Source: Nemertoderma westbladi | Taxonomy: Eukaryota; Animalia; Xenacoelomorpha | Length of the DNA: 64,000 nucleotides | NCBI GenBank assembly: GCA_032718475.1 | Contig: JAUCBJ010009120.1 | Location: 1 to 64,000 of the forward strand | Reading direction: 5' to 3' | Shown here: positions 1-64,000 of the stretch, piece after piece | Layout of the letters: the number at the start of each line of letters is the position of its first letter | Position numbering within the stretch: position 1 is the first letter of the stretch | Program-made: the position numbers and the translations under genes | Notes under the pieces: generated by a model | What the model was told of the DNA's origin: nothing | The model's input: only the letters and a program-made list of their open reading frames with translations | The model's database searches: none

Positions 1-1198
1 CCCCCCTCCGATTGGTTGATACCCTTGTTGGCGCCCTTTGGAGTGTCCCGTTCACTCCACCTGTTCTCTCTTGGTTAGGGGTTTGGCCCCTGACCCTTAT
101 TGTGTGGTTCACCTTCCCATTTTGTTGGGGTGGCGCGAGTTGGTTGATTGCCCAATCTCGAGGCCCCCAATATTGCTTATCGGCTTAACTTTTATGGGGT
201 GTTAGCAGGATTGGATAAGCTAACACTCCCCCCCCATGCTATCTTCCCGGTGAGAAGATAGCATCAACCGAAAAGTGCGCTACAATCCCGCTGGATCCCG
301 ATCTAGCATCGGGTGTGGGGTGGAAATCTTTTCTCTCGGAGTCGGCTTTCCAGGCCGCTCCCTCTGGGTATGATAACGCTACCCTTTACGCCTGGCGTCC
401 ATGTCGGGCCGATCGTGCTCGCCTCTCACACGATTTTTGTTTCCCCAACACTTTCGCCCTTGACTCTACTCTCCTCTCACTCTACTCTCGGACTTCTCTG
501 TCCCTTACTCAGCCTCTTACTCCTTCCCCCCCCCCCCCCCCCCCACACGCTAGGATTGCATCCGCACCCTCTCCGCACTCCGCACTATCATTCTTCCCTC
601 GACCCCTAATTGACTACCTCATCCCCTCTGACGAATGTCACCTCCCCTCCCGTGCCGTCGCACTCAAGAAGTGTGAAGTCGTCTCGTGTCTCGTCCATAG
701 TCCCATAGTCAATCTAGTCCCCATTCCCAGTAGCTAATTGAGAAAGGTTGTATGACTATAGTACTTACATCGAGCGTATATATATATTTCTAGATTACTG
801 ATTACTACGTACGTACATACAATATGCAATGTCGTGCAAAGGAGTCTTCTTTAAGTCGTTCTAAATTCATGTGATCTTTAAATAATCGCAAATTATATTT
901 TTTACACTAAATACTGTAATAAGCAGAAGCTACGGATTTAAGTTAGGCTAATGTGACTTGACTAGTTTATAAATTGTGTGCAATGGTACTTAATCTTTCA
1001 TTTCCTTAGCCGTATCTAGTCCATATTGGATATATTAAATGGCGGGAAATGGAACAAAAATTATGCTAATGAAATAGGCATAGCTTGTCTTTAATATTTT
1101 ATGACTAGGGACTAGACCACTAAATTGTAATTAGGGTGTAGAGTCTACGCCCTAAGCTCTTTACTCTGCTCTATTACTAAGTCCTTATGAACGATGTC

Positions 1199-2289
1199 CA
1201 GGGTTGGCAACCAATGGTTTTTCTCACCATTGGTTTTTTATGGTTTTTTGGTTTAACCAACTTTTAAAAAAAGGCGAAAAAATTGGTTTTTTATGGTTTT
1301 TTATGGTTTTTCATAAAATTTTACAATTAACGCTGTAAATAATATAAAGCAAACTGGACTGGTAGTCGCGTTTCTTTTTCATTTTGCACTGTCAGACTTT
1401 TAGAATGAAAAAATTTCGAACACTGAGTTTTGCTCGCGTTTCTTTTTCATTTTGCACTGTTACATGTACAGATGTAGAATGAAAAAATTTCGCTCACTTT
1501 GAGTTTTGCTCTCGTTTCTTTTTTTTTATTTTGCACTGTTAGAAGGAAAAAATTTCGCTCACTTATGAGTTTTGCTCGCGTTTCTTTATCTTATCATTCA
1601 GTCATTTTGCACTGTTCAGCTGTTAGATTAGAATGAACAAATTTCTCTCACTTTGAGTTTTGCTCGCGTTTCTTTTTCATCTGTTCATTTTGCAATGTTA
1701 ATGAAAAGGTTTTGCTCGCTTTGCTTGCGTATGTTTCTCGTTTACATTGTTTTAAAATGTGGTGTGCGCGTTTTTTTCGGTGCATGCGCGGTATATTGTC
1801 CAATATTGCGCGGCTGAAAAATTGTGCGCAGGCGTTGTGCACGATTCAGTGGTGGTTTGCAGCCTGGCGTGCAGTCTGGCAGTGGAGCAGTGCAGACGTC
1901 TGGACGTGGGTATGTATTTTTACGTTGTATGTTGTTAGTATTTTGTCACATGCTGCATGGGGCATGGGCTGATGGGTTGGATGAGAGTAAGGACAGAACA
2001 GAACAGCAGAAGAAACGCTTCAAACCAGCATACTGTATGTGGCCTTACCGGTATTCAGTTATTCCAGTATTTTGTTCTATTGGGCAAGCGCAAGGGTTGT
2101 ACTGCAGTACTGTCAGACTGTTGTACGTAGGCCCTACATTTGTATGTATTGCTGTACGGTATTGGATTTAATTAAACCACAGAAAAACCATAAAAAACCA
2201 TAAAAAACCGAAAAAAACCATAAAAAACCAAACAATAAAACCAAAACCAAAAATTTTTTTTCAAAAAACCATGGTTTTTGCCATCCCTG
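1199..2289. mobile_element. Non-autonomous hAT-like DNA transposon (1091 bp)
   Basis: Termini CAGGGTTGGCAA / TTGCCATCCCTG; perfect 8-bp TSD ACGATGTC (1191-1198, 2290-2297); inverted subterminal TGGTTTTTTA/TAAAAAACCA repeats; internal ~60-bp tandem units at about 1365-1700; no transposase. Confidence 0.88.
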
Positions 2290-2330
2290 ACGATGTCCCG
2301 CTATATTATTGGGTGTGTTTTTGTCAGATT

Positions 2331-2364
<34 letters not shown>

Positions 2365-2780
2365 TTTCATCGCAATCAAATTGTATCCCTCTCAGGGAAA
2401 ATCGACTCTAATAACAGCTGATTACTCTCAAAAATTTAACTGTAACCTGTGCTATTGTCTTTAGTTTATTATTTTGGTTAGAACAACGCTAATGACAAAT
2501 ATATTAGCCGTGGTGGGATTTGCGTCAAGTTTTCCCCTTGTCGTGTTTTTAGTAATGATTCTCTTTCTGTATGGTTTGCTTCTTAATCTTACTACTGTCT
2601 TACACATGGGAAATCACTCCTCTTGATGATTCGGCCAAAACTATCCCATCCAAATATTTATACCGAATTGATGCATCCAGATCGGTATACCACCGATCGG
2701 TAGACCGGTATTAACTAAAATTATTTGCTGTGCCTGTAATATTTCGATAGTTTACTTATTGTGTTTTGTGTATATTTTAG

Positions 2781-2901
2781 GTGATTCGCGAGAAATCTCA
2801 CGAGGGTCACATTGACGAATACCTCGGCAATGGATTGCATCTACACTACTCCCGAATAACTGATGTAAATGACGAAATGGGCCACGATCATCATGAACCA
2901 G
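2781..2901 (+). CDS. ZIP transporter ectodomain exon A (VIREKSHEGHIDEYLGNGLHLHYSRITDVNDEMGHDHHEP)
   Basis: Acceptor tatattttag, donor G|gtaggt; open, His/acidic-rich; phase 1 matches exon B. No recognisable homology motif. Confidence 0.65.
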
Positions 2902-5900
2902 GTAGGTTATGTGTGAGTCAACCATAACATGGTAAGTCTAAATATCTATATGTTCACCATGGACCATGTAAGTGATATAAATAACGATAGTATAGATTTA
3001 TAGGAAGGGATCTAGGGATCTTAACCTCGAATGATAAGTTTATTATACCGAAAGTTTTATTGGCGCAATTGTAGGACTAATCCATCACATGCGTACTTTT
3101 TAACCGGGTATTGTTAACCGGGTAGTCTCTTCAGCGTGGTGTCGGATTCGAACCTGGGACCTGAACTGGACCTGGGACCTAGGATATGAAACTGTGCTGA
3201 TTTCTTATCAGGCTGTTACTGCACCCGTTCTTAACGATGGAATTGAATTATCCCATCTCGCATGGTTTAAAACTTATTGAATTTTACTGACTCGCAATAT
3301 TCCATTCCGCGGATATGTTTTCCAATAGTAAACTAAGGCACTAATTAAATTCCAACAATTCCACTTAGCCCAGCTATTTAATTGTTCTATTAATGCCAAA
3401 GTCTTGACTATTATTCTGGTCCCATTAATTGGTTTTTCTTATATATGTTTGCTGGACATATAATTGCAATGTTTTTTTAGGTATAGCTGAGAACTTGTGC
3501 AAATCTCCCAATTCTTGGCAATTCCCTGCATATTTGTTATTAATTAACTCCCTTCAATGCTCTATTGTTTACCGTGTTTTGTAGACCCCCTCCCCCCTAC
3601 ACACTTATATTCATCTTAGTGAATTTCGTGTCTGGTACAAACGATTAAATTATTTCTGTATATATTTTACATGCATGGCTGTGGGTCCGCCATGTGTTCT
3701 TGTGAATGTATCAAATGGCGGTGTTTAAACTTTTAGTTAAATAAAAGTTGCTCGGTGTGCGGGTACTTGTGATTAACAACCATTATTATCAGTTATTTGT
3801 TTAATTCAAGTGGCGGTGGCTTTTAACCCGCCTAGTATACCGGCCGGTAACCCCAACACCATGCCATCGCGATTCCTGCAGTAATATAATCAATCAATAA
3901 TATCACATCTGTCACTTACTCATGTCCCAGAGCATAGTGTGTTATTTTATTTAAGTAGGCATATTCCACCCTCTTAATTGTATCTACAAGTCAATGTGAT
4001 GAAATTGACTCAGAAATTACCAGGTTACATCTGGGTTTGCGTAAGCTCTAACGTCTGAAGTTTTTAGTCTAGGGACAAAAACACACAGACAATGCTAAAT
4101 TTATAAGCCTTTAGTCGGATTTGAACCTGCGCCGCTAATCATTATTGCGAAAGAAGTACTGGCGTTTCAGCCACTCCAACACTGAGACAAAAATGTGTAG
4201 CTTGGAAATTAGAAAGTTACATTATGTTGCATTTGATCGAGGCTGTTTAGTTTATTTACAAAGAATTCTAGAACGTTGTCAATAATAAATAGTAGAAAGT
4301 TGTTGTTCTAGAATGTTTGATAATTTATTAGGAATAGGAATTCATACAAACTATCGAACGCCTTTCCTTTACCTATTTTCTCAATAAGCCATAAGTATTG
4401 GAAATGGTAAATAAAGGAAGGGACCCTTTTTTTTTAAAACGCTTGGTTTATCTCCATGTACCATCTCCTATATCATCTCATGTACCATCTCCATGTACCA
4501 TCTCCATCTACCATCTCCTGTATCATCTCCTGTACCATCTCCATGTATCATATCTTGTACCATCTCCGTACCATATCCTGTATCATCTCTTGTACCATCT
4601 CCCTCCATGTACCATATCCTGTATCATCTCCTGTACCATCTCCATGTACCATATCCTGTATCATCTCCTGTACCATATCCATGTACCATATCATGTATCA
4701 TCTCCATGTCCCATATCCTGTATCATCTCCTGTACCATCTCCATGTACCATATCCTGTATCATCTCCTGTACCATCTCCATGTACCTTCTCCTGTATCAA
4801 ATTTCATAGATTATTATTGGTGTTATGGGTGAATGAGTCAATACGGCCAACTACGGTAGGGTTGAGCAAAGTGGCAGCATATGAAGGTATTGACAGATGG
4901 GAAGCCATGAGGAGATAAATTGCGGACATACAAGGTATCAGATAGTATTTCCAGGTCTATCTTTTACTTGAGCCGCTATCTGAATTGTTAGAGCGTCAGA
5001 CTTCCAACTCGGAGGTCACCAGTTATAATATTATAATCAAATTTCATGCATGTTCATGAATGCGGTGATCGAAAATCGATAATCGATCGGAAGTGGTTTC
5101 GAAAATATTCAATAAATTTTTTTCGCATTTGTGATGATTTCGATAAATTTTTAATGAACTTTATATTATTACTTATTATTGCTATTATTTTATATTCTTG
5201 TAAGACAAACAGTCGAAGAATATATAAATGATATATATAACATGGTAGAATGCACATGACACTCTGGATAAGGCACCATATCGTATTGTAGAGAGTTGAG
5301 GAATATCTTTTTTAATATGAGTCTGATGAATATAAACTGTGAGTACCGGTAACGAGCATCAACTGGATAATGCACCAGATCGTGGAGCAGGTTATAGTCG
5401 CATGTTATTCTAACCAAAACAATAAACTATAGTCAATTGTTAGGGACAACAATTAAGGGCGTGCGGTGCGTGGTGGTTGTTGTTACTTGTGGCGTAATCC
5501 ATGTTTCCGCTCCTTACAGTATTATACTACGGAGAATAATTATCGACCACCTTCTATAATTATATAAATAGTTTAGCGCGCGTTTCATGCTTCACTCCAA
5601 TGAGTTCATTTAATACCGCGCCGCGATTTCCGTTGCTGTAAATAGTCAACCCACGTGCCGGGCCCTTAGTGTGTTACATTAACCGAAATCGGATCCTGAG
5701 TTAATCCAAATCAGCATTAGAAATCTAATCAGAGTAAAATTGCCGAGCCCTAAATCCTTACCTGATTACTTCTCCCTCGTATTCCACCTAAGTTGATTTT
5801 AATTTTAGAGAGTGATTAGCTTTCACTAAGGTATTCCGTTCGTACACTCTACAATTCCCTGGTGATGGTACGGGGGGGGGGGGGGGGGGGGGGGGCAGTA

Positions 5901-8900
5901 GGTTGACGGCGGATACCCCATTCCTTTATCCCGCCACTCCAGACTCTATCAATTTCGGGTTCGTGCGTTGAATATGTAACGGATTTATTTTTTCACAAAA
6001 TGCCAAGAAATGGATTTAGATTAACGTTTTGTGTGGAATTAATGACAAGGTGTGCTGATAGATACTGGTTGTACATGTGTTTGAGTATATCCCTTACGCA
6101 CGTGGAACGTCCAATGTATTGTGTGTGTATCTTATTACATTATTAATTGTTTTTTATATTGTATACTGATGAGTAATGCCGTGTGTGAGGATTAATTTAG
6201 TGATATTGACCTACTGACTAATGACTTGATTATGTTATGTGACGTCTCTTATAGTCTCTCTCTCTTTTAATATAACTTTATATTACTAATATTTCTGAAG
6301 TGTAAGATAAAGTGATTGTTACCCAAAACCCACCATATACTATTAACTTTAAGGAATTGAATCCAAAATTGCAATCCCGATCCCGAAAAACGGGATCTCG
6401 AGAGTGATAATCCCGGTCCCGATCCCGGAAATCCCGAAAAGTCTGATTACGTATAAACACTACAATGCACCTTCTTAAAATTTCGAATATAAACTAAATA
6501 AACAACAAATTGAATAGGACAACTTAATTAATGGGCCTGCGTATACTGTGCCTGTGTATACTGTATGGTATTATAAATGTGACATGATACTGTATTTTCA
6601 TGTAAATATTTAGGTAATTTGAATCATTTATTAATAATCAATAATGCAATGTTTCTCCTGGCCTTACAGCATGGTTGATAAAATTCAGGATTTAAAAGAA
6701 TAAAAAAAATCTGATTTTTTTATTTTTATATGTGATTTAAATAACCCCGGTCTCTACCCCCCCCCCCCCCCCCCCGCAGTTTTTATCGTAAAGGAGTGAT
6801 TCATGGCTAGAATTGAAGCTGACCATATACCCATCACAATCTTTATTTTTATATTACGTATTTTTTTTATTGACCCACAGAATGCGTTTCGGAAACAAAG
6901 AAATGTAGCTGCATGGACTAAACACTCGAGCAAAACACTTTTGTAGTTTGATAGAAGGACTTTGCTTTCATGTGGTGACATTGGTTTTAACCACCTGTGG
7001 TTTTTTTTACCACAAAACAGTACTTTTCAAAATATGAAATTTTCAATATTTTCATCGATTAAATATGAAAAATGAAAAAATATACCCCAGGGAATAGCAG
7101 AGTCCAAAAATGCGCATGATATTTGTGTAAACAAGAACAACAATATTTATAGCTGATATTCATGTCTCTGTGTATAAAACAAACAATAACAAAGTTTATT
7201 GCGTAGAATTGACACAACTACCAATTTCATATTTTTACGTGAGATTTCACGTACCTGTAGAAATAATTCAATATCACGTATTCTTAAGTAATATTTATGG
7301 GGCCTCGGGACCGGGATTATCACTCTCGGGATCCCGTTTTTCGGGATCGGAATTGCAATTTTGGATTCAATAAAGTTATTAGTATATGTAGCGGGTTTTG
7401 GGTAACACACACTTTATCTTACACTTCAAAATTATTAGTAATATAAATTTATATTAAAATTAATTTGAATTGATTACTGGATGGTTTACTTACATAAAAA
7501 TTCGATATATTCAAAACATTTCCGTTCTGCTGGAACTATTTATCAGATATTCAACAAATTTACTTAAATATATATTATATTATTCGGGATCCCGTTGAAA
7601 AAATGTCGGGATCGGGACCGGGATTGCATTTTTCCCCGGGATCCCTGTTTTTCGGGATCGCTATAATTGTATACTGTCTTGCTTTATTTTTATTGGCATC
7701 GGCCTGGAGTAATAACTATTTTCATACTTGTGTGTAAAGTAGCACTTTACAGTGTGATGATCCGAGTGGCTCTATTACACGAACGAACGTTAATGAGTGA
7801 GTGAAAATAAAGCCACGAGGATCAGAACACTGTAAAGTACTTTGCAACCATTATTATATATGTAGTTTTATTCCAAAATTTTAACATTACGAAATGATTG
7901 TTTATTTATATATTATAAGTGATAAAAACTGCACAAATTAAATTAGTTGCTGTATAAATAAATGTAAAAATGACATAAATTATGTTATAAAAAAGTTAGC
8001 TTATATTTATTGTGGCGTTTGGAGCCATGTTAATAGTTTATAGCTACTGGTTATTAATAGCTACCGGTAGGTAATGAGGTGGCCTATCTGGCTGTCAGGC
8101 TATTAATAATAAATACCACCTATTGTTTACGCGGTAACCAATGACGCTGTAACTTTACAGATCGCCGTCATTGGTTACCAGATAAACAAGGGACATTAGA
8201 ACACCAATACAATACTAAATGTACAGGCCCTACAATACTGGAATGTCCACCATTCCTCCATTCCATTGCCCATGCCCTCCAAGTTCTAAAGCGCTAAATA
8301 ACAACTCGCTGTTAACACTAACGGCGTTGAGTAGTAATGTTACAATTTTGGAATAAAAATAATTAATAATAATAATAATAAAACATCATTTTTCTCACTT
8401 TGCCTATTTTTGACATTTTCCATCAATAAATTCCCTATCATTTTTTCACTCAATTTTCATCAAACAGATATATACTAAAGTGTCCTGCAGCTTGCGGGCT
8501 ACAATCGTGAGTATTGGTTTTGTAAAACATTGCCATTTGGATGTTCTAGATCATATTTTGTAACAGTACTTCCGTTACCCCTCAACATTTATGATCCCCA
8601 AAATATAGTACGAACTTAAAAACCCCTTAAATTTTTCAAAAACAATAATTTAATGATGAAATTTTCATAAAAGATTGCCTGAAAATATATATGCAATTTT
8701 TGAAATAACATCTACCTGCACAAAAAGTGACATATTTTTTGAACAAAATGGTTTGCGAAGCTATTCATATACTCAGTTTTCTTAGTAAAAGATCATAGAT
8801 CGTTGCGTTAAAATTTCCGAATAGTAGCATTAAAATTAAATAGATTTGGGGTAATGGTCCCCTTAAAACATGCAATGGCACTAGCGTACTCAGAAAAAAT

Positions 8901-11900
8901 ATAAATTCGGGATTCACATTCTTAATTCTCTACTAAACGAAAGAAATATGTAAACAAGTGAAGTGAAGATTGGATATGTTGCGTGTAATAATGCTAATTT
9001 CATGCTTTCATGATGTTCCATACATGTTCGACACGTTCACCATCATCAAGTAAATAACTGTTCTATTGATGACAAATTGAATTACCACACTATATATGTA
9101 CATTGATATTTACTTTATGATGGCCGTAATAGATAGTGCATAAACCTTTTTCCTTTTATATATTATTTACTGTGTATATATTGATGTATGATGATAATAG
9201 TACTAAATTAAGTAACCAATTTCTTATAAGCCTAATGGCAAACAATTTTTTTACACCTACGGAAATACTGTAGGATAGGAAAGGCCTTGGTTAAATAATG
9301 TATTTCCTAAATTAGTTAGTATTAGCGCCTCTCTCATAAAGTGAAGTGGATGTACGTTAATTCATTGATGAAATAAATAAACAAATAGTATTTTTTATGG
9401 TGCTGATATGGCTTCGCAGAAGAATCTAAAATGACCCCATCCCATCCCATAGTCACTCACATAGAGGCCCGTGTATGAATCCTACATGACCCACATAGCC
9501 GATTCGCCCTGTGTGTAATAACTACAGCCAACTCGCCGGAATTAATAACTGTATTTAATATTATTTAGATTCAAGTGATTCCGCTGGCGTTTACAATGCA
9601 GTTAACCCTACCGAAGCCGATGTACACTACGGAGACCTCATGGAACAGCCCATTAGTCAGAGTAAAGAGGCCACCTTAACTACTGGCCGCAGTAGTCTAG
9701 CCAACCCAGTTCTCCCCAAGTACACCACATCCACGCCTACAGGTTACATTGGTAAACCTACAGGTGCAAATACATCGCCCGACAGCCACAAAATAGATAA
9801 AAAGGCCCATTCAGTACCAAAGAAACATAGGTGAGTTAATATTGTAAGTGGCAAACTCAAATTATACAATTTTTATTAACTTGTCTGCGTTCAAGGTATC
9901 CGTAATCGTATGTACTATGTATTGTATGTATGTACATTGTCAATGTCCATGTCCAACAATTTGATGTGCCAGATGGTCTCTGATTTACAATTCTGTACAA
10001 TGCGAAAAAATGCAGATGCAAATGATAAAACTGATTTACTGACATTAGTTTGCACTTGTAAATCAGTTTTACCATATCGTAATACTAATTAGTTATTATA
10101 TAATAATATCCGACTATCCTGTGCACATACACTGCATTTATGTAGAGGACCAAGTTTAGAAACACAGTACTATAAGAATACAGTACAGTAATGTTTTCAT
10201 ATCATCGTAATCAGTGTACAACAATAAATAATTTGTTCTCAAATTATTATAACTTGATATATTTTGCGATGTTATCGGAATATACTTCATTCTCATTATA
10301 GGTGTTTAGGATTTTAGTGGCGCTATGTGACTCATTTTGGTCTCATTGGAACAGCAATGGTTGATTTAGTTGTACTAGAGGTATGAACAAACTATCATTT
10401 TTTTTGAAGTTATCGTCTATATTTCACATTACAAGCCATGACTTCAATCGCATCGCGATCCTTAGGGCACAGAAACTGACGGAGTCGTCGCGAATTTCGC
10501 AAACGACGGGAATTTCGAGAATTTCGCAAACGCCCGGAATTGTTTTTATGTAATATTGGATGCGCAAACAGAATTTATTGTTTTCAAAGAAACAATAATT
10601 ATTCCAGGATTTTAACTTTAGTTGTCCAAGTTGGTTCTATTGTAAATAAATATATATATATCACACCATCTCCTGGAATATAGTTTCTCTATTCGGGTCT
10701 GCCCCACCCCCAACCCCCAAATTTTCCTACAAATCTTAATTAGATTGAATGAACTTTGACACAGAGTTAATTTCATCTCCCTTCTCCTCGGTGGGTGAGC
10801 CAGAATTTTCATTTTCGCTTTCAATCCTTAGCTACTTTACCGATATCATCGCAAAACTTGTAACGTTATGATAATTTGAAAAAAATGGCATCCACCTCAG
10901 AAATATTAATTTTTTATAGTTTTATAGTCATCAATGGCTTCTAACATGCTATAAATTATCCCCATATGAGTCTATTGGCAAAACGCCCTATCGTGACCTT
11001 ACCGATGACAGCGATTGTAGTGGGATTACTTTGGTGGCGTTGAGCACCGGGTGACTTTGGTGGCGTTGAGCACCGGGTTACTTTGGTGGCGTTGAGCACC
11101 GGGTTACTTTGGTGGCGTTGAGCACCGGGTTACTTTGGTGGCGTTGAGCACCGGGTTACTTTGGTGGCGTTGAGCACCGGGTTACTTTGGTGGCGTTGAG
11201 CACCGGGTTACTTTGGTGGCGTTGAGCACCGGGTTACTTTGGTGGCGTTGAGCACTGGGTTACTTTGGTGGCGTTGGGCACCGGGTAGACTTCAACCAAA
11301 TTGAGAAGACATGTCACTGCCTATTTTATCATAATTTGGCACAAATTTTGGGGGTTAAATATATGAATTTCTAAAAAAGATTTTGGGTCACCCTGTCCAA
11401 TATGTATAATAATGCTTTAATATATATTTATTTATATAATATAGCGACTGTACAGTACAACGTTCTGCAGTCTGCACTTGCACGGCTGTTTGTTCTACCA
11501 ACAACTTCGCAAACTCGCATTTAACATGGAGTATACAGTAGTAGAACCTGCAAATAATTATTTCCCGTCCGCGTCCGTTTAAAATATGATACAATGCCAT
11601 ATTTTGTGTTCTGTCACGGTTCGAGTTGCCTGGAATTGTATTATACGTGAATGCTGCATTTGGTGAGAACGCCTGAGGAGCTATTATTTGCGGTAGAGTG
11701 CGTCCGTCTGTATAGATATATAATGAGAACTGTGCCTTATGGCGTTTAAGTTCGGCTTTGGTGGACATGTGTATTAGTGGACACTGGATACGTAATTATT
11801 ACGGGTTGATATAGTTCATTAGTTGAGAGATATAAGTTATTTTAATGGACTTTCCCCAAGGCAGTGTAATATGATTGCTATAGCCGATGGGTCATGAAAA

Positions 11901-14900
11901 AATACATTATGGCATGCTCGTGTAGGGAGTTAGAGTGTTCGCTGACATGTTCGCGTCAAATATATATACAAGCTTTGGTAAGTATGGGCCGAGACTCACA
12001 CAATCTGGCGAGGCGTTAGCATATGGTGTACTGGACGCAATAAAAATCAATCCCACTCCAGGGAAAATTCAACGCAAATAACAGCTGATTATTCTCTAAA
12101 ATAAAACTGTAACCTGTTCTATTGTGCTTAGTTTATTGTTTTGGTTAAAACGTGCCACTGTAACCTGCTCCTTTCCATAAATTGAGAATTTAACATTGAG
12201 GCGGGATATTAATTTGCCAAGCGGGATTTGCGTCCAGTCCCCCCCCCCCCCCCCCCTGCCTCGTATACTGAACTGATAGCCTGAAATCATGGCCCATGTG
12301 AAGAATACCAGACTTTCTGCCGTTATATTTCACTTTGCAGTTACCCCCATGTGAAGAATATCAGGTTTTACCAAAAACACAGGTTACAGAAGGGCTTAAT
12401 CTAACCAAGACAATAAACGAATTAGTATATGTACAGGTTATAAGACAGAAATAAGCGCTATAAAACACTTAATAAAGTTAAATTAAAAAATATAAAAAAT
12501 CTTCCTATATAAAATTCCAATAAAAGGTCGACCGAAAAGTGAAATCCTGGTATCACATGGGCGGAAATCATCGCCTTTCGGGACGAGACGGGTTAATGCG
12601 AATGTTCACAGAATTGGTCCACCGGTTACTTCACCACCTCATGCCATTCTATCTCCATTTGTATTGGAGGTGTCTCATTGGTTCCCCAAGCTTGACACTA
12701 GAACAAAGCCGCCCCTCTACACCACCTGGTTTCGCCGTGACGACCATCCTGTGCAAATCTTGTGTTTTGGTAACCTCATTGAGAGAATAAACATGGTTTT
12801 ACATGACATGACACTCATGATTTTATTGAGTCGCCTTTTAAAGTTGCGGATAATCTAGCGAAAGTCATGGGTGATACGTTATAGGGAGTTGTGTTAGTAT
12901 AATTTTGTCGATAAACCGGCTTAACTTATTATTTATAATTAATCTATAGAGCCAAGAAGTTCAGACAACGTCGACGGACAGATGTTTCTAGGAACAACCT
13001 GGACAAACCAAACGACCCTCATTCATCCCTTTCTAGAGCCATTCCCAGTGAAATTAAATCAGCCACAAAGGTGAGTTGAGAAATTCCGATATTTATGTAA
13101 TGATTTTCCCAATTTGATTGTGATTAATGTGCCGGCGTGTGTGTCAGTTCTGACCCTGTTCTAGTACAGTAATTTGATTGATTAAAAGTAGGTGTAACAT
13201 TGATACAAATTTACTACGTGCGTCATTTTTGTTCTCATTCGTTCTAAAATGATAAAGATACACACTGGCGGTAGCCTAAACAAATTCATAAACTCTAGTT
13301 GGTTTATTCATTAATCGATCAATGTGTAATCTCTAGGGAAATTACTCATATGTGGCAGGAGATGTGGTGCAATGCATCCATCATGCATGCTATTGAGTCG
13401 TGTGGTTGGTTTGGTTACCTATCAATAATAGACAGCTCGGTGTTTGGGAAAATTCCTGTTTATCAATAATCTTTCTGCTATCAATATCCTTACAATACTC
13501 AATGCAAACAGGCAGTGTAATGTCGAATTCGTTGTAAATCTATCTACCACTACCACACCACAACGCTACGTTTGTTTGTAAACATAAATATTAAATAGTG
13601 TAGTAAAATTACATTATTACCGTATGTTATTATCTGTCTATCACAGTATAACACATAAATTCTTCAATTAATTGCCCTTTATTTTCCTATATTTAAATGG
13701 GCGGCTATTTAGGAGCTCTTTCCACGGGACCACCTACATAAAGGCCCGTTCACATCCAACGGAACGGTACACCGCGCGGTGTACCGCAGGGCCAGCGGTA
13801 CACCGCTGACTGTGAACGACCAAACAGGTAGTTGGGCGCTAAACTGCGCGGTTTACCGCAGCCCATTTAAACAATGTTAAAACAATTAATGTAATTTCCT
13901 GTTGAATTCACAGTCGACAGATAGACAATCAGTTACCGCAACGGTACCGTTGGGTGCGAACGGACTCCGTGTAGTATACCGCTGGCTTACAGCTTCAATA
14001 CCTAGACTACTTTACCGCTCACGCACCGTTGGATGTGAACGGGGCTTTATACACTTAACTTAATACCAACGTAAATTTAATTAAGTACAAAACCCTCGAA
14101 AACAATGCATTTCTCACGAAAACTATAAACATGGTTATGCTTAATATTCCTAATTTTATATTGTTTTGTTATTATTACTTTTCAGTGTCTTACACCCGAA
14201 GTGCTATGGGAGACGTTTAACATGAGCGTGGTGGGTGCGGGCGGAATGTCTCGCCAACAGTTCCAGGAGGTCTGCCCCACTCTGCTCTTCCAGATCGACA
14301 CCCAGGCCTGTATCCAACACATAGACGACCTAGACGAGGACCTTGATCGCCATATCAAAGTGACTCCCATTGACGACATTCCGAGGGAACTGATGCTGGC
14401 TGGTCTACCGGCTAGGAGTAAGTAATCCTCTACTGTACTTGTTATTTTACACGAACGAGCATTATAGTCAGTGAGTGTTAATAACGATGTGTTTCAAACT
14501 TTCAACATTATTATTGATAACTTTGCCACACGTATGTATAGGTTTATTCAAATTTGTAACATTAATTTATTGATGATGAAAAAAAACATAATGAAACTTT
14601 TGTTTAATTTTTTGATTTGATGTACATTCATGAATTTATTTCATATTTACTATATTTACGTCCTGGGTACTACCAGTACTAATTGTAACGTTTATGCATC
14701 TATATTTATAGTTTGGGGCTTCGCTACTCTCAGTATCACTGTAATTAGTCTCGTCTCCATCATGGGTCTGCTTGTGGTGCCCATTATGCGTGGTTCCTTC
14801 TACCGAGTGCTCATCCAGTACCTTGTTGGTCTCGCCATTGGGACTTTGTCTGGAGACGCCCTACTCCATCTCATACCCCACGTGAGTCACTCTTATTGTA

Positions 14901-17900
14901 TCAAGGGACAGGTCACGTATAACTTTTTCAAACTTATTCAAACTATCATTTTTACAACTTATTTGAATATTTGTCTATTTCAGACCCAACCTCCCACCAT
15001 CCCTACTCTATAATATTATGAAACCCTGACTGATAGGAAAATTAAATAAATTAGTGTCGAACGTAAATAAAGTAATGAATTTCCTAGAAAGTTTCTTGTC
15101 GGCCACTATTATTTCCATAACCGATTTTAGTGTATGGGTCGTCAAGACGACATGGGTCGTCTTATTTACATTTGTTCACTTTAATCCGCAGGCGATGGCC
15201 AATATCGACCATGCGGAACACTCCGAAGTAGAAGTACATAGTGAGGAGGAACCAGATAACCACATGGATGTTATCTGGAAAGGTTGTCTGGCCTTATTAG
15301 GTGAGTGAGTAGGGGCGGCCTTGTTAGGTGAGTGAGTAGGGGCGGCCTTGGAAGTGTGAGTGAGTAGGGACGGCCTTGTTAGGTGAGTGAGTCGGGGCGG
15401 CCTTGTTAGGTGAGTGAGTAGGGGCGGCCTTGTTAGGTGGTGTGAGTGAGTAGGGACGGCCTTGTTAGGTGAGTGAGTAGGGGCGGCCTTGTTAGGAGGT
15501 GTGAGTGAGTAGGGCCGGCCTTGTTATGTGGTGTGAGTGAGTAGGGGAGGCCTTGTTAGGTGAGTGAGTAGGGACGGCTTGTTAGGTGGTGTGAATGAGT
15601 AGGGACGGCCTTGTTAGGTGAGTGAGTAGGGACGGCCTTGTTAGGTGAGTGAGTAGGGACGGCCTTGTTATGTGGTGTGAGTGAGTAGGGGAGGCCTTGT
15701 TAGGTGAGTGAGTAGGGACGGCTTGTTAGGTGGTGTGAATGAGTAGGGACGGCCTTGTTAGGTGAGTGAGTAGGGACGGCCTTGTTATGTGGTGTGAGTG
15801 AGTAGGGGCGGCCTTGTTAGGTGAGTGAGTAGGGGCGGCCTTGTTAGGTGAGTGAGTAGGGACGGCTTGTTAGGTGGTGTGAATGAGTAGGGACGGCCTT
15901 GTTAGGTGAGTGAGTAGGGCCGGCCTTGTTATGTGGTGTGAGTGAGTAGGGGCGGCCTTGTTAGGTGAGTGAGTAGGGACGGCCTTGTTAGGTGAGTGAG
16001 TAGGGGCGGCCTTGTTAGGTGAGTGAGTAGGGACGGCCTTGTTAGGTGGTGTGAATGAGTAGGGACGGCCTTGTTAGGTGAGTGAGTAGGGACGGCCTTG
16101 TTAGGTGAGTGAGTAGGGCCGGCCTTGTTATGTGGTGTGAGTGAGTAGGGGAGGCCTTGTTAGGTGAGTGAGTAGGGACGGCTTGTTAGGTGGTGTGAAT
16201 GAGTAGGGACGGCCTTGTTAGGTGAGTGAGTAGGGGCGGCCTTGTTAGGAGGTGTGAGTGAGTAGGGGCGGCCTTGTTAGGTGAGTGAGTAGGGGCGGCC
16301 TTAGGTGAGTGAGTAGGGACGGCCTTGTTAGGTGGTGTGAGTGAGTAGGGACGGCCTTGTTAGGTGAGTGAGTCGGGGCGGCCTTGTTAGGTGAGTGAGT
16401 AGGGACGGCCTTGTTAGGTGGTGTGAATGAGTAGGGACGGCCTTGTTAGGTGAGTGAGTAGGGGCGGCCTTGTTAGGTGAGTGAGTAGGGGCGGCCTTGT
16501 TAGGTGAGTGAGTAGGGGCGGCCTTGTTAGGTGAGTGAGTAGGGACGGCCTTGTTAGGTGGTGTGAATGAGTAGGGACGGCCTTGTTAGGTGGTGTGAAT
16601 GAGTAGGGACGGCCTTGTTAGGTGAGTGAGTAGGGACGGCCTTGTTAGGTGAGTGAGTAGGGGGCGGCCTTGTTAGGTGAGTGAGTAGGGGCGGCCTTGT
16701 TAGGTGAGTGAGTAGGGACGGCCTTGTTAGGTGAGTGAGTAGGGACGGCCTTGTTAGGTGAGTGAGTAGGGCCGGCCTTGTTATGTGGTGTGAGTGAGTA
16801 GGGGAGGCCTTGTTAGGTGAGTGAGTAGGGACGGCTTGTTAGGTGGTGTGAATGAGTAGGGACGGCCTTGTTAGGTGAGTGAGTAGGGGCGGCCTTGTTA
16901 GGTGAGTGAGTAGGGACGGCCTTGTTAGGTGAGTGAGTAGGGGCGGCCTTGTTAGGTGAGTGAGTAGGGGCGGCCTTGTTAGGTGAGTGAGTAGGGACGG
17001 CTTGTTAGGTGGTGTGAATGAGTAGGGACGGCCTTGTTAGGTGAGTGAGTAGGGGCGGCCTTGTTAGGTGAGTGAGTAGGGGCGGCCTTGTTAGGTGAGT
17101 GAGTAGGGGCGGCCTTGTTAGGTGAGTGAGTAGGGGCGGCCTTGTTAGGTGAGTGAGTAGGGACGGCCTTGTTAGGTGGTGTGAATGAGTAGGGACGGCC
17201 TTGTTAGGTGAGTGAGTAGGGACGGCCTTGTTAGGTGAGTGAGTAGGGCCGGCCTTGTTATGTGGTGTGAGTGAGTAGGGGGGGCCTTGTTAGGTGAGTG
17301 AGTAGGGATGGCTTGTTAGGTGGTGTGAATGAGTAGGGACGGCCTTGTTAGGTGAGTGAGTAGGGGCGGCCTTGTTAGGTGAGTGAGTAGGGACGGCCTT
17401 GTTAGGTGGTGTGAGTGAGTAGGGACTGCCTTGTTAGGTGAGTGAGTAGGGCCGGCCTTGTTATGTGGTGTGAGTGAGTAGGGGAGGCCTTGTTAGGTGA
17501 GTGGGTAGGGACGGCTTGTTAGGTGGTGTGAATGAGTAGGGACGGCCTTGTTAGGTGAGTGAGTAGGGGCGGCCTTGTTAGGTGAGTGAGTAGGGACGGC
17601 CTTGTTAGGTGGTGTGAATGAGTAGGGACGGCCTTGTTAGGTGAGTGAGTAGGGACGGCCTTGTTAGGTGAGTGAGTAGGGCCGGCCTTGTTATGTGGTG
17701 TGAGTGAGTAGGGGAGGCCTTGTTAGGTGAGTGAGTAGGGATGGCCTTGTTAGGTGGTGTGAATGAGTAGGGACGGCCTTGTTAGGTGAGTGGGTAGGGA
17801 CGGCCTTGTTAGGTGAGTGAGTCGGGGCGGCCTTGTTAGGAGGTGTGAGTGAGTCGGGGCGGCCTTGTTAGGTGAGTGAGTAGGGACGGCCTTGTTAGGT

Positions 17901-20900
17901 GAGTGAGTAGGGGCGGCCTTGTTAGGAGGTGTGAGTGAGTAGGGGCGGCCTTAGGTGAGTGAGTAGGGACGGCCTTGTTAGGAGGTGTGAGTGAGTAGGG
18001 ACGCCTTGTTAGGTGAGTGAGTAGGGACGGCCTTGTTAGGTGGTGTGAATGAGTAGGGACGGCCTTGTTAGGAGGTGTGAGTGAGTAGGGGCGGCCTTAG
18101 GTGAGTGAGTAGGGACGGCCTTGTTAAGTGGTGTGAGTGAATAGGGGCGGCCTTGTTAGGTGAGTGAGTAGGGACGGCCTTGTTAGGTAAGTTAGTAGGG
18201 GCGGCCTTGTTAGGTGAGTGAGTAGGGACGGCCTTGTTTGGTGAGTGAGTAAGGACGGCCTTGTTATGTGGTGTGAGTGAGTAGGGACGGCCTTGTTAGG
18301 TGAGTGAGTAGGGGCGGCCTTGTTAGGTGAGTGAGTATAGGGACGGCCTTGTTAGGTGAGTGAGTAGGGGCGGCCTTGTTAGGAGGTGTGAGTGAGTAGG
18401 GACGACGGCCTTGTTAGGAGGTGTGAGTGAGTAAGGACGGCCTTGTTAGGTGAGTGAGTAGGGACGCCCTTGTTAGGTGAGTGAGTAGGGGCGGCCTTAT
18501 TAGGTGAGTGAGTAGGGGGCGGCCTTGTTAGGTGAGTGAGTAGGGGCTGCCTTGTTAGGTGAGTGAGTAGGGGCTGCCTTGTTAGGAGGTGTGAGTGAGT
18601 AGGGACGGCCTTGTTAGGTGGTGTGAATGAGTAGGGACGGCCTTGTTAGGTGAGTGAGTAGGGGCTGCCTTGTTAGGTGAGTGAGTAGGGACGGCCTTGT
18701 TAGGTGAGTGAGTAGGGGCTGCCTTGTTAGGTGAGTGAGTAGGGGCTGCCTTGTTAGGTGAGTGAGTAGGGGGCGGCCTTGTTAGGTGAGTGAGTAGGGG
18801 CTGCCTTGTTAGGTGAGTGAGTAGGGGCTGCCTTGTTAGGAGGTGTGAGTGAGTAGGGACGGCCTTGTTAGGTGAGTGAGTAGGGGCGGCCTTATTAGGT
18901 GAGTGAGTCGGGGGCGGCCTTGTTAGGTGAGTGAGTAGGGGCTGCCTTGTTAGGTGAGTGAGTAGGGGCTGCCTTGTTAGGAGGTGTGAGTGAGTAGGGA
19001 CGGCCTTGTTAGGTGGTGTGAATGAGTAGGGACGGCCTTGTTAGGTGAGTGAGTAGGGACGGCCTTGTTAGGTGAGTGAGTAGGGCCGGCCTTGTTATGT
19101 GGTGTGAGTGAGTAGGGGAGGCCTTGTTAGGTGAGTGAGTAGGGACGGCTTGTTAGGTGGTGTGAATGAGTAGGGACGGCCTTGTTAGGTGAGTGAGTAG
19201 GGGCCGCCTTGTTAGGAGGTGTGAGTGAGTAGGGGCGGCCTTGTTAGGTGAGTGAGTAGGGGCGGCCTTAGGTGAGTGAGTAGGGACGGCCTTGTTAGGT
19301 GGTGTGAGTGAGTAGGGACGGCCTTGTTAGGTGAGTGAGTCGGGGCGGCCTTGTTAGGTGAGTGAGTAGGGACGGCCTTGTTAGGTGGTGTGAATGAGTA
19401 GGGACGGCCTTGTTAGGTGAGTGAGTAGGGGCGGCCTTGTTAGGTGAGTGAGTAGGGGCGGCCTTGTTAGGTGAGTGAGTAGGGGCGGCCTTGTTAGGTG
19501 AGTGAGTAGGGCCGGCCTTGTTAGGTGAGTGAGTAGGGACGGCCTTGTTAGGTGGTGTGAATGAGTAGGGACGGCCTTGTTAGGTGGTGTGAATGAGTAG
19601 GGACGGCCTTGTTAGGTGAGTGAGTAGGGCCGGCCTTGTTATGTGGTGTGAGTGAGTAGGGGAGGCCTTGTTAGGTGAGTGAGTAGGGACGGCTTGTTAG
19701 GTGGTGTGAATGAGTAGGGACGGCCTTGTTAGGTGAGTGAGTAGGGGCGGCCTTGTTAGGAGGTGTGAGTGAGTAGGGGCGGCCTTGTTAGGTGAGTGAG
19801 TAGGGGCGGCCTTAGGTGAGTGAGTAGGGACGGCCTTGTTAGGTGGTGTGAGTGAGTAGGGACGGCCTTGTTAGGTGAGTGAGTCGGGGCGGCCTTGTTA
19901 GGTGAGTGAGTAGGGACGGCCTTGTTAGGTGGTGTGAATGAGTAGGGACGGCCTTGTTAGGTGAGTGAGTAGGGGCGGCCTTAGGTGAGTGAGTAGGGAC
20001 GGCCTTGTTAGGTGGTGTGAGTGAGTAGGGACGGCCTTGTTAGGTGAGTGAGTCGGGGCGGCCTTGTTAGGTGAGTGAGTAGGGACGGCCTTGTTAGGTG
20101 GTGTGAATGAGTAGGGACGGCCTTGTTAGGTGAGTGAGTAGGGGCGGCCTTGTTAGGTGAGTGAGTAGGGGCGGCCTTGTTAGGTGAGTGAGTAGGGACG
20201 GCCTTGTTAGGTGGTGTGAATGAGTAGGGACGGCCTTGTTAGGTGGTGTGAATGAGTAGGGACGGCCTTGTTAGGTGAATGAGTAGGGGCGGCCTTGTTA
20301 GGTGAGTGAGTAGGGACGGCCTTGTTAGGTGAGTGAGTAGGGACGGCCTTGTTAGGTGAGTGAGTAGGGCCGGCCTTGTTAGGTGGTGTGATTGAGTAGG
20401 GACGGCCTTGTTAGGTGGTGTGAATGAGTAGGGACGGCCTTGTTAGGTGAGTGAGTAGGGGCGGCCTTGTTAGGTGAGTGAGTAGGGGCGGCCTTGTTAG
20501 GTGAGTGAGTAGGGACGGCCTTGTTAGGTGGTGTGAATGAGTAGGGACGGCCTTGTTAGGTGGTGTGAATGAGTAGGGACGGCCTTGTTAGGTGAGTGAG
20601 TAGGGACGGCCTTGTTAGGTGAGTGAGTAGGGGCTGCCTTGTTAGGTGAGTGAGTAGGGGCGGCCTTGTTAGGTGAGTGAGTAGGGACGGCCTTGTTAGG
20701 TGAATGACTAGGGGCGGCCTTGTTAGGTGAGTGAGTAGTGACGGCCTTGTTAGGTGAGTGAGTAGGGACGGCCTTGTTAGGTGAATGAGTAGGGACGGCC
20801 TTGTTAGGTGAGTGAGTAGGGACGGCCTTGTTAGGTGAGTGAGTAGGGACGGCCTTGTTAGGTGAGTGAGTAGGGCCGGCCTTGTTAGGTGAGTGAGTAG

Positions 20901-23900
20901 GGGCGGCCTTGTTAGTTGAGTGAGTAGGGGCGGCCTTGTTAGGTGAGTGAGTAGGGACGGCCTTGTTAGGTGGTGTGAATGAGTAGGGACGGCCTTGTTA
21001 TGTGGTGTGAGTGAGTAGGGACGGCCTTGTTAGGTGAGTGAGTAGGGACGGCCTTGTTAGGTGAGTGAGTAGGGACGGCCTTGTTAGGTGAGTGAGTAGG
21101 GACGGCCTTGTTAGGTGAGTGAGTAGGGCCGGCCTTGTTATGTGGTGTGAGTGAGTAGGGGAGGCCTTGTTAGGTGAGTGAGTAGGGACGGCTTGTTAGG
21201 TGGTGTGAATGAGTAGGGACGGCCTTGTTAGGTGAGTGAGTAGGGGCGGCCTTGTTATGTGGTGTGAGTGAGTAGGGACGGCCTTGTTATGTGGTGTGAG
21301 TGAGTAGGGACGGCCTTGTTAGGTGGTGTGAATGAGTAGGGACGGCCTTGTTAGGTGAGTGAGTAGGGGCGGCCTTGTTAGGTGAGTGAGTAGGGGCGGC
21401 CTTGTTAGGTGAGTGAGTAGGGACGGCCTTGTTAGGTGGTGTGAATGAGTAGGGACGGCCTTGTTAGGTGGTGTGAATGAGTAGGGACGGCCTTGTTAGG
21501 TGAGTGAGTAGGGACGGCCTTGTTAGGTGAGTGAGTAGGGGCTGCCTTGTTAGGTGAGTGAGTAGGGGCGGCCTTGTTAGGTGAGTGAGTAGGGACGGCC
21601 TTGTTAGGTGAATGACTAGGGGCGGCCTTGTTAGGTGAGTGAGTAGGGACGGCCTTGTTAGGTGAGTGAGTAGGGACGGCCTTGTTAGGTGAATGAGTAG
21701 GGACGGCCTTGTTAGGTGAGTGAGTAGGGACGGCCTTGTTAGGTGAGTGAGTAGGGACGGCCTTGTTAGGTGAGTGAGTAGGGCCGGCCTTGTTAGGTGA
21801 GTGAGTAGGGGCGGCCTTGTTAGGTGAGTGAGTAGGGACGGCCTTGTTAGGTGAGTGAGTAGGGCCGGCCTTGTTAGGTGAGTGAGTAGGGGCGGCCTTG
21901 TTAGTTGAGTGAGTAGGGGCGGCCTTGTTAGGTGAGTGAGTAGGGACGGCCTTGTTAGGTGGTGTGAATGAGTAGGGACGGCCTTGTTAGGTGGTGTGAA
22001 TGAGTAGGGACGGCCTTGTTAGGTGAGTGAGTAGGGGCGGCCTTGTTAGGTGAGTGAGTAGGGGCGGCCTTGTTAGGTGAGTGAGTAGGGACGGCCTTGT
22101 TAGGTGGTGTGAATGAGTAGGGACGGCCTTGTTAGGTGGTGTGAATGAGTAGGGACGGCCTTGTTAGGTGAGTGAGTAGGGACGGCCTTGTTAGGTGAGT
22201 GAGTAGGGGCTGCCTTGTTAGGTGAGTGAGTAGGGGCGGCCTTGTTAGGTGAGTGAGTAGGGACGGCCTTGTTAGGTGAATGAGTAGGGGCGGCCTTGTT
22301 AGGTGAGTGAGTAGGGACGGCCTTGTTAGGTGAGTGAGTAGGGACGGCCTTGTTAGGTGAATGAGTAGGGACGGCCTTGTTAGGTGAGTGAGTAGGGACG
22401 GCCTTGTTAGGTGAGTGAGTAGGGACGGCCTTGTTAGGTGAGTGAGTAGGGCCGGCCTTGTTAGGTGAGTGAGTAGGGGCGGCCTTGTTAGTTGAGTGAG
22501 TAGGGGCGGCCTTGTTAGGTGAGTGAGTAGGGACGGCCTTGTTAGGTGGTGTGAATGAGTAGGGACGGCCTTGTTATGTGGTGTGAGTGAGTAGGGACGG
22601 CCTTGTTAGGTGAGTGAGTAGGGACGGCCTTGTTAGGTGAGTGAGTAGGGACGGCCTTGTTAGGTGAGTGAGTAGGGACGGCCTTGTTAGGTGAGTGAGT
22701 AGGGCCGGCCTTGTTATGTGGTGTGAGTGAGTAGGGGAGGCCTTGTTAGGTGAGTGAGTAGGGACGGCTTGTTAGGTGGTGTGAATGAGTAGGGACGGCC
22801 TTGTTAGGTGAGTGAGTAGGGGCGGCCTTGTTATGTGGTGTGAGTGAGTAGGGACGGCCTTGTTATGTGGTGTGAGTGAGTAGGGACGGCCTTGTTATGT
22901 GGTGTGAGTGAGTAGGGACGGCCTTGTTATGTGGTGTGAGTGAGTAGGGACGGCCTTGTTATGTGGTGTGAGTGAGTAGGGACGGCCTTGTTATGTGGTG
23001 TGAGTGAGTACGGACGGCCTTGTTATGTGGTGTGAGTGAGTAGGGACGGCCTTGTTATGTGGTGTGAGTGAGTAGGGACGGCCTTGTTATGTGGTGTGAG
23101 TGAGTAGGGACGGCCTTGTTATGTGGTGTGAGTGAGTAGGGACGGCCTTGTTATGTGGTGTGAGTGAGTAGGGACGGCCTTGTTATGTGGTGTGAGTGAG
23201 TAGGGACGGCCTTGTTATGTGGTGTGAGTGAGTAGGGACGGCCTTGTTATGTGGTGTGAGTGAGTAGGGACGGCCTTGTTATGTGGTGTGAGTGAGTAGG
23301 GACGGCCTTGTTATGTGGTGTGAGTGAGTAGGGACGGCCTTGTTATGTGGTGTGAGTGAGTAGGGACGGCCTTGTTATGTGGTGTGAGTGAGTAGGGACG
23401 GCCTTGTTATGTGGTGTGAGTGAGTAGGGACGGCCTTGTTAGGTGAGTGAGTAGGGGCTGCCTTGTTAGGTGAGTGAGTAGGGGCGGCCTTGTTAGGTGA
23501 GTGAGTAGGGGGCGGCCTTGTTAGGTGAGTGAGTAGGGGCTGCCTTGTTAGGTGAGTGAGTAGGGGCTGCCTTGTTAGGAGGTGTGAGTGAGTAGGGACG
23601 GCCTTGTTAGGTGAGTGAGTAGGGGCGGCCTTATTAGGTGAGTGAGTCGGGGGCGGCCTTGTTAGGTGAGTGAGTAGGGGCTGCCTTGTTAGGTGAGTGA
23701 GTAGGGGCTGCCTTGTTAGGAGGTGTGAGTGAGTAGGGACGGCCTTGTTAGGTGGTGTGAATGAGTAGGGACGGCCTTGTTAGGTGAGTGAGTAGGGACG
23801 GCCTTGTTAGGTGAGTGAGTAGGGCCGGCCTTGTTATGTGGTGTGAGTGAGTAGGGGAGGCCTTGTTAGGTGAGTGAGTAGGGACGGCTTGTTAGGTGGT

Positions 23901-26900
23901 GTGAATGAGTAGGGACGGCCTTGTTAGGTGAGTGAGTAGGGGCCGCCTTGTTAGGAGGTGTGAGTGAGTAGGGGCGGCCTTGTTAGGTGAGTGAGTAGGG
24001 GCGGCCTTAGGTGAGTGAGTAGGGACGGCCTTGTTAGGTGGTGTGAGTGAGTAGGGACGGCCTTGTTAGGTGAGTGAGTCGGGGCGGCCTTGTTAGGTGA
24101 GTGAGTAGGGACGGCCTTGTTAGGTGGTGTGAATGAGTAGGGACGGCCTTGTTAGGTGAGTGAGTAGGGGCGGCCTTGTTAGGTGAGTGAGTAGGGGCGG
24201 CCTTGTTAGGTGAGTGAGTAGGGGCGGCCTTGTTAGGTGAGTGAGTAGGGCCGGCCTTGTTAGGTGAGTGAGTAGGGACGGCCTTGTTAGGTGGTGTGAA
24301 TGAGTAGGGACGGCCTTGTTAGGTGGTGTGAATGAGTAGGGACGGCCTTGTTAGGTGAGTGAGTAGGGCCGGCCTTGTTATGTGGTGTGAGTGAGTAGGG
24401 GAGGCCTTGTTAGGTGAGTGAGTAGGGACGGCTTGTTAGGTGGTGTGAATGAGTAGGGACGGCCTTGTTAGGTGAGTGAGTAGGGGCGGCCTTGTTAGGA
24501 GGTGTGAGTGAGTAGGGGCGGCCTTGTTAGGTGAGTGAGTAGGGGCGGCCTTAGGTGAGTGAGTAGGGACGGCCTTGTTAGGTGGTGTGAGTGAGTAGGG
24601 ACGGCCTTGTTAGGTGAGTGAGTCGGGGCGGCCTTGTTAGGTGAGTGAGTAGGGACGGCCTTGTTAGGTGGTGTGAATGAGTAGGGACGGCCTTGTTAGG
24701 TGAGTGAGTAGGGGCGGCCTTAGGTGAGTGAGTAGGGACGGCCTTGTTAGGTGGTGTGAGTGAGTAGGGACGGCCTTGTTAGGTGAGTGAGTCGGGGCGG
24801 CCTTGTTAGGTGAGTGAGTAGGGACGGCCTTGTTAGGTGGTGTGAATGGGTAGGGACGGCCTTGTTAGGTGAGTGAGTAGGGGCGGCCTTGTTAGGTGAG
24901 TGAGTAGGGGCGGCCTTGTTAGGTGAGTGAGTAGGGACGGCCTTGTTAGGTGGTGTGAATGAGTAGGGACGGCCTTGTTAGGTGGTGTGAATGAGTAGGG
25001 ACGGCCTTGTTAGGTGAATGAGTAGGGGCGGCCTTGTTAGGTGAGTGAGTAGGGACGGCCTTGTTAGGTGAGTGAGTAGGGACGGCCTTGTTAGGTGAGT
25101 GAGTAGGGCCGGCCTTGTTAGGTGGTGTGAATGAGTAGGGACGGCCTTGTTAGGTGGTGTGAATGAGTAGGGACGGCCTTGTTAGGTGAGTGAGTAGGGG
25201 CGGCCTTGTTAGGTGAGTGAGTAGGGGCGGCCTTGTTAGGTGAGTGAGTAGGGACGGCCTTGTTAGGTGGTGTGAATGAGTAGGGACGGCCTTGTTAGGT
25301 GGTGTGAATGAGTAGGGACGGCCTTGTTAGGTGAGTGAGTAGGGACGGCCTTGTTAGGTGAGTGAGTAGGGGCTGCCTTGTTAGGTGAGTGAGTAGGGGC
25401 GGCCTTGTTAGGTGAGTGAGTAGGGACGGCCTTGTTAGGTGAATGAGTAGGGGCGGCCTTGTTAGGTGAGTGAGTAGGGACGGCCTTGTTAGGTGAGTGA
25501 GTAGGGACGGCCTTGTTAGGTGAATGAGTAGGGACGGCCTTGTTAGGTGAGTGAGTAGGGACGGCCTTGTTAGGTGAGTGAGTAGGGACGGCCTTGTTAG
25601 GTGAGTGAGTAGGGCCGGCCTTGTTAGGTGAGTGAGTAGGGGCGGCCTTGTTAGTTGAGTGAGTAGGGGCGGCCTTGTTAGGTGAGTGAGTAGGGACGGC
25701 CTTGTTAGGTGGTGTGAATGAGTAGGGACGGCCTTGTTATGTGGTGTGAGTGAGTAGGGACGGCCTTGTTAGGTGAGTGAGTAGGGACGGCCTTGTTAGG
25801 TGAGTGAGTAGGGACGGCCTTGTTAGGTGAGTGAGTAGGGACGGCCTTGTTAGGTGAGTGAGTAGGGACGGCCTTGTTAGGTGAGTGAGTAGGGCCGGCC
25901 TTGTTATGTGGTGTGAGTGAGTAGGGGAGGCCTTGTTAGGTGAGTGAGTAGGGACGGCTTGTTAGGTGGTGTGAATGAGTAGGGACGGCCTTGTTAGGTG
26001 AGTGAGTAGGGGCGGCCTTGTTATGTGGTGTGAGTGAGTAGGGACGGCCTTGTTATGTGGTGTGAGTGAGTAGGGACGGCCTTGTTATGTGGTGTGAGTG
26101 AGTAGGGACGGCCTTGTTATGTGGTGTGAGTGAGTAGGGACGGCCTTGTTATGTGGTGTGAGTGAGTAGGGACGGCCTTGTTATGTGGTGTGAGTGAGTA
26201 GGGACGGCCTTGTTATGTGGTGTGAGTGAGTAGGGACGGCCTTGTTATGTGGTGTGAGTGAGTAGGGACGGCCTTGTTATGTGGTGTGAGTGAGTAGGGA
26301 CGGCCTTGTTATGTGGTGTGAGTGAGTAGGGACGGCCTTGTTATGTGGTGTGAGTGAGTAGGGACGGCCTTGTTATGTGGTGTGAGTGAGTAGGGACGGC
26401 CTTGTTATGTGGTGTGAGTGAGTAGGGACGGCCTTGTTATGTGGTGTGAGTGAGTAGGGACGGCCTTGTTATGTGGTGTGAGTGAGTAGGGACGGCCTTG
26501 TTATGTGGTGTGAGTGAGTAGGGACGGCCTTGTTATGTGGTGTGAGTGAGTAGGGACGGCCTTGTTATGTGGTGTGAGTGAGTAGGGACGGCCTTGTTAG
26601 GTGAGTGAGTAGGGACGGCCTTGTTAGGTGAGTGAGTAGGGACGGCCTTGTTAGGTGAGTGAGTAGGGACGGCCTTGTTAGGTGAATGAGTAGGGGCGGC
26701 CTTGTTAGGTGAGTGAGTAGGGACGGCCTTGTTAGGTGAGTGAGTAGGGGCGGCCTTGTTAGGTGAGTGAGTAGGGGCGGCCTTGTTAGGTGAGTGAGTA
26801 GGGACGGCTTGTTAGGTGGTGTGAATGAGTAGGGACGGCCTTGTTAGGTGAGTGAGTAGGGGCGGCCTTGTTAGGTGAGTGAGTAGGGGCGGCCTTGTTA

Positions 26901-29900
26901 GGTGAGTGAGTAGGGGCGGCCTTGTTAGGTGAGTGAGTAGGGGCGGCCTTGTTAGGTGAGTGAGTAGGGACGGCCTTGTTAGGTGGTGTGAATGAGTAGG
27001 GACGGCCTTGTTAGGTGAGTGAGTAGGGCCGGCCTTGTTATGTGGTGTGAGTGAGTAGGGGAGGCCTTGTTAGGTGAGTGAGTAGGGGCGGCCTTGTTAG
27101 GTGAGTGAGTAGGGGAGGCCTTGTTAGGTGAGTGAGTAGGGACGGCCTTGTTAGGTGAGTGAGTAGGGGCGGCCTTGTTAGGTGAGTGAGTAGGGGAGGC
27201 CTTGTTAGGTGAGTGAGTAGGGACGGCTTGTTAGGTGGTGTGAATGAGTAGGGACGGCCTTGTTAGGTGAGTGAGTAGGGGCGGCCTTGTTAGGTGAGTG
27301 AGTAGGGACGGCCTTGTTAGGTGGTGTGAATGAGTAGGGACGGCCTTGTTAGGTGAGTGAGTAGGGGCGGCCTTGTTAGGTGAGTGAGTAGGGGCGGCCT
27401 TGTTAGGTGAGTGAGTAGGGACGGCCTTGTTAGGTGAGTGAGTAGGGCCGGCCTTGTTATGTGGTGTGAGTGAGTAGGGGAGGCCTTGTTAGGTGAGTGA
27501 GTAGGGACGGCTTGTTAGGTGGTGTGAATGAGTAGGGACGGCCTTGTTAGGTGAGTGAGTAGGGGCGGCCTTGTTAGGTGAGTGAGTAGGGACGGCCTTG
27601 TTAGGTGGTGTGAATGAGTAGGGACGGCCTTGTTAGGTGAGTGAGTAGGGCCGGCTTGTTAGGTGGTGTGAATGAGTAGGGACGGCCTTGTTAGGTGAGT
27701 GAGTAGGGGCGGCCTTGTTAGGTGAGTGAGTAGGGGCGGCCTTGTTAGGAGGTGTGAGTGAGTAGGGACTGCCTTGTTAGGTGAGTGAGTAGGGGCGGCC
27801 TTGTTAGGTGAGTGAGTAGGGGCGGCCTTGTTAGGTGAGTGAGTAGGGGCGGCCTTGTTAGGTGAGTGAGTAGGGGCGGCCTTGTTAGGTGAGTGAGTAG
27901 GGGCGGCCTTGTTAGGTGAGTGAGTAGGGACGGCTTGTTAGGTGAGTGAGTAGGGACGGCTTGTTAGGTGGTGTGAATGAGTAGGGACGGCCTTGTTAGG
28001 TGAGTGAGTAGGGGCGGCCTTGTTAGGTGAGTGAGTAGGGGCGGCCTTGTTAGGAGGTGTGAGTGAGTAGGGACTGCCTTGTTAGGTGAGTGAGTAGGGG
28101 CGGCCTTGTTAGGTGAGTGAGTAGGGACGGCTTGTTAGGTGGTGTGAATGAGTAGGGACGGCCTTGTTAGGTGAGTGAGTAGGGGCGGCCTTGTTAGGTG
28201 AGTGAGTAGGGACGGCCTTGTTAGGAGGTGTGAGTGAGTAGGGACTGCCTTGTTAGGTGAGTGAGTAGGGGCGGCCTTGTTAGGTGAGTGAGTAGGGGCG
28301 GCCTTGTTAGGTGAGTGAGTAGGGGCGGCCTTGTTAGGTGAGTGAGTAGGGGCGGCCTTGTTAGGTGAGTGAGTAGGGGCGGCCTTGTTAGGTGAGTGAG
28401 TAGGGACGGCCTTGTTAGGTGAGTGAGTAGGGACGGCCTTGTTAGGTGAGTGAGTAGGGCCGGCCTTGTTATGTGGTGTGAGTGAGTAGGGGAGGCCTTG
28501 TTAGGTGAGTGAGTAGGGACGGCTTGTTAGGTGGTGTGAATGAGTAGGGACGGCCTTGTTAGGTGAGTGAGTAGGGGCGGCCTTGTTAGGTGAGTGAGTA
28601 GGGACGGCCTTGTTAGGTGAGTGAGTAGGGACGGCCTTGTTAGGTGAGTGGGTAGGGACGGCCTTGTTAGGTGAGTGAGTCGGGGCCGCCTTGTTAGGAG
28701 GTGTGAGTGAGTCGGGGCGGCCTTGTTAGGTGAGTGAGTAGGGACGGCCTTGTTAGGTGAGTGAGTAGGGGCGGCCTTGTTAGGAGGTGTGAGTGAGTAG
28801 GGGCGGCCTTAGGTGAGTGAGTAGGGACGGCCTTGTTAGGAGGTGTGAGTGAGTAGGGACGCCTTGTTAGGTGAGTGAGTAGGGACGGCCTTGTTAGGTG
28901 GTGTGAATGAGTAGGGACGGCCTTGTTAGGAGGTGTGAGTGAGTAGGGGCGGCCTTAGGTGAGTGAGTAGGGACGGCCTTGTTAAGTGGTGTGAGTGAAT
29001 AGGGGCGGCCTTGTTAGGTGAGTGAGTAGGGACGGCCTTGTTAGGTAAGTTAGTAGGGGCGGCCTTGTTAGGTGAGTGAGTAGGGACGGCCTTGTTTGGT
29101 GAGTGAGTAAGGACGGCCTTGTTATGTGGTGTGAGTGAGTAGGGACGGCCTTGTTAGGTGAGTGAGTAGGGGCGGCCTTGTTAGGTGAGTGAGTAGGGAC
29201 GGCCTTGTTAGGTGAGTGAGTATAGGGACGGCCTTGTTAGGTGGTGTGAATGAGTAGGGACGGCCTTGTTATGTGGTGTGAGTGAGTAGGGACGGCCTTG
29301 TTAGGTGAGTGAGTAGGGACGGCCTTGTTAGGTGAGTGAGTAGGGACGGCCTTGTTAGGTGAGTGAGTAGGGACGGCCTTGTTAGGTGAGTGAGTAGGGA
29401 CGGCCTTGTTAGGTGAGTGAGTAGGGCCGGCCTTGTTATGTGGTGTGAGTGAGTAGGGGAGGCCTTGTTAGGTGAGTGAGTAGGGACGGCTTGTTAGGTG
29501 GTGTGAATGAGTAGGGACGGCCTTGTTAGGTGAGTGAGTAGGGGCGGCCTTGTTATGTGGTGTGAGTGAGTAGGGACGGCCTTGTTATGTGGTGTGAGTG
29601 AGTAGGGACGGCCTTGTTATGTGGTGTGAGTGAGTAGGGACGGCCTTGTTATGTGGTGTGAGTGAGTAGGGACGGCCTTGTTATGTGGTGTGAGTGAGTA
29701 GGGACGGCCTTGTTATGTGGTGTGAGTGAGTAGGGACGGCCTTGTTATGTGGTGTGAGTGAGTAGGGACGGCCTTGTTATGTGGTGTGAGTGAGTAGGGA
29801 CGGCCTTGTTATGTGGTGTGAGTGAGTAGGGACGGCCTTGTTATGTGGTGTGAGTGAGTAGGGACGGCCTTGTTATGTGGTGTGAGTGAGTAGGGACGGC

Positions 29901-32900
29901 CTTGTTATGTGGTGTGAGTGAGTAGGGACGGCCTTGTTATGTGGTGTGAGTGAGTAGGGACGGCCTTGTTATGTGGTGTGAGTGAGTAGGGACGGCCTTG
30001 TTATGTGGTGTGAGTGAGTAGGGACGGCCTTGTTATGTGGTGTGAGTGAGTAGGGACGGCCTTGTTATGTGGTGTGAGTGAGTAGGGACGGCCTTGTTAT
30101 GTGGTGTGAGTGAGTAGGGACGGCCTTGTTAGGTGAGTGAGTAGGGACGGCCTTGTTAGGTGAGTGAGTAGGGACGGCCTTGTTAGGTGAGTGAGTAGGG
30201 ACGGCCTTGTTAGGTGAATGAGTAGGGGCGGCCTTGTTAGGTGAGTGAGTAGGGACGGCCTTGTTAGGTGAGTGAGTAGGGGCGGCCTTGTTAGGTGAGT
30301 GAGTAGGGGCGGCCTTGTTAGGTGAGTGAGTAGGGACGGCTTGTTAGGTGGTGTGAATGAGTAGGGACGGCCTTGTTAGGTGAGTGAGTAGGGGCGGCCT
30401 TGTTAGGTGAGTGAGTAGGGGCGGCCTTGTTAGGTGAGTGAGTAGGGGCGGCCTTGTTAGGTGAGTGAGTAGGGGCGGCCTTGTTAGGTGAGTGAGTAGG
30501 GACGGCCTTGTTAGGTGGTGTGAATGAGTAGGGACGGCCTTGTTAGGTGAGTGAGTAGGGCCGGCCTTGTTATGTGGTGTGAGTGAGTAGGGGAGGCCTT
30601 GTTAGGTGAGTGAGTAGGGGCGGCCTTGTTAGGTGAGTTAGTAGGGGAGGCCTTGTTAGGTGAGTGAGTAGGGACGGCCTTGTTAGGTGAGTGAGTAGGG
30701 GCGGCCTTGTTAGGTGAGTGAGTAGGGGAGGCCTTGTTAGGTGAGTGAGTAGGGACGGCTTGTTAGGTGGTGTGAATGAGTAGGGACGGCCTTGTTAGGT
30801 GAGTGAGTAGGGGCGGCCTTGTTAGGTGAGTGAGTAGGGACGGCCTTGTTAGGTGGTGTGAATGAGTAGGGACGGCCTTGTTAGGTGAGTGAGTAGGGGC
30901 GGCCTTGTTAGGTGAGTGAGTAGGGGCGGCCTTGTTAGGTGAGTGAGTAGGGACGGCCTTGTTAGGTGAGTGAGTAGGGCCGGCCTTGTTATGTGGTGTG
31001 AGTGAGTAGGGGAGGCCTTGTTAGGTGAGTGAGTAGGGACGGCCTTGTTAGGTGAGTGAGTAGGGACGGCCTTGTTAGGAGGTGTGAATGAGTAGGGACG
31101 GCCTTGTTAGGTGGTGTGAATGAGTAGGGACGGCTTGTTAGGTGGTGTGAATGAGTAGGGACGGCCTTGTTAGGTGAGTGAGTAGGGGCGGCCTTGTTAG
31201 GTGAGTGAGTAGGGACGGCCTTGTTAGGTGGTGTGAATGAGTAGGGACGGCCTTGTTAGGTGAGTGAGTAGGGCCGGCTTGTTAGGTGGTGTGAATGAGT
31301 AGGGACGGCCTTGTTAGGTGAGTGAGTAGGGGCGGCCTTGTTAGGTGAGTGAGTAGGGGCGGCCTTGTTAGGAGGTGTGAGTGAGTAGGGACTGCCTTGT
31401 TAGGTGAGTGAGTAGGGGCGGCCTTGTTAGGTGAGTGAGTAGGGGCGGCCTTGTTAGGTGAGTGAGTAGGGGCGGCCTTGTTAGGTGAGTGAGTAGGGGC
31501 GGCCTTGTTAGGTGAGTGAGTAGGGGCGGCCTTGTTAGGTGAGTGAGTAGGGACGGCTTGTTAGGTGAGTGAGTAGGGACGGCTTGTTAGGTGGTGTGAA
31601 TGAGTAGGGACGGCCTTGTTAGGTGAGTGAGTAGGGGCGGCCTTGTTAGGTGAGTGAGTAGGGGCGGCCTTGTTAGGAGGTGTGAGTGAGTAGGGACTGC
31701 CTTGTTAGGTGAGTGAGTAGGGGCGGCCTTGTTAGGTGAGTGAGTAGGGACGGCTTGTTAGGTGGTGTGAATGAGTAGGGACGGCCTTGTTAGGTGAGTG
31801 AGTAGGGGCGGCCTTGTTATGTGAGTGAGTAGGGACGGCCTTGTTAGGAGGTGTGAGTGAGTAGGGACTGCCTTGTTAGGTGAGTGAGTAGGGGCGGCCT
31901 TGTTAGGTGAGTGAGTAGGGGCGGCCTTGTTAGGTGAGTGAGTAGGGGCGGCCTTGTTAGGTGAGTGAGTAGGGGCGGCCTTGTTAGGTGAGTGAGTAGG
32001 GGCGGCCTTGTTAGGTGAGTGAGTAGGGACGGCCTTGTTAGGTGAGTGAGTAGGGACGGCCTTGTTAGGTGAGTGAGTAGGGCCGGCCTTGTTATGTGGT
32101 GTGAGTGAGTAGGGGAGGCCTTGTTAGGTGAGTGAGTAGGGACGGCTTGTTAGGTGGTGTGAATGAGTAGGGACGGCCTTGTTAGGTGAGTGAGTAGGGG
32201 CGGCCTTGTTAGGTGAGTGAGTAGGGACGGCCTTGTTAGGTGAGTGAGTATAGGGACGGCCTTGTTAGGTGGTGTGAATGAGTAGGGACGGCCTTGTTAT
32301 GTGGTGTGAGTGAGTAGGGACGGCCTTGTTAGGTGAGTGAGTAGGGACGGCCTTGTTAGGTGAGTGAGTAGGGACGGCCTTGTTAGGTGAGTGAGTAGGG
32401 ACGGCCTTGTTAGGTGAGTGAGTAGGGACGGCCTTGTTAGGTGAGTGAGTAGGGCCGGCCTTGTTATGTGGTGTGAGTGAGTAGGGGAGGCCTTGTTAGG
32501 TGAGTGAGTAGGGACGGCTTGTTAGGTGGTGTGAATGAGTAGGGACGGCCTTGTTAGGTGAGTGAGTAGGGGCGGCCTTGTTATGTGGTGTGAGTGAGTA
32601 GGGACGGCCTTGTTATGTGGTGTGAGTGAGTAGGGACGGCCTTGTTATGTGGTGTGAGTGAGTAGGGACGGCCTTGTTATGTGGTGTGAGTGAGTAGGGA
32701 CGGCCTTGTTATGTGGTGTGAGTGAGTAGGGACGGCCTTGTTATGTGGTGTGAGTGAGTAGGGACGGCCTTGTTATGTGGTGTGAGTGAGTAGGGACGGC
32801 CTTGTTATGTGGTGTGAGTGAGTAGGGACGGCCTTGTTATGTGGTGTGAGTGAGTAGGGACGGCCTTGTTATGTGGTGTGAGTGAGTAGGGACGGCCTTG

Positions 32901-35900
32901 TTATGTGGTGTGAGTGAGTAGGGACGGCCTTGTTATGTGGTGTGAGTGAGTAGGGACGGCCTTGTTATGTGGTGTGAGTGAGTAGGGACGGCCTTGTTAT
33001 GTGGTGTGAGTGAGTAGGGACGGCCTTGTTATGTGGTGTGAGTGAGTAGGGACGGCCTTGTTATGTGGTGTGAGTGAGTAGGGACGGCCTTGTTATGTGG
33101 TGTGAGTGAGTAGGGACGGCCTTGTTATGTGGTGTGAGTGAGTAGGGACGGCCTTGTTAGGTGAGTGAGTAGGGACGGCCTTGTTAGGTGAGTGAGTAGG
33201 GACGGCCTTGTTAGGTGAGTGAGTAGGGACGGCCTTGTTAGGTGAATGAGTAGGGGCGGCCTTGTTAGGTGAGTGAGTAGGGACGGCCTTGTTAGGTGAG
33301 TGAGTAGGGGCGGCCTTGTTAGGTGAGTGAGTAGGGGCGGCCTTGTTAGGTGAGTGAGTAGGGACGGCTTGTTAGGTGGTGTGAATGAGTAGGGACGGCC
33401 TTGTTAGGTGAGTGAGTAGGGGCGGCCTTGTTAGGTGAGTGAGTAGGGGCGGCCTTGTTAGGTGAGTGAGTAGGGGCGGCCTTGTTAGGTGAGTGAGTAG
33501 GGGCGGCCTTGTTAGGTGAGTGAGTAGGGACGGCCTTGTTAGGTGGTGTGAATGAGTAGGGACGGCCTTGTTAGGTGAGTGAGTAGGGCCGGCCTTGTTA
33601 TGTGGTGTGAGTGAGTAGGGGAGGCCTTGTTAGGTGAGTGAGTAGGGGCGGCCTTGTTAGGTGAGTGAGTAGGGGAGGCCTTGTTAGGTGAGTGAGTAGG
33701 GACGGCCTTGTTAGGTGAGTGAGTAGGGGCGGCCTTGTTAGGTGAGTGAGTAGGGGAGGCCTTGTTAGGTGAGTGAGTAGGGACGGCTTGTTAGGTGGTG
33801 TGAATGAGTAGGGACGGCCTTGTTAGGTGAGTGAGTAGGGGCGGCCTTGTTAGGTGAGTGAGTAGGGACGGCCTTGTTAGGTGGTGTGAATGAGTAGGGA
33901 CGGCCTTGTTAGGTGAGTGAGTAGGGGCGGCCTTGTTAGGTGAGTGAGTAGGGGCGGCCTTGTTAGGTGAGTGAGTAGGGACGGCCTTGTTAGGTGAGTG
34001 AGTAGGGCCGGCCTTGTTATGTGGTGTGAGTGAGTAGGGGAGGCCTTGTTAGGTGAGTGAGTAGGGACGGCCTTGTTAGGTGAGTGAGTAGGGACGGCCT
34101 TGTTAGGAGGTGTGAATGAGTAGGGACGGCCTTGTTAGGTGGTGTGAATGAGTAGGGACGGCTTGTTAGGTGGTGTGAATGAGTAGGGACGGCCTTGTTA
34201 GGTGAGTGAGTAGGGGCGGCCTTGTTAGGTGAGTGAGTAGGGACGGCCTTGTTAGGTGGTGTGAATGAGTAGGGACGGCCTTGTTAGGTGAGTGAGTAGG
34301 GCCGGCTTGTTAGGTGGTGTGAATGAGTAGGGACGGCCTTGTTAGGTGAGTGAGTAGGGGCGGCCTTGTTAGGTGAGTGAGTAGGGGCGGCCTTGTTAGG
34401 AGGTGTGAGTGAGTAGGGACTGCCTTGTTAGGTGAGTGAGTAGGGGCGGCCTTGTTAGGTGAGTGAGTAGGGGCGGCCTTGTTAGGTGAGTGAGTAGGGG
34501 CGGCCTTGTTAGGTGAGTGAGTAGGGGCGGCCTTGTTAGGTGAGTGAGTAGGGGCGGCCTTGTTAGGTGAGTGAGTAGGGACGGCTTGTTAGGTGAGTGA
34601 GTAGGGACGGCTTGTTAGGTGGTGTGAATGAGTAGGGACGGCCTTGTTAGGTGAGTGAGTAGGGGCGGCCTTGTTAGGTGAGTGAGTAGGGGCGGCCTTG
34701 TTAGGAGGTGTGAGTGAGTAGGGACTGCCTTGTTAGGTGAGTGAGTAGGGGCGGCCTTGTTAGGTGAGTGAGTAGGGACGGCTTGTTAGGTGGTGTGAAT
34801 GAGTAGGGACGGCCTTGTTAGGTGAGTGAGTAGGGGCGGCCTTGTTATGTGAGTGAGTAGGGACGGCCTTGTTAGGAGGTGTGAGTGAGTAGGGACTGCC
34901 TTGTTAGGTGAGTGAGTAGGGGCGGCCTTGTTAGGTGAGTGAGTAGGGGCGGCCTTGTTAGGTGAGTGAGTAGGGGCGGCCTTGTTAGGTGAGTGAGTAG
35001 GGGCGGCCTTGTTAGGTGAGTGAGTAGGGGCGGCCTTGTTAGGTGAGTGAGTAGGGACGGCCTTGTTAGGTGAGTGAGTAGGGACGGCCTTGTTAGGTGA
35101 GTGAGTAGGGCCGGCCTTGTTATGTGGTGTGAGTGAGTAGGGGAGGCCTTGTTAGGTGAGTGAGTAGGGACGGCTTGTTAGGTGGTGTGAATGAGTAGGG
35201 ACGGCCTTGTTAGGTGAGTGAGTAGGGGCGGCCTTGTTAGGTGAGTGAGTAGGGACGGCCTTGTTAGGTGAGTGAGTAGGGACGGCCTTGTTAGGTGAGT
35301 GGGTAGGGACGGCCTTGTTAGGTGAGTGAGTCGGGGCGGCCTTGTTAGGAGGTGTGAGTGAGTCGGGGCGGCCTTGTTAGGTGAGTGAGTAGGGACGGCC
35401 TTGTTAGGTGAGTGAGTAGGGGCGGCCTTGTTAGGAGGTGTGAGTGAGTAGGGGCGGCCTTAGGTGAGTGAGTAGGGACGGCCTTGTTAGGAGGTGTGAG
35501 TGAGTAGGGACGCCTTGTTAGGTGAGTGAGTAGGGACGGCCTTGTTAGGTGGTGTGAATGAGTAGGGACGGCCTTGTTAGGAGGTGTGAGTGAGTAGGGG
35601 CGGCCTTAGGTGAGTGAGTAGGGACGGCCTTGTTAAGTGGTGTGAGTGAATAGGGGCGGCCTTGTTAGGTGAGTGAGTAGGGACGGCCTTGTTAGGTAAG
35701 TTAGTAGGGGCGGCCTTGTTAGGTGAGTGAGTAGGGACGGCCTTGTTTGGTGAGTGAGTAAGGACGGCCTTGTTATGTGGTGTGAGTGAGTAGGGACGGC
35801 CTTGTTAGGTGAGTGAGTAGGGGCGGCCTTGTTAGGTGAGTGAGTAGGGACGGCCTTGTTAGGTGAGTGAGTATAGGGACGGCCTTGTTAGGTGAGTGAG

Positions 35901-38900
35901 TAGGGGCGGCCTTGTTAGGAGGTGTGAGTGAGTAGGGACGACGGCCTTGTTAGGAGGTGTGAGTGAGTAAGGACGGCCTTGTTAGGTGAGTGAGTAGGGA
36001 CGCCCTTGTTAGGTGAGTGAGTAGGGGCGGCCTTATTAGGTGAGTGAGTAGGGGGCGGCCTTGTTAGGTGAGTGAGTAGGGGCTGCCTTGTTAGGTGAGT
36101 GAGTAGGGGCTGCCTTGTTAGGAGGTGTGAGTGAGTAGGGACGGCCTTGTTAGGTGGTGTGAATGAGTAGGGACGGCCTTGTTAGGTGAGTGAGTAGGGG
36201 CTGCCTTGTTAGGTGAGTGAGTAGGGGCGGCCTTATTAGGTGAGTGAGTAGGGGGCGGCCTTGTTAGGTGAGTGAGTAGGGGCTGCCTTGTTAGGAGGTG
36301 TGAGTGAGTAGGGACGGCCTTGTTAGGTGGTGTGAATGAGTAGGGACGGCCTTGTTAGGTGAGTGAGTAGGGGCTGCCTTGTTAGGAGGTGTGAGTGAGT
36401 AGGGACGGCCTTGTTAGGAGGTGTGAATGAGTAGGGACGGCCTTGTTATGTGGTGTGAGTGAGTAGGGACGGCCTTGTTAGGTGAATGAGTAGGGACGGC
36501 CTTGTTAGGTGAGTGAGTCGGGGCGGCCTTGTTAGGTGAGTGAGTAGGGACGGCCTTGTTAGGTGAGTGAGTCGGGGCGGCTTTGTTAGGTGAGTGAGTC
36601 GGGGGCCTTTTTCTTATGGTAGTATGGTAGTATGAGTCATTATGGTAGTATAGTAATGCTCGAAAGCATTGGATGTACGGTAATATAATTTGAGCCAAAA
36701 TTCAACCAAATTCAACGCATTTCAATGAATATGTTTCGCCTTTGATCTTTTTGACCATTTTCGGCCATTTCGAAACATTTTGGCCATGCGCGATGTTTTA
36801 GTTATGCACGTTAAAAGCAAATTTCACTCAAATTTACTCTGCTGAGACATTAAAATGAGTAATTCAATTTTAATTCATAATTAAATTGTCAATTCAGTTT
36901 TATAGCATTACTCTTGTGTATTTCCCTGCTACTTTTAGGAATATTTTCATTTATGCTCGTCGAGAAAGTTATTGATTTCGTGAGTCTCTCGCGTGTTAAG
37001 TCGAGAGCCATAAAGCGGCAAAAAAAGGCGGAATTGGATTTATTGTCGATGGAAACGATGCGTTCTGTTATTGGTTAGTATTTATATGAGTCTTATTTAT
37101 TGGTATTGAGTTGCGTTGCATTGGGTGGGTGTAAAACGCGAATACGGATCCAGATACAGGATCCGGATACGGATCAGGACCCGGATTTGCGAGTGTTAAA
37201 AGCGGATCCGGATTTACATACATTCCGTAACTGAGTGTAATATGCGGTTTCTGAAATACGCAATCCGTATTGCAGTGTAAAACGCGGATTCATATATTTT
37301 GTGAATCCGGAATGGAGTGTAAAATACGGATTTACGTTAATTACCAAATTTTAATGGATCCGGAATGGAGTGTAAAACACGGATTTTCGTTAATTATCAA
37401 GTTTTGTTGGATCCGGGATGGAGTGTAAAACGCGGATTAAAGTTAATTACAAAGTGCTTCTGCATCCGGGAAGGGGTGTAAAACGCGGATTCAAGTTAAT
37501 TACAAAGTGATTCCGCATCCGGGAAGGGGTGTAAAACGCGGATTCAAGTTAATTACAAGGTGTTATTGGATCCGGGAAGGGGTGTAAAGCACGGATTGAA
37601 GTTAATTACAAAGTGCTTCTGCATCCGGGAAGGGGTGTAAAACGCGGATTCAAGTTAATTACAAGGTGTTACTGGATCCGGGAAGGGGTGTAAAGCGCGG
37701 ATTCTAGTTAATTACAAAGTTTTATTGGATCCGGGAAGGGGTGTAAAACGCGGATTCATGTTAATTTCCAAGTTTTATTGGATCCGGGAAGGGGTGTAAA
37801 ACTCGGATTCAAGTTAATTACAACGTGTTACTGGATCCGGGAACGGGTGTAAAACGCGGATTCAAGTTAATTACAAAGGGTTTCTGCATCCGGGAAGGGG
37901 TGTAAAACGCGGATTCAAGTTAATTACCAAGTTTTATTGGATCTGGGAAGGGGTGTAAAACGCGGATTCATGTTAATTACCAAGTGTTACTGGATCCGGG
38001 AAGGGGTGTAAAACGCGGATTCATGTTAATTACCAAGTGTTACTGGATCCGGGAAGGGGTGTAAAACGCGGATTCAAGTTAATTACCAAGTTTTATTGGA
38101 TCCGGGAAGGGGTGTAAAACGCGGATTCAAGTTAATTACCAAGTTTTATTGGATCCGGGAAGGGGTGTAAAACGCGGATTCAAGTTAATTACTAAGTTTT
38201 ATTGGATCCGGGAAGGGGTGTAAAACGCGGATTCAAGTTAATTACAAGGTGTTACTGGATCCGGGAAGGGGTGTAAAACGCGGATTCAAGTTAATTACCA
38301 AGTTTTATTGGATCCGGGTAGGGGTGTAAAACGCGGATTCAAGTTAATTACCAAGTTTTATTGGATCCGGGAAGGGGTGTAAAACGCGGATTCAAGTTAA
38401 TTACAAGGTGTTACTGGATCCGGGAAGGGGTGTAAAACGCGGATTCAAGTTAATTACAAAGTGTTTCTGCATCCGGGTAGGGGTGTAAAACGCGGATTCA
38501 AGTTAATTACCAAGTTTTATTGGATCCGGGAAGGGGTGTAAAACGCGGATTCAAGTTAATTAGCAAGTTTTATTCGATCCGGGAAGGGGTGTAAAACGGG
38601 GATTCAAGTTAATTACCAAGTTTTATTGGATCCGGGAAGAGGTGTAAAACGCGGATTCAAGTTAATTACAAAGTGTTTCGGGATCCGGGAAGGGGTGTAA
38701 AGCACGGATTCAAGTTAATTACCAAATTTTATTGGATCCGAGAAGGGGTGTAAAACGCGGATTCAAGTTAATTACAAAGTGTTTCTGGATCCGGGAAGCG
38801 GTGTAAAGCACGGATTCATGTTAATTACCAAGTTTTATTGGATCCGAGAAGGGGTGTAAAACGCGGATTCAAGTTAATTACCAAGTTTTATTGGATCCGA

Positions 38901-41900
38901 GAAGGGGTGTAAAACGCGGATTCAAATTAATTACCAAGTTTTATTGGATCCGGGAAGAGGTGTAAAACGCGGATTCAAGTTAATTACAAAGTGTTTCGGG
39001 ATCCGGGAAGGGGTGTAAAACGCGGATTCAAGTTAATTACCAAGTTTTATTGGATCCGAGAAGGGGTGTAAAACGCGGATTCAAGTTAATTACCAAGTTT
39101 TATTGGATCCGGGAAGAGGTGTAAAACGCGGATTCAAGTTAATTACAAAGTGTTTCGGGATCCGGGAAGGGGTGTAAAGCACTGATTCAAGTTAATTACT
39201 CGGGATCCGGGAAGGGGTGTAAAGCACGGATTCAAGTTAATTACCAAGTTTTATTGGATCCGATAAGGGGTGTAAAACGCGGATTCTGTCGGATTTCTGG
39301 TGTAAACCGTGATTCACGTTTAACTTGAATCCGCGTTTTACACTCCCTCCCGTATCCATTAATACTTTGTAATAAACTTGAATCCGTATTTTACACCCAA
39401 TCCCGAATTCACTAGAAATATGAATCCGCGTTTTACACTCAGTTCAAGATTTAGGCTAAAACATGAATCCGCGATTTACACTCCGTTCCGGATCTGAAAA
39501 AAGGCCAATCCGCGTTTTACACTCATTTACGGATTCGGTAAATTTAGCAGTGCTCGGATCCGCAGATTACACCCTAAAAATGTAAATTCAGTCGACTTTC
39601 ATAGAGACAATGTTAAATGATAGAATCCGGATCCTGATCTGAATCCGCGTTTTACTCTGACCCCGTTGCATTTTGTGTAAGTCCTCTCTGCCTAATTTTA
39701 TAGCTTATTTTATTATTATTTCAACTGTCGGTTTTTACCGTTTAACGATTCAAATACGATTATACGGAAACTGAAACAAAGTTATTATTTGATGGGTTGT
39801 TTTTATATGTAGGTAACAAGTTGGTGAGTCATCAGAACTACGACAATGACTGTATATACAGTAAAGTTCCGTCTACTGGGTTTCTAATGCGGGAACTATC
39901 CAGCAATGCGACAGAAGTTGACTCAATTGTTACTGACACAGACAGTCTTTACAGCAAAAGGTGAGATAACTTTATCTACTCCCGTTTGCAGCGGGTAAGG
40001 ATCTATTACTACCGTTGTAATGATCTGTCATTTGATATTCGTTATCAACTATCTTACCATTTCTATATCACTAGCAACTCAATTATTACGGGACACATCT
40101 CGAAACCAAATGTTCCACTCTTGCCGCAATCTGGACACGGCCATTCCTCATCCCATGGCCACAGTCACGGTACCGGTCACAGTCACGGCGGTGCTGGAGG
40201 CGACATGAAGAAGCAGTCCTTCTCCAGCGTCGCTTGGATGGTGATTCTGGGCGACGGATTCCACAACTTTATAGATGGAATGGTAATCGGGGCCGCCTTC
40301 GCAGGGGGTCTATCCGACGGAGTATCTACATCCGTCGCCGTATTCTGTCACGAGCTTCCTCACGAGTTAGGTGAGTCATTGAGCTTCCTCACGAGTTAGG
40401 TGAGTCATTGAGCTTCCTCACGAGTTAGGTGAGTCAATGAGCTTCCTCACGAGTTAGGTGAGTCATTGAGCTTCCTCACGAGTTAGGTGAGTCATTGAGC
40501 TTCCTCACGAATTAGGTGAGTCATTGAGCTTCCTCACGAGTTAGGTAAGTCAATGAGCTTCATCATGAGTTAGGTGAGTCAATGAGCTTCCTCACGAGTT
40601 AGGTGAGTCATTGAGCTTCCTCACGAGTTAGGTAAGTCAATGAGCTTCATCATGAGTTAGGTGAGTCAATGAGCTTCCTCACGAGTTAGGTGAGTCCATG
40701 AGCTTCCTTACGAGTTAGGTAAGTCAATGAGCTTCATCTTGAGTTAGTGAGTCAATGAGCTTCCTCACGAGTTAGGTGAGTCAATGAGCTTCGTCACGAG
40801 TTAGGTGAGTCATTGAGCTTCCTCACGAGTTAGGTAAGTCAATGAGCTTCATCATGAGTTAGGTGAGTCAATGAGCTTCCTCACGAGTTAGGTGAGTCAT
40901 TGAGCTTCCTCACGAGTTAGGTAAGTCAATGAGCTTCATCATGAGTTAGGTGAGTCAATGAGCTTCCTCACGAGTTAGGTGAGTCCATGAGCTTCCTTAC
41001 GAGTTAGGTAAGTCAATGAGCTTCATCTTGAGTTAGTGAGTCAATGAGCTTCCTCACGAGTTAGGTGAGTCAATGAGCTTCGTCACGAGTTAGGTGAGTC
41101 AATGAGCTTCCTCACGAGTTAGGTGATTCATTGAGCTTCCTCACGAGTTAGGTAAGTCAATGAGCTTCATCATGAGTTAGGTGAGTCAATGAGCTTCCTC
41201 ACGAGTTAGGTGAGTCATTGAGCTTCCTCACGAGTTAGGTGAGTCATTGAGCTTCCTCACGAGTTAGGTGAGTCATTGAGCTTCCTCACGAGTTAGGTGA
41301 GTCATTGAGCTTCCTCACGAGTTAGGTGAGTCATTGAGCTTCCTTACGAGTTAGGTGAGTCATTGAGCTTCCTCACGAGTTAGGTAAGTCAATGAGCTTC
41401 ATCATGAGTTAGGTGAGTCAATGAGCTTCCTCACGAGTTAGGTGAGTCCATGAGCTTCCTTACGAGTTAGGTAAGTCAATGAGCTTCATCTTGAGTTAGT
41501 GAGTCAATGAGCTTCCTCACGAGTTAGGTGACTCAATGAGCTTCGTCACGAGTTAGGTGAGTCAATGAGCTTCCTCACGAGTTAGGTGAGTCAATGAACT
41601 TCCTCACGAGTTAGGTGAGTCCATAAGCTTCCTCACGAGTTAGGTAAGTCAATGAGCTTCATCATGAGTTGGGTGAGTCAGTGAGCTTCCTCGTTAGTTA
41701 GGTGAGTCATTGAGCTTCCATACGAGTTGGGTGAGTCAGTGAGCTTCCTCGTTAGTTAGGTGAGTCATTGAGCTTCCTCACGAGTTGGGTGAGTCAGTGA
41801 GCTTCCTCGTTAGTTAGGTGAGTCATTGAGCTTCCATACGAGTTGGGTGAGTCAGTGAGCTTCCTCGTGAGTTAGGTGAGTCATTGAGCTTCCTTATGAG

Positions 41901-44900
41901 TTAGGTAAGTCAATGAGTTTCATCATGAGTTAGTTGAGTCAATGAGCTTCCTCACGAGTTAGGTGAGCCAATGAGCTTCCTCACGAGTTAGGTAAGTCAA
42001 TGAGCTTCATCATGAGTTAGGTGAGTCAATGAGCTTCCTCACGAGTTAGGTGAGTCATTGAGCTTCCTCACGAGTTAGGTAAGTCAATGAGTTTCATCAT
42101 GAGTTAGGTGAGTCAATGAGCTTCCTCACGAGTTAGGTGAGTCCATGAGCTTCCTTACGAGTTAGGTAAGTCAATGAGCTTCATCTTGAGTTAGTGAGTC
42201 AATGAGCTTCCTCACGAGTTAGGTGAGTCAATGAGCTTCGTCACGAGTTTGGTGAGTCAATGAGCTTCCTCACGAGTTAGGTGAGTCAATGAACTTCCTC
42301 ACGAGTTAGGTGAGTCCATAAGCTTCCTCACGAGTTAGGTAAGTCAATGAGCTTCATCATGAGTTGGGTGAGTCAGTGAGCTTCCTCGTTAGTTAGGTGA
42401 GTCATTGAGCTTCCTCACCAGTTAGGTAAGTCAATGAGCTTCATCATGAGTTAGGTGAGTCAATGAGCTTCCTCACGAGTTAGGTGAGTCAATGAGCTTC
42501 CTCACGAGTTAGGTGAGTCATTGAGCTTCCTCACGAGTTAGGTGAGTCATTGAGCTTCCTCACGAGTTAGGTAAGTCAATGAGCTTCCTCACTAGTTAGG
42601 TGTGTCCATGAGCTTCCTTACGAGTTAGGTAAGTCAATGAGCTTCATCTTGAGTTAGTGAGTCAATGAGATTCCTCACGAGTTAGGTAAGTCAATGAGCT
42701 TCCTCACGAGTTAGGTGAGTCAATGAGCTTCCTCACGAGTTAGGTGAGTCCATGAGCTTCCTTACGAGTTAGGTAAGTCAATGAGCTTCATCATGAGTTA
42801 GGTGAGTCAATGAGCTTCCTCACGAGTTAGGTGAGTCCATGAGCTTCCTTACGAGTTAGGTAAGTCAATGAGCTTCATCTTGAGTTAGTGAGTCAATGAG
42901 CTTCCTCACGAGTTAGGTGAGTCAATGAGCTTCGTCACGAGTTAGGTGAGTCAATGAGCTTCCTCACGAGTTAGGTGAGTCAATAAACTTCCTCACGAGT
43001 TAGGTGAGTCCATAAGCTTCCTCACGAGTTAGGTAAGTCAATGAGCTTCATCATGAGTTGGGTGAGTCAGTGAGCTTCCTCGTTAGTTAGGTGAGTCATT
43101 GAGCTTCCATACGAGTTGGGTGAGTCAGTGAGCTTCCTCGTTAGTTAGGTGAGTCATTGAGCTTCCTCACGAGTTGGGTGAGTCAGTGAGCTTCCTCGTT
43201 AGTTAGGTGAGTCATTGAGCTTCCATACGAGTTGGGTGAGTCAGTGAGCTTCCTCGTGAGTTAGGTGAGTCATTGAGCTTCCTTATGAGTTAGGTAAGTC
43301 AATGAGTTTCATCATGAGTTAGTTGAGTCAATGAGCTTCCTCACGAGTTAGGTGAGCCAATGAGCTTCCTCACGAGTTAGGTAAGTCAATGAGCTTCATC
43401 ATGAGTTAGGTGAGTCAATGAGCTTCCTCACGAGTTAGGTGAGTCATTGAGCTTCCTCACGAGTTAGGTAAGTCAATGAGTTTCATCATGAGTTAGGTGA
43501 GTCAATGAGCTTCCTCACGAGTTAGGTGAGTCCATGAGCTTCCTTACGAGTTAGGTAAGTCAATGAGCTTCATCTTGAGTTAGTGAGTCAATGAGCTTCC
43601 TCACGAGTTAGGTGAGTCAATGAGCTTCGTCACGAGTTTGGTGAGTCAATGAGCTTCCTCACGAGTTAGGTGAGTCAATGAACTTCCTCACGAGTTAGGT
43701 GAGTCCATAAGCTTCCTCACGAGTTAGGTAAGTCAATGAGCTTCATCATGAGTTGGGTGAGTCAGTGAGCTTCCTCGTTAGTTAGGTGAGTCATTGAGCT
43801 TCCTCACCAGTTAGGTAAGTCAATGAGCTTCATCATGAGTTAGGTGAGTCAATGAGCTTCCTCACGAGTTAGGTGAGTCAATGAGCTTCCTCACGAGTTA
43901 GGTGAGTCATTGAGCTTCCTCACGAGTTAGGTGAGTCATTGAGCTTCCTCACGAGTTAGGTAAGTCAATGAGCTTCCTCACTAGTTAGGTGTGTCCATGA
44001 GCTTCCTTACGAGTTAGGTAAGTCAATGAGCTTCATCTTGAGTTAGTGAGTCAATGAGATTCCTCACGAGTTAGGTAAGTCAATGAGCTTCCTCACGAGT
44101 TAGGTGAGTCAATGAGCTTCCTCACGAGTTAGGTGAGTCCATGAGCTTCCTTACGAGTTAGGTAAGTCAATGAGCTTCATCATGAGTTAGGTGAGTCAAT
44201 GAGCTTCCTCACGAGTTAGGTGAGTCCATGAGCTTCCTTACGAGTTAGGTAAGTCAATGAGCTTCATCTTGAGTTAGTGAGTCAATGAGCTTCCTCACGA
44301 GTTAGGTGAGTCAATGAGCTTCGTCACGAGTTAGGTGAGTCAATGAGCTTCCTCACGAGTTAGGTGAGTCAATAAACTTCCTCACGAGTTAGGTGAGTCC
44401 ATAAGCTTCCTCACGAGTTAGGTAAGTCAATGAGCTTCATCATGAGTTGGGTGAGTCAGTGAGCTTCCTCGTTAGTTAGGTGAGTCATTGAGCTTCCATA
44501 CGAGTTGGGTGAGTCAGTGAGCTTCCTCGTTAGTTAGGTGAGTCATTGAGCTTCCTCACGAGTTGGGTGAGTCAGTGAGCTTCCTCGTTAGTTAGGTGAG
44601 TCATTGAGCTTCCATACGAGTTGGGTGAGTCAGTGAGCTTCCTCGTGAGTTAGGTGAGTCATTGAGCTTCCTTATGAGTTAGGTAAGTCAATGAGTTTCA
44701 TCATGAGTTAGTTGAGTCAATGAGCTTCCTCACGAGTTAGGTGAGCCAATGAGCTTCCTCACGAGTTAGGTAAGTCAATGAGCTTCATCATGAGTTAGGT
44801 GAGTCAATGAGCTTCCTCACGAGTTAGGTGAGTCCATGAGCTTCCTTACGAGATAGGTAAGTCAATGAGCTTCATCATGAGTTAGGTGAGTCAATGAGCT

Positions 44901-47900
44901 TCCTCACTAGTTAGGTGTGTCCATGAGCTTCCTTACGAGTTAGGTAAGTCAATGAGCTCCATCTTGAGTTAGTGAGTCAATGAGATTCCTCACGAGTTAG
45001 GTAAGTCAATGAGCTTCATCATGAGTTAGGTGAGTCAATGAGCTTCCTCACGAGTTAGGTGAGTCCATGAGCTTCCTTACGAGTTAGGTAAGTCAATGAG
45101 CTTCATCATGAGTTAGGTGAGTCAATGAGCTTCCTCACGAGTTAGGTGAGTCCATGAGCTTCCTTACGAGTTAGGTAAGTCAATGAGCTTCATCTTGAGT
45201 TAGTGAGTCCATGAGCTTCCTTACGAGTTAGGTAAGTCAATGAGTTTCATCATGAGTTAGTTGAGTCAATGAGCTTCCTCACGAGTTAGGTGAGCCAATG
45301 AGCTTCCTCACGAGTTAGGTAAGTCAATGAGCTTCATCATGAGTTAGGTGAGTCAATGAGCTTCCTCACGAGTTAGGTGAGTCCATGAGCTTCCTTACGA
45401 GTTAGGTAAGTCAATGAGCTTCTTCATGAGTTAGGTGAGTCAATGAGCTTCCTCACGAGTTAGGTAAGTCAATGAGCTTCATCTTGAGTTAGGTGAGTCC
45501 ATGAGCTTCCTTACGAGTTAGGTAAGTCAATGAGCTTCATCTTGAGTTAGTGAGTCAATGAGCTTCCTCACGAGTTAGGTGAGTCAATGAGCTTCGTCAC
45601 GAGTTAGGTGAGTCAATGAGCTTCCTCACGAGTTAGGTGAACCAATGAGCTTCCTCACGAGTTAGGTAAGTCAATGAGCTTCATCATGAGTTAGGTGAGT
45701 CAATGAGCTTCCCCACGAGTTAGGTGAGCCAATGAGCTTCCGCACGAGTTATGTGAGTCAATGGGCTTCATCATGAGTTAGGTGAGTCAATGAGCTTCCT
45801 CACGAGTTAGGTGAGTCAATGAGCTTCCTCACGATTTAGGTGAGTCCATGAGCATCTTTACGATGTAGGTGAGTCAATGACCTTCCTCACGTGTTAGGTG
45901 AGTCAATGAGCTTCCTCGCGAGTTAGTTGAATCCATGAGCTTCCTCATGAGTTAGGTGAGTCCATGAGCTTCCTCACGAGTTAGGTGAGTCCATGAGTTT
46001 CCTCACAGGTTAGGTGAGTCCATGAGCTTCCTCACGAGTTAGGTGTGTTCGTGAGCTTCCTCACTAGTTAGGTGAGTCAATGAGCTTCCTCACGAGTTAG
46101 GTGAGTTATTGAGTTTCCTCGTGAGTTAGGTGAGTCATTGAGCTTCCTCGTGAGTTAGGTGAGTCCATGAGCTTCCTCGCGAGTTAGTTGAGTCAATGAG
46201 CTTCCTCACGAGTTAGGTGAGTCTATGAGCTTCCTCACAAGTTAGGTGAGTTATTGAGTTTCCTCGTGAGTTAGGTGAGTCCATGAGCTTCCTCGCGAGT
46301 TAGGTGAGTCAATAAGCTTCCTCACGAGTTAGGTGAGTCCATGAGCTTCCTCACGAGTTAGGTGAGTTATTGAGTTTCCTCGTGAGTTAGGTGAGTCATT
46401 GAGCTTCCTCGTGAGTTAGGTGAGACATTGAGCTTCCTCACGAGTTAGGTGAGTCCATGAGCTTCCTCGCGAGTTAGGTAAGTCCATGAGCTTCCTCACG
46501 AGTTAGGTGAGTCAATGAGCTTCCTCACGAGTTAGGTGATTTCATGAGCTTCCTCACGAGTTAGGTGAGTCCATGAGGTTCCTCACGAGTTAGGTGAGTC
46601 AATGAGCTTCATCATGAATTAGGTGAGTCATTGAGCTTCCTCGTGAGTTAGGTGAGTCCACGAGCTTCCTCACGAGTTGGGTGAGTCAGTGAGCTTCATC
46701 ATGAGTTAGGTGAGACCATGAGCTTCCTCACGAGTTGGGTGAGTCAATGAGCTTCATCATGAGTTAGGTGAGTCATTGAGCTTCCTCGTGAGTTAGGTGA
46801 GTCCACGAGCTTCCTCACGAGTTGGGTGAGTCAATGAGCTTCATCATGAGTTAGGTGAGACCATGAGCTTCCTCACGAGTTGGGTGAGTCCATGAGCGTC
46901 TTCACGAGTTAGGTGAGTCCATGGGCTTCCTCACGAGTTAGGTGAGTTATTGAGTTTCCTCGTGAGTTAGGTGAGTCATTGAGCTTCCTCGTGAGTTAGG
47001 TGAGTCCATGAGCTTCATCATGAGTTAGGTGAGTCCATGAGCTTCCTCACGAGTTAGGTGAGTCAGTGAGCTTCCTCACGAGTTAGGTGAGTCAATGAGC
47101 TTCCTCACGAGTTAGGTGAGTCAATGAGCTTCCTCACGAGTTAGGTGAGTCCATGAGCTTCCTCACGAGTTAGGTGAGTCCATGAGGTTCCTCACGAGTT
47201 AGCTGAGTCCATAAGCTTCCTCACGAGTTAGGTGAGTCCACGAGCTTCCTCACGTGTTAGGTGAGTCCATGAGTTTCCTCACGAGTTAGGTGAGTCCATG
47301 AGTTTCCTCACAAGTTAGGTGAGTCAATGAGCTTCCTCACGAGTTAGGTGAGTCCATGAGCTTCCTCACGAGTTAGGTGTGTCCACGAGCTTCCTCACGA
47401 GTTAGGTGAGTCCATGAGCTTCCCCACGAGTTAGGTGAGTCCATGAGTTCCCTCACAAGTTAGGTGAGTCAATGAGCTTCCTCACGAGTTAGGTGAGTCC
47501 ATGAGCTTCCTCACGAGTTAGGTGAGTCCATGAGGTTCCTCACGAGTTAGCTGAGTCCATAAGCTTCCTCACGAGTTAGGTGAGTCCACGAGCTTCCTCA
47601 CGAGTTAGGTGAGTCAATGAGCTTCATCATGAGTTAGGTGAGACCATGAGCTTCCTTACGAGTTGGGTGAGTCCATGAGCGTCTTCACGAGTTAGGTGAG
47701 TCCATGAGCTTCCTCACGAGTTAGGTGAGTTATTGAGTTTCCTCGTGAGTTAGGTGAGTCATTGAGTTTCCTCACGAGTTAGGTGAGTCATTGAGCTTCC
47801 TCGTGAGTTAGGTGAGTCCATGAGCTTCCTCACGAGTTAGGTGAGTCCATGAGGTTCCTCACGAGTTAGCTGAGTCCATAAGCTTCCTCACGAGTTAGGT

Positions 47901-50900
47901 GAGTCATTGAGCTTCCTCGTGAGTTAGGTGAGTCAGTGAGCTTCCTCGCGAGTTAGGTGAGTCAATGAGTTTCCTCACGAGTTAGGTGAGTCCATGAGCT
48001 TCCTCACGAGTTAGGTGAGTCCATGAGGTTCCTCACGAGTTAGCTGAGTCCATAAGCTTCCTCACGAGTTAGGTGAGTCCACGAGCTTCCTCACGAGTTA
48101 GGTGAGTCCATGAGTTTCCTCACGAGTTAGGTGAGTCCATGAGTTTCCTCACAAGTTAGATGAGTCCATGAGCTTCCTCACGAGTTAGGTGAGTTCGTGA
48201 GCTTCCTCACTAGTTAGGTGAGTCCATGAGCTTCCTCACGAGTTAGGTGAGTCCATGAGCTTCCTCACGAGTTAGGTGAGTCCATGAGCTTTATCGCGAG
48301 TTAGGCGAGTCCATGAGCTTCCTCATGAGTTGGGTGAGTCAGTGAGCTTCCTCGTGAGTTAGGTGAGTCATGGATCTTCCTCGTGAGTTAGGTGAGTCCA
48401 TGAGCTTCCTCACGAGTTAGGTGAGTCCATGAGCTTCCTCACGAGTTAGGTGAGTCCATGAGTTCCCTCACAAGTTAGGTGAGTCAATGAGCTTCCTCAC
48501 GAGTTAGGTGAGTCCATGAGCTTCCTCACGAGTTAGGTGAGTCAATGAGCTTCCTCACGAGTTAGGTGAGTCCATGAGCTTCCTCACGAGTTAGGTGAGT
48601 CCATGAGGTTCCTCACGAGTTAGCTGAGTCCATAAGCTTCCTCACGAGTTAGGTGAGTCCACGAGCTTCCTCACGAGTTAGGTGAGTCAATGAGCTTCAT
48701 CATGAATTAGGTGAGACCATGAGCTTCCTCACGAGTTGGGTGAGTCCATGAGCGTCTTCACGAGTTAGGTGAGTCCATGAGCTTCCTCACGAGTTAGGTG
48801 AGTTATTGAGTTTCCTCGTGAGTTAGGTGAGTCATTGAGTTTCCTCACGCGTTAGGTGAGTCATTGAGCTTCCTCGTGAGTTAGGTGAGTCCATGAGCTT
48901 CCTCACGAGTTAGGTGAGTCCATGAGGTTCCTCACGAGTTAGCTGAGTCCATAAGCTTCCTCACGAGTTAGGTGAGTCATTGAGCTTCCTCGTGAGTTAG
49001 GTGAGTCAGTGAGCTTCCTCGCGAGTTAGGTGAGTCAATGAGCTTCCTCACGAATTAGGTGAGTCCATGAGCTTCCTCACGAGTTAGGTGAGTCCATGAG
49101 GTTCCTCACGAGTTAGCTGAGTCCATAAGCTTCCTCACGAGTTAGGTGAGTCCACGAGCTTCCTCACGAGTTAGGTGAGTCTATGAGTTTCCTCACGAGT
49201 TAGGTGAGTCCATGAGTTTCCTCACAAGTTAGATGAGTCCATGAGCTTCCTCACGAGTTAGGTGAGTTCGTGAGCTTCCTCACTAGTTAGGTGAGTCCAT
49301 GAGCTTCCTCACGAGTTAGGTGAGTCCATGAGCTTCCTCACGAGTTAGGTGAGTCCATGAGCTTTATCGCGAGTTAGGCGAGTCCATGAGCTTCCTCATG
49401 AGTTGGGTGAGTCAGTGAGCTTCCTCGTGAGTTAGGTGAGTCATGGATCTTCCTCGTGAGTTAGGTGAGTCCATGAGCTTCCTCACGAGTTAGGTGAGTC
49501 CATGAGCTTCCTCACGAGTTAGGTGAGTCCATGAGTTCCCTCACAAGTTAGGTGAGTCAATGAGCTTCCTCACGAGTTAGGTGAGTCCATGAGCTTCCTC
49601 ACGAGTTAGGTGAGTCCATGAGGTTCCTCACGAGTTAGGTGAGTCCACGAGCTTCCTCACGAGTTAGGTGAGTCAATGAGCTTCATCATGAGTTAGGTGA
49701 GACCATGAGCTTCCTCACGAGTTGGGTGAGTCCATGAGCGTCTTCACGAGTTAGGTGAGTCCATGAGCTTCCTCACGAGTTAGGTGAGTTATTGAGTTTC
49801 CTCGTGAGTTAGGTGAGTCATTGAGCTTCCTCGTGAGTTAGGTGAGTCCATGAGCTTCATCATGAGTTAGGTGAGTCCATGAGCTTCCTCACGAGTTAGG
49901 TGAGTCATTGAGCTTCCTCGTGAGTTAGGTGAGTCAGTGAGCTTCCTCGCGAGTTAGGTGAGTCAATGATCTTCCTCACGAGTTAGGTGAGTCCATGAGC
50001 TTCCTCACGAGTTAGGTGAGTCCATGAGGTTCCTCACGAGTTAGCTGAGTCCATAAGCTTCCTCACGAGTTAGGTGAGTCCACGAGCTTCCTCACGAGTT
50101 AGGTGAGTCCATGAGTTTCCTCACGAGTTAGGTGAGTCCATGAGTTTCCTCACAAGTTAGATGAGTCCATGAGCTTCCTCACGAGTTAGGTGAGTTTGTG
50201 AGCTTCCTCACTAGTTAGGTGAGTCCATGAGCTTCCTCACGAGTTAGGTGAGTCCATGAGCTTCCTCACGAGTTAGGTGAGTCCATGAGCTTTATCGCGA
50301 GTTAGGCGAGTCCATGAGCTTCCTCATGAGTTGGGTGAGTCAGTGAGCTTCCTCGTGAGTTAGGTGAGTCATGGATCTTCCTCGTGAGTTAAGTGAGTCC
50401 ATGAGCTTCCTCACGAGTTAGGTGAGTCCATGAGCTTCCTCACGAGTTAGGTGAGTCCATGAGTTCCCTCACAAGTTAGGTGAGTCAATGAGCTTCCTCA
50501 CGAGTTAGGTGAGTCCATGAGCTTCCTCACGAGTTAGGTGAGTCCATGAGGTTCCTCACGAGTTAGGTGAGTCCACGAGCTTCCTCACGAGTTAGGTGAG
50601 TCAATGAGCTTCATCATGAGTTAGGTGAGACCATGAGCTTCCTCACGAGTTGGGTGAGTCCATGAGCGTCTTCACGAGTTAGGTGAGTCCATGAGCTTCC
50701 TCACGAGTTAGGTGAGTTATTGAGTTTCCTCGTGAGTTAGGTGAGTCATTGAGCTTCCTCGTGAGTTAGGTGAGTCCATGAGCTTCATCATGAGTTAGGT
50801 GAGTCCATGAGCTTCCTCACGAGTTAGGTGAGTCAGTGAGCTTCCTCACGAGTTAGGTGAGTCAATGAGCTTCCTCACGAGTTAGGTGAGTCAATGAGCT

Positions 50901-53900
50901 TCCTCACGAGTTAGGTGAGTCCATGAGCTTCCTCACGAGTTAGGTGAGTCCATGAGGTTCCTCACGAGTTAGCTGAGTCCATAAGCTTCCTCACGAGTTA
51001 GGTGAGTCCACGAGCTTCCTCACGAGTTAGGTGAGTCCATGAGTTTCCTCACGAGTTAGGTGAGTCCATGAGTTTCCTCACAAGTTAGGTGAGTCAATGA
51101 GCTTCCTCACGAGTTAGGTGAGTCCATGAGCTTCCTCACGAGTTAGGTGTGTCCACGAGCTTCCTCACGAGTTAGGTGAGTCCATGAGCTTCCCCACGAG
51201 TTAGGTGAGTCCATGAGTTCCCTCACAAGTTAGGTGAGTCAATGAGCTTCCTCACGAGTTAGGTGAGTCCATGAGCTTCCTCACGAGTTAGGTGAGTCCA
51301 TGAGTTCCCTCACAAGTTAGGTGAGTCAATGAGCTTCCTCACGAGTTAGGTGAGTCCATGAGCTTCCTCACGAGTTAGGTGAGTCCATGAGGTTCCTCAC
51401 GAGTTAGCTGAGTCCATAAGCTTCCTCACGAGTTAGGTGAGTCCACGAGCTTCCTCACGAGTTAGGTGAGTCAATGAGCTTCATCATGAGTTAGGTGAGA
51501 CCATGAGCTTCCTCACGAGTTGGGTGAGTCCATGAGCGTCTTCACGAGTTAGGTGAGTCCATGAGCTTCCTCACGAGTTAGGTGAGTTATTGAGTTTCCT
51601 CGTGAGTTAGGTGAGTCATTGAGTTTCCTCACGAGTTAGGTGAGTCCACGAGCTTCCTCACGAGTTAGGTGAGTCAATGAGCTTCATCATGAGTTAGGTG
51701 AGACCATGAGCTTCCTCACGAGTTGGGTGAGTCCATGAGCGTCTTCACGAGTTAGGTGAGTCCCTGAGCTTCCTCACGAGTTAGGTGAGTTATTGAGTTT
51801 CCTCGTGAGTTAGGTGAGTCCATGAGCTGCCTCACGAGTTAGGTAAGTCAATGAGCTTCATCATGAGTTAGGTGAGTCCATGAGCTTCCTTACGAGTTAG
51901 GTAAGTCAATGAGCTTCATCATGAGTTAGGTGAGTCAATGAGCTTCCTCACGAGTTAGGTGAGTCCATAAGCTTCCTTACGAGTTAGGTAAGTCAATGAG
52001 CTTCATCATGAGTTAGGTGAGTCAATGAGCTTCGTCACGAGTTAGGTGAGTCAATGAGCTTCCTCACGAGTTAGGTGACTCAATGAGCTTCCTCACGAGT
52101 TAGGTGAGTCCATGAGCTTCCTCACGAGTTAGGTGAGTTATTGAGTTTCCTCGTGAGTTAGGTAAGTCAATGAGCTTCATCATGAGTTAGGTGAGTCCAT
52201 GAGCTTCCTTACGAGTTAGGTAAGTCAATGAGTTTCATCATGAGTTAGTTGAGTCAATGAGCTTCCTCACGAGTTAGGTGAGCCAATGAGCTTCCTCACG
52301 AGTTAGGTGAGTCAATGAGCTTTCTCACGAGTTAGGTGAGTCAATGAGCTTCCTCACGATTTAGGTGAGTCCATGAGCATCTTTACGATGTAGGTGAGTC
52401 AATGACCTTCCTCACGTGTTAGGTGAGTCAATGAGCTTCGTCACGAGTTAGGTGAGTCAGTGAGCTTCATCATGAGTTAGGTGAGACCATGAGCTTCCTC
52501 ACGAGTTGGGTGAGTCCATGAGCGTCTTCACGAGTTAGGTGAGTCCATGAGCTTCCTCACGAGTTAGGTGAGTCCATGAGCTTCCTCGCGAGTTAGCTGA
52601 GTCAATGAGCTTCCTCACGAGTTAGGTGAGTCCATGAGCTTCCTCACGAAGGTGAGTCCATGAGGTTCCTCCGAGTTAGTTGAATCCATGAGCTTCCTCA
52701 TGAGTTAGGTGAGTCCATGAGCTTCCTCACGAGTTAGGTGAGTCAATGAGCTTCATCATGAGTTAGGTGAGACCATGAGCTTCCTCACGAGTTGGGTGAG
52801 TCCATGAGCGTCTTCACGAGTTAGGTGAGTCCATGAGCTTCCTCACGAGTTAGGTGAGTTATTGAGTTTCCTCGTGAGTTAGGTGAGTCATTGAGCTTCC
52901 TCGTGAGTTAGGTGAGTCCATGAGCTTCCTCACGAGTTAGGTGAGTCCATGAGCTTCCTCACGAGTTAGGTGAGTCCATGAGTTCCCTCACAAGTTAGGT
53001 GAGTCAATGAGCTTCCTCACGAGTTAGGTGAGTCCATGAGCTTCCTCACGAGTTAGGTGAGTCAGTGAGCTTCATCATGAGTTAGGTGAGACCATGAGCT
53101 TCCTCACGAGTTGGGTGAGTCCATGAGCGTCTTCACGAGTTAGGTGAGTCCATGAGCTTCCTCACGAGTTAGGTGAGTCCATGAGCTTCCTCGCGAGTTA
53201 GCTGAGTCAATGAGCTTCCTCACGAGTTAGGTGAGTCCATGAGCTTCCTCACGAAGGTGAGTCCATGAGGTTCCTCCGAGTTAGTTGAATCCATGAGCTT
53301 CCTCATGAGTTAGGTGAGTCCATGAGCTTCCTCACGAGTTAGGTGAGTCAATGAGCTTCATCATGAGTTAGGTGAGACCATGAGCTTCCTCACGAGTTGG
53401 GTGAGTCCATGAGCGTCTTCACGAGTTAGGTGAGTCCATGAGCTTCCTCACGAGTTAGGTGAGTTATTGAGTTTCCTCGTGAGTTAGGTGAGTCATTGAG
53501 CTTCCTCGTGAGTTAGGTGAGTCCATGAGCTTCCTCACGAGTTAGGTGAGTCCATGAGCTTCCTCACGAGTTAGGTGAGTCCATGAGTTCCCTCACAAGT
53601 TAGGTGAGTCAATGAGCTTCCTCACGAGTTAGGTGAGTCCATGAGCTTCCTCACGAGTTAGGTGAGTCCATGAGGTTCCTCACGAGTTAGGTGAGTCCAC
53701 GAGCTTCCTCACGAGTTAGGTGAGTCAATGAGCTTCATCATGAGTTAGGTGAGACCATGAGCTTCCTCACGAGTTGGGTGAGTCCATGAGCGTCTTCACG
53801 AGTTAGGTGAGTCCATGAGCTTCCTCACGAGTTAGGTGAGTTATTGAGTTTCCTCGTGAGTTAGGTGAGTCATTGAGCTTCCTCGTGAGTTAGGTGAGTC

Positions 53901-56900
53901 CATGAGCTTCATCATGAGTTAGGTGAGTCCATGAGCTTCCTCACGAGTTAGGTGAGTCATTGAGCTTCCTCGTGAGTTAGGTGAGTCAGTGAGCTTCCTC
54001 GCGAGTTAGGTGAGTCAATGAGCTTCCTCACGAGTTAGGTGAGTCCATGAGCTTCCTCACGAGTTAGGTGAGTCCATGAGGTTCCTCACGAGTTAGCTGA
54101 GTCCATAAGCTTCCTCACGAGTTAGGTGAGTCCACGAGCTTCCTCACGAGTTAGGTGAGTCCATGAGTTTCCTCACGAGTTAGGTGAGTCCATGAGTTTC
54201 CTCACAAGTTAGATGAGTCCATGAGCTTCCTCACGAGTTAGGTGAGTTCGTGAGCTTCCTCACTAGTTAGGTGAGTCCATGAGCTTCCTCACGAGTTAGG
54301 TGAGTCCATGAGCTTCCTCACGAGTTAGGTGAGTCCATGAGCTTTATCGCGAGTTAGGCGAGTCCATGAGCTTCCTCATGAGTTGGGTGAGTCAGTGAGC
54401 TTCCTCGTGAGTTAGGTGAGTCATGGATCTTCCTCGTGAGTTAGGTGAGTCCATGAGCTTCCTCACGAGTTAGGTGAGTCCATGAGCTTCCTCACGAGTT
54501 AGGTGAGTCCATGAGTTCCCTCACAAGTTAGGTGAGTCAATGAGCTTCCTCACGAGTTAGGTGAGTCCATGAGCTTCCTCACGAGTTAGGTGAGTCCATG
54601 AGGTTCCTCACGAGTTAGGTGAGTCCACGAGCTTCCTCACGAGTTAGGTGAGTCAATGAGCTTCATCATGAGTTAGGTGAGACCATGAGCTTCCTCACGA
54701 GTTGGGTGAGTCCATGAGCGTCTTCACGAGTTAGGTGAGTCCATGAGCTTCCTCACGAGTTAGGTGAGTTATTGAGTTTCCTCGTGAGTTAGGTGAGTCA
54801 TTGAGCTTCCTCGTGAGTTAGGTGAGTCCATGAGCTTCATCATGAGTTAGGTGAGTCCATGAGCTTCCTCACGAGTTAGGTGAGTCAGTGAGCTTCCTCA
54901 CGAGTTAGGTGAGTCAATGAGCTTCCTCACGAGTTAGGTGAGTCAATGAGCTTCCTCACGAGTTAGGTGAGTCCATGAGCTTCCTCACGAGTTAGGTGAG
55001 TCCATGAGGTTCCTCACGAGTTAGCTGAGTCCATAAGCTTCCTCACGAGTTAGGTGAGTCCACGAGCTTCCTCACGAGTTAGGTGAGTCCATGAGTTTCC
55101 TCACGAGTTAGGTGAGTCCATGAGGTTCCTCACGAGTTAGCTGAGTCCATAAGCTTCCTCACGAGTTAGGTGAGTCCACGAGCTTCCTCACGAGTTAGGT
55201 GAGTCAATGAGCTTCCTCACGATTTAGGTGAGTCCATGAGCATCTTTACGATGTAGGTGAGTCAATGACCTTCCTCACGTGTTAGGTGAGTCAATGAGCT
55301 TCCTCGCGAGTTAGTTGAATCCATGAGCTTCCTCATGAGTTAGGTGAGTCCATGAGCTTCCTCACGAGTTAGGTGAGTCCATGAGTTTCCTCACAGGTTA
55401 GGTGAGTCCATGAGCTTCCTCACGAGTTAGGTGTGTTCGTGAGCTTCCTCACTAGTTAGGTGAGTCAATGAGCTTCCTCACGAGTTAGGTGAGTTATTGA
55501 GTTTCCTCGTGAGTTAGGTGAGTCATTGAGCTTCCTCGTGAGTTAGGTGAGTCCATGAGCTTCCTCGCGAGTTAGTTGAGTCAATGAGCTTCCTCACGAG
55601 TTAGGTGAGTCTATGAGCTTCCTCACAAGTTAGGTGAGTTATTGAGTTTCCTCGTGAGTTAGGTGAGTCCATGAGCTTCCTCGCGAGTTAGGTGAGTCAA
55701 TAAGCTTCCTCACGAGTTAGGTGAGTCCATGAGCTTCCTCACGAGTTAGGTGAGTTATTGAGTTTCCTCGTGAGTTAGGTGAGTCATTGAGCTTCCTCGT
55801 GAGTTAGGTGAGACATTGAGCTTCCTCACGAGTTAGGTGAGTCCATGAGCTTCCTCGCGAGTTAGGTAAGTCCATGAGCTTCCTCACGAGTTAGGTGAGT
55901 CAATGAGCTTCCTCACGAGTTAGGTGATTTCATGAGCTTCCTCACGAGTTAGGTGAGTCCATGAGGTTCCTCACGAGTTAGGTGAGTCAATGAGCTTCAT
56001 CATGAATTAGGTGAGTCATTGAGCTTCCTCGTGAGTTAGGTGAGTCCACGAGCTTCCTCACGAGTTGGGTGAGTCAGTGAGCTTCATCATGAGTTAGGTG
56101 AGACCATGAGCTTCCTCACGAGTTGGGTGAGTCAATGAGCTTCATCATGAGTTAGGTGAGTCATTGAGCTTCCTCGTGAGTTAGGTGAGTCCACGAGCTT
56201 CCTCACGAGTTGGGTGAGTCAATGAGCTTCATCATGAGTTAGGTGAGACCATGAGCTTCCTCACGAGTTGGGTGAGTCCATGAGCGTCTTCACGAGTTAG
56301 GTGAGTCCATGGGCTTCCTCACGAGTTAGGTGAGTTATTGAGTTTCCTCGTGAGTTAGGTGAGTCATTGAGCTTCCTCGTGAGTTAGGTGAGTCCATGAG
56401 CTTCATCATGAGTTAGGTGAGTCCATGAGCTTCCTCACGAGTTAGGTGAGTCAGTGAGCTTCCTCACGAGTTAGGTGAGTCAATGAGCTTCCTCACGAGT
56501 TAGGTGAGTCAATGAGCTTCCTCACGAGTTAGGTGAGTCCATGAGCTTCCTCACGAGTTAGGTGAGTCCATGAGGTTCCTCACGAGTTAGCTGAGTCCAT
56601 AAGCTTCCTCACGAGTTAGGTGAGTCCACGAGCTTCCTCACGTGTTAGGTGAGTCCATGAGTTTCCTCACGAGTTAGGTGAGTCCATGAGTTTCCTCACA
56701 AGTTAGGTGAGTCAATGAGCTTCCTCACGAGTTAGGTGAGTCCATGAGCTTCCTCACGAGTTAGGTGTGTCCACGAGCTTCCTCACGAGTTAGGTGAGTC
56801 CATGAGCTTCCCCACGAGTTAGGTGAGTCCATGAGTTCCCTCACAAGTTAGGTGAGTCAATGAGCTTCCTCACGAGTTAGGTGAGTCCATGAGCTTCCTC

Positions 56901-59900
56901 ACGAGTTAGGTGAGTCCATGAGGTTCCTCACGAGTTAGCTGAGTCCATAAGCTTCCTCACGAGTTAGGTGAGTCCACGAGCTTCCTCACGAGTTAGGTGA
57001 GTCAATGAGCTTCATCATGAGTTAGGTGAGACCATGAGCTTCCTCACGAGTTGGGTGAGTCCATGAGCGTCTTCACGAGTTAGGTGAGTCCATGAGCTTC
57101 CTCACGAGTTAGGTGAGTTATTGAGTTTCCTCGTGAGTTAGGTGAGTCATTGAGTTTCCTCACGAGTTAGGTGAGTCATTGAGCTTCCTCGTGAGTTAGG
57201 TGAGTCCATGAGCTTCCTCACGAGTTAGGTGAGTCCATGAGGTTCCTCACGAGTTAGCTGAGTCCATAAGCTTCCTCACGAGTTAGGTGAGTCATTGAGC
57301 TTCCTCGTGAGTTAGGTGAGTCAGTGAGCTTCCTCGCGAGTTAGGTGAGTCAATGAGTTTCCTCACGAGTTAGGTGAGTCCATGAGCTTCCTCACGAGTT
57401 AGGTGAGTCCATGAGGTTCCTCACGAGTTAGCTGAGTCCATAAGCTTCCTCACGAGTTAGGTGAGTCCACGAGCTTCCTCACGAGTTAGGTGAGTCCATG
57501 AGTTTCCTCACGAGTTAGGTGAGTCCATGAGTTTCCTCACAAGTTAGATGAGTCCATGAGCTTCCTCACGAGTTAGGTGAGTTCGTGAGCTTCCTCACTA
57601 GTTAGGTGAGTCCATGAGCTTCCTCACGAGTTAGGTGAGTCCATGAGCTTCCTCACGAGTTAGGTGAGTCCATGAGCTTTATCGCGAGTTAGGCGAGTCC
57701 ATGAGCTTCCTCATGAGTTGGGTGAGTCAGTGAGCTTCCTCGTGAGTTAGGTGAGTCATGGATCTTCCTCGTGAGTTAGGTGAGTCCATGAGCTTCCTCA
57801 CGAGTTAGGTGAGTCCATGAGCTTCCTCACGAGTTAGGTGAGTCCATGAGTTCCCTCACAAGTTAGGTGAGTCAATGAGCTTCCTCACGAGTTAGGTGAG
57901 TCCATGAGCTTCCTCACGAGTTAGGTGAGTCAATGAGCTTCCTCACGAGTTAGGTGAGTCCATGAGCTTCCTCACGAGTTAGGTGAGTCCATGAGGTTCC
58001 TCACGAGTTAGCTGAGTCCATAAGCTTCCTCACGAGTTAGGTGAGTCCACGAGCTTCCTCACGAGTTAGGTGAGTCAATGAGCTTCATCATGAATTAGGT
58101 GAGACCATGAGCTTCCTCACGAGTTGGGTGAGTCCATGAGCGTCTTCACGAGTTAGGTGAGTCCATGAGCTTCCTCACGAGTTAGGTGAGTTATTGAGTT
58201 TCCTCGTGAGTTAGGTGAGTCATTGAGTTTCCTCACGCGTTAGGTGAGTCATTGAGCTTCCTCGTGAGTTAGGTGAGTCCATGAGCTTCCTCACGAGTTA
58301 GGTGAGTCCATGAGGTTCCTCACGAGTTAGCTGAGTCCATAAGCTTCCTCACGAGTTAGGTGAGTCATTGAGCTTCCTCGTGAGTTAGGTGAGTCAGTGA
58401 GCTTCCTCGCGAGTTAGGTGAGTCAATGAGCTTCCTCACGAATTAGGTGAGTCCATGAGCTTCCTCACGAGTTAGGTGAGTCCATGAGGTTCCTCACGAG
58501 TTAGCTGAGTCCATAAGCTTCCTCACGAGTTAGGTGAGTCCACGAGCTTCCTCACGAGTTAGGTGAGTCTATGAGTTTCCTCACGAGTTAGGTGAGTCCA
58601 TGAGTTTCCTCACAAGTTAGATGAGTCCATGAGCTTCCTCACGAGTTAGGTGAGTTCGTGAGCTTCCTCACTAGTTAGGTGAGTCCATGAGCTTCCTCAC
58701 GAGTTAGGTGAGTCCATGAGCTTCCTCACGAGTTAGGTGAGTCCATGAGCTTTATCGCGAGTTAGGCGAGTCCATGAGCTTCCTCATGAGTTGGGTGAGT
58801 CAGTGAGCTTCCTCGTGAGTTAGGTGAGTCATGGATCTTCCTCGTGAGTTAGGTGAGTCCATGAGCTTCCTCACGAGTTAGGTGAGTCCATGAGCTTCCT
58901 CACGAGTTAGGTGAGTCCATGAGTTCCCTCACAAGTTAGGTGAGTCAATGAGCTTCCTCACGAGTTAGGTGAGTCCATGAGCTTCCTCACGAGTTAGGTG
59001 AGTCCATGAGGTTCCTCACGAGTTAGGTGAGTCCACGAGCTTCCTCACGAGTTAGGTGAGTCAATGAGGTTCATCATGAGTTAGGTGAGACCATGAGCTT
59101 CCTCACGAGTTGGGTGAGTCCATGAGCGTCTTCACGAGTTAGGTGAGTCCATGAGCTTCCTCACGAGTTAGGTGAGTTATTGAGTTTCCTCGTGAGTTAG
59201 GTGAGTCATTGAGCTTCCTCGTGAGTTAGGTGAGTCCATGAGCTTCATCATGAGTTAGGTGAGTCCATGAGCTTCCTCACGAGTTAGGTGAGTCATTGAG
59301 CTTCCTCGTGAGTTAGGTGAGTCAGTGAGCTTCCTCGCGAGTTAGGTGAGTCAATGAGCTTCCTCACGAGTTAGGTGAGTCCATGAGCTTCCTCACGAGT
59401 TAGGTGAGTCCATGAGGTTCCTCACGAGTTAGCTGAGTCCATAAGCTTCCTCACGAGTTAGGTGAGTCCACGAGCTTCCTCACGAGTTAGGTGAGTCCAT
59501 GAGTTTCCTCACGAGTTAGGTGAGTCCATGAGTTTCCTCACAAGTTAGATGAGTCCATGAGCTTCCTCACGAGTTAGGTGAGTTCGTGAGCTTCCTCACT
59601 AGTTAGGTGAGTCCATGAGCTTCCTCACGAGTTAGGTGAGTCCATGAGCTTCCTCACGAGTTAGGTGAGTCCATGAGCTTTATCGCGAGTTAGGCGAGTC
59701 CATGAGCTTCCTTATGAGTTGGGTGAGTCAGTGAGCTTCCTCGTGAGTTAGGTGAGTCATGGATCTTCCTCGTGAGTTAGGTGAGTCCATGAGCTTCCTC
59801 ACGAGTTATGTGAGTCCATGAGCTTCCTCACGAGTTAGGTGAGTCCATGAGTTCCCTCACAAGTTAGGTGAGTCAATGAGCTTCCTCACGAGTTAGGTGA

Positions 59901-62900
59901 GTCCATGAGCTTCCTCACGAGTTAGGTGAGTCCATGAGGTTCCTCACGAGTTAGGTGAGTCCACGAGCTTCCTCACGAGTTAGGTGAGTCAATGAGCTTC
60001 ATCATGAGTTAGGTGAGACCATGAGCTTCCTCACGAGTTGGGTGAGTCCATGAGCGTCTTCACGAGTTAGGTGAGTCCATGAGCTTCCTCACGAGTTAGG
60101 TGAGTTATTGAGTTTCCTCGTGAGTTAGGTGAGTCATTGAGCTTCCTCGTGAGTTAGGTGAGTCCATGAGCTTCATCATGAGTTAGGTGAGTCCATGAGC
60201 TTCCTCACGAGTTAGGTGAGTCAGTGAGCTTCCTCACGAGTTAGGTGAGTCAATGAGCTTCCTCACGAGTTAGGTGAGTCAATGAGCTTCCTCACGAGTT
60301 AGGTGAGTCCATGAGCTTCCTCACGAGTTAGGTGAGTCCATGAGGTTCCTCACGAGTTAGCTGAGTCCATAAGCTTCCTCACGAGTTAGGTGAGTCCACG
60401 AGCTTCCTCACGAGTTAGGTGAGTCCATGAGTTTCCTCACGAGTTAGGTGAGTCCATGAGTTTCCTCACAAGTTAGGTGAGTCAATGAGCTTCCTCACGA
60501 GTTAGGTGAGTCCATGAGCTTCCTCACGAGTTAGGTGTGTCCACGAGCTTCCTCACGAGTTAGGTGAGTCCATGAGCTTCCCCACGAGTTAGGTGAGTCC
60601 ATGAGTTCCCTCACAAGTTAGGTGAGTCAATGAGCTTCCTCACGAGTTAGGTGAGTCCATGAGCTTCCTCACGAGTTAGGTGAGTCCATGAGTTCCCTCA
60701 CAAGTTAGGTGAGTCAATGAGCTTCCTCACGAGTTAGGTGAGTCCATGAGCTTCCTCACGAGTTAGGTGAGTCCATGAGGTTCCTCACGAGTTAGCTGAG
60801 TCCATAAGCTTCCTCACGAGTTAGGTGAGTCCACGAGCTTCCTCACGAGTTAGGTGAGTCAATGAGCNNNNNNNNNNNNNNNNNNNNNNNNNNNNNNNNN
60901 NNNNNNNNNNNNNNNNNNNNNNNNNNNNNNNNNNNNNNNNNNNNNNNNNNNNNNNNNNNNNNNNNNNCACGAGTTAGGTGAGCCAATGAGCTTCCTCACG
61001 AGTTAGGTAAGTCAATGAGCTTCATCATGAGATAGGTGAATCAATGAGCTTCCCCACGAGTTAGGTGAGCCAATGAGCTTCCTCACGAGTTAGGTGAGTC
61101 AATGAGCTTTCTCACGAGTTAGGTGAGTCAATGAGCTTCCTCACGATTTAGGTGAGTCCATGAGCATCTTTACGATGTAGGTGAGTCAATGACCTTCCTC
61201 ACGTGTTAGGTGAGTCAATGAGCTTCGTCACGAGTTAGGTGAGTCAGTGAGCTTCATCATGAGTTAGGTGAGACCATGAGCTTCCTCACGAGTTGGGTGA
61301 GTCCATGAGCGTCTTCACGAGTTAGGTGAGTCCATGAGCTTCCTCACGAGTTAGGTGAGTCCATGAGCTTCCTCGCGAGTTAGCTGAGTCAATGAGCTTC
61401 CTCACGAGTTAGGTGAGTCCATGAGCTTCCTCACGAAGGTGAGTCCATGAGGTTCCTCCGAGTTAGTTGAATCCATGAGCTTCCTCATGAGTTAGGTGAG
61501 TCCATGAGCTTCCTCACGAGTTAGGTGAGTCAATGAGCTTCATCATGAGTTAGGTGAGACCATGAGCTTCCTCACGAGTTGGGTGAGTCCATGAGCGTCT
61601 TCACGAGTTAGGTGAGTCCATGAGCTTCCTCACGAGTTAGGTGAGTTATTGAGTTTCCTCGTGAGTTAGGTGAGTCATTGAGCTTCCTCGTGAGTTAGGT
61701 GAGTCCATGAGCTTCCTCGCGAGTTGGGTGAGTCAGTGAGCTTCCTCACGAGATGGGTGAGTCAGTGAGCCTCCTCGCTAGTTAGGTGAGTCAATGAGCT
61801 TCCTCACGAGTTAGGTGAGTCCATGAGCTTCCTCACGAGTTAGGTGAGTCCATGAGGTTCCTCACGAGTTAGCTGAGTCCATAAGCTTCCTCACGAGTTA
61901 GGTGAGTCCACGAGCTTCCTCACGAGTTAGGTGAGTCCATGAGTTTCCTCACGAGTTAGGTGAGTCCATGAGTTTCCTCACAAGTTAGGAGAGTCCATGA
62001 GCTTCCTCACGAGTTAGGTGAGTTCGTGAGCTTCCTCACTAGTTAGGTGAGTCCATGAGCTTCCTCACCAGTTAGGTGAGTCCATGAGCTTCCTCACGAG
62101 TTAGGTGAGTCCATGAGCTTCCTCGCGAGTTAGGTGTGTCCATGAGCTTCCTCATGAGTTGGGTGAGTCAGTGAGCTTCCTCGTGAGTTAGGTGAGTCAT
62201 GGATCTTCCTCGTGAGTTAGGTGAGTCATTGAGTTTCCTCGCGGGTTGGGTGAGTCATTGAGTTTCCTCGCGGGTTAGGTGAGTCAGTGAGCTCCCTCGT
62301 GAGTTAGGTGAGTCAATAAGCTTCCTCACGAGTTAGGTGAGTCAGTGAACTTCCTCGTTAGTTAGGTGAGTCATGGATCTTCCTCACGAGTTGAGTGAGT
62401 CATTGAGTTTCCTCGCGGGTTGGGTGAGTCATTGAGTTTCCTCGCGGGTTGGGTGAGTCATTGAGTTTCCTCGCGGGTTGGGTGAGTCATTGAGTTTCCT
62501 CGCGGGTTGGGTGAGTCATTCAGTTTCCTCGCGGGTTGGGTGAGTCAGTGAGCTTCATCGTGAGTTAGGTGAGTCAGTGAGCTTCCTCACGAGTTAGGTG
62601 AGTCATTGAGTTTCCTCGCGGGTTGGGTGAGTCATTGAGTTTCCTCGCGGGTTGGGTGAGTCATTGAGTTTCCTCGCGGGTTGGGTGAGTCATTGAGTTT
62701 ACTCGCGGGTTGGGTGAGTCATTGAGTTTCCTCGCGGGTTGGGTGAGTCATTGAGTTTCCTCGCGGGTTGGGTGAGTCATTGAGTTTACTCGCGGGTTGG
62801 GTGAGTCATTGAGTTTCCTCGCGGGTTGGGTGAGTCATTGAGTTTCCTCGCGGGTTAGGTGAGTCAGTGAGCTCCCTCGTGAGTTAGGTGAGTCATTGAG

Positions 62901-63665
62901 TTTCCTCGCGGGTTGGGTGAGTCATTGAGTTTCCTCGCGGGTTGGGTGAGTCATTGAGCTTCCTCACGAGTTGAGTGAGTCATTGAGTTTCCTCGCGGGT
63001 TGGGTGAGTCATTGAGTCTCCTCGCGGGTTGGGTGAGTCATTGAGTTTCCTCGCGGGTTGGGTGAGTCATTGAGTTTCCTCGGGGATTAATCTGCTCCAC
63101 TATGAATTACGTGAGCCAGGGATATTCTTATAAGCATAAGCGATTATATTACAGTAATGCGTGAAGCTATTTTGAGCGACTGTTTATTTGATTTTACTTT
63201 TTCCCCCAGGCGACTTTGCTGTACTGTTAAGCAGCGGTATGTCGGCCCGACAAGCGCTGGTTTACGCCGGTCTCTCTTCCTTTCTCAGCTACGTAGGATT
63301 GGTGATTGGGCTTCTAACCGGAGCAATTTCCGGGTCCACACTCTACATATTCGCACTGGCCGGTGGTTTATTTCTATATATCGCCTTGGTTGATATGGTA
63401 AGTTTAGTGTTTGTTACTCTGTTAGGTTTCTCCTTGGTTGTCTAAAACTCCGCGGTTACAATGTCGGTTACAATGTCGGTTACAATATTTTAATGTTCCT
63501 TCGTAGATTCCCCACATGCAGTCCACTGCTCTGTCTGACCAACGAGAACACAACAGCAGTATGGGTGCCTTACTAATCGCCCAGGCTACCGGGTTGCTTT
63601 CCGGTCTAGCCATTATGGTTCTCATAGCAACGTTCGAGGATGACCTCAGCTTTGACCTCGAATAG
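2781..63665 (+). CDS. SLC39A10-like: Multi-exon LIV-1 subfamily ZIP zinc transporter (ZIP6/ZIP10/fear-of-intimacy-like), 5'-partial; 11 exons, 646 aa visible
   Basis: join(2781..2901,9569..9830,12950..13070,14186..14417,14712..14881,15192..15300,36939..37073,39813..39960,40075..40370,63210..63397,63507..63665) = 1941 nt, open frame, all introns GT-AG, phases 1,2,0,1,0,1,1,2,1,0. Family motifs: CPTLLFQID (CPALLYQ-type), LAIGTLSGDALLHLIPH, His-rich loop GHGHSSSHGHSHG, ILGDGFHNFIDG, CHELPHELGDFAVLL, GLFLYIALVDM. Exact paralogue is inferred. Start codon and signal peptide not found in the window. Confidence 0.93.
4114..4185 (-). mobile_element. tRNA-derived SINE head remnant
   Basis: Minus strand has A-box-like TGTTGGAGTGG and B-box GGTTCAAATCC; no intact cloverleaf. 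Another B-box (GGTTCGAATCC, minus strand) lies near 3144-3154. Confidence 0.4.
4455..4798 (+). repeat. Compound 12/13-bp minisatellite (CCATGTACCATCT / CCTGTATCATCT), often in a 37-bp trimer
   Basis: Visible periodicity; explains three overlapping low-complexity ORFs. Confidence 0.95.
6265..7663. mobile_element. Two inverted fragments of one repeat family (6265-6422 vs 7305-7459); right copy extends to about 7663
   Basis: About 155-bp diverged reverse-complement match (AATCCAAAATTGCAATCCCGATCCCGAAAAACGGGAT...); clusters of CGGGAT/ATCCCG motifs typical of subterminal repeats; no TSD found. Confidence 0.6.
9569..9830 (+). CDS. ZIP transporter ectodomain exon B (DSSDSAGVYN...HSVPKKHR)
   Basis: Acceptor ttatttag, donor AG|gtgagt; contains ORF 9640..9834 in the same frame; phases 1/2 fit neighbours. 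Confidence 0.72.
11026..11285 (+). repeat. 26-bp minisatellite, 10 copies
   Basis: (TTACTTTGGTGGCGTTGAGCACCGGG)x10 with few substitutions. Confidence 0.97.
12950..13070 (+). CDS. ZIP transporter ectodomain exon C (RAKKFRQRRRTDV...IKSATK)
   Basis: Acceptor aatctatag, donor AAG|gtgagt; phases 2/0 fit neighbours; joins to give K-CLTPE. Confidence 0.75.
13741..14047. mobile_element. MITE (about 307 bp), superfamily uncertain
   Basis: TIRs AAGGCCCGTTCACATCCAACGG / CCGTTGGATGTGAACGGGGCTT (one mismatch), flanked by TA on both sides; internal GC-rich palindromic motifs (CGGTACACCG, CGGTACCG). Confidence 0.78.
14186..14417 (+). CDS. ZIP exon D, PAL-motif region (CLTPEVLW...FQEVCPTLLFQID...)
   Basis: Acceptor acttttcag, donor A|gtaagt; CPxLLxQID motif of LIV-1 ZIPs. 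Confidence 0.92.
14712..14881 (+). CDS. ZIP exon E, TM1-TM2 (IWGFATLS...GDALLHLIPH)
   Basis: Acceptor tatttatag, donor CAC|gtgagt; conserved GTLSGDALLHLIPH. Confidence 0.95.
15192..15300 (+). CDS. ZIP exon F (AMANIDHAEH...VIWKGCLALLG); its last 11 nt are unit 1 of array 1
   Basis: Acceptor aatccgcag, donor TTAG|gtgagt; WKG motif at the start of TM3. Confidence 0.92.
15290..36609 (+). repeat. Array 1: about 21.3-kb satellite of the exon F/intron junction (27-bp unit, 32-bp variants)
   Basis: Unit GGCCTTGTTAG|GTGAGTGAGTAGGG(G/A/C)C; variants with 5-nt insertions (GTGGT, GAGGT). First unit overlaps the exon end GGCCTTATTAG. About 750 units by length/period. Confidence 0.99.
36939..37073 (+). 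CDS. ZIP exon G (GIFSFMLVEKVIDF...MRSVIG)
   Basis: Acceptor tttccctgctacttttag; completes TM3 as LLG-IFSFMLVEK; donor G|gttagt; phases 1/1. Not in the ORF track. Confidence 0.87.
37123..39663. mobile_element. Non-autonomous foldback/Mutator-like element (2541 bp)
   Basis: Perfect 9-bp TSD CGTTGCATT (37114-37122, 39664-39672); imperfect TIRs GGGTGGGTGTAAAACGCG / CGCGTTTTACTCTGACCC; modular GTGTAAAACGCGGATT repeats forward in the left arm and inverted in the right arm. Confidence 0.82.
37290..39290 (+). repeat. 53-bp tandem array (about 37 copies) inside the foldback-like element
   Basis: Unit GGATCCGGGAAGGGGTGTAAAACGCGGATTCAAGTTAATTACCAAGTTTTATT. Confidence 0.97.
39813..39960 (+). CDS. ZIP exon H, cytoplasmic loop (GNKLVSHQNY...DSLYSKS)
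   Basis: Acceptor ttttatatgtag, donor AG|gtgaga; phases 1/2 bridge exons G and I. Confidence 0.8.
40075..40370 (+). CDS. ZIP exon I, His-rich loop plus TM4-TM5 (...GDGFHNFIDG...CHELPHELG); last 19 nt are unit 1 of array 2
   Basis: Acceptor ttctatatcactag, donor TTAG|gtgagt; LIV-1 HExPHExGD signature split by the intron. Confidence 0.95.
40352..63082 (+). repeat. Array 2: about 22.7-kb satellite of the exon I/intron junction (29-bp unit)
   Basis: Unit GAGCTTCCTCACGAGTTAG|GTGAGTC(ATT/AAT/CAT/AGT); period 29 (40352, 40381...). About 780 units by length/period; contains an N gap. Confidence 0.99.
60868..60967. other. Assembly gap (100 N) inside array 2
   Basis: Run of exactly 100 N, usually a placeholder for unknown size. 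Confidence 0.99.
63210..63397 (+). CDS. ZIP exon J, TM5-TM7 (GDFAVLLSSG...LYIALVDM)
   Basis: Acceptor ttttactttttcccccag; restores HELG-DFAVLL; donor ATG|gtaagt. Confidence 0.95.
63453..63488 (+). repeat. 12-bp triplication (CGGTTACAATGT)x3 in the last intron
   Basis: Seen directly; third copy has one mismatch. Confidence 0.9.
63507..63665 (+). CDS. ZIP terminal exon K, TM8 (IPHMQS...GLLSGLAIMVLIATFEDDLSFDLE*)
   Basis: Acceptor gttccttcgtag; typical ZIP C-terminus; TAG at 63663-63665. Confidence 0.93.
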   Translation: MPHMQSTALSDQREHNSSMGALLIAQATGLLSGLAIMVLIATFEDDLSFDLE

Positions 63666-63892
63666 TCCATCGTGTATAGACATGGGAACTTACAGGGCTG
63701 ATCCGCGTAGTCATACCGACTTGAACCGGAAGTCCACCGCTTAGAAGAATTTTTAAAGATCTGTTACATGGATTTAATATTGTTATTGTAAGGAAAGAAG
63801 AGTTTTACATTGAAAACAATAGTGTTCTGTAAATAAGAGTTTAATAACTGATCATTCATATTAATACAGATTTTCCTTATTTTGCCAAAAAA

Positions 63893-63915
63893 AATAAATG
63901 TTAAATTAAAATAAA
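63893..63915 (+). promoter_or_regulatory. Candidate polyadenylation signals
   Basis: AATAAA at 63893-63898 and 63910-63915, about 230 nt after the stop. AT-rich context makes chance occurrence possible. Confidence 0.4.
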
Positions 63916-64000
63916 TGCATTAACGACGGATTAGTTTCCCAGTTTTTATTTTTACCCCTAACATCACATTGTAAATCACAAAATGTAAGATGATTATAAA

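Follow-up and report, generated by a model that had tools for sequence, protein, structure and literature searches.

How can a gene remain intact when two of its introns are filled with copies of its own 5' splice junctions, and what allows such arrays to grow? This question is raised by a 64,000-nt stretch of the Nemertoderma westbladi genome (hereafter the window), in which a reading made from the sequence without database searches (hereafter the sequence-only reading) had described two ~22-kb arrays built from the 5' junctions of a ZIP transporter gene. Tandem Repeats Finder (TRF) and unit segmentation agreed on both arrays and placed them where that reading had. Below, we describe the gene and its arrays, weigh whether their size is real, compare them with known splice-junction repeats, and consider how splicing and selection could accommodate them.

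Donor-junction arrays in a ZIP10/ZIP6-like transporter gene

We modeled the host gene on the forward strand, as are all exons and arrays given here, as eight exons spanning 14186–63665. The model contains 478 codons to a single terminal stop and all of its introns are GT..AG, which upholds the earlier description of a reading frame free of stops and frameshifts. Three of nine exon queries matched the Pfam Zip family (PF02535) and the HELPHE motif is present, identifying the product as a ZIP (SLC39) protein. Among the best 120 homologues the named proteins were nearly all ZIP10, plus ZIP6 and foi (animal), and identity to the best 15 was 35–40% over 460–511 aligned positions. The host is an intact, spliced ZIP10/ZIP6-like (SLC39) transporter gene. 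Three putative upstream exons (2781–2901, 9569–9830 and 12950–13070), placed by splice signals and frame continuity only, would bring the model to 646 codons, still without a located start codon.

Two exons of the eight-exon model, 14186–14417 and 14712–14881, lie upstream of array 1 and have unamplified donors; both are placed by frame, and the second matches Pfam Zip (E = 1.9e-10). The open frame continues in coding exon 15192–15300, whose donor, TTAG/GTGAGT, is unit 1 of array 1, and resumes beyond the array in exon 36939–37073. Exon 39813–39960 follows, and then coding exon 40075–40370, which carries the His-rich loop and the ZIP core up to HELPHEL (Pfam Zip, E = 6.4e-17) and whose donor serves as unit 1 of array 2. 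The gene is completed by exon 63210–63397 (Pfam Zip, E = 3.3e-10) and by the last coding exon, 63507–63665, which the frame carries to the stop codon.

Array 1 (15290–36603) is gapless in the assembly. TRF assigned it a period of 27 with 742.9 copies and 88% matches, segmentation yielded 743 units, and the unit consists of the last 11 nt of exon 15192–15300 and the first 16 nt of the intron. For array 2 (40352–63081), TRF gave a period of 29 with 784.3 copies and 88% matches, and segmentation 780 units; here the unit combines the last 19 nt of exon 40075–40370, which code for ELPHEL-G, with the first 10 nt of the intron. This composition, with the real donor as unit 1, is the one that the sequence-only reading had proposed. 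Both arrays are splice-donor minisatellites of the 'mirage' or F7 type, in which the repeated unit straddles the end of an exon and the start of its intron and the authentic junction serves as unit 1: the units are short (27 and 29 nt), run head to tail, and in many cases retain an intact donor.

As assembled, the introns holding arrays 1 and 2 are 21,638 and 22,839 nt long. The arithmetic behind these previously reported figures is right, but the second intron crosses a 100-N scaffold gap (60868–60967) that lies inside array 2 and through which the array was not assembled, so neither the length of array 2 nor that of its intron is a measured length. Unit positions confirmed that the last donor-like copy is 349 nt from the acceptor in array 1 and 148 nt in array 2. 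Together, the arrays add 44 kb of intron and account for 72% of the visible gene span.

The description of hundreds of near-identical donors holds for the exact copies of TAG/GTGAGT, which number 452 downstream of the real array-1 donor and 531 downstream of the real array-2 donor, but fails for 250 of the 743 array-1 units, which are 32 nt long and carry an insertion that disrupts the donor; 407 units of that array have the 27-nt length. By segmentation, AG/GTRAGT is present in 456 of 743 array-1 units and 590 of 780 array-2 units. Intact donors are spread evenly along array 1 (0.53–0.73 per tenth), and in array 2 their share is 0.74–0.81 in nine tenths and 0.54 in the last. Given this even spread and an intact unit 2 in either array, we see no sign that decoys near the exon have been purged.

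Size, internal structure and origin of the arrays

Read depth bears on whether array 2 is as large as it appears. In X3, a DNA run that may be from the source sample, summed word depth was 21,129 on array-2 units versus 23.4 on unique flank, a ~900-fold difference. Under a rough correction this depth corresponds to ~630–1,260 units, a range to be read as an order of magnitude, as summed word depth is no copy number. X3 depth thus roughly backs hundreds of array-2 units. With ~22 kb per array as assembled, and depth pointing to tens of kilobases for array 2, the arrays fall short of the hundreds of kilobases to megabases of Drosophila Y introns.

Each array is built of nested duplications. Array 1 has exact internal repeats of up to 1.8 kb, at offsets of 3028, 3532, 4739 and 6560; in array 2 they extend to 2.0 kb, and a ~5-kb block recurs there at an offset of 9388 with 99–100% identity. 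Exact duplicates of at least 500 nt cover 71% of array 1 and 77% of array 2. The near-identical kilobase blocks suggest recent change in the arrays, and the nested duplicates fit recent unequal exchange, with assembly error able to account for part of them. Toward the 3' end of array 2 (~62400–63100), a diverged GG/GTGAGT unit type predominates, and behind it lies a partial unit that has decayed, a pattern expected at array edges that homogenization does not reach.

The same blocks raise the possibility that the assembler, by stacking haplotypes or repeating blocks, lengthened real arrays that have a much smaller size in vivo. Such inflation would account for the scaffold gap within array 2 and for blocks of 1.4–5 kb at 99–100% identity, and the depth support covers array 2 alone. 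However, the X3 estimate, although not a strict copy number, is of the assembled order for array 2, and the 60 distinct unit types of array 1 and the 111 found in array 2 ahead of the gap are arranged in nested, partly diverged blocks of a kind that no assembler would make up. We therefore regard inflation as improbable and the feature as real, two arrays of about 750 units each, with the depth figure applying to array 2 alone.

The exon-derived parts of the units encode ALL-G in array 1 and ELPHEL-G in array 2, and in alignments with ZIP10 homologues these residues are conserved. Because each unit reproduces the last coding bases of the exon that it borders, whose residues are conserved in ZIP10, the exons must have come first and the arrays arisen separately, in agreement with the earlier proposal of separate amplifications. 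For the same reason we rejected a common origin of the two arrays. The units had also been described as different in sequence; their periods do differ (27 versus 29), but they are not wholly unrelated, as both consensus units carry the 11-mer GTTAG/GTGAGT and both real donors share TTAG/GTGAGT. This shared core is for the most part donor consensus. AG/GTGAGT also occurs at two unamplified donors among the gene's ten, and just 2–3 further bases agree between the arrays.

TTAGG is a telomere-like motif, and we considered the core as a sequence trigger of amplification but rejected this idea as unsupported. A motif count found TTAGGG absent from both arrays, and canonical G-quadruplex motifs numbered 0 in either array. 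Growth may have begun with a slip of 27 or 29 nt over the exon/intron junction that duplicated the donor. Array 1 has a short GGCCTT repeat at either end, a possible seed, but as a general explanation microhomology seeding is weak for array 1 and unsupported for array 2, whose 3' edge resembles a decayed unit. Repeated unequal exchange or conversion would then have copied blocks of 1.4–9.4 kb to generate the higher-order structure seen in the arrays.

TRF found three further arrays longer than 200 bp in the window, none of them on donors, which indicates that this genome makes minisatellites readily. The third array (37305–39286; 53 bp × 37.5) fills most of the next intron after exon 36939–37073, and an inverted sequence related to it lies just downstream (~39310–39660). 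Because X3 depth at 39329–39367, within this relative, was ~97,000 versus 23, related sequence must form a high-copy family elsewhere in the genome, possibly derived from a transposon. A short element at 39602–39679 had a depth of ~12,000–15,000 in both X3 (DNA) and X4 (transcript-like) and is apparently a dispersed, transcribed repeat. Intronic minisatellites off splice sites lie at 11026–11286 (26 bp × 10, 97% matches) and 4450–4796 (25/37 bp, ~350 bp). By eye, 1203–2295 and 6350–7670, in or before the first visible introns, are elements with long inverted ends (~1.1 and 1.3 kb) resembling non-autonomous DNA transposons.

Known splice-junction repeats and donor arrays in other eukaryotes

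Tandem duplications of exon/intron boundaries, named 'mirages', have been described in the lancelet (amphioxus) genes Adh3, BflGb6, BflGb9, troponin C and PGBD5, where they are reported as not disturbing splicing (PMC3087553, PMC3902484). As in the ZIP gene, these are head-to-tail repeats of a boundary-spanning unit in genes of an invertebrate, and PGBD5 is likewise doubly affected, with mirages at two of its donors. The lancelet arrays, however, are reported at 2–7 copies, in contrast to ~750 in each ZIP array, which exceeds 20 kb and contains kilobase higher-order blocks. Human examples include the 37-bp VNTR in intron 7 of F7 and the repeats of CBS intron 13, 6-16, LMNB2 and PDGF, with 5–25 copies (PMC1557585). 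These share with the ZIP arrays a true donor in the first unit and identical pseudo-donors after it, and the most upstream site is described as the only or main one used. Mutagenesis of F7, with at most nine sites tested, favors 5'-to-3' scanning to the first donor, whereas splicing of CBS and 6-16 also involves the closest pseudo-sites (PMC1557585).

The closest precedent in copy number is the 25-bp VNTR in intron 18 of human ABCA7, for which a range of 12–440 units and a largest allele of 10,678 bp (~427 units) have been reported (PMC5954066, PMC13747324). Like the ZIP arrays, it begins at an exon donor, reaches hundreds of copies, and yields a premature stop when a decoy is used; unlike them, its unit starts with the GT and so includes no exon sequence, and the gene has one such array of about half the ZIP array length. 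One-unit retention and exon skipping occur in ABCA7, and in population data long alleles alter splicing (PMC5954066, PMC13747324). Drosophila Y genes also remain intact with gigantic introns inflated mainly by tandem repeats, but these are of megabase scale, and the excerpted text of PMC6508621 does not describe an origin from the genes' own splice junctions.

The sequence-only reading had presented the arrays as nearly without precedent, which overstated their novelty: the class has a name, lancelet PGBD5 has two arrays in one gene, and ABCA7 reaches ~427–440 copies. The repeat class is already known, and what is new is the scale, with two ~750-unit arrays that occupy 72% of the visible gene and contain kilobase higher-order duplications. 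Our searches of the open-licence literature turned up neither a splice-junction array above ~440 copies nor a test for donor enrichment across a whole genome.

We also scanned metagenome contigs for three spaced AG/GTGAGT motifs. Two of the 64 parts of the collection yielded 122 loci, giving an estimate of ~3,900 such stretches overall, and 102 of the 122 were tandem at ≥75% identity. Among these, 80 had a period of at least 15 and at least 2.5 copies; 69 of the 80 had enough upstream flank, and in 43 of the 69 an open frame ran up to the first donor and ended there. Nine of these 43 upstream frames had a Pfam match at E ≤ 0.01 (six above the curated cut-off), each ending ≤4 residues from the donor, compared to 1 of 31 loci for downstream control frames (63 eligible; Fisher p = 0.04). 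The families include the myotubularin GRAM domain, the clathrin repeat, synoviolin and Calx-beta. The scan covers donors alone, in assemblies that do not reveal how large an array is. Its loci show that donor arrays arise widely in eukaryotes and, because they occur in unrelated eukaryotic contigs, that the starting event is not special to the Nemertoderma lineage. Small arrays starting at an apparent exon donor can be seen on contigs L020, L049, L062, L095, L097 and L104, and also on L001, L025 and L058. Of two runs representing other organisms, X6 yielded no matching piece and X7 two short, weak ones.

Splicing past the decoy donors and the growth of the arrays

To be tolerated, the arrays should leave the authentic junctions in use. 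A 5,240-nt contig of X4 (sample S3; depth 155) matches exons 39813–39960 and 40075–40370 without a difference and skips the 114-nt intron between them. Upstream, it runs into the end of exon 36939–37073, where its loose end coincides with the 3' end of that exon; downstream, 40370 is joined directly to 63210, the junction whose mapping had been proposed, and the other loose end lies in exon 63210–63397. We took X4, a run not listed as RNA, to be RNA because the contig skips a GT..AG intron, has an exon depth of 155 and is absent from unique intron parts; the DNA run X3 contains no such spliced joint. X4 yielded no contig on the array-2 units, to which we give no weight because contig data have holes. 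The first donor of array 2 is thus used in the X4 sample, as seen in one spliced contig from another sample, whose array may be of a different length. In alignments with 120 homologous proteins, this junction is gap-free in 114 of the 115 that span it. The array-1 junction, 15300^36939, is predicted solely from protein homology; it falls within a conserved segment, with a gap-free alignment in 90 of 108 spanning homologues.

In-frame stops at 15306 and 40397 precede the first decoys, at 15328 and 40400, in both arrays, so any decoy product would be a substrate for decay. As decoy use brings an in-frame stop into the mRNA, decay would also hide mis-splicing, and assembled contigs drop rare forms. 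Consequently, of the earlier idea that splicing reliably picks the first donor, first-donor use at array 2 in one X4 contig stands, but reliability is not borne out, since decay could mask decoy use. Masking of the decoys by RNA structure was not convincing (z of -1.88 and -0.64).

We propose that exon definition and 5'-to-3' scanning select the upstream donor, as observed for array 2 in one sample and as may hold for array 1. Use of any downstream donor would add an in-frame stop and send the error to nonsense-mediated decay, costing only some output. With the exon and its donor never damaged, selection against array growth would be weak. Neutral expansion to satellite size, tolerated because the first donor wins and mis-spliced RNA is destroyed, is in our judgment the probable explanation, and it is consistent with first-donor scanning in F7, with the lancelet mirages and with ABCA7. 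By analogy, the arrays may not be harmless, since long ABCA7 alleles alter splicing.

Neutrality leaves unexplained why both of the largest arrays in the window sit on donors. For two of five arrays to fall on ten donors has a nominal chance of ~0.004, a value weakened by the window having been picked for its arrays. One explanation would be that donor-bearing units are privileged for giant growth: U1 snRNP loaded on every unit would protect a long intron against premature cleavage, hnRNP A1-type proteins recruited by UAGG would mute the decoys, and a size of tens of kilobases could then be attained at less cost than by other repeats. Protection by U1 against premature cleavage is known as telescripting (PMC5499120), TAGGGA/T is an hnRNP A1 SELEX motif (PMC3794818), and a UAGG/GGGG silencing code has been described (PMC1079783). 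TAGG is present in 739 of 743 array-1 and 643 of 780 array-2 units, TAGGGA/T in 424 array-1 units, and the AATAAA counts of the arrays are 0 and 2; however, TAGG follows automatically from TAG/G, and the scarcity of AATAAA from a GC-rich unit. Similarly, the donor core of array 2 is less variable than the rest of the unit (5.4% versus 13.3% across 122 unit types, which are not independent; permutation p = 0.016) and ranks second lowest in variability among 29 windows, but in array 1 the difference is not significant (permutation p = 0.19) and the donor-broken units have spread freely. The donor at 9830 reads TAG/GTGAGT yet has no array, and TTAG preceded the donor in just 7 of the 102 tandem metagenome loci and in none of the nine with a Pfam match. 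Privileged growth of this kind is therefore unlikely, and we would give little credence to the broader claim that donor repeats are systematically favored to satellite size in this lineage, with U1-loaded units keeping the long intron transcribable and silent. If true, it would mean that many genes across the genome produce pre-mRNAs consisting mostly of decoy donors (~1,000 exact copies here) that are still spliced at the first.

The arrays could also form a regulatory device in which decoy use coupled to decay, or the transcription delay imposed by 44 kb, tunes zinc-transporter output. Every decoy does lead to a stop, the arrays take up most of the visible gene span, and in ABCA7 array length shifts isoform ratios, with one-unit retention known there. 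We consider regulation very unlikely, though, as we see no evidence of conservation, unit turnover looks drift-like, and the single X4 contig covering these exons is spliced from the first donor. More improbable still is that the AG/GT units act as recursive (ratchet) splice points through which the intron is removed stepwise. Ratchet points need a full 3' splice site. Each intact unit does have an AG directly before GTGAGT, and the array-2 unit contains a short pyrimidine-rich stretch, CTTCCTCAC, that ends 7 nt before the donor-proximal AG. However, other AGs lie just upstream within each unit, and ahead of the first decoy AG pyrimidines make up a fraction of 0.39 in array 1 and 0.56 in array 2, compared to 0.56–0.83 in ten real acceptors, such that array 1 lacks an acceptor-like polypyrimidine tract and array 2 is at the bottom of the real range.

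If carriers of long alleles splice this gene accurately, then first-donor choice holds against ~450–530 identical competitors per intron. The F7 experiments involved roughly fifty-fold fewer sites, and such splicing would put scanning and first-come models of donor selection to a natural test. The ~780 copies of ELPHEL-coding DNA beside a working exon also provide a setting in which to measure conversion between repeat and coding sequence. At array 1, the real donor has TTATTAG and the array consensus TTGTTAG, a difference that is synonymous (Leu) in the exon. The exon form is found in 6 of 743 units, unit 1 and five internal ones at window positions 18493, 18888, 23627, 36029 and 36229. The difference could stem from sequence exchange of the exon with its array or from a subsequent change in one of the two.
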